In this document: positions 1 through 64,000 of the stretch, piece by piece | Layout: every line of letters starts with the position of its first letter | How positions within the stretch are numbered: position 1 is the first letter of the stretch | NCBI GenBank assembly: GCA_030692765.1 | Contig: JAUYUB010000004.1 | Coordinates: 55,391 to 119,390, forward strand | DNA: 64,000 nucleotides | Origin: Sulfuricurvum sp. | GTDB taxonomy: Bacteria > Campylobacterota > Campylobacteria > Campylobacterales > Sulfurimonadaceae | Reading direction: 5' to 3' | Made by a program: the position numbers and the translations under genes | The notes under the pieces: model-generated | Seen by the model: the letters and a program-made list of their open reading frames with translations, nothing else | Database searches by the model: none | Told to the model about the DNA's origin: nothing

Positions 1-47
1 AATGTTGTTCCCGAACGGGGATTACCTATAATAAAAAATCTATTCAT
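1..47 (-). CDS. Sulfotransferase family protein, N-terminus only (runs off the window start)
   Basis: Reverse strand from ATG at 47 reads MNRFFIIGNPRSGTT, the PAPS-binding 5'-PSB loop (FIxGxPRSGTT). It starts 3 nt after the aminotransferase stop. Not in the ORF track because it is truncated. Confidence 0.8.
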   Translation of the reverse strand, partial: MNRFFIIGNPRSGTT

Positions 48-50
48 AAT

Positions 51-1133
51 TTAATGCCCCTCAACTTGTATAGCTTGAACTACAGATATAATCATCTCAA
101 CTTCGTTTATCCCTAAATCAGGATAAATCGGCAAACACAAAATTCTTTCCGACAAATCACGCGAAATATCCATCGGTGCTTGCGGCTGGAGATATTCCAA
201 CGTATCTAATGACGGATGAAAATAGCGGCGAGGATATATTTGCTGCTTATTTAGTGCTTGTTGCAGTCTTAACACTTCTGATTCGTCTTTGAGAACAATC
301 GGAAAATAGTGGTAATTATTGGTTGAATTACCATTCATTTTTTGAAAACCGACTTTCCCTTCCAACGCTTCATGATACTTTTCCCAAATCTCTTTTCGTT
401 TTCTAAGGATCTCTTCCATATCATCCAAAACTGCCAAGCCCATAGCTGCAGAGAATTCATTCATTTTGGAGTTAATCCCAAGCTCGACAATTTCCCCTTT
501 TTCATACCCAAAGTTTATCAGCCGTTTAGCTTTGGCAAAAAGGGCATCATCTTTGATAATCAGTGCTCCCCCTTCGATCGTATGAAAGAGTTTCGTTGCA
601 TGAAAACTGACCGTTGAGATATCTCCGTAATCTAATACACTTTTATCTTTATACTTGACACCAAAAGCATGTGCCGCATCATAGATCACTTTTAATCCAT
701 TTCTTGAAGCTATTGATGCAATTTTCTCTACTTCACAACTGTTTCCGAAAACATGAACAGGCAAAATCGCTGATGTCTCCCGAGTAATATACTCTTCTAT
801 CTGACTAGGGTCTAGATTAAATGTATCCGGATCGATATCCACAAATACAGGAACCAAATTTTCCCACATAAGCGAACTGGTCGTCGCTACAAATGAAAAA
901 GGGGTCGTGATCACTTCTCCTTTTAAATCAAGCAGTTTATAAGCGATTTGCAAAGCCAAGGTACCGTTGGAAACTAAAAGAATATTTTTAACACCTAAAT
1001 AATCTTCTAATCTTTTTTCAAGCTCTTGGACCAAAGGACCATTATTGGTTAACCAGTTAGCTTGATAAATACTATCTATGTACGATTTGTATTTTTCACG
1101 GTTAGGAAGATAGGGTTTTGTTACATTAATCAA
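51..1133 (-). CDS. DegT/DnrJ/EryC1/StrS PLP-dependent sugar aminotransferase (VioA-like)
   Basis: Motifs SNGTLAL, TTPFSFVAT, YDAAHAFG and SFHATKLFHTIEGG (PLP lysine); TTG start. Confidence 0.92.
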   Translation of the reverse strand: MINVTKPYLPNREKYKSYIDSIYQANWLTNNGPLVQELEKRLEDYLGVKNILLVSNGTLALQIAYKLLDLKGEVITTPFSFVATTSSLMWENLVPVFVDIDPDTFNLDPSQIEEYITRETSAILPVHVFGNSCEVEKIASIASRNGLKVIYDAAHAFGVKYKDKSVLDYGDISTVSFHATKLFHTIEGGALIIKDDALFAKAKRLINFGYEKGEIVELGINSKMNEFSAAMGLAVLDDMEEILRKRKEIWEKYHEALEGKVGFQKMNGNSTNNYHYFPIVLKDESEVLRLQQALNKQQIYPRRYFHPSLDTLEYLQPQAPMDISRDLSERILCLPIYPDLGINEVEMIISVVQAIQVEGH

Positions 1134-1206
1134 CTTTACTGAGCTTCCCTAATATATTGATATTTTATAAAGCCCATTCTATCCCAAACAACCATAATTC
1201 TCAAAA

Positions 1207-1392
1207 TTAATTATGGAAACATAAATGCTTATTGAGCCCTAATTCGCAAACGAATCGAGCTTCCTCTTTATTTTTCACCATCTTAGCGATAATGACTTCA
1301 AAATTGCGGTACGTTTGACGTTTCAATGCTTGAATAATAAGTGATAAAGATGCTACGTCTTTATAAACTGCGACAATCACACTTACTCTCAT
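1207..1392 (-). pseudogene. Internally deleted GT2 glycosyltransferase relic
   Basis: N-terminus MRVSVIVAVYK...LKRQTYRNFEVIIA is a GT2 start. It joins directly to FVCELGLNKHL, which resembles a GT2 C-terminus. No DxD core; 61 aa. Confidence 0.75.
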
Positions 1393-2492
1393 GTAGACTC
1401 GAATATCTTTTTTAATTCACCAAACTGTTTTTGACTCTCAAAGACTTCCACCGCTTTTTGCTTGCCATTAAAAGCATATTCTATCCGTACGTCACGATTT
1501 TGCTGTAATAAAGCCAATTTATCGGCTAAATTTTCTAAATCAAACGTTTTAAACAACAAGCCATTAATACCATCATCAATAATCTCCAACGGTCCACCAC
1601 TGTTACTAGCAATTACACACACACCGCACATCATAGCTTCGATAAGGACCAATCCGAAGGTCTCGTTTTCCGTTGCCAATACCATCACGTCACACAGCTG
1701 CATCATGACCTGTGCTTCACGTGTAAATCCGGTAAAAATGATGCGATCTTTTAATCCCCTCATAATGACATCTTTTTGTAGAGCATTTAAGTATTCTTCA
1801 CTCATAGCATGGCCTATAATCAACGCTCGTGCATCGACTCCCTGCTTGATAAGTTTCTCAATTGCATCAATGACTACCCACTGACCTTTTTGCGGTTCAA
1901 TACGTCCTACAATGCCCACTGTAAATGAATCGGCTAATCCGAGCTGTTCTCGACGCTCTTTTTTATCTTCTTCTGAAATAATCATTGGTTGTTCTGCCCC
2001 GATGTAAAGTCTTTTGACTTTTGGGCAAATTTGCTCAGGAATAAATTTTTCAATTTGAGCTTTAACTTGCTGAGTAACAGCAAGTATCAAATCGATATTT
2101 CGATACAAAAAACGATGGTAAAAATCATCTTTGAACCTTGTCATCGTCATGTGGCGGGACTGTACTACTTTAGGTTTTCGTTTTGATAATAGCTTCGCAA
2201 TAACAACTGTCGGAAGGTCTTTTGTCCAGTGCACATGCAAAACATCAACAGCTTCAGCATCAATGATACGAGCCAAATCACGGGCAGTAAGCCATGCAAA
2301 AAGAACGTTTCTGCGTTTGAGGGTGAAATAACGATACTGCGTATCCTCATAATAACTTCTCAGCTTCCCTTTTTCGTTAATAACACTGATACATTCACCC
2401 TGATCACTCAAATAACGTGAAGCGCGCATCATATAAAGCTCCAGCCCTCCCAAATCGGGAGAGAGGCATAACTCACAAATCTTTTTACCCAC
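1389..2492 (-). CDS. Glycosyltransferase family 4
   Basis: GGLE N-terminal motif, ETFGLVLIEAM (EX7E), GIVGRI...KG. Confidence 0.92.
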   Translation of the reverse strand: MGKKICELCLSPDLGGLELYMMRASRYLSDQGECISVINEKGKLRSYYEDTQYRYFTLKRRNVLFAWLTARDLARIIDAEAVDVLHVHWTKDLPTVVIAKLLSKRKPKVVQSRHMTMTRFKDDFYHRFLYRNIDLILAVTQQVKAQIEKFIPEQICPKVKRLYIGAEQPMIISEEDKKERREQLGLADSFTVGIVGRIEPQKGQWVVIDAIEKLIKQGVDARALIIGHAMSEEYLNALQKDVIMRGLKDRIIFTGFTREAQVMMQLCDVMVLATENETFGLVLIEAMMCGVCVIASNSGGPLEIIDDGINGLLFKTFDLENLADKLALLQQNRDVRIEYAFNGKQKAVEVFESQKQFGELKKIFEST

Positions 2493-3240
2493 GTTTACTC
2501 TTTTGCTCCAAATTCATCTCATACAGCTTGATGTATTTGTAGAAATTGGTCGCCATATGCGAAAAAGCAATAATAAGCCCTGCATACCCATCCAAAAATC
2601 CCCGCTTAAGAATATAAGTTCGGAAGAATGAATACAGACTATTAAAAAATGCCTTGGCTGGAGATGAGTCTTTTTTACCTGTATTATCCATCGCAAAAAG
2701 AGTCGAATAGCGATCCGCTTTTAGGATGAATTCTGAAATACTCTGATAGGGAAAATGACTAAAACTGTTTGAAAGTTTTTCGATCTTAAATCCATTAGTC
2801 AAAATATGCTCATGCACTTGCTTGTCACTGTAGCTCGTGCTTTTTCGATTATAAATTCGGACGATTTCATCTGCTCCCCAGCAATAATGAACTTCAGTCT
2901 CTTTGTAAAAATTTTTGCGCAACAGTGTATAAACAGTTTTGGATTCATATGCCAGTGCCTTGATCTCTTGAATGATTTCTTCATTTAAAATCTCATCTGC
3001 ATCAAGTGACAATATCCAGTCATTTTTTGCAAAACCGGCTGCCGCATTTTTTGTGGGACCAAAACCGATAAACTCGCCTTCAATCAACTGTACATTGGGA
3101 TATCCTGAAGCGATAAACGCTGTATCATCAGTAGATCCATTGTTATAAACAACAACATCCTCAAAGCTGTTCAGACTCTCTAAACAGCGTTCCAGAATTG
3201 TGCCGCCGTTTTTGACGATTATAACAACTGAAATAGCCAT
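2485..3240 (-). CDS. Glycosyltransferase family 2 (LPS core, WaaE/KdtX-like)
   Basis: ISVVIIVKN, NGSTDDT, LSLDADE, GFLDGYAGL; start moved to ATG 3240 after an AGGG SD. Confidence 0.9.
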   Translation of the reverse strand: MAISVVIIVKNGGTILERCLESLNSFEDVVVYNNGSTDDTAFIASGYPNVQLIEGEFIGFGPTKNAAAGFAKNDWILSLDADEILNEEIIQEIKALAYESKTVYTLLRKNFYKETEVHYCWGADEIVRIYNRKSTSYSDKQVHEHILTNGFKIEKLSNSFSHFPYQSISEFILKADRYSTLFAMDNTGKKDSSPAKAFFNSLYSFFRTYILKRGFLDGYAGLIIAFSHMATNFYKYIKLYEMNLEQKSKRG

Positions 3241-3315
3241 ATTTACCCTTTCAGAATCAATCAACTCACTTTTGTGTATCATAGCATACACGCTCTTAAG
3301 GACAATTTTTCACTT

Positions 3316-4083
3316 ATGAATATCCAATATGAATACCAAAATCGCTATCAATCTTTAATCCCTTCCTTTGAATCTATACGAGAAATTTTTGTAGCAGATG
3401 ATCACAGTATCCATAAAGCCCGTAATGAACTTAAAATTATTGAACTGGACGGGATAAAAACCGTTGTTAAATCGTTCAAAATTCCTCATCTTCTTAACCG
3501 TATCGTCTATACCTATTTTCGTAAGAGTAAAGCACATAAATCCTATCACAATGCTCTTCGACTTGAAGAACTTGGAATTTCAACTCCAAAGCCTATTGCT
3601 TTGATCGAATTTTATGAATCGGGTCTGCTGGGAGAGAGTTTTTTTATTGCTGAGTATTTTGAATACGACTTTACCATTCGCACTCCCCTGCTCGAACCGC
3701 TGGAAGATAGAGAAGCTATTTTCAAAGCCTTTGCGGCTTATACCTACGGTCTGCACCAAAAAGGAGTATGGCATCTGGACTATTCGCCCGGCAATATTCT
3801 CATCAAACGAACTTCGTCAGGGTATCAATTCAGTATTGTCGATATCAACCGCATGGAGTTTCGCCCTATTACACCTTTAGAAGGGTGTGAAAACTTTAAC
3901 AAACTCTGGGCCAGTGATGAGGAACTTGAGATTATGGGGCGTGAATATGCACGTCTAAGCGGATTTAATGTGGCAGTAACCATCGCAGAGATGAAAAAAC
4001 ATAATGATGCCAACAAAAGCATCAAAAACTTCAAAAAGAGACTCAAAAACCTTTTAAAAGGAAACTTTTCAACTCCCGTTTGA
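3316..4083 (+). CDS. LPS kinase, Kdo/WaaP family
   Basis: VVKSF, HQKGVWHLDYSPGNIL catalytic loop, IVDINR; likely start MNIQY at 3316. Confidence 0.85.
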   Translation: MNIQYEYQNRYQSLIPSFESIREIFVADDHSIHKARNELKIIELDGIKTVVKSFKIPHLLNRIVYTYFRKSKAHKSYHNALRLEELGISTPKPIALIEFYESGLLGESFFIAEYFEYDFTIRTPLLEPLEDREAIFKAFAAYTYGLHQKGVWHLDYSPGNILIKRTSSGYQFSIVDINRMEFRPITPLEGCENFNKLWASDEELEIMGREYARLSGFNVAVTIAEMKKHNDANKSIKNFKKRLKNLLKGNFSTPV

Positions 4084-5014
4084 CCCTCACCAACATCTCT
4101 GCGCGTCCTGTAGGATCAAGAGGGATCATGAAATGGTGCTGTTTGTTCTCTGCACCAATGCTTTTCCAACGTACCGAGGATGCAAATTTTGAATCTCCAA
4201 AAAAAGTAAACGTCTCACATCCACTCGCACTGGCTAAATGATAGGTCCCCGTGGAGGTACTCACAAAAAGTTTAAATCGGCTTAGCAATGCTGCAAAATC
4301 CACAACCGTTCCGACGGAACGATAGAGAATCACCCTGCTCTCACCTAAAAGCTTCTTCGCTTCCTCATACAGCTTTTCTTCATCGGGCCCAAAGGTCATC
4401 ACAACATCAACAGCCTCATTCTCTGTCGCAATTGATACCAACTGTATATATTCTTCCAGCGTCCAATTCGCATCCGATGAACCTCCAAAACCAGGGTGAA
4501 AAGCCACCACTGGTTTTATAACCCCATACTCAGCACAAAAGTTTTGAAAAGTTTCATCGCCAAAGTGTAAAAGAGGTTTGGGGAAATCAAGTGAAATATC
4601 CTCAAACAGTGTTTTAGTCAACTGAAGATTGTATTCGAACTCTGCCATTTCCACCCGGCTGCGGCGCTGCTTGATACGTCGATTGTAAAAAATCTGTGCG
4701 ATTTTAGTAGCGGGTGCGATACGAATAGGAATACGGGCTATCCACTGTGCCAATGCAACGCGCGTGTTTGAGAAGAGGGTAACCGAGGCATCAATGTTCG
4801 CTTTTTTAATCTCAAATGCAAGTTCCAAAATATCTTTTCCCTCATCCACGATCACCTCATCGATAAAATCACACGATTGGGCCAGCTTGCGATTCAGCGG
4901 TGCGACGAGAGCAATAATGCGGTTGGCAGGATTATGATGTTTCAATACATAAAAAGTAGGCAATGCCGTGATAAAATCACCCAGTTTGTCATTTCGTACT
5001 ACGAGTATATTCAT
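4043..5014 (-). CDS. Glycosyltransferase family 9 (heptosyltransferase-like)
   Basis: ILVVRNDKLGDFI, FHPGFGGS, STSTGTYHLA; start MNILVV at 5014. Confidence 0.9.
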   Translation of the reverse strand: MNILVVRNDKLGDFITALPTFYVLKHHNPANRIIALVAPLNRKLAQSCDFIDEVIVDEGKDILELAFEIKKANIDASVTLFSNTRVALAQWIARIPIRIAPATKIAQIFYNRRIKQRRSRVEMAEFEYNLQLTKTLFEDISLDFPKPLLHFGDETFQNFCAEYGVIKPVVAFHPGFGGSSDANWTLEEYIQLVSIATENEAVDVVMTFGPDEEKLYEEAKKLLGESRVILYRSVGTVVDFAALLSRFKLFVSTSTGTYHLASASGCETFTFFGDSKFASSVRWKSIGAENKQHHFMIPLDPTGRAEMLVRVKRELKSFLLKGF

Positions 5015-5068
5015 TGCCAGCCCCTGCTTTAATGAGGTAATTTTACCCAATAACGCTATAATCTCACC

Positions 5069-6238
5069 ATGAAAGAACCGTTTTCTTGGGATCATTATTC
5101 CGATCAGCCTGCCATCATCCGTGACAAATCACTCAAACGTGCTATGCGCCGCAGTGCATTGCCCTCCCTGATCAAAACTTTTTTAATTGCTTTACTTGTA
5201 TTACCCATCGCTTTTGTCGTTACCCTCTTTCTCCCGCGCAAAAAAATAACGGGTGCAGAATTTTTCGGGATGGGTGTCAATCTGAACAACAGTTCCTCAC
5301 TCACTCCCGAACTCATCGCTGAATTGGGGGTCAAAAAATTGCTCATTCGCATCCCCCTTTGGGAGATGAATCGTTTGGACGAATACACCGCATTTATTCG
5401 TTCTTTACAAAACCACCACATCACCGTTGCCATTTTACAAGACCGTCAACACATCACGAATCACACGCTTACCAAAAAACATTTAACCCAAATTTTTACA
5501 TCTCTTGAAAATGTTTGCAATACCTATGTTATCGGCTCTACCATTAACCGTGCCAAATGGGGATTTTTCAGCGTCAATGAATACCTGAACTTTTATGCCG
5601 TTGCCTACAGATTAAAAAAAGAGTCTTTTCCTAATCTCAAATTTATCGGCTCAAACGTCATCGATTTTGAACTGCACTTTACCACCCATACCCTTTTTAA
5701 TCTCAAAGATATTTACTTTGATGCTCTAGGAACACTGCTGTATGTTGACAGACGCGGTGCTCCTGAAAACAGCCAAATGGGCTTTAATCTGATGGGTAAA
5801 ATCAATCTGATCGATGCGTTAATGCGTCTAAGTTTTAAAACGACCAATGAACTGATTATCACCGAAACCAATTGGCCCATCAAAAATACTGCCCCCTATG
5901 CCCCTACAAGCGAATTTGAATGTATTAGCGAAGACGATTACACCAATTATATGATTCGTTATCACTTGCTTGCGTTTGCTACCCAAAAAGTAGCGTGCGT
6001 TTACTGGCATCAACTCATTGCTCCCGGATATGGACTCATTGATAACCGCGATGGTGTTATTGTCAAACGGGGTGCTTTTGATGCTTACAAGACGATGCTT
6101 TCTCATCTTTGTGATGCTCAATTTAGCAGTTACCAAGAAAATAAAAACGACTATGCTTTAATCTGTTCTACTCCAAGAGGAACTTTACATATTAGCTGGA
6201 CTCTTACCTCAACTCCGATCTATACCTACAAGGCCTAA
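5069..6238 (+). CDS. Glycoside-hydrolase-like (clan GH-A TIM barrel) protein with an N-terminal TM segment
   Basis: GVKKLLIRIPLW, LIITETNWP nucleophile-like motif, VYWHQL...YGL; hydrophobic segment near residues 35-55. Confidence 0.6.
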   Translation: MKEPFSWDHYSDQPAIIRDKSLKRAMRRSALPSLIKTFLIALLVLPIAFVVTLFLPRKKITGAEFFGMGVNLNNSSSLTPELIAELGVKKLLIRIPLWEMNRLDEYTAFIRSLQNHHITVAILQDRQHITNHTLTKKHLTQIFTSLENVCNTYVIGSTINRAKWGFFSVNEYLNFYAVAYRLKKESFPNLKFIGSNVIDFELHFTTHTLFNLKDIYFDALGTLLYVDRRGAPENSQMGFNLMGKINLIDALMRLSFKTTNELIITETNWPIKNTAPYAPTSEFECISEDDYTNYMIRYHLLAFATQKVACVYWHQLIAPGYGLIDNRDGVIVKRGAFDAYKTMLSHLCDAQFSSYQENKNDYALICSTPRGTLHISWTLTSTPIYTYKA

Positions 6239-6239
6239 T

Positions 6240-7199
6240 ATGACCATTTTGATTATCCTTCCAAATTGGCTTGGTGATGCAGTGATGGCGACTCCCGCCA
6301 TCGAGGCGCTTTGTGTCGCTTATCCCAACGCCAAGCTGACCATGGTCGGTTCCTATGTCAGTATTGAAGCGCTCAAACATCATCCGCAATGTGTACGTTC
6401 CTACGTCGATGAAACTAAAAAGAGCGGAAACCGCTTTCTCAACACCTACCGTTTTGCCAAAGAGCTGGGTGCTCATGATATGGCGGTTACTTTTCGAAAT
6501 CAGCCTCACTCATCCCTTATCCTTTTTTGTAGTGGCACTGCTGTAACAGTTGGACGAAAGAGCTGGCATTCGAAGCTTTTTCTTACCCATGCCATCAAAC
6601 CTTCACATCCTTCTCACTTAGTAGAACAATATCGTGATATCGCCCAAAGCTTGGCCCAAATACCTCTTATCCAAGGACAACTCAAACTTCACCTTCCTGT
6701 CCATCAATACCATCGTCCAACACTTGGAATCAACCCTGGAGCGACCTATGGCAGTGCCAAACGATGGTATCCAGAAAAATTTGCCGAAGTAGCCTTGGCC
6801 TTTAGTAATCACTATGAGATTGTTTTATTCGGAGGGCCAAATGAAGTGGATATGGCCAAAGATATTGAATCTCGATTACAAGGTATTGCTATCATCAATA
6901 TGGCGGGTAAAACATCCGTCTCAGAGTTGTGTTCCATGATTGCAGGTTTAGATATGTTCATCACCAATGACAGCGGACCCATGCATGTCGCCGCAGCATA
7001 TCAAGTACCCACGGTCGCTATTTTTGGTCCTACGCGCCATTTAGAAACGTCACAGTGGATGAATGAAAAAAGTGTTATTGTACGACATAAAATGGAATGC
7101 GCCCCATGTATGAAGCGTGAATGCCCGCTGGGACATCATGAATGCATGACGAGTATTACCTCTAACGAGGTAATCGAAGTTGTTAGAAATCTAATCTAA
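6240..7199 (+). CDS. waaF: ADP-heptose:LPS heptosyltransferase II
   Basis: PNWLGDAVMA, GINPGATYGSAKRW, TNDSGPMHVAAA, CAPCMKRECPLGHHECM. Confidence 0.93.
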   Translation: MTILIILPNWLGDAVMATPAIEALCVAYPNAKLTMVGSYVSIEALKHHPQCVRSYVDETKKSGNRFLNTYRFAKELGAHDMAVTFRNQPHSSLILFCSGTAVTVGRKSWHSKLFLTHAIKPSHPSHLVEQYRDIAQSLAQIPLIQGQLKLHLPVHQYHRPTLGINPGATYGSAKRWYPEKFAEVALAFSNHYEIVLFGGPNEVDMAKDIESRLQGIAIINMAGKTSVSELCSMIAGLDMFITNDSGPMHVAAAYQVPTVAIFGPTRHLETSQWMNEKSVIVRHKMECAPCMKRECPLGHHECMTSITSNEVIEVVRNLI

Positions 7200-7767
7200 G
7201 GCCAAAATAAAAGGCATTGTTATACGTCACACTGCGATTCTTCAAATTGGTATCAATCTGACGATATCCGACTTCGATACGGGCATTATCAATCGGCTCT
7301 ACATCCAGATGAATACGAGTCTCAAAATAATCATCGGCATCTTTAAATGCAAGGACTGAAGGTGCATAGTACATTGCGCCCCCTAAATAAAATGCAATTG
7401 GTGAATTAAGCGGTAGTTTGAGCTCTGCTTCGACTCCCAATGGAATTGCGGCAAAACTTTGACCATCGATCTTTGTATATTCACCTTTAAATCCAAGCCC
7501 AAGCTTTAAACCGCGGACCCCTCTTACATCATTTTGCACCATAAAAGAGACTTCCATCAAAGGGTCAGGATCAACAATCGTTTGACTGTTATTGTTATCA
7601 CCGTTTAAAAAGCGAGCACCCATATAAGTGTGTTCCATATCCCCCATACGTCCCATATCCAGACGGATCTGTCCTTCAACGTCATTATCATTTACATTGA
7701 CTTCCACTTGATGTGCCGCAAATGCTGCACTACTGATCAAAACACTTAATAAGAGTTTTTTTAACAT
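7183..7767 (-). CDS. YfaZ-like outer-membrane beta-barrel protein
   Basis: Signal peptide, alternating beta-strands, YYAPSVLAF, C-terminal F. Confidence 0.7.
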   Translation of the reverse strand: MLKKLLLSVLISSAAFAAHQVEVNVNDNDVEGQIRLDMGRMGDMEHTYMGARFLNGDNNNSQTIVDPDPLMEVSFMVQNDVRGVRGLKLGLGFKGEYTKIDGQSFAAIPLGVEAELKLPLNSPIAFYLGGAMYYAPSVLAFKDADDYFETRIHLDVEPIDNARIEVGYRQIDTNLKNRSVTYNNAFYFGLRLDF

Positions 7768-9194
7768 GTCGTTCCTTTATTAATACGTGATATTGTCGCT
7801 GTTGTACTTTTCCCATCTACAAATTGCACTAAACGCAATTCCCCAGAAAACTCAGCACCCACAACCGATTTTCCTTCATAATCCCCGCCCTTGACCAAAA
7901 TATCAGGAGCAATACTCTTAATGAGTTCATACGGAGTTTCGTCGCTAAACATCACGACATAATCGACCGATTCGAGTGCCGCTAAAATATAGGCACGATC
8001 CTCTTGGGGATTGACCGGTCGCGTAGGCCCTTTTAGTTCGCGGACAGAACTGTCCGAATTAAGTCCTACAATCAAAATATCCCCGTAGCTCTTCGCCTCT
8101 TGAAGATATTTAACGTGCCCCACATGCAGAATATCAAAACATCCGTTTGTGAATACGACGCGCTTTCCTTCACGCTTCAATCGTTGTACAATCGCTGTAA
8201 TCTCCTCTTGCGATTTGATATGCGCATCGGAACTGCTTTGGTGCAAACTCGATTCATACGTCTCAATCTCATCCAATGTCACCGTCGCTGATCCTATCTT
8301 GCCTACAACCACTGCCGCCGCATGATTGGCAAAAGGTGCCGCTTCATCGATAGAGAGTCCGCACGAAAGAGCGAAAGATAGCGATGCGATCACCGTATCT
8401 CCGGCACCCGTAACATCAAAGACTTCTTTGGCAACCGTAGGATATCGACGCATTGTTTCATCAAAAATAGCAATTCCATCTTCAGAGAGTGTGATCATCG
8501 AACATTGAAGATCACACCTACCTTTCAGACTAAGTAATGCTTCACGTAACGTTGCCTCATCTTTGATCGTGATCCCAGTCGCTTCAGACGCCTCTTTTTT
8601 ATTCGGTGTTAACAAATACGCGCCGCTGTATTTACGGTAATCTTTCCCCTTTGGATCGACTAGAACTTTTTTGCCTTTGGCTTTAGCGCACGCAATCACC
8701 CCTTGTGCCACTGCTTGAGTTATGACACCTTTACCGTAATCAGAGAGGATCACCATGTCACACTGCCCAACAACACTCTCAACGTATCTAATCACTCCTT
8801 GTGCGCTTTGTGTTTCTACAGATTCTTTGGATTCCTTGTCGTAACGAAGAATTTGCTGATTTGAGGCGATAATACGGCTTTTTTTAGAGGTCTTACGTCC
8901 TTCTTGAACTATCAGTCCCTCACATGAAACGCCCAAGGACGCAAGCATACTTTTAAGCTCAATGCCATTATCATCATCACCGATTACCCCTGCCACACTG
9001 ACACGTGCACCCAAGGTAACGAGATTATTGATAACGTTTCCAGCCCCTCCAAGTACGGTTGTTTCACGTGCGATATCGACTACTTGCACCGGAGCTTCAG
9101 GAGATATACGCTCACATCCTCCCCATAGATAATGGTCAATCATCAAATCACCGATGACGAGAATATGAGGCTGTGCATCTTTAAGACGATTCAT
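7761..9194 (-). CDS. hldE: Bifunctional heptose-7-phosphate kinase / heptose-1-phosphate adenylyltransferase
   Basis: RISPEAPV, DVTGAGDTV, FTNGCFDILHVGH, KGGDY. Confidence 0.97.
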   Translation of the reverse strand: MNRLKDAQPHILVIGDLMIDHYLWGGCERISPEAPVQVVDIARETTVLGGAGNVINNLVTLGARVSVAGVIGDDDNGIELKSMLASLGVSCEGLIVQEGRKTSKKSRIIASNQQILRYDKESKESVETQSAQGVIRYVESVVGQCDMVILSDYGKGVITQAVAQGVIACAKAKGKKVLVDPKGKDYRKYSGAYLLTPNKKEASEATGITIKDEATLREALLSLKGRCDLQCSMITLSEDGIAIFDETMRRYPTVAKEVFDVTGAGDTVIASLSFALSCGLSIDEAAPFANHAAAVVVGKIGSATVTLDEIETYESSLHQSSSDAHIKSQEEITAIVQRLKREGKRVVFTNGCFDILHVGHVKYLQEAKSYGDILIVGLNSDSSVRELKGPTRPVNPQEDRAYILAALESVDYVVMFSDETPYELIKSIAPDILVKGGDYEGKSVVGAEFSGELRLVQFVDGKSTTATISRINKGTTC

Positions 9195-10201
9195 GAAACT
9201 TCCTCTTCAAATAGACGCTTAATTTCAGGAGCATATGCTTTTATCCCATCTTCAAATTCAAAACGAGGAGCATAGCCTAATACATTACGGGTACTATCAA
9301 TATCCGCTTCGGTATGAAACTGATAGCGTCCGATATACGGATTAGGAATGTATTCACACGTAAATGAAGTTCCCAGCTCATGCTGTAAAATATCGACCAT
9401 CGATTGAAATGATCGCGCTTTTCCTGTTCCGACATTAAATACACCTGATTCTCTAGGCTTCATCGCCAAAACATTGGCTTGCACAATATCCTCGATGTAA
9501 ATAAAGTCTCGCAATATCTTGTCTGAATTTTCAAAGAGTTTCGGATTTTTACCACTGAGTAGCTGATGACCAAACTGCACTACCATCGAGGCTGTTTTGT
9601 TTTTGAAAAACTCATGCGGTCCGTATACGTTAAAATAACGCAATCCCACAATCGAAATGTTTTTAAACTTTTGCGCATAGTCACGCGCCAAATAATCCAT
9701 CATCAGCTTTGAAAATCCATACACATTTTGAGGAGCTTCACGTCCTACTCTCTGCGGTGAGGGAGCATCACCGTATGTGGCACCCGAAGAGGCATAAATC
9801 ATGTTTGCACCATGTGCTACTGCCATATCCAGCAAATCTTTAAAGGCATTCACATTGGTTTGTATCATCAAATCCTGTTCCAGTGCGGTCGTATCTGATA
9901 TCGCCGCTTCGTGAAAAATATAGTCAAATTTATACCCGGCAGCAAGTTTTGCAAGAAGCGCTTGATCGTTGATGTCTCCACTAATCACTTCCCCTCTAAA
10001 CCCGATGAGATTTTTGAAATGTCCAAAACTTTTGAGATTGCCATTGGAAAGTGTTAAATTGGAACGGAAGAGATCTAAAACGACCACTTTTGCTTGCGGA
10101 TAATGTTCTTGAAAATAAAAAGCGAGATTCGAACCGATAAAGCCAGCTCCTCCCGTTATTAAAATAGTTTTAGTGTTTAAATCAATATCACTGTAGCGCA
10201 T
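9191..10201 (-). CDS. hldD: ADP-L-glycero-D-manno-heptose 6-epimerase
   Basis: TGGAGFIGSN, YASSGATYG, YGFSK, LRYFNVYGP. Confidence 0.95.
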   Translation of the reverse strand: MRYSDIDLNTKTILITGGAGFIGSNLAFYFQEHYPQAKVVVLDLFRSNLTLSNGNLKSFGHFKNLIGFRGEVISGDINDQALLAKLAAGYKFDYIFHEAAISDTTALEQDLMIQTNVNAFKDLLDMAVAHGANMIYASSGATYGDAPSPQRVGREAPQNVYGFSKLMMDYLARDYAQKFKNISIVGLRYFNVYGPHEFFKNKTASMVVQFGHQLLSGKNPKLFENSDKILRDFIYIEDIVQANVLAMKPRESGVFNVGTGKARSFQSMVDILQHELGTSFTCEYIPNPYIGRYQFHTEADIDSTRNVLGYAPRFEFEDGIKAYAPEIKRLFEEEVS

Positions 10202-10326
10202 AAATTATCCTCATGTTTCTATTAAAATATTATTGTATCGAAGCTTCCATTAAAAGCAAAAATCGTTAGACTATTTTAAGATAAGTGAGAATATAATGGC
10301 GACAAATTTTTTAATGGAGAAACAAA

Positions 10327-10620
10327 ATGAAAAAAATTGCTCTTGCAATGTTATTCGCTGGTGTATCAATGATGGCTGCTGACGGAAAAGCTCTTTCTGC
10401 TAAATGTGTAGCTTGTCACGGTGCTTCTTTCGAAAAAGTTGCTCTTGGTAAGTCTGCTGTTGTAAAAGGTCAAAAAGCTGCAGCTATCGAAGCTTCACTA
10501 AAAGGCTACAAAGCTGGTACATTGAACAAAGCTGGAATGGGTGCCTTGATGAAAGGTCAAGTTGCTGCTATGTCTGACGCTGATATCAAAGCAGTTGCTG
10601 CTTACGCTGCAGGTCTTTAA
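10327..10620 (+). CDS. Cytochrome c553 (monoheme)
   Basis: Signal peptide, CVACHG heme motif, distal Met (ALMKGQV); strong SD GGAG. Confidence 0.93.
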   Translation: MKKIALAMLFAGVSMMAADGKALSAKCVACHGASFEKVALGKSAVVKGQKAAAIEASLKGYKAGTLNKAGMGALMKGQVAAMSDADIKAVAAYAAGL

Positions 10621-10627
10621 TATCCTC

Positions 10628-10649
10628 TCTCATCGCGTAAGCGGTGAGA
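10628..10649. terminator. Intrinsic terminator between cytochrome c553 and ccoS
   Basis: TCTCATCGC-GTAA-GCGGTGAGA hairpin between convergent genes. Confidence 0.65.
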
Positions 10650-10663
10650 ATTTCTTCTCTTTA

Positions 10664-10882
10664 TTATTCCGGTCGATACTCTTTTTTCTTTAAGGCTTCT
10701 TTTTTCTTTTGTTGTATAGCTGCATCATTTAACTCTTTTTCATCATCAAATTGCACCTGATTCATCATCCGTTTTGCATCATCAAATTGACCACTCTTGA
10801 TTCCCCATAAAAATGCGACAAGCGCAATACTTCCTAAAAATAACGATGCACCCAGCATCATTGCAACAACCCAACTGTCCAT
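10664..10882 (-). CDS. ccoS: cbb3-type cytochrome oxidase maturation protein
   Basis: AFLWGIKSGQFDD motif after one TM helix; follows the P-type ATPase. Confidence 0.92.
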   Translation of the reverse strand: MDSWVVAMMLGASLFLGSIALVAFLWGIKSGQFDDAKRMMNQVQFDDEKELNDAAIQQKKKEALKKKEYRPE

Positions 10883-10893
10883 TATATGCCCTC

Positions 10894-13287
10894 CTATTTG
10901 TACATCCATCGACTGCGCATCGAATTACCGACCACCAGAAGTGAACTAAACGACATGGATATTGCCGCGATTAGAGGAATAATATACCCCATCATTGCCA
11001 GTGGAATCGTAATCGCATTATAGACCAGTGAAATTCCAAGATTTTGTTTGATCAATCCATAGGTTCGTCTGCTGATCGCGTATGCCTCCGCAAGAGAGGT
11101 CAGTGAGTCATTAAGCAAGACAATGTCTGAAACCTCGATAGCGATATCACTGCCATTACCCATCGCAATACCGATATCCGCACGTGCAAGAGCTAAAAGA
11201 TCATTTACCCCATCCCCCGCCATAACCACAATATGCCCTTCATCCTGTGCTTTGGCAATAAAATCTGCCTTTTCTTGCGCCGTCACATGGGCATGGACTT
11301 CATCAATTCCTGCCGCTGCCGCAACTCTCAGTGCCGAAGCCGTATGATCTCCCGTCAACATTACAACGCGCAAACCAAAATCACGTAAGATTTTAATCGA
11401 TTCAAAAGCATGCTCTTTGGGAAGATCTTGCAACTCAAACGTTGCGCACAGCTCTCCATCGACCGCATAATAAAAAAGGCTTTTATCGCTTAGTGTGTTT
11501 GTTTCTATTCCCATCTCTGCCATGAACAAAGCGTTTCCTCCGGCAATCACTACTCCATTGGCACGCCCTACAAGACCCCGTGCAGGAATCTCGTTAACCT
11601 CAGAAATTCCTCCCGTTTGTATCGCGGATTCCGTTTTATCTAAATACTCAACGATTCCAAGACTAATCGGATGTTTTGAAGAGCTTACTAAAGCCAGCAA
11701 TACCGAACGGTCATACGGGGCATGATACGTTGCATAGACGACCGCCGGACGTCCTTTTGTAATGGTCCCTGTTTTGTCGAGAACAAACATCGTGGCTTTT
11801 GCCATCGTTTCAATCTGTGCCGCTGATTTAAAGAGGATAGATCGCTGTGCCCCTAGAGCCAAACCCACAATGGTTGCCACCGGTGTGGCCAATGCCAAAG
11901 CACACGGGCAGGCAATAATAATAACCGATATCCCCACCATCAATGCCCTATCAAAAGTATGAGGCCAAAAATACCAAACCCAAAATGTACCAATGGCTAA
12001 AAATAAAATCGTAGAGGAAAAAGATTCGGAAAGCCGATTTGCTAATTGCTCAATTCTGGGCTTTTGACGCATCGCGTTTTCTAAAAGATTAACGAGATGC
12101 GACAGCGTGGAGTGGGCATAATCTTTAAGCGCCCGATAATGCAGCAGCGCATCAATACTCGTCGTACCGCTGATAATCAGATCCCCTTTGCGTTTAAAAA
12201 TAGGATCCGCTTCTCCGGTAAGATTACTCTCATCGAAGCTTCCCTCACCTGAGATCACTTCTCCATCAATCGCCGCTCGCTCGCCCGTACGGATAATGAT
12301 GGTATCGCCAACATTCACATCAGAGACACGGACACTTCGGATGGTCTCTCCATCGAGAATACTCACTTCATTGGGAATGTATTTTCCCATCACATCCAGC
12401 GTATCTGCCGCATGTTTTCGGCTTAAAACTTCCAAAAACTTGCCCAATAAGACAAAAGTAATAATCATGGCTACCGAATCAAAATAGGCTTCCCCTTTTT
12501 CAAAAACCGTGATGTAAATCGAATAACAATAGGCAAGTGTTGATCCTGTGACCACCAGCATATCCATCGTAACCGCGCCGTTACGAAGACCGTAATAGGC
12601 ACCGCGGTAAAATACCCATCCGCTGTAAAAAAGTGCCGGAGTTGCCAATACCCATTCGGCAATATTAAGGATCGTCTTGATCTCTTGACTCATTCCTGTA
12701 AAATAGCCTGCGTATTGAGCCACCGCAATCCACATCATATTCATAGAGGCAAAAGCCGCTACCGCCATACGTAAATAATACTCTTTGCGTTCTTTGTTCG
12801 CACGTACTTCTTGCATAGAGGCATCGTAAGGATACGCGTTGTAACCGACTGCCCGAATCATCTCAATAATCTCGGAAAGCTTCACGAGATTTGGATCCCA
12901 GACAATGCGCGCTTTGTTATTGGTATAGTTGATATGGGCTTCGATCACTCCAGCCATTTTATGTAGCGCTTTTTCATTAAGCCATACGCATGCCGCACAG
13001 TGGATTCCTTCAATGATCAGTGACACTTGGGAGAAGTTTTCTGGAAGTTCGGTCACAAAACGATCACGAAACGAGGGAGTATCAAAATTTTCACTCGGTT
13101 CTAACTGTTCACTTGGAGGAGTGAGTGTCGCTTCTCCCATCTTGGTATAAAAACTGTCCAACCCTTCATCTTTAAGCAGATGATAAATTCCCTGGCATCC
13201 CTTACAGCAAAAATGCAGCGTCCCCTCATGGATCATCACCGAGTCACTAAAGACCAGATGACAATGATCACATTTGACGTTAGACAT
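10894..13287 (-). CDS. ccoI: Heavy-metal (Cu) P1B-type ATPase, CcoI/FixI type
   Basis: CDHC...FCCKGC, HMA GIHCAAC, TGE, CPCAL, DKTGT, GDGVND. Confidence 0.92.
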   Translation of the reverse strand: MSNVKCDHCHLVFSDSVMIHEGTLHFCCKGCQGIYHLLKDEGLDSFYTKMGEATLTPPSEQLEPSENFDTPSFRDRFVTELPENFSQVSLIIEGIHCAACVWLNEKALHKMAGVIEAHINYTNNKARIVWDPNLVKLSEIIEMIRAVGYNAYPYDASMQEVRANKERKEYYLRMAVAAFASMNMMWIAVAQYAGYFTGMSQEIKTILNIAEWVLATPALFYSGWVFYRGAYYGLRNGAVTMDMLVVTGSTLAYCYSIYITVFEKGEAYFDSVAMIITFVLLGKFLEVLSRKHAADTLDVMGKYIPNEVSILDGETIRSVRVSDVNVGDTIIIRTGERAAIDGEVISGEGSFDESNLTGEADPIFKRKGDLIISGTTSIDALLHYRALKDYAHSTLSHLVNLLENAMRQKPRIEQLANRLSESFSSTILFLAIGTFWVWYFWPHTFDRALMVGISVIIIACPCALALATPVATIVGLALGAQRSILFKSAAQIETMAKATMFVLDKTGTITKGRPAVVYATYHAPYDRSVLLALVSSSKHPISLGIVEYLDKTESAIQTGGISEVNEIPARGLVGRANGVVIAGGNALFMAEMGIETNTLSDKSLFYYAVDGELCATFELQDLPKEHAFESIKILRDFGLRVVMLTGDHTASALRVAAAAGIDEVHAHVTAQEKADFIAKAQDEGHIVVMAGDGVNDLLALARADIGIAMGNGSDIAIEVSDIVLLNDSLTSLAEAYAISRRTYGLIKQNLGISLVYNAITIPLAMMGYIIPLIAAISMSFSSLLVVGNSMRSRWMYK

Positions 13288-13759
13288 ATTCAAATTTTCC
13301 TAAGTCTCTATTCTTAATGACTTTATCGTAGGATCCACACACACCTTGCATCATAATATAAACGCCGCTAGATGCATTTCGCGCATAGACAATCGCCATA
13401 CTTAAATTGGCAGTTGCTTCGATTGCGTTAATGCCAAAAGGAACCATGGCCCCTGTAAATACAATCACTTTATCCAAACCAAGTTTTGCGATACGCTGTG
13501 CACTTAAGTCCATTGTGTCCGTTCCATGAACAACAATAATGAATTTTTCATCCGATTGGCTCACTCTTTTTGCAAGAACGTCACGATCATCGTGAGTCAT
13601 ATCTAATGAATCTTTGTAGATCAATCCCTTAACAGTCATCGTCTCTGTAAAAACCGATACAATAGCATCAACCGCCACATTGTCATTAGGGACAAAAAGT
13701 TCTCCGCTTTTTGAGTCATAACGCTTGTTAAATGTCCCGCCCGTATTGAGGATCAACAT
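13280..13759 (-). CDS. Short asparaginase-domain protein
   Basis: NTGGTF and HGTDTM catalytic motifs, FTGAM; only 159 aa. Confidence 0.85.
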   Translation of the reverse strand: MLILNTGGTFNKRYDSKSGELFVPNDNVAVDAIVSVFTETMTVKGLIYKDSLDMTHDDRDVLAKRVSQSDEKFIIVVHGTDTMDLSAQRIAKLGLDKVIVFTGAMVPFGINAIEATANLSMAIVYARNASSGVYIMMQGVCGSYDKVIKNRDLGKFEYV

Positions 13760-14268
13760 TATAAAAGCTCCTTCAATGATTTGACAATCTGATTGGCGGC
13801 AGATTCATGGGCTTGTGTACTGAGAAGAATATTCGTAGCGACCCCCGCACGAATCGCGGCTTGGATATCGCGTTCATTATCACCGATCATAACCGAGCTC
13901 GCCATGTCAAGATCAAAATCACGCTGTGCTTCTAAAAACATTCCCGGTTCCGGCTTACGGCAGTCACATTGACCATCTATGCTTTCATGATGCGGACAAT
14001 GATAAATATGTGTGAGGGTAATTCCTAATGATTTGAAATGCTGTATCATCCAATCACTCAGGTGTTTAAAATCTTCTTGCGTATAATACCCGCGTGAAAT
14101 TCCTGACTGATTCGTCACAACGATGATTAAATATCCCTGTGCTTCATAACGACGGCAAACATCGAGTATCCCATCTATAAGTTCAAAATCATCAATTTTA
14201 TATAAATAGTTTTTTTCAACGTTGACGACACCGTCACGATCGAGAAAGAGTGCTTTAGGCAACCCCAT
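13759..14268 (-). CDS. gmhB: D-glycero-D-manno-heptose 1,7-bisphosphate phosphatase
   Basis: FLDRDGV, VTNQSGI, CPHH...CDCRKP, IGD. Confidence 0.95.
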   Translation of the reverse strand: MGLPKALFLDRDGVVNVEKNYLYKIDDFELIDGILDVCRRYEAQGYLIIVVTNQSGISRGYYTQEDFKHLSDWMIQHFKSLGITLTHIYHCPHHESIDGQCDCRKPEPGMFLEAQRDFDLDMASSVMIGDNERDIQAAIRAGVATNILLSTQAHESAANQIVKSLKELL

Positions 14269-14842
14269 CTCCAAAGAGCTCTTTTTCAATAATATCACAT
14301 AAAATATGCCCTATCAAAATATGCGATTCTTGTATACGCGGTGTAGCATTTGATGGGATGATTATGGCGAAATCGGCCATAGTTGCCATTTTTCCGCCGT
14401 CACGTCCTACGAGTGCCACCGTGGTAACACCACGTTCTTTTGCCGATTCAAAGGCATTAATAATGTTTTGAGAGTTTCCGGAAGTCGAAATACCGATGAA
14501 CAAATCACCCGCTTGCGACATCCCCTCAACTTGACGGGAAAATACTTTATCATAGCCGTAGTCATTCCCGATCGCCGTTAGATTAGACGTATCGGTAGTC
14601 AATGCCAATGAAGGAATCGAGGGACGGTCAAAACCGTAACGCCCTACGAGTTCCGCAGCAATATGCTGTGCATCCGCAGCAGATCCGCCATTACCGGCTA
14701 ACATTGTTTTTTTGCCGTTACGATAGACAGCAACACAGGCTTTAGCCACCGCTTCTATGATATCCAAAAGAGGTTCACTCTCCAAAATAGCTTGTTTCGT
14801 AGCCGCTGAATCAGCAATTTGGTTATAAATATATTGTTTCAT
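14255..14842 (-). CDS. gmhA: Phosphoheptose isomerase
   Basis: GNGGSAADAQH, ISTSGNS, IQESH. Confidence 0.97.
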   Translation of the reverse strand: MKQYIYNQIADSAATKQAILESEPLLDIIEAVAKACVAVYRNGKKTMLAGNGGSAADAQHIAAELVGRYGFDRPSIPSLALTTDTSNLTAIGNDYGYDKVFSRQVEGMSQAGDLFIGISTSGNSQNIINAFESAKERGVTTVALVGRDGGKMATMADFAIIIPSNATPRIQESHILIGHILCDIIEKELFGDGVA

Positions 14843-14852
14843 TTTTTTCCTT

Positions 14853-15818
14853 CTAGTATTGTATGCCGGTCACAGAGCGTATTTTTTCGATAATAGGCGT
14901 TGCAATAGCAGTCGCTTTTGCTGCGCCCGCTTTTAAAACATCTCGAACTTCATCTTGATGTGCTTCATAATAGGCACGTCTCTCTCTATAGGGGCGGAAA
15001 TACTCCCACAGTATATCTGCCAAATAAAGCTTGAAATGACCATGCCCTTCTCCACCGCTCAAATAACGTTCTTGTAATGCCACACGCTCATTCTCATTCA
15101 AAAAGAGTTTGACGATATTATAGACATTGCAGTTTTCAAACTCTTTTGGCTCTTCCATCCCTACGAGTTCGGTCACAATCTTTTTAATGGTCTTGAGCTG
15201 GCTTTTTTCTTCGCCAAAAATCGTAATGGTATTTCCGTAACTCTTTGACATCTTCTGCCCATCGGTTCCTGGAACTGTCGCCACATTTTCATCCACACGA
15301 AACTCTGGCATCGTGAAGATATCCCCGTATTGGTTGTTAAACTTTACCGCAATGTCCCGCGCAATCTCTACATGCTGTATCTGATCTTTACCCACCGGGA
15401 CAACTTCTGAACCAAAGAGTAAAATATCAGCCGCCATAAGAACAGGGTACGAAAAAAGACTATGGTTTGAAGCAATGCCGCGTGCTGTTTTATCTTTATA
15501 ACTGTGTGCCCGCTCCAATAAGCCCATCGGCGTAAACCCAGAAAGAATCCAATACAACTCCAAAACCTCTTTAACATCCGATTGGACCCAAAAGGTACTT
15601 TTTGCAGGATTCATTCCCAATGCCAAAAAGTCAGTTGCCGCTTGCAGTGTGAGATCTCGTAGCCGTTCTCCATTGCCAACAGATGTCATAGCATGATAAT
15701 TAGCGATAAAAGCAAAAACTTCATGATCATTTTGGGATTCGATCATAGGAAGAATCGAACCAAAATAATTTCCGATATGCAAATCGCCCGAAGGTTGTAT
15801 TCCAGTCAGGACTCTCAA
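14853..15818 (-). CDS. trpS: Tryptophan--tRNA ligase
   Basis: GIQPSG, HIGN, VGKDQ, KMSKS; TTG start after AGGAG. Confidence 0.97.
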   Translation of the reverse strand: MRVLTGIQPSGDLHIGNYFGSILPMIESQNDHEVFAFIANYHAMTSVGNGERLRDLTLQAATDFLALGMNPAKSTFWVQSDVKEVLELYWILSGFTPMGLLERAHSYKDKTARGIASNHSLFSYPVLMAADILLFGSEVVPVGKDQIQHVEIARDIAVKFNNQYGDIFTMPEFRVDENVATVPGTDGQKMSKSYGNTITIFGEEKSQLKTIKKIVTELVGMEEPKEFENCNVYNIVKLFLNENERVALQERYLSGGEGHGHFKLYLADILWEYFRPYRERRAYYEAHQDEVRDVLKAGAAKATAIATPIIEKIRSVTGIQY

Positions 15819-15943
15819 AAAATGCTCCTAATTCAATATAACTACTATTATATCAAACGCTCCATTAACTGCATCACATTTAAGCTTCATTTTAAGAAAC
15901 TATATGCTATATTTTTCCATAGTTCAACAAAAAAGGATTCATT

Positions 15944-16276
15944 ATGAATGTTCAAATTCGCGCAAAAGATATTACCCTTACCCCTCACTTAAACGATCAC
16001 ATTGCAGCAGCCATCGAAAACTTTAAACGTTACCATCTTGATATGACGACCGTAAACGTCATGATCACTAAAGAAAAACAGAGCGTAAGCGTCGAATTTG
16101 ACATGCATATTGCACACGCACAACCGGTTGTTATCAGCCATTCAGATGAAGACCTTGATACTGCAATCGATTTAGCGATTGAGCGTGCCAATAAAGCGCT
16201 TGGACGTTTGCATGACAAAGCAAAAGATCACCATACTTCTTCTATTCGCGATATGGAAGTCGCTGAAACGGAGTAA
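15944..16276 (+). CDS. hpf: Ribosome hibernation factor HPF/RaiA
   Basis: MNVQIRAK-ITLT, DLDTAIDLA pattern. Confidence 0.85.
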   Translation: MNVQIRAKDITLTPHLNDHIAAAIENFKRYHLDMTTVNVMITKEKQSVSVEFDMHIAHAQPVVISHSDEDLDTAIDLAIERANKALGRLHDKAKDHHTSSIRDMEVAETE

Positions 16277-16283
16277 ATTCCTT

Positions 16284-16715
16284 ATGAGTAAAATCAATAT
16301 TGTATGCCCCCATTGCGGGGGTGTTAATGCCATTCCTCTCAAAGATTCCTATTCAAAAGCGTCGTGCGGACATTGCAAAGCTTCTCTTTTGGATACCAAA
16401 CCCCTTTCTTTAAACAGCGAAACATTTGATCGACTGATGCTCAACGATGAGCGTTTGATTATTGCCGATTTTTGGGCCCCATGGTGCGGACCATGCCGTT
16501 CCATGGCCCCTGCATTTGAAGAAGCGGCCAGATCATTCCCCCTCAAAGCACAGTTCGTCAAGATCAATACCGAAGAGCAGCAGACAATCGCCGGACGATT
16601 TGCGATTCGTTCGATACCTACGATCATTGCTTTTAAAAACAACCGCAGTATCGATCAGATCAGCGGAGCACTCCCCGCCTCTCAAATTACCGCATGGGTA
16701 AAAAAACACCTTTAA
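16284..16715 (+). CDS. trxC: Thioredoxin 2 with N-terminal zinc finger
   Basis: CPHC...CGHC zinc finger and WCGPC active site; start MSKIN at 16284. Confidence 0.93.
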   Translation: MSKINIVCPHCGGVNAIPLKDSYSKASCGHCKASLLDTKPLSLNSETFDRLMLNDERLIIADFWAPWCGPCRSMAPAFEEAARSFPLKAQFVKINTEEQQTIAGRFAIRSIPTIIAFKNNRSIDQISGALPASQITAWVKKHL

Positions 16716-16766
16716 TTTTTAGCTTCTTTTGGTTACCCTTCCCTAATTCATCATCAGGAAAACAGC

Positions 16767-17210
16767 ATGTACAATTGGATAGTTTGGTTTCATATCATCT
16801 CAATGGTCTCGTGGTTTGCGGTACTTTTTTATCTACCGCGACTTTTCGTCTATCATGTCGAAAATGGACAGAACAAAGGATTTTTAGAAGTTATTGAAGT
16901 CATGGAGATGAAGATTTATAAGTACATCGGCGTACCGGCATTTTGGGCAACCCTGCTCTCAGGTATTGCGCTGATTCTTTTGTCTACCAAACATTACGGG
17001 ATCAATGTATTTCAAACGGGGGGCTGGCTTCACGCCAAACTCACTCTTGTCGCTATTTTGATTGCCTACTTCTTTTCTCTAGGACACTATCGCCTCAAGC
17101 TCAAAGAGAACACAGCCTATAAAAACGGTAAATTTTTCCGTCTTTACAATGAAGTACCGACGTTATTGCTCATGGCAATCGTCGCGCTGGTAATCGTTAA
17201 ACCGTTTTAA
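16767..17210 (+). CDS. hemJ: Protoporphyrinogen oxidase HemJ
   Basis: HIISMVSWFA, YLPRLFVYH, WLHAKL, NEVPT. Confidence 0.93.
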   Translation: MYNWIVWFHIISMVSWFAVLFYLPRLFVYHVENGQNKGFLEVIEVMEMKIYKYIGVPAFWATLLSGIALILLSTKHYGINVFQTGGWLHAKLTLVAILIAYFFSLGHYRLKLKENTAYKNGKFFRLYNEVPTLLLMAIVALVIVKPF

Positions 17211-18743
17211 TTACCACATCGCTTTGCGTTTGTGGGTCTGCGGTCTTTTAGACGCACTTTTAGCTTTCGCTTTGAAAAGAATCGGTGTCCCTTCAAAATT
17301 AAACTGCTCTCGCATCTGATTGGTCAAATAACGGCGATAGCTGAAATGCAATCCCTGCGGTCGATTCATGATCAATGCGATACGAGGTGGTCTGATATCG
17401 TATTGTGTCGCAAAATAGAGGCGGATATTCATACCATTGATACTTGGCAAGGTATGTTTTCTCATCGCTGCTTGAATCACTTCATTTAATTTACTCGTAG
17501 AAATACGCTGCGAATAGTTTTCATTGATCTTGAGCAACATTTCAAAAATCCTGTGAACACGCTGTTTACTCTGAGCTGAGATCGTAACGATAGGTGCATA
17601 GCTCAAAAATTTAAATCGATCTCGTACTTCCGCAATAATCTTCTCATAGTCTTCTTTAGGTGCCAAGTCCCATTTGTTAAGAACAATTAGACAAGCCATA
17701 CGATTTTTATCAACAAAACCGGCAATTTTTTCATCCAAGTCCATAAAAGGTACCGATGCGTCCAATACCAAAAGTGCAATATCTGCGGTTTCTAGCATCT
17801 CTTCGGTACGCATCAAAGCATACTTTTCAATGCCCAAAATTTTACCGCGCTTACGAATCCCCGCCGTATCAATAAAGGTAATTTTTTTATCTTCATATTC
17901 GATTGTTTCATCAATAGGATCAATCGTCGTCCCCGCAACCGAGCTTACGACTGAACGGTCTTCTTTGAGCAATGCATTGAGTAATGAGCTTTTTCCAACG
18001 TTGACACGACCGATGATTGCCACTTTCATTTGATCGGTAGACCCAGGCTCATATTCCTTGACGATTCCCTTGAAAGCCTCTTCCATCTCTGCTAAATCAG
18101 GATCAAGATCATCTTCAGCGTCATCATCCTCGTCATCGAAGTCATCTTCATCATCAAACCCTTCGCCTTCGTCATTGTATCCGCTGATTAGGGCGTCAAA
18201 TCCATCCATACCGTCATCGTCTGACTCGATCTCTTCAACCGGTTTAACAATCGACGATTCAGGAAGTTCCGAAGCAACCCAATTTAACAAAGGTAAAATA
18301 GAACGATTATGAGCGACGGAAATACCGAAGATTCGGTTGGTCCCGAACTCATAATATTCCCAAAGCTTCTCTTGCATTTTATCGTTGTCAATTTTGTTAA
18401 CAACCAATGCAATCGATTTGCCCATTGCTTCCAGCTCATAAAAAAGCTTTTTATCATCTTCCTCAGGCAAACTTTTACCGTCAACCATGAACAATATAAT
18501 GTCCGCTTTATGTGCGGCTTCCAGCGACTTTTCTTTGATACGGTCAAAAAGTTCGCACCCCTCGTCCAAGCCGCCGGTATCCAGAATTTCAACTTCTTTG
18601 TCTACTACAACGGCAATACGCTTTTTGACATCACGCGTTGTACCCGCTATTTCAGACGTGATCGCATCACGCTGCTTCAAGAGACGGTTAAAAAGAGAAC
18701 TTTTGCCGACATTAGGACGGCCGATTATGGCTAATTTTTTCAA
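17211..18743 (-). CDS. der: Ribosome biogenesis GTPase Der/EngA
   Basis: Two G-domains (GRPNVGKSS, GRVNVGKSS; DTGG/DTAG; NKID/NKWD) and a KH-like tail. Confidence 0.97.
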   Translation of the reverse strand: MKKLAIIGRPNVGKSSLFNRLLKQRDAITSEIAGTTRDVKKRIAVVVDKEVEILDTGGLDEGCELFDRIKEKSLEAAHKADIILFMVDGKSLPEEDDKKLFYELEAMGKSIALVVNKIDNDKMQEKLWEYYEFGTNRIFGISVAHNRSILPLLNWVASELPESSIVKPVEEIESDDDGMDGFDALISGYNDEGEGFDDEDDFDDEDDDAEDDLDPDLAEMEEAFKGIVKEYEPGSTDQMKVAIIGRVNVGKSSLLNALLKEDRSVVSSVAGTTIDPIDETIEYEDKKITFIDTAGIRKRGKILGIEKYALMRTEEMLETADIALLVLDASVPFMDLDEKIAGFVDKNRMACLIVLNKWDLAPKEDYEKIIAEVRDRFKFLSYAPIVTISAQSKQRVHRIFEMLLKINENYSQRISTSKLNEVIQAAMRKHTLPSINGMNIRLYFATQYDIRPPRIALIMNRPQGLHFSYRRYLTNQMREQFNFEGTPILFKAKAKSASKRPQTHKRKAMW

Positions 18744-18807
18744 TTTAACCCTTTTATATAATAAGTTTTTTATTATAGCGTAGGTGCGCTTATGTTATGA
18801 TTGTTAT

Positions 18808-19263
18808 ATGATTTACTACAGCTATGAGAATTTTAAAACGGACATACCACTGCTGAGTGAAAAATGTGAAGCGTTTAATGCTGACACCCTTGTTGCCATT
18901 GCTCGTGGCGGTATGACGGTGTGTCATGCCCTCGCTATGGCTCTAAATATCCGAAATCTTCAATCCCTGCGTTGCGAAAGCTACGACGATGTCGCACAGC
19001 GTGATACTGTAACCGTCATTGGAGAATGCGATTTTATTCAGTCCAAACGAGTCCTTATCGTTGATGATATTGTGGACAGCGGAAAAACCTTGCAGACTTT
19101 GATTCCAATGTTGCAAGAACGTTACCCAAAGATCATTTTTGCCAGTGCTTCGATTTTTACCAAACCTACCGCGTTAATGCAACCTGACTTTACATTACAT
19201 GAAGCTTCAGATTGGATCGATTTCTTTTGGGAAAGAGATTTTTTAAAATCCGATTCGCTATAA
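18808..19263 (+). CDS. Phosphoribosyltransferase (xanthine/guanine PRT-like)
   Basis: IARGG and VLIVDDIVDSGKT PRPP motif. Confidence 0.88.
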   Translation: MIYYSYENFKTDIPLLSEKCEAFNADTLVAIARGGMTVCHALAMALNIRNLQSLRCESYDDVAQRDTVTVIGECDFIQSKRVLIVDDIVDSGKTLQTLIPMLQERYPKIIFASASIFTKPTALMQPDFTLHEASDWIDFFWERDFLKSDSL

Positions 19264-19312
19264 TCCGCCAACTACCTAATAATTTCTATTATTCAATCAA
19301 CAAAGGGTCATT

Positions 19313-20470
19313 ATGCCAAAAGACTATATTTTCACCTCCGAATCCGTCACAGAAGGACATCCGGACAAAATGGCCGATCAAATCAGTGATGCTATTTTAG
19401 ACTATATCATTGAACATGACAGCAAAGCACGTGTAGCCTGTGAAACCTTAGTCTCAAACGGCTTTTGTGTGATTGCCGGTGAACTGAAAACCACGGCATA
19501 TGCCCCGATGCAGGAGATCGCCCGTCAAGTCATTCGTGAGATCGGCTATACTGATGCAACCTATGGATTTGATTATCGCGCTGCGGCTGTACTCAATGGA
19601 ATCGGCGAACAATCCCCTGACATCAACCAAGGTGTTGACCAAGCAGATGGAGAAATCGGTGCAGGAGATCAGGGACTCATGTTTGGCTACGCGTGTCGTG
19701 AAACCGAAGTCTTAATGCCCTTACCGATCCATCTTTCCCATCGCCTTGCTGAACGATTGGCACAAGTGCGTAAAGAAGGGATCATCCCGTACTTGCGTCC
19801 TGATGGAAAAACCCAGGTAAGTATCCGATACGTCGATGACAAGCCTGTATCCGTAGAAACGGTCGTTGTTTCCACGCAACATGCTCCCGAGGTTTCGCAA
19901 GAAAAACTGCATGCGGATGTCATTAAAGAGGTCATTGAGTACGTTATACCTCGTGATCTTATGAGCCCGAACATCGTCTATCACATCAATCCTACCGGTA
20001 AATTTGTCATCGGTGGACCTCAAGGAGATGCGGGGCTAACCGGACGAAAGATAATCGTTGATACCTACGGTGGGGCATGTCCTCATGGGGGTGGAGCATT
20101 CAGTGGAAAGGATCCTACCAAAGTGGACCGATCTGCCGCTTATGCAGCCCGTTATGTTGCCAAAAATTTAGTTGCTGCAGGCGCATGTGATCGTGCAACT
20201 ATCCAAGTTTCTTATGCAATCGGTGTTGTGCAACCCATATCCATTATGGTAAATACCCATGGGACCTCTGTCGTTGCGGAAGAAAAAATTGAGGAGTGTG
20301 TCCGATCTCTTTTTGATCTTACCCCGCGCGGGATTATTGAGTCCTTGGACCTCTTGCGTCCTATTTATCGAAAAACAGCCGCATACGGCCATTTTGGACG
20401 TGAATTACCAGAATTCACCTGGGAAAAAACCGATAAAGTAGATGCAATTCGCACTTTTTTAAGTCTCTAA
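19313..20470 (+). CDS. metK: S-adenosylmethionine synthetase
   Basis: [25 protein letters not shown]. Confidence 0.98.
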
Positions 20471-20476
20471 AACAAT

Positions 20477-20502
20477 ACTTATCCCTATAAATAGGGATAA
20501 GT
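20477..20502 (+). terminator. Perfect 12-bp hairpin after metK
   Basis: ACTTATCCCTAT-AA-ATAGGGATAAGT. Confidence 0.65.
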
Positions 20503-20627
20503 TCTAAATCTCTTCATCACTTCGTAACAGTTGCCAAAAAAACTCTACAAACTCTATGCTCTTTTAGCTATCTTTAAAATTCTTCTGTTATAGTTTCTCA
20601 TAATTTAAATTATCTAAGGAGAATCCA

Positions 20628-20912
20628 ATGTCAGTTGTAATTAATGATACTTGTATCAACTGTGGTGCTTGTATTGACGAGTGTCCTGTAGAAGCGATCG
20701 TAGACGAGGACGATAACCCAACGGGTGATGATATTTATTACGTTTATGGTGATAAATGTGTTGAGTGTGTAGGTCACCACGATGCTCCAGCATGTGCGAC
20801 TGCTTGTCCAACAGAGGGTTGTATCACATGGGATGAGATTGGCGAAAGTCCAGCACACCGTGATGATATCACTGGTGATATGCGTTCAAACAAGGCGAAT
20901 GTCGTCGATTAA
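20628..20912 (+). CDS. 2[4Fe-4S] ferredoxin
   Basis: CINCGACIDECP and CVECVGHHDAPACATACP. Confidence 0.93.
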   Translation: MSVVINDTCINCGACIDECPVEAIVDEDDNPTGDDIYYVYGDKCVECVGHHDAPACATACPTEGCITWDEIGESPAHRDDITGDMRSNKANVVD

Positions 20913-21031
20913 TTTAGAGGGCTTTGCCCTTTAAGCTTTCTTTCCAATTCTTTCCTCTTTATCTTTAATCTTTTTCAAATTATTTTTTCGCTATAATCCC
21001 GCTCTATTATTCACATAAAACAGGAGCATTG

Positions 21032-21445
21032 ATGGAACAAACATTATCAATCATCAAGCCAGACGCCGTAGCAAAAGGTGTTATTGGAAAAATTTTGGAT
21101 CGTTTCGAGACTGATGGTCTTAAAATCGCAGCTACCAAAAAAGTTCAGCTTAGCCGTCAAGACGCCGAAGCATTTTACGCAGTACACGCTGCTCGTCCAT
21201 TTTTCAACGACCTTGTTGATTTCATGGTAAGCGGTCCTGTTGTTATCACGGTTCTTGAAGGCGAAAACGCTGTTATAAGAAATCGTGATTTGATGGGTGC
21301 AACAAACCCTAAAGAAGCAGAATCTGGTACTATCCGTGCAGATTTCGCTGAAAATATCGATGCAAATGCAGTTCACGGAAGTGATTCTGTTGAAAATGCA
21401 AAGAATGAAATCGCATTTTTCTTTTCAGGTCGCGAGATCTCTTAA
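21032..21445 (+). CDS. ndk: Nucleoside diphosphate kinase
   Basis: [22 protein letters not shown]. Confidence 0.97.
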
Positions 21446-21820
21446 ATGAATACGATTCCGTTTAAGCACTTGGATTCAGTGCCCATGGCATTTGAGGCAA
21501 GACATGAGCAAGCATTATTTTTAGGAACAATTGTTCATAAAAAGCATAATATTGCTCAATTAAACGGTACAATTACGGGAAGTATTTTTATTTCTTGTGA
21601 TATCTGCGCTGAGACTTTTGAAAACACTTTGAATGAAGAGGTTTCATTTTATCTTGCAGATGGTGACGTTCACGAAAATGATCGTGAACTGGAGATTGTG
21701 GAAATTGAGAACTCAGTGATCAATCTAGATGAGCTTTTTAGTTCAGAACTCGAATTGATCAAGAGTGACTATTTTTGTTGCTCAAATTGTGAGGGAAAAA
21801 CACTAGAACAAGAGTTCTAA
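21446..21820 (+). CDS. YceD/DUF177-like metal-binding protein
   Basis: CDIC and CCSNC motifs; ndk-yceD-rpmF-plsX synteny. Confidence 0.8.
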   Translation: MNTIPFKHLDSVPMAFEARHEQALFLGTIVHKKHNIAQLNGTITGSIFISCDICAETFENTLNEEVSFYLADGDVHENDRELEIVEIENSVINLDELFSSELELIKSDYFCCSNCEGKTLEQEF

Positions 21821-21830
21821 TGTAACGATT

Positions 21831-21893
21831 GGGTTTCCTGCCGAGGGAAACCTAGTGTTAACGTAGCTATAGGGATGTATTCCTATAGCGTTT
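21831..21893 (+). repeat. Dispersed structured intergenic element, copy A
   Basis: GGTTTCCT-GCCG-AGGGAAACC hairpin, TAGTGTTAACGTA linker, GCTATAGG-GATGTATT-CCTATAGC hairpin, GTTT. Homologous to 30558-30658, 51361-51424 and 53372-53444. Confidence 0.8.
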
Positions 21894-21920
21894 AAACTTA
21901 AAATAGAAAGGACTATAACG

Positions 21921-22070
21921 ATGGCAGTACCTAAAAGAAGAGTGAGTCACACTCGCGCAGCTAAGCGTAGAACACACTACAAAATTTCACTTGCTCGTCC
22001 TGTAAAAGACAAAGACGGCACGTATAAATTGTCTCACTTTGTTAACCCAACTACCGGTGAGTATAAATAA
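21921..22070 (+). CDS. rpmF: 50S ribosomal protein L32
   Basis: Manual translation [49 protein letters not shown]; below the ORF-track cutoff. Confidence 0.96.
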
Positions 22071-22073
22071 TCG

Positions 22074-23063
22074 ATGATCAAAATTGCTATTGATGCAATG
22101 GGCGGGGACTTTGGTCCCGAACCGATTGTAAAAGGAACACTAGAAGCTTTAAAGGCAAAAGAGTTCGAAGCAATTCTCGTTGGTAAAAAAGATGAGATTT
22201 TAGCTTTGTTACCTAAGGGCTATAAAGGTAAGATTTCGATTGTAGAAGCAAGCGATGTCATCGACATGGGTGATGCCGCTACTGACGCGCTTAAACGCAA
22301 AGAGAGTTCTATTTATGTTGCGATGGAACTCGTACGCAATGGTGAAGCAAACGGTGTTGTCAGCGCTGGACACAGCGGTGCCACCATGAGTCTTGCGACC
22401 TTGCGACTTGGCCGATTGAAACATGTATTACGTCCTGCGCTGGTGACTTTAATGCCTACTAAAAATGGTAAGCGTAGTGTGCTGATGGATGCCGGTGCCA
22501 ATGTTGATTGCAAACCCGAGCACTTGTTCCAATTTGCCATCATGGGTCATTGCTATGCAAAAGACATGTTGAAAATTGAACATCCGCGCGTTGGCCTTCT
22601 TGCAAATGGTGAAGAAGACTCAAAAGGCAATGAAGTCACCAAAGAGACATTTGGATTGCTTCAAGGGAGTAAAGGTTTTATCGGTAATGTCGAAGGGAAT
22701 AATATTTTCGATTCCACTTGTGATGTTATTGTATGCGATGGATTTATTGGAAATTTGGTTCTCAAAGCATCTGAAGGTGTTGCCACAACCATCAGCTACT
22801 TTATCAAACAATTTATACGCAAATCACCTTTTGCCATTACAGGTGCTTTGTTAATGCGCAAAGTCTTTGCTCGATTAAAAAAAGAGATTGATTATGCTGA
22901 AATCGGTGGTGCTCCTTTGGTGGGCATCAAAGGGTGTGCAATCATTGGGCATGGTAAAAGTAACCCAAAAGCTGTTAAGAATGCTATTTTTCAAGCAATC
23001 AATTATGTTAACACGGGCGTTAATGAACACATCGAAGCACGCTTAGAAGCTCTAAACAAATAA
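22074..23063 (+). CDS. plsX: Phosphate acyltransferase
   Basis: [31 protein letters not shown]. Confidence 0.97.
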
Positions 23064-23089
23064 CATTCACTATTCGCAAAAGGCCAATT

Positions 23090-24091
23090 ATGTACGCTGC
23101 GTTTTCCTCTATCGGGGCTTATATCCCCTCTAAAGTTCTCACCAATGCTGATCTTGAAATCATGGTTGATACCACGGATGAGTGGATATTTAAACGCACT
23201 GGAATCAAAGAGCGCCATATTGCAGCTAAAGATGAAACAACCAGCGATATGGGGACGAAAGCTGCCCAAATCGCAATACAGCGTTCCGGCCTAGAAAAAT
23301 CACAAATTGATTTGATTATCTGTGCTACCATTTCCCCCGATTATTTTTGTATGCCTTCCACTGCAACCGTTATTGCGACCAAACTTGGCCTTGAAAAAGT
23401 TACTGCTTTTGACATCTCCGCGGCATGTACCGGTTTTGTGTATGCTCTAAGCATTGCAAAAGCCTTTATTGAATCAGGAATGAAAAAACATGTCCTCATT
23501 ATTGGTGCTGAAAAACTAAGCGCAATAACCGACTATACCGATCGTGGCACCTGTATATTGTTCGGTGATGGTGCAGGTGCTGCCATTATCAGTGCAAGCA
23601 ATGATAAATCTAAAGGGATCGTCGATATCCATACAGGCTCTGATGGTAGTTTTGGGGACTTACTTATGACACCAAACGGCGGAAGTGGTTCCGCCCATGA
23701 TGAATTAGATCGGAAATCTACAAGCTGTTTCATGAAAATGAAAGGCAACGAAACCTTTAAAGTAGCCGTTAGAACACTCACAAATGATGTGATCGAAATT
23801 TTAAAAGACAATAATATTCACTCTTCTGCTATCAAACACTTTGTTCCTCATCAAGCCAATTATCGTATTATAAAAGCGGTAGGAGATGCCCTAGAACTGA
23901 AAGATGAACAAGTCGTATTGACGGTTGAAAAATATGGAAACACTTCTGGAGCATCGATTCCTATGGCTATCAATGATATCTATGAATCGGGTCGATTGCA
24001 AGAGGGAGACATGATGCTTCTGGATGCTTTTGGCGGTGGATTGACGTGGGGAAGTGCTATTGTCCCATTTGCCGGTAAAGCTCACCACTAA
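23090..24091 (+). CDS. fabH: 3-oxoacyl-ACP synthase III
   Basis: [26 protein letters not shown]. Confidence 0.97.
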
Positions 24092-24132
24092 ACAACTCTC
24101 GCTACAATAGCAGATCTTTTAAAAGGTCTACT

Positions 24133-24522
24133 ATGATTTATACCAATCCTCTTATTTACATTGAAATTCACGAGAGTGAAATCCCTTGGCTTAAAATATT
24201 TACCCATAAAAATCGTAAAGAATTCTCAGACTGTTCACACGAAGAACGTATGATGATTTTTGAGGCACTGGATCTCATTGAAAAAGAGATGCTTTCGTAT
24301 TTTAAACCTGACAAAATTAACATAGCCTCTTTTGGAAACATGCTTCCACGAGTCCATTGGCATATTATGGCACGATTTTTAAATGACAGTTATTTTCCAG
24401 AACCGATGTGGGGGGCTAAACAAAGAGAGGGAGAAGTAAAGATGGCTCCAATGGAGCCATTTATTGAGAATTTAAAAGCCGTATTAGCTTCTAGGCTTGT
24501 TTTGTCCACCGAAGCTACGTGA
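24133..24522 (+). CDS. HIT family protein
   Basis: KINIASFGNMLPRVHWHI. Confidence 0.85.
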   Translation: MIYTNPLIYIEIHESEIPWLKIFTHKNRKEFSDCSHEERMMIFEALDLIEKEMLSYFKPDKINIASFGNMLPRVHWHIMARFLNDSYFPEPMWGAKQREGEVKMAPMEPFIENLKAVLASRLVLSTEAT

Positions 24523-26148
24523 ACGATCACCCGCTCCACGATCTGCACCGCCAGCATTACGATCGTTATTACCACGGTATCCACCGCCCGTACTGCCACC
24601 ACGCTCACCCGCGCCTGCATTACGATCGTTATTACCACGGTATCCGCCGCCGCTGCCGCCACGATCCCCACCGCCAGCATTACGATCGTTGTTACCACGA
24701 TATCCGCCACCACCGCTACGATTACCACGGTATCCGCCGCCACGGTTATTACCACCACGGTCATGACTATTTGCAAGGTTATGAAGAATTTTCTCCATAC
24801 GCTCTGCAGAAATACCAATCTGATTTGGCCCTTGAACTGTATTACGCTCCATGAGCAAAGAGATCAATTTATACGCGATCTGCTCTTGATCAAATTCTTC
24901 TTTAAGCGCATCCAATACTTTATGAGCAATATCATTCACATGCTGTTTTTCGATTTCAGCAAGTAAACGGTTGATATGTGATTCCTTAACATCCAATTTA
25001 CTTGGAATGTAAGCATGCTCCATAGTCGTTCCAACTTTGGATTTGATACGCTGAAGCTCTTTGAACTCGATTGGCGTTACCAAAGTAATCGCAACCCCTT
25101 TTTTACCTGCACGTCCCGTACGTCCGATACGGTGTACATAACTTTCAGAGTCAAAAGGAATATGATAGTTAAATACGTGCGTGATGTCATCAATATGCAA
25201 ACCACGTGCTGCTACGTCTGTAGCGATCAATACATCAAATGCATCGGTCTTAACGCCTTTAATAACACTCTCGCGCTGACGCTGCTCCATATCTCCATGA
25301 AGTCCTTTTGCGGAATAACCTGCCGCCGAAAGAACATTTGAAAGACGATCAACCTCTTTTTTCGTACGACAGAAAACAACCGTCTTCTTCGCATCTTCAG
25401 CATCCATCAAACGGATGATTGCATCATCACGCTCTGATTCTTCGATTACATAATACTGTTGTGTAATATCTGTATTCGTAGTCTCTTCTCTCGTGATAGA
25501 AGCGAAGAATGGGTCTACTAGGATGCGCTCTGCAAGCTTTTTGATCGGCATTGGCATTGTTGCTGAAAAGAGCAATGTTTGGCGCTCTGTTGGAAGATAG
25601 CTAAAGATTTCATTGATATCGTCCAAGAATCCCATATCCAACATCTCATCTGCTTCATCCAAAATAACGGTTGATGGGGCAAAGCCTTTGAGCATGTTAC
25701 GGCTAAGCATATCCAATAAACGCCCTGGTGTAGCGATAATAACTTGTGCACCACGCTCAATCATATCTATTTGGCGGTTATATGAACTTCCACCGTAAAT
25801 AGTTACTGTACGAACACCGAGGTGCTTGCCGTATTTGAAAATTTCATCACTTACCTGATTAGCAAGTTCACGCGTTGGAGTTACGATAAGAACTTCGATT
25901 CCGCCTTTTAAGTGCATTTTATTCAATGCCGGCAAACCAAATGCTGCTGTTTTACCTGTACCTGTATGTGCTTGACCTACTACGTCGCGGCCTTGCATAA
26001 TAACCGGGATAACCATTGACTGGATAGGACTCGGAACTGTAAATCCAGCATGTGTAATGCTTTGCATAATCTCGCTACGAAGACCAAAATCTGCAAATGT
26101 TCCCACAACTGCTTCGTTTTCGCTTACTTGTATTTCGTTGTTACTCAT
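24484..26148 (-). CDS. DEAD-box RNA helicase (DeaD/CshA-like) with an RGG-rich tail
   Basis: AHTGTGKT, PTRELA, DEAD, SAT, HRIGRTGR. Confidence 0.96.
   Translation of the reverse strand: MSNNEIQVSENEAVVGTFADFGLRSEIMQSITHAGFTVPSPIQSMVIPVIMQGRDVVGQAHTGTGKTAAFGLPALNKMHLKGGIEVLIVTPTRELANQVSDEIFKYGKHLGVRTVTIYGGSSYNRQIDMIERGAQVIIATPGRLLDMLSRNMLKGFAPSTVILDEADEMLDMGFLDDINEIFSYLPTERQTLLFSATMPMPIKKLAERILVDPFFASITREETTNTDITQQYYVIEESERDDAIIRLMDAEDAKKTVVFCRTKKEVDRLSNVLSAAGYSAKGLHGDMEQRQRESVIKGVKTDAFDVLIATDVAARGLHIDDITHVFNYHIPFDSESYVHRIGRTGRAGKKGVAITLVTPIEFKELQRIKSKVGTTMEHAYIPSKLDVKESHINRLLAEIEKQHVNDIAHKVLDALKEEFDQEQIAYKLISLLMERNTVQGPNQIGISAERMEKILHNLANSHDRGGNNRGGGYRGNRSGGGGYRGNNDRNAGGGDRGGSGGGYRGNNDRNAGAGERGGSTGGGYRGNNDRNAGGADRGAGDRSRSFGGQNKPRS
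24540..24760 (-). repeat. Intragenic repeats encoding GGGYRGNNDRNAG-type units
   Basis: CATTACGATCGTT(A/G)TTACCACG(G/A)TATCC occurs three times, plus partial units, in the helicase 3' end. Confidence 0.9.
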
Positions 26149-26385
26149 AATTTACCTTTAATTAATACGCCACGCCAGCAATAAAAAGAAACTCCGCATT
26201 CCCCTATGGAATGGTTTCTAAAAAGCCCATGTTGCTACGCTGTGCTGCTGTGACGCTGTATCTTAACCCTCTATTGGGCAGAAAATTTTCAGAGATCATG
26301 ATCGTGCGATCTCTACCATGGAAGGTACCTTTGTAAATCATCACACACGTTGATAACTTACGAAGGTACCCAAAAATTTGAGCGA
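26149..26385 (-). promoter_or_regulatory. Long structured 5' leader of the DEAD-box helicase
   Basis: gggTACAAT -10 box near 26390; 20-bp stem at 26324-26370; AGAGATC/GATCTCT stem at 26291-26314. Confidence 0.55.
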
Positions 26386-26533
26386 ATTGTACCCATCTTG
26401 ACCATAATTCTTCCTGATATTACAGCAATACCAAAAGTTAAAGTTAACTTTTAGTTTCTATTCGCTTATGATTTGTACTATTTTTTTAATTTTGAATCAC
26501 TATACTGCCAAAAAACATTAGGGAGAACTCATT

Positions 26534-26737
26534 ATGTTCAATGTACGTATAGAAAGAGAATGCGGTTGTTTTAAACGCAGCGGTATGCCAACGATCAAAG
26601 CATTTGATAACAAAGATGATGCATTAGTAGAAGCAACTGACTGGGCAGACGAGATGAATGAAACATTTTGCCGCAAACACCGTTTTGTTGTTGTTGAAGA
26701 GGGAAATGACCTACTTATTACAATGGCAATGAACTAA
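26534..26737 (+). CDS. Small hypothetical protein (67 aa) with ECGC and FCRKH motifs
   Basis: SD GGGAG before ATG; plausible composition; potential Cys/His ligands. Confidence 0.8.
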   Translation: MFNVRIERECGCFKRSGMPTIKAFDNKDDALVEATDWADEMNETFCRKHRFVVVEEGNDLLITMAMN

Positions 26738-26753
26738 TATTTAAAGGCTATCG

Positions 26754-27677
26754 TCACTTTCGGTGACGATCCAGCCACACCATGAGTCCTTTTTGACCAT
26801 GCAGACGGTTTTCTGCTTCTTGAAAAATCACACTTTGATCCCCTTCTAGCACCGATTCACTCACTTCAACTTCACGATACGCCGGTAAACAATGTAAAAA
26901 TATTGCGTACGTATCCGCTAAAGCCATCAGCGTATCATCAACAATATACCCTTTAAAATCAGCGATACGCTGTGCTTTTTCTTCTTCTTGACCCATTGAA
27001 ATCCACGTATCGGTTGTAACTACCGTAGCCCCCGCAACCGCAATTTTTGGATCATTCGTAAACGATATTTTTGCACCGCTGTGTTTTGCAAACTCCAGTG
27101 CGTCTGCCACAATCACAGGATCACATTCGTATCCTACTGGTGTGGCTACGCGTAATTCAAACCCAAGTTTTGCCGCTAACATCAACCATGAATGGGTCAT
27201 ATTGTTACCATCGCCCACATAGGCAACAATAGGCTCAACATGGCGTCCGCACTCAACCATCGTCATATAATCGGCAATAAGCTGTACGGGATGATAACTG
27301 TCGCTAAGGCCATTAATCACAGGAACAGAGGAATATTTAGAGAACTCTTCAAGTTTTGAGTGTTCATAGGTTCGGATCATCACCATATCCGTCATCGAAG
27401 AGATAACGCGTGCGGTATCTTTGACCGGTTCGCCACGCCCTAAATGAATATCACGGTTGGATAAGAATAAAGCATGACCGCCCAATTGAAACATCCCCGC
27501 TTCAAAACTCACACGCGTTCGTGTTGAGCTTTTTTCAAATATCATAGCAAGTGTTTGTCCCGCTAAGTAGGGATGAGGCTTTTTTGCCTTTTGCTCTTGT
27601 TTAATCACTAATGCCAAATTTACGATCTCTAAGATCTCTTCTTTAGTATAGTCCCTCAACGTCAAAAAATGTCTCAC
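26754..27677 (-). CDS. argF: Ornithine carbamoyltransferase
   Basis: [23 protein letters not shown]. Confidence 0.97.
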
Positions 27678-27724
27678 GAAAAATCCTCATTTTCAAAAAA
27701 CAATCATATCATAAAATTATTTCA

Positions 27725-28690
27725 TTACGATAATAGTTGCGCAACCTCTTTGGCGTGATAACTGATAATAATGTCGGCACCTGCTCGTTTGAAGCCAATC
27801 ATCGTTTCCATCATAACACGATTATAATCGATCAAACCTGCCTTTCCTGCGTGTTTTAACATCGCGTATTCGCCGCTGACGTTGTACACTGCAAGAGGAA
27901 GATTGGAAGCTTCGCGAATATCCCGAATAATGTCAAGATACGCCAATGCAGGTTTTACCATCAATATATCTGCGCCCTGAGCTTCATCCAAAAGACTTTC
28001 ACGTATTGCTTCACGACGGTTGGCAGGATCCATCTGATACGTAGAGCGATCACCGAAGCTAGGTACCGATTCAGCTACGTCACGAAACGGACCATAATAC
28101 CCGCTGGCAAATTTCGTCGAGTAACTCATAATGGGAAGATTGACGTATCCCCCTGAATCCAACGCATCGCGCAATGTTGTAATAATCCCGTCCATCATCC
28201 CCGATGGAGCAATCATATCGACACCGGCTCGTGCATGTACGAGTGCCTGCTGCCCTGAAATACCTAATGTCAAATCATTATCAACTGTCTCATGTACATG
28301 ATCGATAATCCCGCAATGCCCGTGATCCGTATATTCGCAAAAACATAGATCCGTGACGACAAACATTTTCGGGTACGCACGCTTAACAGCTCGAACTGCG
28401 GTCGCGATGATTCCATGATCACACAAGGCATCCGATCCCACAGAATCTTTCACCGCAGGGATACCAAAAAGAAGAATCGAATGAATCCCCAGTGCTTGAA
28501 GTACTTCGCACTCTTTAAGTATCTCATCCAAACTCATCTGATAGACACCCGGCATTGAAGCTACTTCTGTTTTAATCCCCTCACCCGGTTTTACAAAAAG
28601 TGGATAAATAAAGTCATCAGCACGAACGTGTGTTTCACGTACCAGTGATCTAAGATGAGGGTTCATGCGTGTGCGACGTAAACGATCCAT
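27725..28690 (-). CDS. hemB: Porphobilinogen synthase
   Basis: [14 protein letters not shown] zinc site, MVKPAL, YNVSGEY; start MDRLRR after GGAG. Confidence 0.97.
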
Positions 28691-28781
28691 AATGAGGCTC
28701 CGATGCAAAATAAAGGGAAAATTGTACCTTCACTACGATTAATAAACCATTTTTTCAGAAACGACCATTATAATGACACCT

Positions 28782-29372
28782 ATGAAAACACCGATAAATT
28801 TTGAAAAATCCGACATTGCCAACCTACCCACAAAACATGGGCATTTTAAAGTTCGTGCGTATAAAGAGGGGACTCAAGAACATCTCGCCATCTTTACCGA
28901 AAACTTTGAGAAGAATGAAGCTCCGCTGGTACGTATCCATTCTCAATGCCTTACCGGTGACACCTTTGGCAGTATCAAATGTGATTGTAACAATCAGCTG
29001 CACAAAGCACTCGACCTGATTTCCAAAGAGGGTGGATTGATCATCTATCATGCGCAAGAAGGACGAAATATCGGTTTGCTCAATAAGCTCAATGCATATG
29101 CACTCCAAGATCAAGGACGCAATACAATTGAAGCTAATCTTGAGCTAGGGTTTCAACCCGATCAACGAACCTATGATGTTGTTAATGAAGTTTTTAAAGA
29201 CTTTGGACTGACAAAAATTCGGTTACTCACCAATAATCCTGCTAAAGTTTTGGTTGTTAAAGGATTGAATGTTGAAATCATTGAACGTATTCCCATCATC
29301 ATTGACTCCAATCCCTATAATGAAGCGTATTTAAAAACTAAAAAAGATCATATGGGGCACTACCTTGACTAA
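28782..29372 (+). CDS. ribA: GTP cyclohydrolase II
   Basis: RIHSQCLTGD, CDC, QEGRNIGL, LLTNNP. Confidence 0.95.
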   Translation: MKTPINFEKSDIANLPTKHGHFKVRAYKEGTQEHLAIFTENFEKNEAPLVRIHSQCLTGDTFGSIKCDCNNQLHKALDLISKEGGLIIYHAQEGRNIGLLNKLNAYALQDQGRNTIEANLELGFQPDQRTYDVVNEVFKDFGLTKIRLLTNNPAKVLVVKGLNVEIIERIPIIIDSNPYNEAYLKTKKDHMGHYLD

Positions 29373-29943
29373 TTTACATCGCTTAATGAAAGAACAAAAT
29401 ATTACCGTTGATCCTCAATTTTATGACTATGCCCAACAATACAAAGAATTATTGGAAAAATGGAATAAAGTCCATAATCTCACCGGCGCTAAGACGCCCG
29501 CACAAATTGATAGCTTTATCGTTGATGCCATCGCCCCTATTACTTTTTTGCCTTCAATCAAAACCGCAATGGATATTGGAACAGGTGCAGGATTTCCGGG
29601 AATGATATTGGCTATGGGGATGCCAAATACGCACTTTACTCTCGTAGAGCCACTTGCCAAACGGGCCAGTTTTTTACAGTTCGTCAAAGCCGATTTGGGA
29701 CTTGTGAATGTAGAAGTAAAAGCAGTACGTGTGGAACAATTACTACCGCAATCTTATGATTTAATCACTTCTCGTGCCGTTACCGATACCAAAATGCTGA
29801 TGCAACTCTCCCAGCCATTTCGCCAAGCAGGGAGCCTTTTACTTTTCTACAAAGGTGAAAAAGTGTACGATGAAGTAAGCGAACTCTCAAACTATAAAAT
29901 CATTGAAATGGTCAACCGCCATTATCTTCTAATCGAGTCATAA
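29365..29943 (+). CDS. rsmG: 16S rRNA m7G527 methyltransferase
   Basis: WNKVHNLTG, DIGTGAGFPG, ITSRAV. Confidence 0.95.
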   Translation: MTNLHRLMKEQNITVDPQFYDYAQQYKELLEKWNKVHNLTGAKTPAQIDSFIVDAIAPITFLPSIKTAMDIGTGAGFPGMILAMGMPNTHFTLVEPLAKRASFLQFVKADLGLVNVEVKAVRVEQLLPQSYDLITSRAVTDTKMLMQLSQPFRQAGSLLLFYKGEKVYDEVSELSNYKIIEMVNRHYLLIES

Positions 29944-29945
29944 GC

Positions 29946-30158
29946 ATGTTATTTAAACTTTTACTATTGGGCGGTTTTATCGCTATTGTTTATTACGTTT
30001 TCTTCAATAAAAAAAGTCTTCCTACCCCCAATAAAGATAACCACAAACCTGAAGAACCGATGATAGCATGTGCAAAATGCGGAACATACGCGGACATCAA
30101 AGAGACCTTTATCCGCGATGGATACTATTACTGTTCACGCGAATGCATGGAGGCATAA
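29946..30158 (+). CDS. PP0621-like small membrane-anchored zinc-binding protein
   Basis: N-terminal TM, CAKC...YYCSREC. Confidence 0.8.
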   Translation: MLFKLLLLGGFIAIVYYVFFNKKSLPTPNKDNHKPEEPMIACAKCGTYADIKETFIRDGYYYCSRECMEA

Positions 30159-30159
30159 C

Positions 30160-30552
30160 ATGATACTTTTCGGCCATCCCCTGATTTCCTCAGAGCGTTT
30201 TTATCACATAGAATCAATCGAAGCGATTGAAAAAACCCCTTCCAACTCCATTATCGCTCTTTTTTTCGCACCGCAGAATCTTGATCTTATCAGCTATCTA
30301 CAAACCAATAAAATACGTTTCGCCTTGTACGTCGCCTCAATCACCGAAGCGGTATTGGCAGAGAATATGAATGCCAGCTATTTATTGGTCCATCCAAAAG
30401 TGGGTCAGGAAATTCAAAAAGTAGCCGAGCATTACATGTTTGATGCCAAAGTGTTGGGTTATATCGAGCAGGAAGATCAGCTTGAAAAACTCATAGAGAT
30501 GCGCCTAGACGGTGCTATTTTTATCGAAGCGATTGTAAAAATCACGTCGTAA
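30160..30552 (+). CDS. Conserved hypothetical protein
   Basis: MILFGHPLI start after GGAGG; continues the ribA-rsmG operon. Confidence 0.75.
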   Translation: MILFGHPLISSERFYHIESIEAIEKTPSNSIIALFFAPQNLDLISYLQTNKIRFALYVASITEAVLAENMNASYLLVHPKVGQEIQKVAEHYMFDAKVLGYIEQEDQLEKLIEMRLDGAIFIEAIVKITS

Positions 30553-30557
30553 TTTTA

Positions 30558-30658
30558 TACGCTATCGGAACAAGCCCCGATTAACTACGTTAACACTAGG
30601 TTTTAGCCGCAAGGGGCACAATACCCTCAGCGGGAAGCTCAAATCGCGTTGCGATTTA
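30558..30658 (-). repeat. Dispersed structured intergenic element, copy B (long form)
   Basis: CTACGTTAACACTAGG at 30585-30600 is the exact reverse complement of 21851-21866; covarying ATCGG/CCGAT stem. Confidence 0.8.
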
Positions 30659-30660
30659 TA

Positions 30661-31677
30661 CTAATCTATCCACTCTCGCTTCAAATCCTTATCCAAGCAC
30701 GCCAAGATTTCATATCCTATCGTCCCAACCGCTTTTGCATACTCATTGGCATCATTAAAAATCAACAGCTCATCCGTATCGGTTGAAAATGCGGCACTGT
30801 CCATGGAAATACGACCGCGCAAAGCAATCCCATCAGGAGTCACGTATCGATTTGATGCCAAACGATCTAAGCCATTAGCATACCCCAAATCATAGGTCGA
30901 TACGACCTCATCACATGGTGCTTCATAAATACCGTTATACCCTACTCTTTGCCCTGCCTTGAGGGTACGTGTGACGATTTTATTGCCTACCAAAGAAAGT
31001 ACCGGTTTTAATGCAGGCTGCGGAAGCGTAGCATCCATCTGCAAACATCCATACAGTGCTATCCCGATACGAACCATCTCATCTTCACACTGCAATGAGC
31101 GAAAAGTACCTGCTGAGTTGGAGATATGAAAACGGATGCTCCATCCCTCTTTTTTCGCTAATTTCACTGCTTTTTCTTTCAGGCCATCAAATACCTTGCG
31201 CTGCCAAAACCACTCTGAGCTAAGTGTATCCGCACTCTTAAAATGGCTCATAATACCGACACACTCAAGCCCCTGCTGTGACATGTGCTTGAACGCTTTT
31301 TCCAAATCATCGATCGCAATCCCGTGACGGTGCATTCCCGTATCGATTTTGAGTTCAACACACGTCCCTTTTGGAAACTTCTCAATGGATTCAAGGGTAT
31401 TGATGACATAGCGAAAACTACTATTTCTCTCACTCGGAAAATCAGCCAAAATCAAAACAGTTTCAAAATATTGTGCAATTTCAAGTGCTTCGGATTCTAA
31501 GCGAACCACCGCTTGGGTAATCCCATATTGGGATACTGCTTGAGCAATTAAAACAGCCCCATGAGCATACGCATTGTCTTTTAAGACCACAGCTATTTTA
31601 TCTTTTGCACCAACTTGCTGTGCGATAATGTCAAGATTAGAATAAAGCGCCTCACGGCTTAATTTTATAGTTCCCAT
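30661..31677 (-). CDS. alr: Alanine racemase
   Basis: VLKDNAYAHG (PLP Lys), KIDTGMHRHG, GYANG, GRISMD. Confidence 0.93.
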   Translation of the reverse strand: MGTIKLSREALYSNLDIIAQQVGAKDKIAVVLKDNAYAHGAVLIAQAVSQYGITQAVVRLESEALEIAQYFETVLILADFPSERNSSFRYVINTLESIEKFPKGTCVELKIDTGMHRHGIAIDDLEKAFKHMSQQGLECVGIMSHFKSADTLSSEWFWQRKVFDGLKEKAVKLAKKEGWSIRFHISNSAGTFRSLQCEDEMVRIGIALYGCLQMDATLPQPALKPVLSLVGNKIVTRTLKAGQRVGYNGIYEAPCDEVVSTYDLGYANGLDRLASNRYVTPDGIALRGRISMDSAAFSTDTDELLIFNDANEYAKAVGTIGYEILACLDKDLKREWID

Positions 31678-31704
31678 TTAAATATTATATTGTAAGGTCA
31701 CTTA

Positions 31705-32718
31705 ATGCGCTACTTTCCTGCCGAATTCGAACCTCAAAGTTTTGTTCAACTCATCTTTCCTCATCCTCAAAGCGACTGGGCACCCTATCTCGAAGAAGCA
31801 CGAGTAGTCTTCGTTAATATTGCCAATGCGGTAGCCAAATACCAGCCTTGTTTAATCATCTGTGATGATGTTGATGTGGTTAAAAAATATTTTACCGATC
31901 ACACAGATTTGATTTTCATCCCTTATCAAACTGATGATACCTGGGCACGTGATTGCAGTGTTTTGAGCGTCATTGATGAGGATGAAGACGAAGCCCTGTT
32001 GCTTGACTTTACCTTTACCGGATGGGGCGGAAAATTTGACGCCTCACGCGATAATGCGATGAGCTCTGCCATTGCCAAAGCCTATGGTGCCCCTATGCAA
32101 AAAATTGATCTTATTTTAGAAGGTGGCGGTGTTGAGTCCAATGGTAACGGATCACTATTGACGACCGCAGAGTGTCTGCTCAATCCCAATCGCAATCCAC
32201 AAATGAATAAAAAACAAACCGAAGCGATGCTCAAAAAAGAGTTTGGCGTAGAACAAATACTATGGCTCCATCACGGCTATCTCGCAGGCGATGATACCGA
32301 CAGCCACATCGATACCTTGGCGCGCTTTATTGACATCGATACGATCATGTATGTCAAATGTGACGATAAAGAGGATGAGCATTACGAAGCACTCAAAAAA
32401 ATGGAAAAAGAACTTCAATCACTTCGCGATATCGAGGGAGAACCGTTTGAACTCATCGCACTGCCAATGTGTTCGCCTATCTTTTACGATGGTGAACGTC
32501 TTCCAGCAACCTATGCCAACTTTTTGATCATTAACGATGCGGTCTTGCTACCTGTGTATAACGATATTCATGATGCACAAGCGATCGCAATTTGTGAAAA
32601 AGCATTTCACGGACGGGACATCATCCCTATTGACTGCTCCGTACTTATCCGTCAGCATGGCTCACTGCACTGCGTTACGATGCAGTTTCCAGAAGAGGTC
32701 TCACTAAGAGCTTATTAA
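31705..32718 (+). CDS. Agmatine deiminase / peptidylarginine deiminase family
   Basis: FPAEFEPQ, WARD, LEGGG, DTDSHID, GSLHCVT. Confidence 0.93.
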   Translation: MRYFPAEFEPQSFVQLIFPHPQSDWAPYLEEARVVFVNIANAVAKYQPCLIICDDVDVVKKYFTDHTDLIFIPYQTDDTWARDCSVLSVIDEDEDEALLLDFTFTGWGGKFDASRDNAMSSAIAKAYGAPMQKIDLILEGGGVESNGNGSLLTTAECLLNPNRNPQMNKKQTEAMLKKEFGVEQILWLHHGYLAGDDTDSHIDTLARFIDIDTIMYVKCDDKEDEHYEALKKMEKELQSLRDIEGEPFELIALPMCSPIFYDGERLPATYANFLIINDAVLLPVYNDIHDAQAIAICEKAFHGRDIIPIDCSVLIRQHGSLHCVTMQFPEEVSLRAY

Positions 32719-32789
32719 AAAGCCTTCCTTAACACTAATGTAACACTTCTTTTATAGTATTCTTATATATCTATAGAAGGAATACTAAT

Positions 32790-34796
32790 ATGAATAAATT
32801 CTCTCTCCTATCATTGGCCGCCATTGCAGCACTCGCCTCTGAGCCAGTAGCCATTCAAAAGATCACCGTAGAAGCCTCAGCACCTAAAACAGATAATAAA
32901 AACGTTGAAGCCGATGAAATGGTAAAATTTTCCCGTCAAAGCGATTTAGGGGAAATGCTCTCCAACACTCTGCCTGAAATCACCCATGTCCGCAACAGTG
33001 CCGTAGGTAACGACATCATCCTTCGCGGCTTCCGTAAAGACAATCTCGTTATCACCATCGATGATGCAAAAGTATGCGGCGCATGTCCTAACACGATGGA
33101 CCCTCCATCTATGCACATCTCTTCGGCTCAAATTTCTTCCGTAGAAGTTCAAGAGGGTCCGTTTGACGTAACCCAGTTCGGTAGTCTCGGTGGAAAAATC
33201 AATGTGGTTACCAAAGCCCCCGAAAAAGGGATGCATGGAGAAGTCTCCGCAACCTTGGGAAGTTTTGATTACCGTAAACTTTCCACAACAGTAGAAGGCG
33301 GCAATGATAACGTACAAGCACTTCTCGGTTTTAGTCGTGAAACAAGCGGACAGTATAAAGATGGGGAAGGACGAACACTAAGTGAACAGACAAATGCCCT
33401 TTTACCAACCGCTCCAGCTCTACATCCACAAGAATACAAAGCTGCTAATTCAGATATGAATGCATATGATCGCAACAATTTTTGGGCCAAGATTGTGGGC
33501 AACATTTCTAATAATCAAAAACTTACCCTGAGCTACTTTGGTGACCGTGCTGATAATGTTCTTTATCCACGTTATCGAATGGATGCACAAGTTGATAACA
33601 CCGATATGTTCAATCTCAAATACCAACTTAGCAATCTCTCTGATTTTTCTGATGAACTTAAAGTTGAAGCCTATCATTCAAAAGTAACCCACGTTATGGG
33701 TACCGATTTTAGAGCAGGTGCCACTACTGTCAACAATACAATGGTTGCTCCCGTTGATGCAACCATCCAAGGTGCATCACTTGAAAATACATTGAATGTC
33801 GCTGGAACAAAAGTTTCAGTAGGAATGAATGGAAGTGTTCGTAATTGGAATGGGACAAGTGGAGCAAAAATTAATCCTACAACAAAAGTCTTACTCCCAG
33901 ATGTCGATACCAAAAATATCGCGCTCTATGCCAAAGCACTTAAAAGAGTGGGAAATTATGATTTAAGTGGAGGAATTCGTTATGACGACACATCCATAAA
34001 TGCCGATCAAACACTTATGCCTACAGCCATAGATAAAAAGTATAACAATCTCAGCGCTAACGTACTTGCAAAATACAATTACACACTTAACACAAATGTT
34101 TTTATGGGTATTGGACAGTCTGTTCGTGTCCCTGATGCCAGAGAGCTTTATTGGCCAACGGCAGCAGGAAAACATGACAATCTAAACGAAGTAAAAAATC
34201 GCGAAATCGATTTAGGAGTTGAACATACTATCGGAAACATCCATATTAAAGGAACAGCATTTTACAGTGATCTAGAAGATTACCTTTATACCTATAAATC
34301 TGGAGCCAATCTCTCATGGAAGAATATTGATGCACGTATTGTTGGATTCGATCTTCAAAGTGATATTGCTCTTAATAATGAATGGCGTATCGATACAGCA
34401 ATGGCCTATCAAAAAGGAACTAAAAAAGACCCTTCACAGCTTGGTCAAACCGATAAAGATTTAGCTGAAATTCCGCCGATGAAAGGACGCGCTGCTTTGG
34501 TATTTGACAATACTGCACACTATGCTGCGGCAGAGTGGATTGGTGCTTCAAGTCAAACAATCGATTCTAATAATGGCGAAAAAGAGATCGGCGGGTATGG
34601 TATCGTAAACTTCAAATACGGTGCACAGCTTGGCAATGGTTTCTCACTGTCTACGGGGATTAATAACTTTTTTAATCGTACCTATGCTGTAAGTAACAGC
34701 TATGTAGGAAATGAATTTATAGCTGATGGAGGCGTTCCTCTCGTTCTCAACGAACCAGGACGTAACTTTTACGCAACGCTTAGCTACAAATTCTAA
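32790..34796 (+). CDS. TonB-dependent receptor, OprC/NosA (copper) type
   Basis: Signal peptide, plug motif GACPNTMDPP (CxxxM), C-terminal NEPGRNFYATLSYKF. Confidence 0.9.
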   Translation: MNKFSLLSLAAIAALASEPVAIQKITVEASAPKTDNKNVEADEMVKFSRQSDLGEMLSNTLPEITHVRNSAVGNDIILRGFRKDNLVITIDDAKVCGACPNTMDPPSMHISSAQISSVEVQEGPFDVTQFGSLGGKINVVTKAPEKGMHGEVSATLGSFDYRKLSTTVEGGNDNVQALLGFSRETSGQYKDGEGRTLSEQTNALLPTAPALHPQEYKAANSDMNAYDRNNFWAKIVGNISNNQKLTLSYFGDRADNVLYPRYRMDAQVDNTDMFNLKYQLSNLSDFSDELKVEAYHSKVTHVMGTDFRAGATTVNNTMVAPVDATIQGASLENTLNVAGTKVSVGMNGSVRNWNGTSGAKINPTTKVLLPDVDTKNIALYAKALKRVGNYDLSGGIRYDDTSINADQTLMPTAIDKKYNNLSANVLAKYNYTLNTNVFMGIGQSVRVPDARELYWPTAAGKHDNLNEVKNREIDLGVEHTIGNIHIKGTAFYSDLEDYLYTYKSGANLSWKNIDARIVGFDLQSDIALNNEWRIDTAMAYQKGTKKDPSQLGQTDKDLAEIPPMKGRAALVFDNTAHYAAAEWIGASSQTIDSNNGEKEIGGYGIVNFKYGAQLGNGFSLSTGINNFFNRTYAVSNSYVGNEFIADGGVPLVLNEPGRNFYATLSYKF

Positions 34797-34797
34797 A

Positions 34798-34817
34798 TTT
34801 CTTCCCCCTCGGGGAAA
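34798..34817. terminator. Hairpin between the convergent TonB receptor and M23 genes
   Basis: TTCCCC-CTC-GGGGAA. Confidence 0.55.
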
Positions 34818-34827
34818 CCCGAACTGC

Positions 34828-36021
34828 TTAAAACGCTTTCACTTTAAACGTCTCTTTATCCACATAATACGTATCTTGAAAGTCTGATATTGTACGTTTT
34901 AACGGTTTCGTGCGCATTTGTTCATTAAATATTTTATCGAGCTTGCTACGAATAGCAACAAATTGACGATGTTCTTTACCCGTAAAGCCTTCCGTTTTTT
35001 TCTTCATAACGCTCAAAGGATTGATCGGTGTGCCTCCATCGTACATCCCGAAATGCAAATGCGGTCCAGAAGACAATCCTGTTGACCCTACATAACCTAT
35101 GAGTTCCCCTTGTTTCACTTTTAAACCAGAATGAATCCCTTTCTTAAACCCTTTTTGATGCGCATACAAGCTTACCATTCCATTGGAATGACGAATCTTA
35201 ATCGTTTTTCCATACCCATTAGAATATCCACAGAAAGAGACTCTTCCCTCTCCGGTAGCCAAAATTTGTGTTCCAGAACGGGCACCAAAATCAACCCCAA
35301 CATGAGCACGATAACGATGCAATACAGGATGAAAGCGCCTTTTTGTAAAGCCAGAAGTTATACGCGCATTACGAATCGGCAGTTTAAAAATAAACTTTTC
35401 AAACTGTGCCCCTTTGGCATCATAATAGCGCCCGTCCGTATGTTTATAAACGGCGTAACGTTTACCTGCAATTTCGATCATCGCCCCCGATACTTCTGGC
35501 ATCGAAAAGTATTTTCCCAAACGGTATTTTTGCTCATAAACAATCACCAAAGGATTACCCGGCTTAATGTCTTTCTTGAAATTAACTCGACCTTTGAACA
35601 TTTTTACAAAACGTGATGCCAGATTGATAGAACCGGTAGCCTTGAGAATATCATCATACGGAGCCGTTTTGATTTGTGCATACAAAACCTCGCGATAGGT
35701 TTTGCTGATGATAGGAACAACCTGAATTTTATAGCGTTTTTGGGGAGTAAGATAAATTTGAAGCTGAAGCTCGTCATTCATGGGGATCAATATTTGTTCA
35801 ATGGTATTTTTATCGCTAACAAGCATCTGACAGTTAGCATGAAAAGGGATATCTTCTGTCAGTTTCTGATCTTCTCTATCAAGCTTATAAAACAGTGCCA
35901 AAGGGAGCTTTTTACGCTCTAAAAAGGTTAAAAAGCTTTCACCGTTATTCCATTTATAAGGCTTTACCGTAGAACCAAATAAAAACAGGGGCAACAATAG
36001 TAATAGTACAAATCGACCCAT
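34828..36021 (-). CDS. M23 family peptidoglycan endopeptidase (Csd3/HdpA-like)
   Basis: HVGVDF (HxxxD), YAHQ, STGLSSGPHLHF (HxH); start uncertain. Confidence 0.9.
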   Translation of the reverse strand: MGRFVLLLLLPLFLFGSTVKPYKWNNGESFLTFLERKKLPLALFYKLDREDQKLTEDIPFHANCQMLVSDKNTIEQILIPMNDELQLQIYLTPQKRYKIQVVPIISKTYREVLYAQIKTAPYDDILKATGSINLASRFVKMFKGRVNFKKDIKPGNPLVIVYEQKYRLGKYFSMPEVSGAMIEIAGKRYAVYKHTDGRYYDAKGAQFEKFIFKLPIRNARITSGFTKRRFHPVLHRYRAHVGVDFGARSGTQILATGEGRVSFCGYSNGYGKTIKIRHSNGMVSLYAHQKGFKKGIHSGLKVKQGELIGYVGSTGLSSGPHLHFGMYDGGTPINPLSVMKKKTEGFTGKEHRQFVAIRSKLDKIFNEQMRTKPLKRTISDFQDTYYVDKETFKVKAF

Positions 36022-36146
36022 CCACATCCCTAAATCACAATTGTGTTTCTCACCAAAACACATATCAATCTAAATGATAGCAAAAATTCTGTTTACAAAG
36101 ACTCTCTTGGCTATAATCTGTGTTATTTACAATCACAAAGGTTACC

Positions 36147-36944
36147 ATGATGCGCATTTTATTTTTATCTCTTTTTTGCATGGGCATGATTCAAGCCTCA
36201 CCTATTTCCACGCCTCTGCTCGATACGAATGAAGATCGAGGAACCATTCAAGCATCCCAATTAAAAGTAGGAATGAGCGGTTTTATCGTCCGCCATTTTG
36301 ATGATAAGCACAGCAGTATCATTGCGAATGCTCGTGTATCTACAATCAATGCCGATACCAATCGTGCCCAAATTGATATTTCACCCTATGATGGTTTACG
36401 CCAAAACTCTTTGCCAAGTGGAAAATGGACAGTAAAAGCCAATGATGAAGTGGTCATGGCGTATGATTATGAGCGGGCATTGTTAATTGCTCCCAATCTT
36501 GACACCTATAATACACTGAGCGGAAGTATTCCTAACGTTGAATGGGTACACCCCGATACCTATGCGACCTATCTCTCTCATGAAGGCCATCCAACCCCTC
36601 TTGTTAAAGATTTCCATCAGTTCTGTACCGCTAATTCAATAGGCTTGCTCTACATCCAAAGTGCAGATACCCTTTTTACTCTTGACTGCAAAAACTTTGC
36701 CCTTCTTGAAACAAGACCTGCCCTTAGTGAGAAAAAAGAGCCTATGACCCCATTTTACACACGCGTTCCTGCAATACGTGCCAACTGGTTCGGAGAGGGA
36801 AGTTCACGCCTCAAAAGTTATGAGCCATACTATCTTGAAGAAATTGCTTTAAAGAATTCAAAAAACAAAGAATTACATACCCTCTACAAAGCAAAATTTA
36901 GTGAAAACAGCGCACTATTGCGTAATTTTAACGTGAAGGAATAA
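36147..36944 (+). CDS. Plasminogen-binding protein PgbA-like secreted protein
   Basis: Signal peptide, VGMSGFIVRHF...IIANA, ALLIAPN pattern of the Campylobacterota PGBA N-domain. Confidence 0.65.
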   Translation: MMRILFLSLFCMGMIQASPISTPLLDTNEDRGTIQASQLKVGMSGFIVRHFDDKHSSIIANARVSTINADTNRAQIDISPYDGLRQNSLPSGKWTVKANDEVVMAYDYERALLIAPNLDTYNTLSGSIPNVEWVHPDTYATYLSHEGHPTPLVKDFHQFCTANSIGLLYIQSADTLFTLDCKNFALLETRPALSEKKEPMTPFYTRVPAIRANWFGEGSSRLKSYEPYYLEEIALKNSKNKELHTLYKAKFSENSALLRNFNVKE

Positions 36945-38332
36945 TGATGCTTCCCTCTGGTGCACTCAACTTTTTTACAGAACTCTTAGGAAAAGAAAAT
37001 GTTTACAGCGACAAAGCTCATTTGATCGCCTATTCGTATGACGCAACCCGCGAACGTTTTGAACCCGATGCCGTTTTATTTCCTCGGCATGAACAAGATG
37101 TCAGTGATATTTTAAAATACTGTAATGAACACCGTATTGTTCTCGTCCCTCGTGGTGCAGGAAGCGGCTTTACCGGTGGTGCGCTACCTTCAAACGGCGG
37201 AATTGTTCTGGGCTTTGAAAAACACATGAACAAAATTTTAGAAATCGATATGCAAAACATGGTAGCCATCGTACAACCAGGTGTTATCAACATGGAACTC
37301 CAACGTGCCGTAGAGGAAGTCGGTCTCTTCTATCCGCCTGATCCTGCCAGCCAAGAATATTCGACTATCGGCGGAAATGTCAATGAAAACGCAGGTGGAA
37401 TGCGCGCTGCAAAATACGGTATTACCAAAGACTACGTCATGGCAATTCGTGCCGTTTTACCAAACGGAGATATTATCAAAGCAGGTAAACGCACCATCAA
37501 AGACGTCGCAGGCTATAACATCGCAGGTATTCTAATCGCATCCGAGGGAACATTGGCAGTGACCACCGAAGTCACTCTTAAACTGCTTTCAAAACCTAAA
37601 ATGACAAAAACTGCCATGGGTATCTTTCCCACCGTTAATGAAGCAATGGAAGCAGTTTATAAAACCATGGCAAGCGGGGTTACCCCTGTTGCCATGGAGT
37701 TTTTGGATAACCTCTCCATCCGTGCCGTTGAGCAAACCTATCACAAAGGGCTTCCAATCGAAGCGGGAGCGATTTTGGTCACCGATGTGGATGGAAACCT
37801 AGAGGATGATCTTGACTTCCAGCTGGGACAAATCAAAAAAGTATTCGAAGAAAACGGATGCAGTGATTTTAAAATTGCCCAGAACAAACAAGAAGCAGCC
37901 GATTTATGGTTCGCGCGCCGTAATGTCAGCCAATGCATCTCAGTGTACGGTTCCAAAAAAATCAACGAAGACGTTACTGTACCGCGCTCAGCCCTGCCTG
38001 AACTGCTCGAAAAATTCTATGCGATAGGTGATAAATACAATATCACCATTCCATGTTTCGGTCATACGGGAGATGGTAATGTCCATACCAATGTGATGGT
38101 TGACGGGAAAGACCCTGAACGAGTCAAAATCGGCTACAAAGCGATTGAAGAAGTTTTTCAAGCCACCATCGATCTAGGCGGTACACTTAGCGGAGAACAT
38201 GGTATTGGTCTGTCTAAAGCTCCGTATATGTCTATGGCATTTACCCCTGAGGAGATGGCGCTATTTCAATCCATTAAACGCGCATTCGATCCCAATAACA
38301 TTTTGAATCCATTCAAGATGGGTCTTCACTAA
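36944..38332 (+). CDS. FAD-linked oxidase (GlcD / D-lactate dehydrogenase-like)
   Basis: PRGAGSGFTGG, YPPDPAS, SEGTL, GHTGDGNVH, GEHGIG, ILNP. Confidence 0.92.
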   Translation: MMLPSGALNFFTELLGKENVYSDKAHLIAYSYDATRERFEPDAVLFPRHEQDVSDILKYCNEHRIVLVPRGAGSGFTGGALPSNGGIVLGFEKHMNKILEIDMQNMVAIVQPGVINMELQRAVEEVGLFYPPDPASQEYSTIGGNVNENAGGMRAAKYGITKDYVMAIRAVLPNGDIIKAGKRTIKDVAGYNIAGILIASEGTLAVTTEVTLKLLSKPKMTKTAMGIFPTVNEAMEAVYKTMASGVTPVAMEFLDNLSIRAVEQTYHKGLPIEAGAILVTDVDGNLEDDLDFQLGQIKKVFEENGCSDFKIAQNKQEAADLWFARRNVSQCISVYGSKKINEDVTVPRSALPELLEKFYAIGDKYNITIPCFGHTGDGNVHTNVMVDGKDPERVKIGYKAIEEVFQATIDLGGTLSGEHGIGLSKAPYMSMAFTPEEMALFQSIKRAFDPNNILNPFKMGLH

Positions 38333-38335
38333 AAG

Positions 38336-39196
38336 ATGAAAATCAAATCAGCGCTCAAACATCTCAAACTCTTTATTTTGATGATGTTTGACCGTGACAT
38401 CACCGTTTACGCTTCCAGTTTGAGTTTTTATACTATCTTTACCGTTGTTCCATTGCTGATCATCTCTTTGAGCCTTATTGCCAACGTTCCAGTCTTTAGT
38501 GAACAATACGGAAAAATCCAGATCTTTATTTTTGACAGTATCATGCCGGTTCAAACAGCAGCGATCGCGGGCTATCTCGAATCGTTTTTCAAAAACTCAG
38601 TTCAGCTGGGAGTTATCGGCTTTACGACGATGGTCGCTTCCTCTTTGTTATTTTTTCAAAACTTTGAACACATTGTCGGAAAAATTTTCAAATCTCCTCA
38701 ACGCGGTGTATGGGAATCCATCACGACGTATTGGACACTTATTACCCTCACCCCAATCGTCTTGATTGCCTCGATGAGTCTTGAAGCATATCTTAAAGCG
38801 CATATAAGTGGGATAGCACTTGAAGCTCTCTCGGTTTTCCCCTTTTTACTGCTGTGGGGGATCTTTTTTCTTGTCTATAAAATCGCTGTAAATGCGGATA
38901 TCTCTCCCAAGGCAGCTGCCATTAGCTCGTTTGTCGTAGCTTTAGTATGGGGAATGGCAAAAAACAGTTTTGTTCAATACGTTTTTTACAACAAAACTTA
39001 CGCAACCATGTACGGTTCATTTTCAGCTCTTATCTTTTTCTTTTTGTGGATATATCTCTCGTGGATTATTGTCATCTATGGGATGAAGTTATGCTATTTG
39101 ATAAACCGCGCCTATGAACGTAGCGCTGCCCAAAATACCCAAAGCCCAAAACGCGAGCTTGAAACGCATAGCGACAATAGCCAGCACAATACTTAA
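38336..39196 (+). CDS. YihY/BrkB family membrane protein
   Basis: ASSLSFYTIFTVVP, YATMYGSF, WIYLSW. Confidence 0.9.
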   Translation: MKIKSALKHLKLFILMMFDRDITVYASSLSFYTIFTVVPLLIISLSLIANVPVFSEQYGKIQIFIFDSIMPVQTAAIAGYLESFFKNSVQLGVIGFTTMVASSLLFFQNFEHIVGKIFKSPQRGVWESITTYWTLITLTPIVLIASMSLEAYLKAHISGIALEALSVFPFLLLWGIFFLVYKIAVNADISPKAAAISSFVVALVWGMAKNSFVQYVFYNKTYATMYGSFSALIFFFLWIYLSWIIVIYGMKLCYLINRAYERSAAQNTQSPKRELETHSDNSQHNT

Positions 39197-40351
39197 AATC
39201 CCGCTGCCCATCGGGATACTCACCGCATGCATATCCCCTGCATTAAACAGCTCCATTAAATAGGGATCAAAAAGATCCCCTAATGGCATCAGATGCAATG
39301 CCAAAACAGCCGGATAATAGAGGTTAAATAATAAAGCCAGCGGAATCGATCCTATGTGCCAAAATCCAAAAGTTCCGAAAATAGCCAGTGAGATAGGTAA
39401 CATCACCAGATAACACCATATATGTAGAGCCAAAAAGATCTGCCAAGTCTTCCAATGTTCGTAATAGCGAACAAAAATAAAAATACTCAACACCCCAAAC
39501 GATGAGAACCAAAATCCAAGCGAAAAAAAGAGCTTCGGGAAAAAGGCGAGTAATAATCCCACAGCGATTAAAAGCGTTTGAAAAGAGACAATCTTTATCC
39601 CCCGATCATACAAAAAGTATCCCACGGCGATCATCCCAAACGATCGTACCATCGGAGGGATAAACTCCAATGCCCATAAATAAAAAAATAACAGTCCTAA
39701 AACGATGAAAAAAAGATCCCGATTGCCATGGCGATACGGAAAATAACGATTCTGAAACCACCGATACGAAGGACGCAAAAAGAAAAAAGCGATGATACTG
39801 AGTATTCCAAAATGGTAACCGCTAATAGAGAGAATATGACTCAACCCCATAGCCCCTACGAGAGTTTGGAATTCCTGGCTCATCGGCGTTGCCACAAAAA
39901 GCGCTCCATAAAGTTCTTTCATCATCTGATCATCGTGAGCTGATGCAATAGAACGATACCAACGCTCTTTGAGACTCAAATGTGGATACACTTCTTGAAT
40001 ACTTCCACGGGAGCGAAACCCTTTTAGATAATCCAGAAAAGTTACTTTCGCTACTTGAAGCTCCACTAAGATTTCTCGTCCGCGCAGATCACGTAAATTT
40101 GGGCTCATAACGCATCGGCACAGCGATCCGTTGTCCAAACGCAATTTCATGGAGGTTTTTGGCTGATCATTGACTAAGCGGACTTCTTGATCGATCACTT
40201 CGGCACGGACTAACGGATCATCAAAATGTTTGAGTTTTGTAAAGTGGAAATATTCTAGCGAAAGAGAAAGAGAGGCGATAAAAAGAAGGAAGAGGATAAA
40301 TAGAGAGCCACTTTTACGATCGAAAAGCTCAATGCTCTCTAATGTAGACAC
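39089..40351 (-). CDS. comEC: ComEC/Rec2 competence membrane protein
   Basis: GLSHILSISGYH, PPMVRS, FSLGFWFS. Confidence 0.88.
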   Translation of the reverse strand: MSTLESIELFDRKSGSLFILFLLFIASLSLSLEYFHFTKLKHFDDPLVRAEVIDQEVRLVNDQPKTSMKLRLDNGSLCRCVMSPNLRDLRGREILVELQVAKVTFLDYLKGFRSRGSIQEVYPHLSLKERWYRSIASAHDDQMMKELYGALFVATPMSQEFQTLVGAMGLSHILSISGYHFGILSIIAFFFLRPSYRWFQNRYFPYRHGNRDLFFIVLGLLFFYLWALEFIPPMVRSFGMIAVGYFLYDRGIKIVSFQTLLIAVGLLLAFFPKLFFSLGFWFSSFGVLSIFIFVRYYEHWKTWQIFLALHIWCYLVMLPISLAIFGTFGFWHIGSIPLALLFNLYYPAVLALHLMPLGDLFDPYLMELFNAGDMHAVSIPMGSGILSIVLAIVAMRFKLAFWALGILGSATFIGAVYQIA

Positions 40352-41805
40352 TATATTATCGGCATTGAAACATTTTCAACACCTTCATCTATATTCATCG
40401 TTGCTGGTTTCATATCAATACTTTCGTACACAATCTGTGCCGCACCAAACGTCGGCTTATCCACAAAACGGGTAAACTTTTTTTGGAACATCAGCTTGAC
40501 GTGCCCGGTTGGACCGTTACGCTGTTTACCGATAATGATCTCGGCCTCCTCTTCCTCTTTTTCGACGTATTTGGAGATAAACTCTTTACCCGAGGCGATA
40601 GCGTCTTTTTCCCGCTCTTTTTCCTCTTTGTAGAGGTACACATCGTTGCGGTAAACGAAAAGAATGATATCGGCATCCTGCTCAATCGATCCAGATTCAC
40701 GAATATCACTGAGCATCGGGCGCTTATCGGAGCGTGATTCCAGTGAACGGTTCAACTGAGAGAGGGCAACAATCGGGATCTCCAACTCACGCGCCAACAT
40801 TTTAAGCCCGCGAGATATTTCACTCACCTCTAGGTGGCGGTCTTTCCCACCAACTCCGCTCATTATCTGGAGATAGTCGATGACTGCAAGTTCAATCTCC
40901 GGATGACGGCTTTTGAGCTTTCGCAGCTTGGAGCGCAGCTGATTGATGTTTAACGAACCGTGATCGTCCACAAAAAGTTTACTGTGTTTCATTTTATCCA
41001 CGGCATCGTTGAGTCGTTTATACTCCTCAGGATTCATATCTCCCAAACGCAAACGCTGAAGCTGAATAGAGGTCTGAACACTCAAAAGTCTTAGCATCAA
41101 TTGTTCAGCAGGCATCTCAAGGGAGAAAAAAGCGACCCCTTTTCCTTTTTCAAGCAAGTTTTGGATCATATTGAGGGCAAACGATGTTTTTCCCATCGCA
41201 GGACGCGCCGCAACGATGACCAAATCCCCTTTTCCAAATCCGGTCGTCATCTTATTGAGCTCAGCAAACCCCGTATCAACACCGACCAAAACAGCATCTC
41301 CACGTTCACGCATCTCTTGGATATAGGCCATCGTATCTTCGGTGATTTTTGGAGCATCTTTGAAATCGGTAGCTTGTGAGCTTTGTGTAATCTCATAGAG
41401 CTTTTTTTCCACCAAATCGACCACATCGGCACCGCAGAGATCTTCACTCATCGTGACACGTTTGATCTCTGTGGTAAGCGTTAGCAAATGACGTTTCATT
41501 GCCTTGTCTTTGATCTCTTGGACATAGGCGGTAGTGTTGGAGATTGGATTGGCGGTGAGGATATCCACCATAACGCGTTCATCAAACTTTTGACGACCGG
41601 TCAGCTCTTTTTTGACAAACTCTTCATCAATAGGGAGATCACGATGAGCAAGCGAGAGCATTGAGCGAAAAATCTCTTGATGCGCTGCGAGATAAAAATC
41701 TTCAGGCGTTAAGACCGCTTCAAACTCATCAAACTGTGCAGGATCAAAAATAATGGAGCTTAAAACACAACGTTCAAAGGCTAAATTATAAAGCGATTCT
41801 TCCAC
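40351..41805 (-). CDS. dnaB: Replicative DNA helicase
   Basis: ARPAMGKT, FFSLEM, IDYLQ, LSQLNR, RESGSIEQDAD. Confidence 0.97.
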   Translation of the reverse strand: MEESLYNLAFERCVLSSIIFDPAQFDEFEAVLTPEDFYLAAHQEIFRSMLSLAHRDLPIDEEFVKKELTGRQKFDERVMVDILTANPISNTTAYVQEIKDKAMKRHLLTLTTEIKRVTMSEDLCGADVVDLVEKKLYEITQSSQATDFKDAPKITEDTMAYIQEMRERGDAVLVGVDTGFAELNKMTTGFGKGDLVIVAARPAMGKTSFALNMIQNLLEKGKGVAFFSLEMPAEQLMLRLLSVQTSIQLQRLRLGDMNPEEYKRLNDAVDKMKHSKLFVDDHGSLNINQLRSKLRKLKSRHPEIELAVIDYLQIMSGVGGKDRHLEVSEISRGLKMLARELEIPIVALSQLNRSLESRSDKRPMLSDIRESGSIEQDADIILFVYRNDVYLYKEEKEREKDAIASGKEFISKYVEKEEEEAEIIIGKQRNGPTGHVKLMFQKKFTRFVDKPTFGAAQIVYESIDMKPATMNIDEGVENVSMPII

Positions 41806-41806
41806 T

Positions 41807-42868
41807 TTAATCCTCTTCCTCGGCCATTTTTTCGACCTCTGCTACAAAACGGTCTACCAGCTCAGCTTCATCCAGACGCGCAACCACTTCCCCTTTGACC
41901 ATAACCAAACCTGAACCTTTGCCGTACGCGATCGCCACATCGGCATGTTTCGCCTCGCCGATGGCATTGACGACACATCCCATGACCGAAATATCCAGCG
42001 GTTTTTTGATGTGTTTTGTCCTCTCTTCGATCACTGCCACTGCAGAAACCAAATCCGCTTCGATACGTCCGCACGTAGGACAGGAGATGATATTCACCCC
42101 ATCTTTTGCCGCACCGCTGTCTTTGAGTATCGCACGCCCTACCTTGATCTCTTCTTCGAGTTCTCCCGTGATCGAAACACGCATTGTGTCACCGATACCA
42201 TCGAGCAAGAGTGCCCCAATACCGATAGCACTCTTGATCGTAGCGTGAAAAATCGTCCCCGCTTCCGTCACACCCAGATGAAACGGATAGTGGTTTTTTG
42301 GACGCAACATCCGATAGGCTTCTACTGTACGCTGTACATCACTGGCTTTGAGAGAGACTTTAATATCGGTAAATCCTAAGTCTTCGAGGAATTTGATGTT
42401 GTATTCTGCCGAAGCCACCATACCCTCAGCCGTTTGTCCGTAGCGCTGCTCAAACTCTTTTTCCAAACTTCCTGCATTCACTCCGATACGAATAGGGATG
42501 TTACGTTCCTGACACGCTTTAACGATCTCTTTAATACGCGATTTTTCACCGATATTTCCAGGATTAAAACGGATACAGTCCACCACTTCGGCAGCAATGA
42601 GGGCGAGTTTGTAGTTGAAATGGATATCCGCGACCAAGGGAAGTGAAATCTGCTCTTTGATCGCTTTAAGCGCACGGGCATCTTCCTCCTCAGGTACTGC
42701 AACACGGACAATGTCACATCCTGCAAAATGAAGACGATTGATCTGCTCAACCGTTGCATACACATCTGATGTACGTGAATAGGTCATCGATTGTACGGAT
42801 ATCGGCGCATCTCCACCGATAGCGACATTTCCGACGTAGATTTTTTTGGTAGGGTATCGTGTTATCAT
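41807..42868 (-). CDS. ispG: 4-hydroxy-3-methylbut-2-en-1-yl diphosphate synthase
   Basis: [31 protein letters not shown]. Confidence 0.97.
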
Positions 42869-42898
42869 AGGGTGATTGTAGCTTGTTGGATGTTAATT

Positions 42899-44746
42899 TT
42901 ACGTAAACTCTATAGGGTCCATGTCAATCTCACATAGTGGTGACTTAACCAGCTTGATTGCACGGATAAGTTCGGTACTTTTATCACTGCGCAGTAAGAT
43001 TTGAAAGCGATATTTACCTCCGATTTTTTCGATAGGTGACGCCCCAAATCCTACAACTTCGATCGTAGCTATAGTACTTAATCGCCCACTGGCTTCTTCC
43101 ATAACTTCTTTTGCTTTTAGTCCATTTGTATGAGAAAACAATAGCCTTGCCAATTTTTTGTACGGCGGATATTTACCTTCTCGTAAACGCAGTTCATTTT
43201 GTAAAAAGAGCTCATAATCATCCAAGTATTCTCTAAAAAAAGATTCATTAAAACTCTGTACAATGACCGTAGAATCCTCTTTTCGCCCGCTGCGTCCGGC
43301 GATTTGTATGAGTAAAGAGAGCGCTTTTTCTCGTGCGCGGTAATCGGCTTGCGCAAGCAGATTATCAATCCCCATCACTACTGCGAGAGTAATATCATGA
43401 TAATCATGCCCTTTTGAAAGCATCTGCGTCCCTACAAGCAAATCGATTTCTCGGTTATTAAAGGCTTTTAGCGTTTTGATCAGTTTATTTTGCGTCGTGA
43501 TCACATCACGGTCAAACTGCACTACCTTCATCCCATCTGCAATCGTGCCTAAATGCTCAACTGCTTCTGCTGTTCCCAACCTCGAATTGGTGAGTTTTGA
43601 ACTTTGACATTTAGGACATAGACGGGGCAACACTTCCGTATAATTACAATAGTGGCATTTCAATGCTTTGGCATTGCGGTGCAAACTCATCCCCACACTG
43701 CAAAATGGACATTCTATCGTGTAGCCGCAACTGTCACATATCATGTACTTAAAATTCGCCCGTGTAGGGATAAACACGATTCCCTGATGTTCTTGTTGAT
43801 AGTTTTTCACAATTGTCTGGTCGATAAAGGGGGTCAATGCCTCAACCGAGGGCTCAAACACAAATGTGCGCTTGGACGTATAATATCCACCGCGAAGACG
43901 GAAATAGGGATATTTAGCATAACTGGACAAGCTGGGTGTCGCACTGCCTAATACGACAGGAATATTAAGCAAACTACCCACATAAACCGCCATATCACGT
44001 GCATGGTAGCGAGGTCGTGAAGAGGATTTATAGCTTTCGTCATGCTCTTCATCCACGACAATAATGCCTAAATCTTTAAGCGGTAAAAACAGTGCCGATC
44101 TGGGACCCGCAACGATACGGGCAGTACCATCGTAAATTTTTACCAACGTTATTTTCTTTTGCTTAGGTGTCATCTTCGAGTGCCACAGCACAAACACATC
44201 CCCAAAGTGACGTTTGAAACGCTCCTCCATCTGAGGAGTGAGGGAGATTTCAGGCAGTAGGAGCAGAGCCCGCTTCCCCTCACTAAGTATTTCATCCATA
44301 CGTTTCATATAGATTTCACTTTTCCCTGCACCGGTATCACCAAATAATAGAGATACGGGATGTGTTCGGATAAAATCCAAGGCTTTATTTTGTTGCGAAG
44401 AGAGGATAATATCAACAGTAGTTTGATTTATTAAAAACTCACTGCTAATTTCTTTAATTTCATAGGGCACACATAGATTAAGTGATTCCCCAAGATAACA
44501 TCCATAATACTCTGCCATAAACTGTGCCATTTTAATTTGAGTGGAAGAAAAAGAAAAAGGAAGTGATGCAATAATTAGTTGGGTTTTAAACGCAGGCTTA
44601 TCTACTCCCTCTATAACCACACCTTTCATTTCTCGCTTGCCAAGCGTAACCGAAACTTGTATGCCTATATCTAAAAGGGTATCACTATGATAGGTTAATA
44701 ATTCAAGAGGGGAGCCCAACAGGGCTATTTGATAGAAATAGTTCAG
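42899..44746 (-). CDS. priA: Primosomal protein N'
   Basis: GDTGAGKS, DEEH, four CxxC motifs, QIAGRSGR. The ORF track starts at TTG 44719, but the frame extends to CTG 44746 (see findings). Confidence 0.95.
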   Translation of the reverse strand: MNYFYQIALLGSPLELLTYHSDTLLDIGIQVSVTLGKREMKGVVIEGVDKPAFKTQLIIASLPFSFSSTQIKMAQFMAEYYGCYLGESLNLCVPYEIKEISSEFLINQTTVDIILSSQQNKALDFIRTHPVSLLFGDTGAGKSEIYMKRMDEILSEGKRALLLLPEISLTPQMEERFKRHFGDVFVLWHSKMTPKQKKITLVKIYDGTARIVAGPRSALFLPLKDLGIIVVDEEHDESYKSSSRPRYHARDMAVYVGSLLNIPVVLGSATPSLSSYAKYPYFRLRGGYYTSKRTFVFEPSVEALTPFIDQTIVKNYQQEHQGIVFIPTRANFKYMICDSCGYTIECPFCSVGMSLHRNAKALKCHYCNYTEVLPRLCPKCQSSKLTNSRLGTAEAVEHLGTIADGMKVVQFDRDVITTQNKLIKTLKAFNNREIDLLVGTQMLSKGHDYHDITLAVVMGIDNLLAQADYRAREKALSLLIQIAGRSGRKEDSTVIVQSFNESFFREYLDDYELFLQNELRLREGKYPPYKKLARLLFSHTNGLKAKEVMEEASGRLSTIATIEVVGFGASPIEKIGGKYRFQILLRSDKSTELIRAIKLVKSPLCEIDMDPIEFT

Positions 44747-44749
44747 ATG

Positions 44750-45211
44750 CTACTCTGTTAACTTTTTACAGCCAGCATTTGTATGTGTACAATCAAAAGT
44801 TCCATTAGCCTGCGTGTAGGTAAATGTAACATCGGTATTCAAAACTTTATACTTATAAGTACACACATTCGGAGCAGCACCTGTACAATTACCAGAATGC
44901 CAATGGCCATTTTTGTCTTCAGATATTATCCCGTATTGCAATAGTTTATGTGTCGCATCAACACCATCAAACAGCACGCCACTGGTCAATCCGTGCAAAG
45001 CTGAGACATACGTACTCTCACCTTTTAGCAAACGCGTCTGCCGCTCACTCACAATAGCCGATCGGATCGCTGCAACGTCGCTACGTCCTTTGGCGATTTG
45101 CGCATCATCCCGTGTTGCTGCGAAACGCGGAATCGCAACTGCTGCTAAAATCCCTAAAATAACAATAACAAAGACCAATTCTATCATTGTAAAAGCAGTT
45201 CGTTTCATCAT
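44750..45211 (-). CDS. Type II/IV prepilin-like protein
   Basis: KRTA|FTMIELVFVIVILGILAAVAIP class III signal; Cys pairs. Confidence 0.92.
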   Translation of the reverse strand: MMKRTAFTMIELVFVIVILGILAAVAIPRFAATRDDAQIAKGRSDVAAIRSAIVSERQTRLLKGESTYVSALHGLTSGVLFDGVDATHKLLQYGIISEDKNGHWHSGNCTGAAPNVCTYKYKVLNTDVTFTYTQANGTFDCTHTNAGCKKLTE

Positions 45212-45306
45212 CTAATCCTATTGCGCTGAGTTCTATGATTACCTCGTAATCCCAAAAATCAATTCAATCTATAAAATCATACCACCGGAAGGTGATATAA
45301 TAGAAC

Positions 45307-45789
45307 TTATTGAACGACGCTTGTTCCGCCAAATGTAGCATTCTTATCTGCATTATTAGCGCCAAGAATGTTTGCTTTGACAGCAGCAGCTTGGACAGCT
45401 TTGCATTGTGTACTCGTTCCAGCACCTGCAGATACAATCATCGTTCCATCAGCAACTGCAACTGTTTGCGGCTTGAATATAATACAGACATTAGTACCAT
45501 CTGTAAGATTCAATGTTGCCCCAGCAACTGCTGTTGTTGTGGCAGTAGGAGCTGCTGATGTTCCAAATCCAACATTAGTCACATCCGCTAATGTAGCCGT
45601 ACCAAATGTCCCTTTAGATGTATAGTAAGATCCCAAATCTGAGACAAACGTTGCCATATCAGAAGCACTTTTTGCAATTTTTGCATCATCACGTGTTGCT
45701 GCAAGTTTAGGAATGGCAACTGCTGCCAAAATACCAAGAATAACGATAACGAAGATCAACTCGATCATAGTAAAACCAGAACGTTTCAT
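45307..45789 (-). CDS. Type II/IV prepilin (probable major subunit)
   Basis: KRSG|FTMIELIFVIVILGILAAVAIP, Ala/Thr-rich body, Cys pair, strong SD AAGGAG. Confidence 0.92.
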   Translation of the reverse strand: MKRSGFTMIELIFVIVILGILAAVAIPKLAATRDDAKIAKSASDMATFVSDLGSYYTSKGTFGTATLADVTNVGFGTSAAPTATTTAVAGATLNLTDGTNVCIIFKPQTVAVADGTMIVSAGAGTSTQCKAVQAAAVKANILGANNADKNATFGGTSVVQ

Positions 45790-46042
45790 GGCTTACTCCT
45801 TATATGTAGAAAAAGTAGTTACACTCGTAACTCTGCCAACATTATGTTCCTATTAATCTTAAATAACCATTAAGAACTTTAACTATCTCTCTTTAGAGTA
45901 AAAGTACAAATAATCTGCTGCTGGATTAATAATTCACTACTTTAATTCTCGTTTATATTTTAAAGGCGTATAATTCGCGCCATATTGTCACTACAACCTT
46001 TTACAGGTGCAGTGTATTGAGACATAAAGGGACAGCAATACC

Positions 46043-47626
46043 ATGATATCCGCAGAGATTGAAACGCTAGGGATTAAAAACGCTCAAGAGATTTTCCATA
46101 ATCTGAGCTTTGATGAGTTGATCGAACATGAGTTGCGAAACGGCGAGTGCGCCCTAACCACCAGTGGTGCTACAACCGTTGATACGGGTATTTTCACGGG
46201 TCGAAGTCCTAAAGATAAATATTTTGTCAATGAAGACCCTTCCAACAAATACATCGCATGGGGTGACGTTAACAAACCCATCGATAAAGGCATCTTTGAT
46301 GAATTACTAGAAGTAGCCCGCCAGCAGCTCTCCAATAAATCCCTTTATATCACCGATGTTTACTGCGGTGCAAGTGATGAAAGTAAACGATCTGTCCGTT
46401 TTGTCTCTGAGATCGCTTGGCAATCTCATTTTGTTAAAAATATGTTTATACGTCCCACCAGCAATGAGCTCACTACCTTCAAACCTCAATTCACCGTTCT
46501 TAATGCGTGTAAAGCAAGCAACGATAAGTGGAAAAATCATGGTCTGAATTCAGAAGTCTTTGTCCTCTTTAATATAGAAGAGAATTTATGTATCATCGGT
46601 GGTACGTGGTACGGCGGAGAAATGAAAAAAGGGATTTTCTCCATGATGAACTACTGGCTTCCTCTCGAGGGGAAACTGGCAATGCACTGTTCTGCCAATG
46701 TTGGGCCAGCAGGCGATACGTGTTTGTTCTTTGGTCTTAGCGGTACAGGAAAAACAACCCTTTCTACGGATCCTGAGCGTGCACTTATCGGTGATGATGA
46801 ACACGGTTGGGATGATAAGGGTGTCTTTAACTTTGAGGGCGGATGTTATGCGAAAGTAATCAATCTTGATCCTTCAAGCGAGCCTGAAATCCATGCTGCT
46901 ATTCGTAAAAATGCATTATTAGAGAACGTTGTATATGATGAAGATGGTTTAGTTAACTACAATGACGGCTCAAAAACAGAAAACACCCGTGTTTCTTACC
47001 CGATCGAGCATATTGAGAATCACCAATCATCTCTCCAAGCCGATCATCCAAAAAACATTATATTCCTCTCTGCTGATGCATTCGGGGTTCTTCCTCCGGT
47101 GAGTAAGCTCTCAAAAGAACAGGCAATGTACTATTTCCTCAGCGGCTATACGGCAAAAGTTGCGGGAACAGAGCGTGGTATTACCGAGCCTGTCGCAACA
47201 TTCAGTTCATGTTTTGGTGAAGCATTCTTGCCATTACACCCGACGGTCTATGCAAAACTCTTGGGTGAAAAAATTGATAAGCATAACGTGAATGTCTATT
47301 TGGTGAACACAGGATGGACAGGAGGTGCTTATGGTGTCGGAAAACGTATGAGTATCAAAGATACCCGTTCATGCATCCGTGCTATCTTGGATGGTTCGAT
47401 CAATGAAAGTGAATTCCAGACTACCAACACCTTTAGATTCAACATTCCCTTAACACTCAAAGGAGTTGACTCAAATATTCTTAACCCTCGTAATGCATGG
47501 GCTGATAAAGAAGCGTATCTTGTAGAACGTGACTATTTAGCGGGAATGTTTATCAAAAATTTTGAAAAATACAATGGACAAGACGGATTTGATTTCTCTG
47601 CTGCAGGTCCGAGAGTAATTGACTAA
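46043..47626 (+). CDS. pckA: Phosphoenolpyruvate carboxykinase (ATP)
   Basis: [35 protein letters not shown]. Confidence 0.97.
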
Positions 47627-47638
47627 ATAACTGTTTGT

Positions 47639-47724
47639 GGTGAGCCTGTCGAACCCATAGATACCCTTTGACAAAACAAGGGTACCGCTCGCGAAGCGAT
47701 GTTTCCTCGAGCTCAGGGCGAACG
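47639..47724. repeat. REP-like composite palindromic element
   Basis: GGTGAGCCTGTCGAACC, TACCCTTTG-ACAAAA-CAAGGGTA, CGCTCGCGAAGCG and CCTCGAGCTCAGGGCGAACG between convergent genes. Confidence 0.6.
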
Positions 47725-47734
47725 TAAAATTATA

Positions 47735-48166
47735 TTACCAAGGAACTTCATCCGTTGCTACGTAGTTTTTCCCCGTACCGTCAAGGACATCTGAACACTC
47801 TTGCTGTGCCTCATCCGTTTTAAAGCTTCCGCAATCAATCTTATAAACCACTTTTCCCGTTACATGATCTAATGACATTGTGGCGTGAACTTGTCCGTCT
47901 TCCTTGTATTCATAGCTTTGGTTATTATCTGAAAGCTTCCACCCTTTTTTCTCCATCTCTGCCACTTTGCTTAATTCAATAACCTCGCTACCCTCTGATT
48001 TTAACTTCGTTGCCGATTTTGCCGCTTTGTGCGCACCACTGATGGTTGTTGCAATAACCGAATCAACCTGCGCAAGACGATATTGTAAATAAGCGATGTA
48101 GCCTAAGCCGGCTGCTACTAATAATGCGATTGCCAAACTGGCACGTGTGTAACCATAACGTTGCAT
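47735..48166 (-). CDS. Hypothetical protein, degenerate type IV pilin-like
   Basis: MQRYG|YTRASLAIALLVAAGLGYIAYLQY is in register with pilin alpha1-N; AQVxxxxxxxxSGA; C-terminal Cys pair. Confidence 0.6.
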   Translation of the reverse strand: MQRYGYTRASLAIALLVAAGLGYIAYLQYRLAQVDSVIATTISGAHKAAKSATKLKSEGSEVIELSKVAEMEKKGWKLSDNNQSYEYKEDGQVHATMSLDHVTGKVVYKIDCGSFKTDEAQQECSDVLDGTGKNYVATDEVPW

Positions 48167-48256
48167 ATGAACTTCCTTAGATTAAGTAATAGTAATTATT
48201 ATGCCTAAGATTTCTTAAAAATAGTGGACAATTGTCATAAAAAAGTAAGATTTAAA

Positions 48257-48274
48257 TTCCCGCAAGGGCGGGAA
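48257..48274 (-). terminator. glnA intrinsic terminator
   Basis: TTCCCGC-AAGG-GCGGGAA hairpin 16 nt after the glnA stop, followed by an AT-rich run on the minus strand. Confidence 0.7.
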
Positions 48275-48290
48275 GTAAAGAAGTGTTAGA

Positions 48291-49721
48291 TTAGCAAGAG
48301 TAAGTAGAAATAAACTCAAATGCTGTTGGACGTGCTTCGTCAGGCCAAACTTGTGTTTCAAATTTGTAGTGCTGATACGTATCGATAAATAATTGACTCA
48401 TTACTGGTTTCAAGAACTCGTTATCGCGGATAAGTGATTCCAATGAACCACGTAGCGTGTGTGGCATTTGTGGAATACCTTTTTCACGGATCTCATCGAG
48501 GCTGAGTTCAAACAAATCTTCATCCATTGGTCCAATCGGAACCGTTTTGTTTTTGATACCGTCAAGTCCTGCTAGCAACATAGCCGTAAACGCAAGGTAT
48601 GGGCATGAAGTTGAATCTGGGAAACGCATCTCAATACGTGTTGCTTTTTCACCAGCACCATATGGTACGCGGCAAGATGCTGAACGGTTTTGGCTTGAAT
48701 ACGTCAAAATTGATGGCGCTTCAAATCCTGGGATAAGACGCTTGTATGAATTGGTTGACGGATTTGTAAATGCTGCGATAGCGCGTGCGTGTGCAAAAAC
48801 ACCACCCACGTAGTGAAGCGCTGTTTCAGACAAGTTGCTGTAACCACCCTCTTTGTAGAATGTATTTTTACCGTCTTTCCAGATCGACTGGTGAACGTGC
48901 ATACCGCTACCGTTGTCACCGTAAAGTGGTTTTGGCATAAAGGTTACTGTCTTGCCATTGAGGTGAGCTACCATTTTGATAACGTATTTAAGTTTTTGTA
49001 CGTTGTCTGCTGCGTTTACAAGCGTATCAAATACGATACCGATTTCGCCTTGACCCTGTGCTACTTCGTGGTGACCCAAGATAACTTCAAGACCAACTTG
49101 CTCTAGTACCAACATCATCTCTGCACGTAAATCAACCATAGTATCGATTGGAGCTACTGGGAAGTAACCGCCTTTATTACGTGGGCGGTGACCTGTGTTG
49201 TAACCGTCTGGGAATGATTTTGAATCGTTCCATGAACCCTCTTCAGTATCTACTTCATAATATGAACAGTTTACTTCATCACGGATTTTGACATCATCAA
49301 ATACGAAAAATTCATTTTCAGGACCGAAATACGCAACATCGCCCACACCTGCATTCGCAAGGTGCTCTAACGCTTTTTTAGCGATAGAACGTGGACATTT
49401 CTCGTACAATTCACCTTTATAGATGTCAAAAACATCACAGAAAACGATAATGGTCGGATCAGCCGTAAACGGGTCCATAAATGCAGATTGCGCATCCGGT
49501 TTCAATAACATGTCTGATTTGTTAATCGGCTGCCATGCGTCGATAGAAGAACCGTCAAATGGCAAACCACCTTCAAATTGACCTGCATTAACTGCACTGT
49601 AACGGTAGGTAACATGATGCCATGTCCCTTTCATATCTGTGAATCGAAAATCTACGAACTGAACATCGTTCTCTTTACAAAAACTAAAAAACTCGTCGAC
49701 GCTGTTTACAAACTTACCCAT
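48291..49721 (-). CDS. glnA: Glutamine synthetase type I
   Basis: FDGSSI, GPENEFF, HHEVA, FMPKP...[16 protein letters not shown]. Confidence 0.98.
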
Positions 49722-49797
49722 ACGGATCTCCTGATACTGTAATTATATAGTTCAAAAAGTATAGCGAATTTAACGTTAAATCCATGAAAGTTAGTGC

Positions 49798-50577
49798 CTA
49801 AAATTTAATCATTGTCCGTTCTTTGTTTCGGTATAACGCACATTCGTTATATCCGAATTTCCGTGCGAGTGCTTCTATCTCATCACTAAACATTCCTACC
49901 TGATCACTTCTATGGGCATCCGAGCCAAAAGTAATCGGTATATCAAAACTGGCGATCTCTTCAAGCAGTCCATCGGAGGGGTAGGCCTCTTTGACAGGTT
50001 TTCGCAAGCCTGACATGTTGATTTCAATCGTCATATCCGCTTTTTTGATCGCTTTGAGGGCATCTTGAGCCAAAAGACGAATATCCGTTTTTGGAAAAAA
50101 ATTAAACACTTTTAGCAGATCAAAATGACCGACGATGTTAAATTTTCCCAATTTTGCCATCTCTTCTACAAGTGAAAAATAACGGATATAGATCTCATCC
50201 ATATTAATATCGTTATAGTATCCTATGAATTCAGGATTATCAAACCCCCATTCATCAATAAAGTGGACCGAACCGATCAAATAATCACATGGACGTTTTA
50301 AAACGCGCTCATCAAGATGGCCAGGAAGATAATCGACTTCATAACCCAATAAAACGGTGATCTGATCACGATAGCGCTCTTTTGCTTGGTGTACCCAGCT
50401 CTCATACTGCTGCATCTCTTCGAATTTCATTCGATATTCAGGGTCAAATGTCATTGGAGCATGATCGGAAAAACCAAAATACTGTGTACCGCATGCAATT
50501 GCAGCTTCCACGTACTCATTAACGCTTCCTGTTGCGTGATTACACAGTATGGTGTGATTGTGAAGGTCAACTTGCAT
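49798..50577 (-). CDS. PHP-family histidinol-phosphatase (HisJ/HisK type)
   Basis: DLHNHT..CNHA, SDHAP, GSVH, GHFD, GSDAH. Confidence 0.9.
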   Translation of the reverse strand: MQVDLHNHTILCNHATGSVNEYVEAAIACGTQYFGFSDHAPMTFDPEYRMKFEEMQQYESWVHQAKERYRDQITVLLGYEVDYLPGHLDERVLKRPCDYLIGSVHFIDEWGFDNPEFIGYYNDINMDEIYIRYFSLVEEMAKLGKFNIVGHFDLLKVFNFFPKTDIRLLAQDALKAIKKADMTIEINMSGLRKPVKEAYPSDGLLEEIASFDIPITFGSDAHRSDQVGMFSDEIEALARKFGYNECALYRNKERTMIKF

Positions 50578-50650
50578 GTAATTTCCTATTGAAAATAATC
50601 ATATTCATGATATTATAGTGCAATATTTCGCAACCTGAGGTACTAAGATT

Positions 50651-51349
50651 ATGACTCAAGAAGAACTTGATGCACTGATGAATGAAGATATTGACATGGA
50701 CATGGAAGAGATGGCTGATGAAGCAGCAGCCGATACCATTGAAGAACACAGCGAAGAGCTATTTAACAGTATAGACGATCCTGATGGATACCGTGCTTCT
50801 GCCGTTCACAGTTGGCCCCCTCCACCTCCTACTGATGATAATAAAATGGTTCATCAACTCGATGATGTCACCAAAGAAAGCGAAGAAAAAGCGACAGAAA
50901 TTTTTGACCTTATTGAAGGAATCAGTAATGATCTGACAGATTCCCAAGACTCTGTTGAAGAAATCAATAGTGTTTTAGATGCCAATATTGCTCTTTTTGA
51001 AACATTGTGTACTAAATTTCCACATGTAGAAGCATTTCAAACGCAATTGGCACAAAACAAAGAAGCAAAAGACAAAAATGCTTCGTTAAAAGATATGATG
51101 GAAAGTAATATTGACACCGTCATGAACATTATGGACATCATGCAATATCAGGATATTCATCGTCAAAAAATTGAACGTGTCATCAATGTAATGCGTGCTC
51201 TATCTACGTATATGAATCACCTGTTCTCAAGTAAAGTCGATGACTCTAAACGTGTCACCTCTGCAGTTCACCTTCCAGGCGATACCACTGCGGATATTGT
51301 CAGCAGTGATGATATTGAAGCTTTGCTCGCTTCATTTGGCCAAAAATAG
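50651..51349 (+). CDS. cheZ: CheZ-like chemotaxis phosphatase (HP0170/Cj0700 type)
   Basis: LDDVTKESE...A helix, MQYQDIHRQKIERV (D-x3-Q), C-terminal DIEALLASFG; next to the U32 peptidase as in Helicobacter/Campylobacter. Confidence 0.8.
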   Translation: MTQEELDALMNEDIDMDMEEMADEAAADTIEEHSEELFNSIDDPDGYRASAVHSWPPPPPTDDNKMVHQLDDVTKESEEKATEIFDLIEGISNDLTDSQDSVEEINSVLDANIALFETLCTKFPHVEAFQTQLAQNKEAKDKNASLKDMMESNIDTVMNIMDIMQYQDIHRQKIERVINVMRALSTYMNHLFSSKVDDSKRVTSAVHLPGDTTADIVSSDDIEALLASFGQK

Positions 51350-51360
51350 TATATTTTTTG

Positions 51361-51424
51361 AAACGCCATTGGAACCCGTCCCAATTGGCTACGTTAACAC
51401 GTGGGGTTCCTTCGGCAGGAAGCC
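51361..51424 (-). repeat. Dispersed structured intergenic element, copy C
   Basis: AAACGCCATTGG-AACCCGTC-CCAATTGGCTACGTTAACAC...TTCCTTCGGCAGGAAGCC aligns with the reverse complement of copy A. Confidence 0.8.
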
Positions 51425-51527
51425 AAAATGCACTTGCATGCTTTTTATATAACCTTTAAATTTCATCTAACAAACACTTTTTTTCGCTAAAATTTCCTTA
51501 AAATTACATACGAATCGAGAATAGGCT

Positions 51528-52820
51528 TTGAAAAAAGTGGAACTCCTCTCCCCTGCGGGAAATTTAGAAAAACTCAAAATTGCTATCGATTACGGTGCAG
51601 ATGCCGTTTATGGCGGAGTAAGCCACTTTTCTTTGCGTATTCGATCGGGTAAAGAATTTGATCTGGAAAGCTTTAAAGAAGGGATAGACTACGCACATGA
51701 GCGCGGCCGAAAAGTGTACGTCACCATCAACGGTTTTCCGTTTAACTCTCAACTCAAACTCCTCAAAGAGCACATCGCTACGATGGCGTCACTGAACCCT
51801 GATGCGTTTATCGTTGCAACTCCCGGAGTTCTCAAACTCGCACATCAAATCGCTCCCCATATTCCCCTTCACCTCTCGACTCAAGCCAACGTCATGAACG
51901 TTCTAGACGCTCAAGTGTATTACGACATGGGGGCGCGCCGTATTATCGCGGCGCGCGAAATCTCTCTTAAAGATTTGACCATCATCAAAGAAGAACTCCC
52001 TGATTTGGAGCTCGAAGTATTTATCCACGGTTCAATGTGTTTCGCCTACAGCGGCCGATGTTTGATCTCGACACTCCAAAGCGGCCGTGTTCCTAATCGC
52101 GGAAGCTGTGCTAACGATTGCCGATTTCCCTATGAAATATTTGCGTCCAATCCTGAGACAGGAACCCTGTTCAAGCTCGTTGAAGAAGAAGGTCTAGGAA
52201 CGTATATCATGAATTCCAAAGACCTCAATCTGGCCAGCCATATGAAAGAAATTTTGGAAAGCGGCTGTATCGATTCGGTCAAAATTGAGGGACGCACCAA
52301 GTCTCCTTATTATGCCGCCATTACCGCAAAAACCTACCGCCGTGCCATCGATGATTTTTATGCGGGAAAATTTGACGGCGATGCGTATCAGCGCGAGCTC
52401 AATACAACGCAAAATCGCGGATTTACCGATGCCTACCTCATCAATCGCCCTTTTGAAAAGCATGATGGGCAAAACCTCGATTTTACCATGATGATGGGAA
52501 CCCATCAAGTTGCGGCGATCGTGGATGAAAGTTGTGAGTTTTTTGAATGCAAATACAAAACTTTTCCAGGTGATGTGATGGAGCTTGTCGTTCCGGAAGG
52601 TTCTGTATTAAATGCAATCGATAACGACATCGGAAGTGTTTTTTGCGATGAAGGACAATGGAATATCCGATTTAAACAGCTTATTGCCGAAAATGGAAAA
52701 ATTTGGGATCAAGTCCACAGCGGTAATCTAAACCGGTTTAAACTTCCGTGCATACTGCCTGCCTATACTTTTTTCCGTATCCCTGCCACTGAGGATATGG
52801 GGACGATTACTAAATCTTAA
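51528..52820 (+). CDS. U32 family peptidase (TrhP/PrtC-like tRNA hydroxylase)
   Basis: ELLSPAG, GADAVY, HGSMCFAYSGRC...C..DCR Fe-S motif, KIEGR. Confidence 0.93.
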   Translation: MKKVELLSPAGNLEKLKIAIDYGADAVYGGVSHFSLRIRSGKEFDLESFKEGIDYAHERGRKVYVTINGFPFNSQLKLLKEHIATMASLNPDAFIVATPGVLKLAHQIAPHIPLHLSTQANVMNVLDAQVYYDMGARRIIAAREISLKDLTIIKEELPDLELEVFIHGSMCFAYSGRCLISTLQSGRVPNRGSCANDCRFPYEIFASNPETGTLFKLVEEEGLGTYIMNSKDLNLASHMKEILESGCIDSVKIEGRTKSPYYAAITAKTYRRAIDDFYAGKFDGDAYQRELNTTQNRGFTDAYLINRPFEKHDGQNLDFTMMMGTHQVAAIVDESCEFFECKYKTFPGDVMELVVPEGSVLNAIDNDIGSVFCDEGQWNIRFKQLIAENGKIWDQVHSGNLNRFKLPCILPAYTFFRIPATEDMGTITKS

Positions 52821-52843
52821 ATTTAATCCAAGGGAACAAAAAT

Positions 52844-53338
52844 ATGAAATTCGTATCCATCATCATGGGAAGCAAAAGTGACTATGAGATTATGAAAATA
52901 TGTGCCAATATGCTTGAAGAGTTTGGAGTCCAGTATGAGCTCATCATCTCATCAGCCTACCGAAGCCCGGAACGCACCAGAGAGTATATTCTAAACGCGG
53001 AAGCCAAAGGAGCTCAAGTCTTTATCGCTGCGGCCGGCATGGCGGCTCATCTGGCAGGTGCCCTGGCTGCAAAAACGGTCAAACCGGTCATCGGTGTCCC
53101 GATGAAGGGAGGAGTGATGGATGGAATGGATGCGATGCTCAGTACCGTTCAAATGCCATCTGGAATGCCTGTTGCAACCGTTTCTCTTGGACATGCCGGA
53201 GCCGTTAATGCTGCGTATCTTGCCATGCAGATTTTAGCATTGGACAATGAAGAGCTACGGATGAAACTCCTCGAAGATCGAATTGCAAAAGCGAAAAAAA
53301 TAGAAATGGATTCAATGGAAGTTGAAACTATTTTATAA
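52844..53338 (+). CDS. purE: N5-CAIR mutase
   Basis: IIMGSKSD, AGMAAHLAG, PVIGVP, VQMPSGMPVAT. Note SAYRSPE where SAHR is usual. Confidence 0.95.
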   Translation: MKFVSIIMGSKSDYEIMKICANMLEEFGVQYELIISSAYRSPERTREYILNAEAKGAQVFIAAAGMAAHLAGALAAKTVKPVIGVPMKGGVMDGMDAMLSTVQMPSGMPVATVSLGHAGAVNAAYLAMQILALDNEELRMKLLEDRIAKAKKIEMDSMEVETIL

Positions 53339-53339
53339 G

Positions 53340-53356
53340 TAGGTACGCATTTTGCT
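53340..53356 (+). promoter_or_regulatory. Predicted sigma54 (-24/-12) promoter
   Basis: TAGG-TACGCATTTT-GCT gives GG-N10-GC in the gap after purE. Confidence 0.55.
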
Positions 53357-53371
53357 TTTAATAAATTATGT

Positions 53372-53444
53372 ATTTGCCCATTAGGGTAAGCTTTAGTGCC
53401 TTAGCGGCAAGCGTAGATAAAGGTATTTCATTCCTTTGTCGTTC
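53372..53444 (+). repeat. Dispersed structured intergenic element, copy D (divergent long form)
   Basis: GCGTA-GATAAAGG-TATTTCATT-CCTTTGTC-GTT has the same layout as copy A; AGGGTA...GTGCC..GCGGC is shared with copy B. Confidence 0.6.
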
Positions 53445-53470
53445 TAAATAACTATAGAAGGGTATTAACG

Positions 53471-53947
53471 ATGCACGAACATTGGATGAGCATTTATGAG
53501 TATGCCGAAATGACCCATATGGATGTTGAAGCGGTAAAAGCTTTGATTGTTCGCGGCAAACTCACAACATTTGTTGAAGAGGGTGTTGTTCTCATCGATC
53601 CTTCACAAAGTATGGGAGAGATTGTACCTGCAACGCTCGGTGAACTTAGTGCATCGCAAGCTGACATCACTATGGGTGCGAGCTTCGTTGAAAAAACCAT
53701 CGGCACTATCATCAACCTTCATGAAAAGGTCCTCTTTGCCAAAGAAGAGACGATCGAATCGATTAAAAATGAAAATCTCTTTTTAAAAGAAGCGCTTTCT
53801 TCTTTGCAAGAACTCTACGACGAAGACCGTAAGACGATCGATACACTCACGACACAACTCAAACTTTCCCAGCAAGAAGTCGAATTTATGCGTCGTAAAT
53901 ACAAACTCATGTGGGGAAAAACAGTCGAAGAACACGCCGCACAATGA
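53471..53947 (+). CDS. DUF3972/Cj0703-like coiled-coil protein with an N-terminal HTH-like segment
   Basis: FVEKTIGTIINLHEKV...KEETI, QQEVEFMRRKYKLMWGK; purE-X-glyQ synteny as in Campylobacter. Confidence 0.75.
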   Translation: MHEHWMSIYEYAEMTHMDVEAVKALIVRGKLTTFVEEGVVLIDPSQSMGEIVPATLGELSASQADITMGASFVEKTIGTIINLHEKVLFAKEETIESIKNENLFLKEALSSLQELYDEDRKTIDTLTTQLKLSQQEVEFMRRKYKLMWGKTVEEHAAQ

Positions 53948-54801
53948 CCATCGAGAATGAATGCATCGCCTGTATTATCGGGCAAAGTAAACGTGTTTCC
54001 GAGGCCATTGGTGCAAGTGAAGCGCTCTCCCTTGCTTTAGTTTCCTACATAGAGACTTCCCTTGAAAATCCTGATTTCACTCTTTCTCCTCCTGTTATTG
54101 CAGCACCTTTGTATGAAGAAATGGCACGAAAAGCCGGAAAAATCGATCTCTATGATGAGCAAAAAGCACATGCTGTTGTTCAAGCAAATCTTTACATGCC
54201 ATTTTTACGAGACACTATTGAAAAAAGTAACGATCCCTTTATGGCTTTGCTCAAAACAGCCGTTGTCGGCAATGTGATCGATTTGGCCGCGGAAGTAACC
54301 TTCGATCTTCATGGAGCTATCACTTCTGTGTTTGATACCCCTTTTGCCCATGATGATACAAATAGACTGCAAGAACAACTCAATGATGCCAAAAGCCTGC
54401 TTTATATCGGTGACAACACGGGAGAGCACATTTTTGATGCTTTGGCGATTACACATCTCAAACTTCTTTATCCCCAACTCGAAATTTTTTACCTGGTACG
54501 CGGAAATTTCATCATCAATGATGTGACTATGAAAGAGGCACAAGAAGCTAATATGGATCAGCTCTGCACCCTCATCGACAGCGGTGTCAATACCCCCGGA
54601 TTTGTCTATGAACGAGCTACACAAGAAGCAAAAGATCTTTTTAACACTGCTGATCTCATTATCGCCAAAGGGATGGGAAATTATGAATGTCTAACCCCAA
54701 TTATGCGTAAAAACATCTGTTTTTTACTCAAAGTAAAATGTTCCGTCGTTTCCCGCTCACTGGGACATGAAATAGGTTCTATTGTCTGTAAGATAGACTA
54801 A
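53944..54801 (+). CDS. ARMT1/DUF89 damage-control phosphatase
   Basis: [31 protein letters not shown]. Confidence 0.9.
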
Positions 54802-54836
54802 GTTATACTTCCACTACTATTTTACGGAGACTTTTT

Positions 54837-55718
54837 ATGATTACATTCGGTGATATGCTTTTAAAACTTCAACAATTTTGGGCGGATCAGGGCTGTGCGA
54901 TTGTTCAGCCTTATGACATTCCTGCGGGTGCTGGGACTTTTCATCCTGCTACTTTTTTGCGCTCTCTGGACTCACAACCATGGTCGGTTGCCTATGTCGC
55001 GCCCAGCCGACGTCCTACTGATGGACGATATGGCGAAAATCCAAACCGCCTTGGGAGCTACTATCAATTTCAAGCCCTGATCAAACCTAGTCCTGAAAAT
55101 ATTCAGGAGCTCTACCTCAAAAGTCTCGAATATCTGGGACTCAATCTCAAAGATCATGATATCCGTTTTGTCGAAGACAACTGGGAATCTCCAACATTGG
55201 GAGCCTGGGGTCTGGGTTGGGAAGTATGGCTCAATGGTATGGAAGTGACACAGTTTACCTATTTTCAACAAGTAGGAGGGATCGCGTGTGATCCGGTTGC
55301 GGTTGAAATCACCTATGGGACTGAGCGTTTGGCGATGTATCTCCAAGGGGTCGATACGGTGTTTGACATCATATGGAGCGAAAACCAATATGGTAAGACT
55401 TTGTACCGTGATATCCATAAAGAAGGCGAGATACAGTTTAGCAAATACAATTTCGAAATTGCCGATACGGCGATGCTGTTCGCCGAATTTGAAGCAAAAG
55501 CTCACGAGTGCAAAAAGTGCTTGGAAGCCGAACTGCCACTGCCAGCGTATGATCTGTGCATGATGGCATCGCATACGTTTAATACCCTCGATGCGCGCAA
55601 AGCGATCTCTGTAACCGAACGTGCCAACTACATCCTCAAAATCAGGGAACTTTCCAAAGGGTGTGCGGAACTGTATAAATCCCAAGAAGCCGATAGAATT
55701 TTACGCGTTAAAGCGTAG
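54837..55718 (+). CDS. glyQ: Glycine--tRNA ligase alpha subunit
   Basis: [36 protein letters not shown]. Confidence 0.98.
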
Positions 55719-55775
55719 TTTGGCATTTTGACCCTCCAAATACTTCCTCTTTTCTGATTGTGCTACAATCGTACC

Positions 55776-58007
55776 ATGCAAACACTCATCGGACAAATCG
55801 ATAAAATCATCTACGAAAACAGTGGCTTTTTCATCGCCGCACTCAAAAGCGGTGAAAAAATCAGTGCCCACTATTATGAGAGTGAAGTCGAAAACCTCCT
55901 CAATGCCGCCATCACCCTCAAGGGTGAATGGGAAGTGCATAAAAACTACGGCAAAACCTTCAAAGCCGAATCCCTGCTGGTCAACCAAAACGAACTTTTT
56001 TTCTTCCTCAACCGTGTAGTAAAAGGCTTTACCAAAAAACTGACCGCTGAGCTCATTGAAAAATACGGTCAAGAGGGACTCATCGAGATTTTGGAAAACG
56101 ACATAGAGCGTCTGATGGAGATCAAGGGAATGAATGCCAAACGTCTCGAAAAACTCTCAAGCGGGTGGAAACAGTTTCGCTCCATGCGTCTGCTAGGTGA
56201 ATTTCTAGCCCCTTACGGCGTTACCCCTACACTCCTGCGATTGATCGCCACAGCGATGAAGGGGGTTGCCGAACCCATCGACGTCATCAAGAAAAATCCC
56301 TACGGTCTCATGTCCATCAACGGTATCGGTTTTAAAAAAGCGGATGAAATCGCTCACCAAATGGGAATTTCCCATCACGATGAACGCCGTATTCAAGCTG
56401 CAATGGAATACACACTAAGCGAATATTGCGATGCTGAGGGAAACAGCTGTATTACCCAAGACATTCTTTACAATAAACTCGATTTACTTTTGGAACTTAA
56501 CGACGAAGAGATCTACGGTCATGCCCTCGAAGACCGAATCCGTGAAGACAAGATCATGCTGCTTCCAAGCGGAAGACTCTCCCCCTCACGTCTATATGAA
56601 GCCGAAAAAGTACTTTTTGATCAGTTTGTTCGTCGCGGAAAAACAAAAGGGGAAACGATATGTAAAGATTTGGAGAGCTTTTTAACACAGCATTCTCTCA
56701 CTCTGGGTGATCAGCAGCGCATGGCGCTCGAGCAGATCAATGCAGGAGTAGGCTTGCTGTTTCTCATCGGATACGCGGGTACGGGGAAAAGTACGACTGC
56801 CAAAGCACTGCTCGATCTCTTGGCGCTTAAAATGGATCCCTCACTCATCATGACCTGCGCCCTCAGCGGCATCGCCTCACAGCGCATCCGTGAGCGCAGC
56901 GGGTATGACGGAGGGACTATTCAAAGCTTACTTGTCAAATTCGAGTCCCAAGACACCATGCCCTACAAAGTGGTACTCATCGATGAAGCCTCCATGATCA
57001 ACTCCACTCTCTTTGCAAGACTCATGGTCAAGATTCCTGCCGATGCCGTTGTCATCATCGTGGGAGATGACGCACAACTTCCCCCTATCGGTGCGGGCAA
57101 CCCTCTCACTGATGCCATTGCTCTCCAACTTGCTCCCACCGTCATGCTCACCCAAATCTACCGCCAGCGTGCTGAACAAGCCATTGCCCTCATTGCCAAC
57201 GATGTACGGCAGGGTATTATTCCTCCCTATCAAGAGCACTACGAAGATTTTACCTTTATCGGGGTCGATATTTCCAATCGCCATGCGCTCAAACGCTCTC
57301 TTAGTGCCATGGAATTTGATGAGGCCATCAAAACCAATGCCCATAATATTCTAGCTTCTATCGCACAGATAACACTTGAACATCTACCTTCTTCACGAGC
57401 GAAGCTCGCCGATAAAAAAATACGTGAATATCTCACAGCGTTTCAGGTGATCTCTCCCATGCGAGGGCATGCATTGGGAGTCGATAATCTCAATACCCTG
57501 CTGCAAGAGTATTTTAATCCTAATCCCAAAAAGAGAGTCAAAACCCATAAAGGGGAATATCGACTGTTAGATAAAGTCGTCCATACCAAAAATGAAAATA
57601 TGCCCTCCTATACCACCGAACAGTTCAAAGAAGGTGGTGACCCAAGTGAGCGCCGAATATTTAATGGGATGTGCGGTCTTATTTTCAGGCTCGATGAAGA
57701 CGAAGAACTCTGCCATGTCTTTTACCCCAATGAAGAGATCGTCGTGCAGTATAAATACGACGAGATCAATCATCTGCTGAGTTTATCGTATGCGCTGAGT
57801 GTTCACAAAGTACAGGGGATGGAATACGATACTGTTGTCATGGTGATGAGTTTTTCCCACCTCATCATGCTCAATACCAAACTTCTATACACCGCTATCA
57901 CCCGTGCAAAGGGACATTGTTACATCGTCGGTGAATCCGGAGCTTTTGAAGCGTCATGCAGACGGTTGGAACACACCAATCGCCACACGGTGATGCAAGA
58001 ACTGTAA
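55776..58007 (+). CDS. recD2: RecD2-like SF1B DNA helicase
   Basis: N-terminal OB/HhH region (GIGFKKAD), GYAGTGKST, DEASM, GDDAQL, VHKVQGMEY, YTAITRA. Confidence 0.9.
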   Translation: MQTLIGQIDKIIYENSGFFIAALKSGEKISAHYYESEVENLLNAAITLKGEWEVHKNYGKTFKAESLLVNQNELFFFLNRVVKGFTKKLTAELIEKYGQEGLIEILENDIERLMEIKGMNAKRLEKLSSGWKQFRSMRLLGEFLAPYGVTPTLLRLIATAMKGVAEPIDVIKKNPYGLMSINGIGFKKADEIAHQMGISHHDERRIQAAMEYTLSEYCDAEGNSCITQDILYNKLDLLLELNDEEIYGHALEDRIREDKIMLLPSGRLSPSRLYEAEKVLFDQFVRRGKTKGETICKDLESFLTQHSLTLGDQQRMALEQINAGVGLLFLIGYAGTGKSTTAKALLDLLALKMDPSLIMTCALSGIASQRIRERSGYDGGTIQSLLVKFESQDTMPYKVVLIDEASMINSTLFARLMVKIPADAVVIIVGDDAQLPPIGAGNPLTDAIALQLAPTVMLTQIYRQRAEQAIALIANDVRQGIIPPYQEHYEDFTFIGVDISNRHALKRSLSAMEFDEAIKTNAHNILASIAQITLEHLPSSRAKLADKKIREYLTAFQVISPMRGHALGVDNLNTLLQEYFNPNPKKRVKTHKGEYRLLDKVVHTKNENMPSYTTEQFKEGGDPSERRIFNGMCGLIFRLDEDEELCHVFYPNEEIVVQYKYDEINHLLSLSYALSVHKVQGMEYDTVVMVMSFSHLIMLNTKLLYTAITRAKGHCYIVGESGAFEASCRRLEHTNRHTVMQEL

Positions 58008-58069
58008 CCGTAATGTGACAAGATTTTGCTACAATATAACATTAAAAAAACCATTTCAAAGGAATCTTC

Positions 58070-59083
58070 ATGAAAGTATTTGTTTTATCCGCTCTTGTAG
58101 CCGCTTCCCTCATGGCAGGAACACTGCAAACTGATGCAAAAAAAGCAGGTTTAAAACCAATTCCCGCTTCTGTGGCAGCATTAAACAAACTCACTTCCAA
58201 TCCAAAAAATCCGACAACAGCTGCTAAAGTTGAATTGGGGAAAATGCTTTATATGGACCCGCGTCTTTCAAAAAGCGGTTTAATCAGTTGTAACAGCTGT
58301 CATAACGTAGGATTGGGCGGAAGTGACGGTATGAGTTCTGCAGTTGGACATAAATGGACGTTAAACCCACATGGCTTGAGTTCACCGACCGTTTACAATG
58401 CCGTCTTTTACAGCCAGCAATTTTGGGATGGACGCTCACCTCACCTAGAGGATCAAGCACAAGGACCTATTCAAGCAGGTCCAGAGATGGCAGCCCCTAA
58501 AGAGCATGTTACTGCTGTTGTAAACTCTATTCCTCAATACGTAGCAATGTTCCAAAAAGCATACGGCAAAGACGTAAAAATCACATTTGAAAAAGTTGCC
58601 GATACCATCGCTGTTTTTGAGCGTACCTTGGTTACCCCATCACGTTATGACGACTTCCTTAACGGAAACAAAAATGCACTGACTACTCCTGAGAAAAAAG
58701 GGCTTAAAACCTTTATTGACAAAGGGTGTGCTACGTGTCACAATGACATAGCATTGGGTGGAACGATGCAGGCATTTAACGTAACCGGTCAATACAAACA
58801 CATGAATGTTGGTGATTTCAAAGGGGATAAAAATGGTATGGTCCGTGTTCCAACATTGCGTAATATTACCAAAACCTCTCCGTATTTCCATAATGGTCAA
58901 ATCGCAACTCTTGGCGAAGCGATCAAAGAGATGGGCCGTATCCAGCTTGGAGCTACTTTGAATGACGACGAGACAGCCTCTATTGAGACTTTCCTAAAAG
59001 CACTTGATGGACGTATGCCAAACATCACTTATCCGATGTTCCCTACTTCAAACGCAACTACTCCTAAAGTAGACGTGAACTAA
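58070..59083 (+). CDS. Diheme cytochrome c peroxidase
   Basis: CNSCH and CATCH, FWDGR, RVPTLRN, PYFHNG; signal peptide. Confidence 0.93.
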   Translation: MKVFVLSALVAASLMAGTLQTDAKKAGLKPIPASVAALNKLTSNPKNPTTAAKVELGKMLYMDPRLSKSGLISCNSCHNVGLGGSDGMSSAVGHKWTLNPHGLSSPTVYNAVFYSQQFWDGRSPHLEDQAQGPIQAGPEMAAPKEHVTAVVNSIPQYVAMFQKAYGKDVKITFEKVADTIAVFERTLVTPSRYDDFLNGNKNALTTPEKKGLKTFIDKGCATCHNDIALGGTMQAFNVTGQYKHMNVGDFKGDKNGMVRVPTLRNITKTSPYFHNGQIATLGEAIKEMGRIQLGATLNDDETASIETFLKALDGRMPNITYPMFPTSNATTPKVDVN

Positions 59084-59090
59084 TCAATCT

Positions 59091-59110
59091 GATTCCCCCC
59101 TGGGGAAATC
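59091..59110. terminator. Hairpin between the convergent peroxidase and L,D-transpeptidase genes
   Basis: GATTCCCC-CCT-GGGGAAATC. Confidence 0.55.
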
Positions 59111-59789
59111 ACTCACATGCTATTCCCATAAACTCTTTTTGATATTCTTCACACGCACTTTTTGGTATTTGCAATAATTTCGGTTTTTTATCTGGATTAA
59201 ACCAGCGGATAAGCTTCAATAACGGCTCTTCTTCCATCGCAGTACATCCCGCTGTTGGACGCTTATTGGGATGATTGAGATGAAAAAAAATACACGAACC
59301 CCTACCGCTTACGCCCTCACGGTTATAATCGATCACCACACCGTTGCGGTACACTGCATCGTTACGACGCATTTGCTCGAAACTCTTTGGAGGATTTTTT
59401 TGGTCTAACCGTCCCATTGTATTGTAGTGAGTATCATTGACGTCATCTATGCAAATAAGATACTCATCTGCGTACCAATACGGCAATGTAGAATTAGCCG
59501 TAGGATCTTCACCAAACGTGGAAGTAATGTCAAAAATACCAGCAGGGCTCCTACCATCGCCCTCTCTCTTCAAGGGCTCACGGCCTTGATCCCAACCCAA
59601 TCCGCTTCGTCCCAATATGACAGAGACAGGCACAGAAATAGCCCTGTATATGCCACTTTCTTTCTCGTACCGCGTCATCATCCCTGATGCAGCATTCATA
59701 TCAGGTGACAATACCACTACGAGTTGCTGTGATCCGAACAACATAGGGGGAAGAAATATTAAAAAAATCAATAACCTAAATTTTGACAT
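59109..59789 (-). CDS. L,D-transpeptidase (YkuD family)
   Basis: REGDGRSPAG, GSCIFFH...PTAGC catalytic His/Cys. Confidence 0.88.
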   Translation of the reverse strand: MSKFRLLIFLIFLPPMLFGSQQLVVVLSPDMNAASGMMTRYEKESGIYRAISVPVSVILGRSGLGWDQGREPLKREGDGRSPAGIFDITSTFGEDPTANSTLPYWYADEYLICIDDVNDTHYNTMGRLDQKNPPKSFEQMRRNDAVYRNGVVIDYNREGVSGRGSCIFFHLNHPNKRPTAGCTAMEEEPLLKLIRWFNPDKKPKLLQIPKSACEEYQKEFMGIACE

Positions 59790-59864
59790 AAAATGAATCA
59801 CCTTAGTTTATTTTAAAGTGATGTAGTATAGCATAATGAAAAATTCGGCACAGAAGGAGAAAGT

Positions 59865-60488
59865 ATGAAGGTCACAGTTCGAAAAGCAACCGAAGCCGAT
59901 ACCGTGATTATCTGTAAAGCTTTACTCGAAAGTTCTCGTGCCGGTAAACGGGTCGGTCTTTTTGATTTTGTTTTTCAAACCTCCAGTGATCCTCAACTCT
60001 TGGATTATCTAAAACGTTTAACCACTGCGCCAACCAAGTGCTATTGCCATTATTCTAACTTTTTTATCGCCGTTGTGGGAATGCAAAGTGTTGGTGTGAT
60101 TTGTGCCTATGAACCTCGTATTGCGACACATGATGCGTTTGCAAAAGCCCTTCAAGAGATCGGAATAGATGAGAGTTATCATGAGCGGATTGCCGGCTAT
60201 TTGCTATGCGAACCTGAAGTAGACAATCAAACATGGGTACTGGATTTTCTGATGCTAGAAGAAGAGTTCAAAAGCATCGAAAACTACAAAGAGCTTATTA
60301 CAAAAAGCATGCTTCCTGCACGTCTGAAGGGATACCGAAAAGTACAAACCATGATAGAAATAGGCTCCGTGGAAACCGAACTGATCTATAAAAGGTTGGG
60401 CTTTACCCTCATTGATGAGAAAAGAAGCGATTATTATGAAGAGCAATTTAGCCGTGCCGGACTTATGCGTCTGCAAATGATATTGTAA
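59865..60488 (+). CDS. GNAT family N-acetyltransferase-like protein
   Basis: VRKAT start, FFIAVVG...GVI, YKRLGF C-terminal motif. Confidence 0.75.
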   Translation: MKVTVRKATEADTVIICKALLESSRAGKRVGLFDFVFQTSSDPQLLDYLKRLTTAPTKCYCHYSNFFIAVVGMQSVGVICAYEPRIATHDAFAKALQEIGIDESYHERIAGYLLCEPEVDNQTWVLDFLMLEEEFKSIENYKELITKSMLPARLKGYRKVQTMIEIGSVETELIYKRLGFTLIDEKRSDYYEEQFSRAGLMRLQMIL

Positions 60489-60497
60489 GGATTTTCA

Positions 60498-61871
60498 ATC
60501 GAATTTGGACTTTTAGGGCTTATCCCTCCTTTTATTGCAATTATTCTCGCGCTTTTCAGCCGTTCTGTTTTTATCGCTCTGCTTGCCGCGATACTCGTCG
60601 GTGAATTACTTATCTCAGGTTACCACCCTCTCACAGCACTGCTTCTCATGGGAGAACGCTTTTGGGGATTACTCAATGAACTGTGGGTTCTAAAAACTCT
60701 TGCTTTTGCAATGATGGTAGGAAGCGTTATGGCACTTATCGAACGCAGTGGCGGCGTTGATGGTTTGGTTCATGAGCTCAGCACTAAACGTTCGTTGGTT
60801 ACCTCCAAACGTGCGGCACTCATGCCAAGCTTCATTGCAGGGTTGATTATTTTCATCGAATCTTCTATCACCTCACTTGTTGCAGGTGCTATCGGACGAC
60901 CATTTTGTGATCGTTACGGTGTCAGCCGCGCCAAACTTGCCTTTGTTTGTGACTCCACCTCCGCTCCGGTATGTTCCATCATCGCTATTAATGGATGGGG
61001 TGCATTGCTGTTGGGACTCATCGGTGGGCAAATCGCCGCAGGACTTATCGCTGGCGAAGAGGCACGCTGGCTTATCAGCGCCATCGGCTATAACTTTTAC
61101 GCCTACATTGCGCTTATCGTTACTTTTATAGCTGTTTGGTATAACATTGATATTGGACCCATGAAACATGCTATGGTGGTTGAACCTACTATCGAATGCG
61201 AAGATGATAAAGGTTCACTGGGACTTTTTTTATGGCCAATGGTTTGGATGATCGGTGGCGTTCTCGTCTTTATGCTCATCACGGGTAACGGAAATCTCCT
61301 CAAAGGCTCAGGTTCAAGTTCGATCTTCTATACGCTCATCATGACATTGCTTCTCATGTTCGGTTATTATCGCACCAAAAATGCCATAAGCAGTATCGAA
61401 TTTATCCATGCAACCCTCCAAGGGGCAAAAACAATGATGCCCATCGCATCCATTCTCCTGTTAGCATTTGCAATCGGAGGAGTGAGCTCAGACATGCACG
61501 TAGGAGAGTATCTGGCTTCTTTCATCGGCGATTATCTCCCTACCCCTTATCTTGCAGCCGCTATTTTTATCCTCAGCGCCATCATTGCCTTTGCGACGGG
61601 GACGAGCTGGGGAACATTTAGTATCATGCTTCCTATTGCCATTCCGCTGGCTGTTGGTCTCGATGCTCCCGTAGCCCTTGCTATGGGTGCCGTCATCTCA
61701 GGAGGAGTATTTGGAGACCATTGCTCCCCTATTTCGGATACCACCATCATCTCTGCTATGGCATCAGGATGTTCGGTCCAAGAGCACACAAAAACGCAAC
61801 TTCCCTATGCACTCATTTCAGCGGGAATTTCTCTTCTCTTGTTCATAGGGGCAGGACTGCTGATTGCCTAA
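60498..61871 (+). CDS. NhaC-family Na+/H+ antiporter / amino acid transporter
   Basis: DSTSAP, TGTSWGTF, GDHCSPISDTT, HTKTQLPY. The frame is open 50 codons upstream of ATG 60648 to ATC 60498 with a family-typical N-terminus. Confidence 0.9.
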   Translation: MEFGLLGLIPPFIAIILALFSRSVFIALLAAILVGELLISGYHPLTALLLMGERFWGLLNELWVLKTLAFAMMVGSVMALIERSGGVDGLVHELSTKRSLVTSKRAALMPSFIAGLIIFIESSITSLVAGAIGRPFCDRYGVSRAKLAFVCDSTSAPVCSIIAINGWGALLLGLIGGQIAAGLIAGEEARWLISAIGYNFYAYIALIVTFIAVWYNIDIGPMKHAMVVEPTIECEDDKGSLGLFLWPMVWMIGGVLVFMLITGNGNLLKGSGSSSIFYTLIMTLLLMFGYYRTKNAISSIEFIHATLQGAKTMMPIASILLLAFAIGGVSSDMHVGEYLASFIGDYLPTPYLAAAIFILSAIIAFATGTSWGTFSIMLPIAIPLAVGLDAPVALAMGAVISGGVFGDHCSPISDTTIISAMASGCSVQEHTKTQLPYALISAGISLLLFIGAGLLIA

Positions 61872-62133
61872 AATTATTTTTTACTGCCTTATCGTATTGA
61901 GCGCACATGCTATGGAGCCTTTCCAAGAGCAAACACCTCTTAGCATGACCACTCCAAATACTGCCAAAGATAAACCGGTCAAATGGATTCCTCTAACATC
62001 GAGTCCACAGAACAACCTCGATCAGAACACCAAAACATCTAATAAAAGTATCGACGAATCGATCAAAAATAAAATCTACAAAAAGATGCAGGCACTGCTG
62101 AAACCTCTAAAGGATGATGAGGATGAACGGTAA
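61864..62133 (+). CDS. Small hypothetical secreted protein
   Basis: TTG start overlapping the upstream stop; signal-like IIFYCLIVLSAHA. Confidence 0.5.
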   Translation: MPKIIFYCLIVLSAHAMEPFQEQTPLSMTTPNTAKDKPVKWIPLTSSPQNNLDQNTKTSNKSIDESIKNKIYKKMQALLKPLKDDEDER

Positions 62134-62210
62134 ATATTTTCTTTTTGACTGCTAATACTCCGCTAACGTTTTTTAGTGACAATGACACTATCAAAACACA
62201 AGGAAACACC

Positions 62211-62504
62211 ATGAAAAAGACATTAACCTTAGTTGCTCTTTTGAGCATTACCACTTTTGCCGCTGATTACAGTGCAATGACTATGACAGAAATGCAGGCC
62301 TTAAGAGGGAATGTACCGACAGAAGATCGTGCCGCGTTTCAAAGCGAAATGCAAACTAGAGTACAAGCAATGACACAAGAAGAGCGCCAGAGTATGCAAA
62401 CAAGCATGAGACAAAGCAAATCAGGACCACAAGATGGATCAGGCTCAAAAATGCGAAAAGGTGGTAGTTCAGGCAGCGGCATGCAGCGTCGTGGTGCAAA
62501 ATAA
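62211..62504 (+). CDS. Met-rich secreted protein (DUF1104-like)
   Basis: SD AAGGA, signal MKKTLTLVALLSITTFA, ADYSAMT..EM..LRG..P.EDR..FQ.EM. Confidence 0.8.
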   Translation: MKKTLTLVALLSITTFAADYSAMTMTEMQALRGNVPTEDRAAFQSEMQTRVQAMTQEERQSMQTSMRQSKSGPQDGSGSKMRKGGSSGSGMQRRGAK

Positions 62505-62556
62505 TTGCACCTTACTACATCCACTAAAAAAAGATCCTAGTCGCGATCAATAAACT

Positions 62557-62578
62557 CAAGGGGTTACACATCCCCTTG
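62557..62578 (+). terminator. Hairpin after the Met-rich gene
   Basis: CAAGGGG-TTACACAT-CCCCTTG. Confidence 0.55.
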
Positions 62579-62653
62579 CCCCAATAAAGATCAGTGGCTA
62601 TACTTCTATTTAGAACTATAACCAGTGATCATACCTTTGCATCAGGAAAACAT

Positions 62654-63286
62654 GTGCGCATACTGCTACTCGAAGATGATTTTATTTTGGGTGAAAGCAT
62701 TGAAGAGATGCTGCAAGAAGCCCATTATAAAGTCGATTGGGTTCGAAGCGGTGATGACGCTGCACAACACTCTTTTGACCATTCCTACGATCTCTATTTA
62801 TTTGATGTTAATGTCCCTGATATCAATGGTTTTGAGCTTTTAGAACAATTACGTGATGCCGACGATTCAACACCCACTATTTTTATAAGTGCACTTAGCG
62901 ATATATCCTCTATTACCAAAGGTTTTTCACTAGGGGCTGACGATTATCTCAAAAAACCGTTTTTTCCCGAAGAACTGCTCGTGCGTATTGAAGCTAAATT
63001 TGCCAAAGTCAACCGAACCATCCACTATGGTGCAATCACGTACAATCCCAAAACAAATGATGTCACCAAAGATGGATCACTAATCACCCTGGGAGATGTT
63101 CAACTGCCACTGCTTCGTCTTTTTATCACCAATATCGGACGTACCCTCACTAAAGAGAGTCTCTTTGATCTCATGGAACACCCAAGCGATACGGCGCTGA
63201 GAGTCGCCATCAATAAACTCAAACAAACGACCACCTGGGATATCCTCAATGTTCGAGGGATAGGATACCGTATTGAAACACGCTGA
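62654..63286 (+). CDS. OmpR-family response regulator
   Basis: LLLEDD, FDVNVP (phospho-Asp), GADDYLKKPF, NVRGIGYR; GTG start after AGGA. Confidence 0.93.
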   Translation: MRILLLEDDFILGESIEEMLQEAHYKVDWVRSGDDAAQHSFDHSYDLYLFDVNVPDINGFELLEQLRDADDSTPTIFISALSDISSITKGFSLGADDYLKKPFFPEELLVRIEAKFAKVNRTIHYGAITYNPKTNDVTKDGSLITLGDVQLPLLRLFITNIGRTLTKESLFDLMEHPSDTALRVAINKLKQTTTWDILNVRGIGYRIETR

Positions 63287-64000
63287 GATCGAGTCTTTTC
63301 GTAAAAGCTTTTTGGTTTTCTTCCTCTCTCTGGCTATTTTGAGTGCATTTCTCGCCTATTTTGAGTATTTAAAACAGAAGCAATCACTTGAGACAACCCT
63401 CTTTAATCAAATGAAGCTGTGCAGTTTTGATCTCAAATGCAGCCAGTTTGAGTTTGACTTTGTCCCTTTGCAATCCAGTAAACTTTATACCCTTACTGCT
63501 GAACCGCAGGGTCTGTATGCCCTATTTACGATCCCAAAGAATGACACTTATGCCCTCAAGCTTCGTTTTACACAAAAACATTATGCACAGCAGCTGCATC
63601 AGATCCAAATCACTGTTTTAAAATACTACCTTGGAGCAATGCTGGTAATAGTTCTTCTCTCTTTTTTATTCTCCCTCTACGCACTTTATCCTCTGCGCAA
63701 AGCACTCAAGCTCACGGAAGAGTTTAGCCGTGATATTCTGCACGATCTTAACACTCCCCTCTCTTCACTTCGACTTAATGTCTCCAGGCTGAAGATACCC
63801 CAAAGCGAGACAAAAAAAGTGGAGCGTATTGAACACAGCATTCAAGCTATCATGTCACTGGGCAATAATCTTCGCAGCTATCTCGACGGGCACGAACTTC
63901 AACAAGAGAGTATTGAACTTTCCAGTCTCTTACAGGAGCGTCTTTCTATCGTACAACGGCTTTATCCGGATATCACATTTCATTTGGCTGAATCATTACT
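63273..64000 (+). CDS. Sensor histidine kinase, 5' part (runs off the window end)
   Basis: Manual translation from TTG 63273: two TM segments around a small periplasmic domain and the H-box ILHDLNTPL. Confidence 0.9.
   Translation, partial: MKHAEIESFRKSFLVFFLSLAILSAFLAYFEYLKQKQSLETTLFNQMKLCSFDLKCSQFEFDFVPLQSSKLYTLTAEPQGLYALFTIPKNDTYALKLRFTQKHYAQQLHQIQITVLKYYLGAMLVIVLLSFLFSLYALYPLRKALKLTEEFSRDILHDLNTPLSSLRLNVSRLKIPQSETKKVERIEHSIQAIMSLGNNLRSYLDGHELQQESIELSSLLQERLSIVQRLYPDITFHLAESL

Follow-up and report, generated by a model that had tools for sequence, protein, structure and literature searches.

Four stretches within a 64-kb window of a Sulfuricurvum sp. genome (the window being the whole 64,000-nt piece of DNA that was analyzed) are probably members of an uncatalogued family of 65-80-nt non-coding, structured, interspersed elements. 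What is conserved in these elements is the single-strand fold of one strand and a 28-nt core, rather than the termini. The element is mobile, having been gained or lost at single spacers among close relatives. Because transposases read the ends of small interspersed repeats, such repeats are usually defined by those ends. Here the ends have no distinctive features; instead, selection has maintained the strand-specific fold and the unpaired 28-nt core in at least 17 genera. Retention of fold and core, together with the failure of the usual mobilizing enzymes to track the element, points to a partner, which could be a protein or a catalytic property intrinsic to the element.

On balance, we favor a non-autonomous structured interspersed element with a partner factor as the best reading. 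The fold and invariant core would present a surface recognized by a trans-acting factor that is conserved in the Sulfurimonadaceae. Such a factor would target the top strand, whether RNA or single-stranded DNA, and would bring about the spread or the maintenance of the element. An inserted copy would simply be co-transcribed with its operon. In that case, the transcript would carry the copies described below as A and D in sense and copy C in antisense, and none of the three would be a gene-specific regulator. The hosts are an ecologically important group of sulfur-oxidizing bacteria, and the element provides a well-defined, testable substrate of ~80 nt.

Copies in the window and forms of the family

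All four copies reported in an earlier note were present where it had placed them. Covariance model R1, from which the copy boundaries and genome-wide matches were taken, recovered every one. The layout described there was also correct (a hairpin, a linker ending in CGTAG, a hairpin closed by GG...CC, then GTTT, GTAT, or GTTC), as were the compensatory stems of the second hairpin. The sequence GTGTTAACGTAG had exactly three exact occurrences in the window. Allowing up to two mismatches gave 8 matches against 3.05 expected, a count reached in 0 of 100 shuffles.

The long form consists of P1, the invariant core AGCUUYAGUGCC-NNAGY-GGC-NARCGUAG, and P3. It is exemplified by copy D (53370-53448, plus strand; R1 score 82.2 bits), which lies sense in the purE-DUF3972 spacer and is canonical, not "more diverged" as first thought. 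Its P1 (53374-53389) pairs UUGCCC with GGGUAA. The near-invariant 28-nt core, delimited by column conservation, spans 53389-53416 (AGCUUUAGUGCCUUAGCGGCAAGCGUAG) and includes P2 (53398-53400 paired with 53406-53408) and two pseudoknot pairs, G53404-C53412 and C53405-G53411. P3 follows at 53416-53440 (GAUAAAGG / CCUUUGUC), and its top, GGUA...AUUCC, differs from the family consensus GGGR/YUCC.

The short form lacks the GCC/GGC hairpin and is represented by copies A and C. Copy A (21831-21897, plus strand; 45.1 bits) lies sense in the yceD-rpmF spacer, between the genes for YceD and L32, and starts 10 nt past the yceD stop codon. In this copy, P1 pairs 21829-21839 with 21845-21855, a mini-hairpin is formed by G21855-C21862 and U21856-A21861 around a GUUA loop, P3 pairs 21866-21875 with 21880-21889, and the tail is CGUUUAAAC. 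Copy C (51357-51425, minus strand; 28.1 bits) lies antisense between two plus-strand genes, a 232-aa ORF without assigned function and a peptidase U32 gene. Copy B (30553-30640, minus strand; 22.6 bits, E = 0.29) is a hybrid. Its 5' half is of the long form (CCC-GCUGA-GGG, then GCC-CCUUGC-GGC), and its 3' part has the short-form linker AAACCUAGUGUUAACGUAG followed by P3 GUUAAUCGG/CCGAUAGC. The neighbors of copy B are convergent, an ORF without assigned function (plus strand) and alr (minus strand). When each copy was folded on its own, A (z = -4.85) and D (z = -2.95) alone did clearly better than shuffles; copy C gave z = -1.34, and copy B, at z = +0.29, is weak as a single fold.

The 2.15-Mb genome carries ~22 copies (12 long, 7 short, and 3 of a third, G-type variant). 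R1 matched 19 times in the genome; a short copy on C7 and G-type copies are additional. Four copies in 64 kb had been taken to imply many genome-wide. However, the density in the window exceeds the genome average, so the window does not support extrapolation. The element unit runs from about WUCUG to CGUUYAAA. The same core was seen bare, within elements bearing TIR-like hairpins (L100, L126), and fused to an extension with a P4 hairpin and a ribosome-binding site.

As the earlier note had anticipated, a covariance-model scan found more copies, both in the same genome and across the family Sulfurimonadaceae. Within the genus, R1 matches ranged from 0 to 61 per genome, with 5-61 in 23 of 24 sampled genomes. 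Matches were obtained in 105 of 151 Sulfurimonadaceae genomes, representing 17 of 23 genera, and, outside the family, in only one of 16 genera sampled from the rest of the order. A GTDB scan matched more than 119 contigs, nearly all labeled Sulfurimonas, Sulfuricurvum, or Sulfurimonadaceae. The family is thus essentially confined to the Sulfurimonadaceae (Sulfuricurvum, Sulfurimonas, and relatives). Many of the hairpins and "conserved leaders" of these genomes are explained by it, and the element is best masked or annotated there before searching for regulators.

Strand-specific fold and genomic placement

Across 104 long copies, 96.5% of cells were paired, compared to 36-52% in slid controls, and double-change cells numbered 299, compared to 61 in shuffles. 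For 20 short copies, 87.8% of cells were paired (28-49% in slid controls). Both sides had changed in 5 of 6 P1 pairs and 8 of 10 P3 pairs among the 104 long copies. The lower pairs of P3 vary freely; its GGGR/YUCC top and a conserved G-U at alignment columns 100/134 are family features. P2 (3-4 bp) covaries in other genera, appearing as GCC/GGC, GACC/GGUC, CGCC/GGCG, and AGUC/GACU. The pseudoknot closure comprises 2 bp, a G-C and a Y-R pair; the latter was CG in 149 cases, UA in 5, UG in 3, and CA in 0, and in short forms it was UA in 12 and CG in 7. CGUAG stands directly 5' of P3 in 87 of the 104 long copies (U84), and its last G is paired with C145. Rfam 15 gave no matches in the 64-kb window at gathering thresholds, and the five loci with long-form copies gave only one match at E ≤ 5, unrelated and by chance. 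The proposal of an unannotated structured repeat family with pairing under selection was borne out.

Among paired cells, GU or UG (129) far outnumbered AC or CA (18), indicating that one specific strand folds. For 40 of 48 sense copies and 38 of 43 antisense copies, the top strand gave the better fold of the two.

Copies occupy short AT-rich gene spacers in either orientation. With gene orientation called from long open frames rather than by a gene finder, 49 copies were sense and 48 antisense between co-directional genes, 19 lay between convergent genes, and 10 between divergent genes. The neighbors have no common function (rpmF, alr, peptidase U32, DUF3972, amt, tlyA-like, and others). Among 157 copies, no position-specific -10 signal marked a promoter at a set spacing, and -10-like words occurred as often upstream of antisense copies as of sense copies. 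In bare copies, P3 is followed by CGUUYAAA with no U tract, and no intrinsic terminator was found. A riboswitch or plain cis-regulatory leader was rejected on the near-equal orientation counts, the unrelated neighbors, and the lack of a fixed promoter. The suggestion of an ncRNA fails in this plain cis-regulatory sense, as orientation to host genes is random.

We consider a broader RNA role rather unlikely as the primary explanation. Here the core would be first of all a functional RNA (a pseudoknot binding a protein or ligand, a processing signal, or a small self-cleaving ribozyme) working in whichever transcripts contain it, with the module picked up by different vehicles and dispersal secondary. 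Several features fit: ~50 conserved positions, including the unpaired 28-nt junction, set among freely covarying stems; a pseudoknot pair that is purely Watson-Crick or wobble; the excess of G-U over A-C; orthologous rpmF-leader copies evolving by compensation while the spacer around them diverges; and the occurrence of one core in three settings. In other genera, the subfamily with the P4 hairpin and ribosome-binding site was sense in 13 of 13 cases and abutted start codons, suggesting that some members, at least, act as RNA. As for a candidate self-cleaving ribozyme, the suggestive feature is only the architecture, with variable stems around invariant junction strands. In contrast, antisense copies make up half of those between co-directional genes and fold no worse than sense copies, and copy number spans 0-61 within one genus. 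The missing fixed-distance promoter, U-tract terminator, and common neighbor function also argue against this explanation.

It is unlikely, in our estimate, that the three-helix core, with its mini-pseudoknot and invariant 28-nt junction, represents a new class of small functional RNA, such as a self-cleaving ribozyme or a specific docking site for an RNA-binding protein or nuclease restricted to this lineage, captured repeatedly by different vehicles. If it did, it would be a portable RNA module punctuating operon transcripts across the Sulfurimonadaceae, its vehicles being the bare copies, the elements with TIR-like hairpins, and a leader cassette supplying a ribosome-binding site. The preQ1-I aptamer, a small H-type pseudoknot RNA, resembles the element in shape only, through a compact hairpin whose loop pairs just downstream and near-invariant unpaired nucleotides. 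Unlike preQ1-I, the element has no Rfam match and no consistent downstream gene or orientation, and it is multi-copy and mobile.

Insertion polymorphism and the search for a mobilizing enzyme

Mobility was evident from orthologous sites, which were empty in some close relatives at all four loci examined (A, C, D, and amt). The yceD-rpmF spacer was filled in ~13 and empty in ~16 of 30 genomes of the genus, close relatives included. At site C, the closest relatives, G019 and G023, have no copy, G020 has one, and G021 has a tandem triplication. Site D was empty in G019, G011, G008, and others; the closest relative, in which sites C and D are both empty, is 90% identical. In G023, the purE-DUF3972 spacer has a short form that is inverted relative to D and sits at a different position. 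The amt spacer is 17-20 nt long when empty and carries a long (+), short (+), or long (-) copy in different species, having been invaded at least three times. The element also marks gene spacers that have been re-invaded repeatedly. Tandem arrays run head-to-tail with periods of 71-111 nt.

No terminal inverted repeats were shared by the flanks or termini of copies in the genome, and target duplication gave no signal in any fixed register. Direct repeats of at least 7 nt flanked 19 of 138 copies, compared to 5.4% of shuffled pairs, a weak excess that shared local base composition may inflate. The MITE part of the label "REP/MITE-like" given in the earlier note fits only in a loose sense: insertion polymorphism is evident, terminal inverted repeats are lacking, and any target duplications are putative.

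It is doubtful that ordinary TIR MITEs, moved by a DDE transposase, left the copies as remnants or carried them as passengers, with the core as cargo and the ends decayed or trimmed in this genus. TIR-like hairpins, TAGA(C/G)TTCTTGCAAAACT, do bracket the core in some other Sulfurimonadaceae genomes (L100, L126), and this origin could account for the weak excess of A-rich flanking direct repeats and a possible duplication (CTATAAA/TTATAGA) at the amt site. However, the flanks of the ~22 copies are alike only in AT-richness, and several copies, including A so close to the yceD stop codon, leave no space for inverted repeats. Bare copies entered the amt spacer independently and in both orientations, and no fixed register shows a duplication signal.

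The genome encodes two Y1 proteins. The flanks of their genes (at C21 and C15) carry other repeats and not the element, which gives no support for a link to RAYT or IS200/605 elements. Among 31 genomes of the genus, PF01797 was found in 13 and absent from 18, TnpB (PF07282) was found in 2, and reverse transcriptase (PF00078) in 11, all unrelated to copy number. PF01797 was absent from G004 (50 copies) and G006 (55 copies), yet present in G003 (0 copies). No mobilizing enzyme was found among these three classes in the 31 genomes, and Y1/RAYT transposase, TnpB, and reverse transcriptase were each rejected as the mobilizer. By local GC skew, the top strand coincided with the G-rich strand for 10 of the 22 copies and with the C-rich strand for the other 12, a small sample without orientation bias.

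It is very improbable that the element is REP-like or a gene-less IS200/IS605 derivative (PATE), moved as single-stranded DNA by a Y1 HUH enzyme that reads GTAG and a hairpin. Such an origin would agree with hairpins near both ends, the lack of terminal inverted repeats or clear target duplication, the strand-specific fold, the two Y1 proteins, and CGUAG placed right 5' of P3 as in GTAG-tagged REPs (PMC3733652). Against it stand the foreign repeats around both Y1 genes, the distribution of PF01797 and TnpB, the unbiased GC-skew orientation, and head-to-tail arrays without inverted doublets. In addition, the last G of GUAG is paired, whereas the GTAG tag at the foot of the imperfect REP palindrome is described as unpaired (Di Nocera et al. 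2013, PMC3733652).

Relation to known interspersed repeats

The element shares with IS200/IS605-derived PATEs a hairpin close to each end, termini that are not inverted, the lack of an evident target duplication, and a single active strand. Unlike PATEs, it has no conserved target word beside its 5' end and no replication-strand bias, and most host genomes lack TnpA or TnpB. REPs and REPINs are mobilized by RAYTs (Y1 HUH), with the RAYT gene flanked by the same repeats. The element shares with these a short intergenic stem-loop after GTAG (its last G being paired here), compensatory stem changes, clustering, occurrence in both orientations, and a copy number that varies widely among related genomes. 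It differs from them in having only 5-60 copies per genome and three helices plus a pseudoknot pair, with a 28-nt junction as the conserved part, and in lacking inverted doublets and RAYT association.

ERIC/IRU, Correia (NEMIS), and pneumococcal BOX elements are structured intergenic repeats co-transcribed with their neighbors; each is either an extended, imperfect palindrome or bounded by terminal inverted repeats. The element resembles them in being small, non-coding, located in gene spacers in both orientations, and subject to compensatory pairing. Unlike ERIC, Correia, and BOX, its ends are not inverted repeats, its most conserved part is unpaired, and its fold is strand-specific. Its modular variants (long, short, G-type, and extensions) are reminiscent of boxA-B-C.

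Two observations run counter to a reading as selfish DNA. Invariance of the core across genera and compensatory change among orthologous yceD-rpmF copies are both more typical of a host-level functional RNA.

Copies, forms and distribution of the repeat family

The element, a structured intergenic repeat of 65-80 nt, belongs to a real and strongly structured family of widespread, non-autonomous interspersed sequences that is uncatalogued. All four copies reported by the earlier note were found in the window at the positions it gave them. Copy A (21831-21897, +) lies in the yceD/rpmF spacer, copy B (30553-30640, -) between an unknown ORF and alr, a convergent pair, copy C (51357-51425, -) antisense to both of its neighbors, an unknown ORF and a peptidase U32 gene, and copy D (53370-53448, +) between purE and a DUF3972 gene. 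The sequence GTGTTAACGTAG has three exact occurrences in the window; with up to two mismatches there were 8 matches against 3.05 expected, a number reached by 0 of 100 shuffles.

A structural scan of the genome assembly (2.15 Mb, 28 contigs) yielded a canonical long form, WUCUG-P1-AGCUUYAGUGCC-NNAGY-GGC-NARCGUAG-P3-CGUUYAAA, where P1 and P3 are helices and the GCC/GGC hairpin forms a third, P2. Copy D is a typical member of this form. Copies A and C represent a short form that lacks the GCC/GGC hairpin, and in copy B the 5' half is long-form and the linker short-form. Six long copies were used to build a covariance model, R1, which found 19 copies in the genome, so that copies exist beyond the four in the window, as anticipated; one additional short copy was present on contig C7. 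Seven of the copies are on contig C28, where the window occupies 55391-119390. The density in the window therefore cannot be scaled to the genome, and the earlier extrapolation from four copies in 64 kb fails. A G-type variant, consisting of P1, AGCUUUAGGGGA, a longer P2 (UUGCAAAGGAC/GUCCUUGCC) and then P3, occurs three times in the genome, at C1:165577-165670 (-), about C6:35810-35900 (+) and about C19:10210-10300 (-). All that this variant has in common with the main family is the AGCUUYAG linker and the P3 loop.

Of 24 genomes sampled within the genus, 23 gave 5-61 copies each in scans with R1. Across Sulfurimonadaceae, the model detected copies in 105 of 151 genomes, representing 17 of 23 genera, and of 16 genera sampled elsewhere in the order only one contained any. 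Searching the GTDB species genomes for an exact pattern gave more than 119 contigs, nearly all labeled Sulfurimonas, Sulfuricurvum or Sulfurimonadaceae. No Rfam family matched the window at gathering thresholds or, at E <= 5, five loci carrying long copies, apart from a single unrelated hit attributable to chance. Full-text searching of the literature turned up no account of the element.

Fold and covariation

When each copy was folded alone, the result was much better than for shuffles in copy A (z = -4.85) and in copy D (z = -2.95), and not in B (z = +0.29) or C (z = -1.34), so that structure has to be argued from comparing the copies with one another. In an alignment of 104 long copies to the model, standard pairs filled 96.5% of cells, versus 36-52% when partners were slid. 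Changes on both sides of a pair were seen in 299 cells versus 61 in shuffles, which substantiates the compensatory pairing first noticed among the window copies. P2 showed no variation within the genus and covaried in other genera (GACC/GGUC, CGCC/GGCG, AGUC/GACU). The upper four pairs of P3 were conserved as GGGR/YUCC, including one conserved G-U, and the junction strands were nearly invariant.

The last base of the P2 loop (Y) pairs with the R of NARCG (CG 149, UA 5, UG 3, CA 0). From this covariation, the Y-R pair and the neighboring invariant G-C are predicted to close a small H-type pseudoknot. In short forms this Y-R pair is retained over a GUUA loop (UA 12, CG 7, other 1). Mutual information gave no additional tertiary pairs besides P1, P3 and the Y-R pair.

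G-U/U-G pairs outnumbered A-C/C-A pairs 129 to 18, or 55 to 18 when the conserved G-U was omitted. Folding energy was lower on the top strand in 40 of 48 copies sense and 38 of 43 copies antisense relative to the operon. The fold thus belongs to the element's own strand, whatever the direction of host transcription.

Mobility and the search for a mobilizing partner

Comparison of orthologous spacers indicates that the element is mobile. Empty sites, which the earlier note proposed to look for, were found in some relatives at yceD-rpmF, at the sites of C and D, and at amt. Of 30 genomes of the genus, about 13 carry a copy at the yceD-rpmF site and about 16 do not; G011 and G023, both close relatives, are among those with an empty site. 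Sites C and D were both empty in G019, which at 90% identity is the closest relative. The spacer of D in G023 carries a short form elsewhere in the spacer and in the opposite orientation, of which G019 retains a 14-nt remnant. At site C in G021 (L233), there is a tandem triplication of a unit that includes, besides a short-form element, the final bases of the upstream gene with the stop codon. Where orthologous copies persist, their stems change by compensation and the core, a near-invariant junction that includes P2, is kept while the remaining spacer diverges.

The amt spacer holds an antisense copy in this genome (C28:34687) and is empty in 14 genomes, where it measures 17-20 nt. Elsewhere it is occupied by a long form in plus orientation (six genomes), a short form in plus orientation (two) or a long form in minus orientation (two), a pattern that takes no fewer than three separate invasions to explain. 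Site C of G019 and G023 (L220, L221) and the amt spacer (L285, L286, L299) also contain other small hairpin repeats, TTCCCGAT...ATCGGGAA and GCGTGGCTAGCCACGC/GTGTGGCACGCCACAC. As site C and the amt spacer host several kinds of repeat, a few spacers appear to be repeated landing sites for several element families. In other genera, L263 and L267 each have a copy directly at the 3' end of a tRNA gene that lies on the other strand.

Links to RAYT/REP, IS200/IS605, TnpB omega-RNA and retro-elements were each considered, and the gene distributions fit none of them. Among 31 genomes of the genus, the Y1 transposase domain (PF01797) occurred in 13, TnpB (PF07282) in 2 and reverse transcriptase (PF00078) in 11, all unrelated to copy number. 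Reverse transcriptase and TnpB are absent from this genome. Other repeats surround both of its Y1 genes; a RAYT or Y1 gene flanked by the element itself was what the earlier note had proposed to look for. One, at C15:98431-98980 (L049, outside the window), encodes a RAYT-like Y1 protein of 183 aa with inverted copies of its own hairpin on both sides (TTCCCACTC...GAGTGGGAA); this locus looks like a classic REPtron unrelated to the element. The other, at C21:101448-101780 (-) (L048), encodes a Y1-transposase-like protein of 259 aa with a C-terminal extension. Nearby are three occurrences of AAAAAAGTGTCAGGCACTCTTTT, two of GGGGTCTGACCC and, downstream, an ORF resembling a HicB-like antitoxin.

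Inverted termini were not found, and no target duplication was present in any fixed register; flanking A-rich direct repeats showed only a weak excess. GC skew revealed no replication-strand bias (10 vs 12 copies). Inspection of low-copy genomes for a conserved site gave no obvious single "master" locus. A phage origin was rejected, with the core on only one viral contig.

The closest relatives in kind are REP, ERIC, BOX and MITE-type repeats. In contrast to these, the element conserves a strand-specific fold of three helices and a pseudoknot, holds a 28-nt unpaired core constant and lacks the established mobilizing partners. The fold may serve mobility or may constitute a functional RNA module.

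Gene context and sister forms

The element behaves as neither a leader nor a riboswitch, nor as an sRNA gene. Orientation was scored against flanking long open frames for 140 non-redundant long copies: within co-directional gene pairs 49 were sense and 48 antisense, while 19 lay between convergent and 10 between divergent genes. In the antisense class, start and stop signals appear as reverse complements. Genes adjoining copies are functionally unrelated. An sRNA gene with its own promoter would be consistent with a few TGnTATAAT-like boxes, but there was no position-specific -10 signal; -10-like words were equally frequent upstream of sense and antisense copies, without enrichment at the latter. 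Bare copies end in CGUUYAAA and lack a U tract. A CsrA-type GGA decoy and Shine-Dalgarno mimicry by P3 were both rejected, as many P3 loops and stems carry neither GGA nor an SD-like sequence. In copy C an ORF terminates at the TAG within CGTAG, but a small protein was discarded because the shared hairpin lies in different frames in A and C.

The ribosome-binding contexts 3' of copies A and D are alike (AUAGAAAGGAC...AACGAUG; window 21890-21923 and 53441-53473) and are native to the genes. That of rpmF is not part of the element because it is also found in genomes with an empty yceD-rpmF site.

Sister forms of the core occur in other genera. One subfamily carries a 3' extension with a P4 hairpin, GAAGGGUUUCCUUC, followed by AUUUUAUGAAAUAAAAUUAAGGA, 5-9 nt and ATG; between hairpin and ATG, the extension contains an AU-rich run and then UAAGGA. 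All 13 loci (L051, L064, L073, L075, L112, L117, L130, L144, L163, L260, L266, L268 and L276) are sense and adjoin start codons; the genes concerned are unrelated housekeeping ones, among them tkt, fabG, rpmF, ilvD and tpx. By its arrangement, this subfamily resembles a portable leader that includes a ribosome-binding site. TIR-like hairpins lie on either side of the core in one Sulfurimonadaceae genome.
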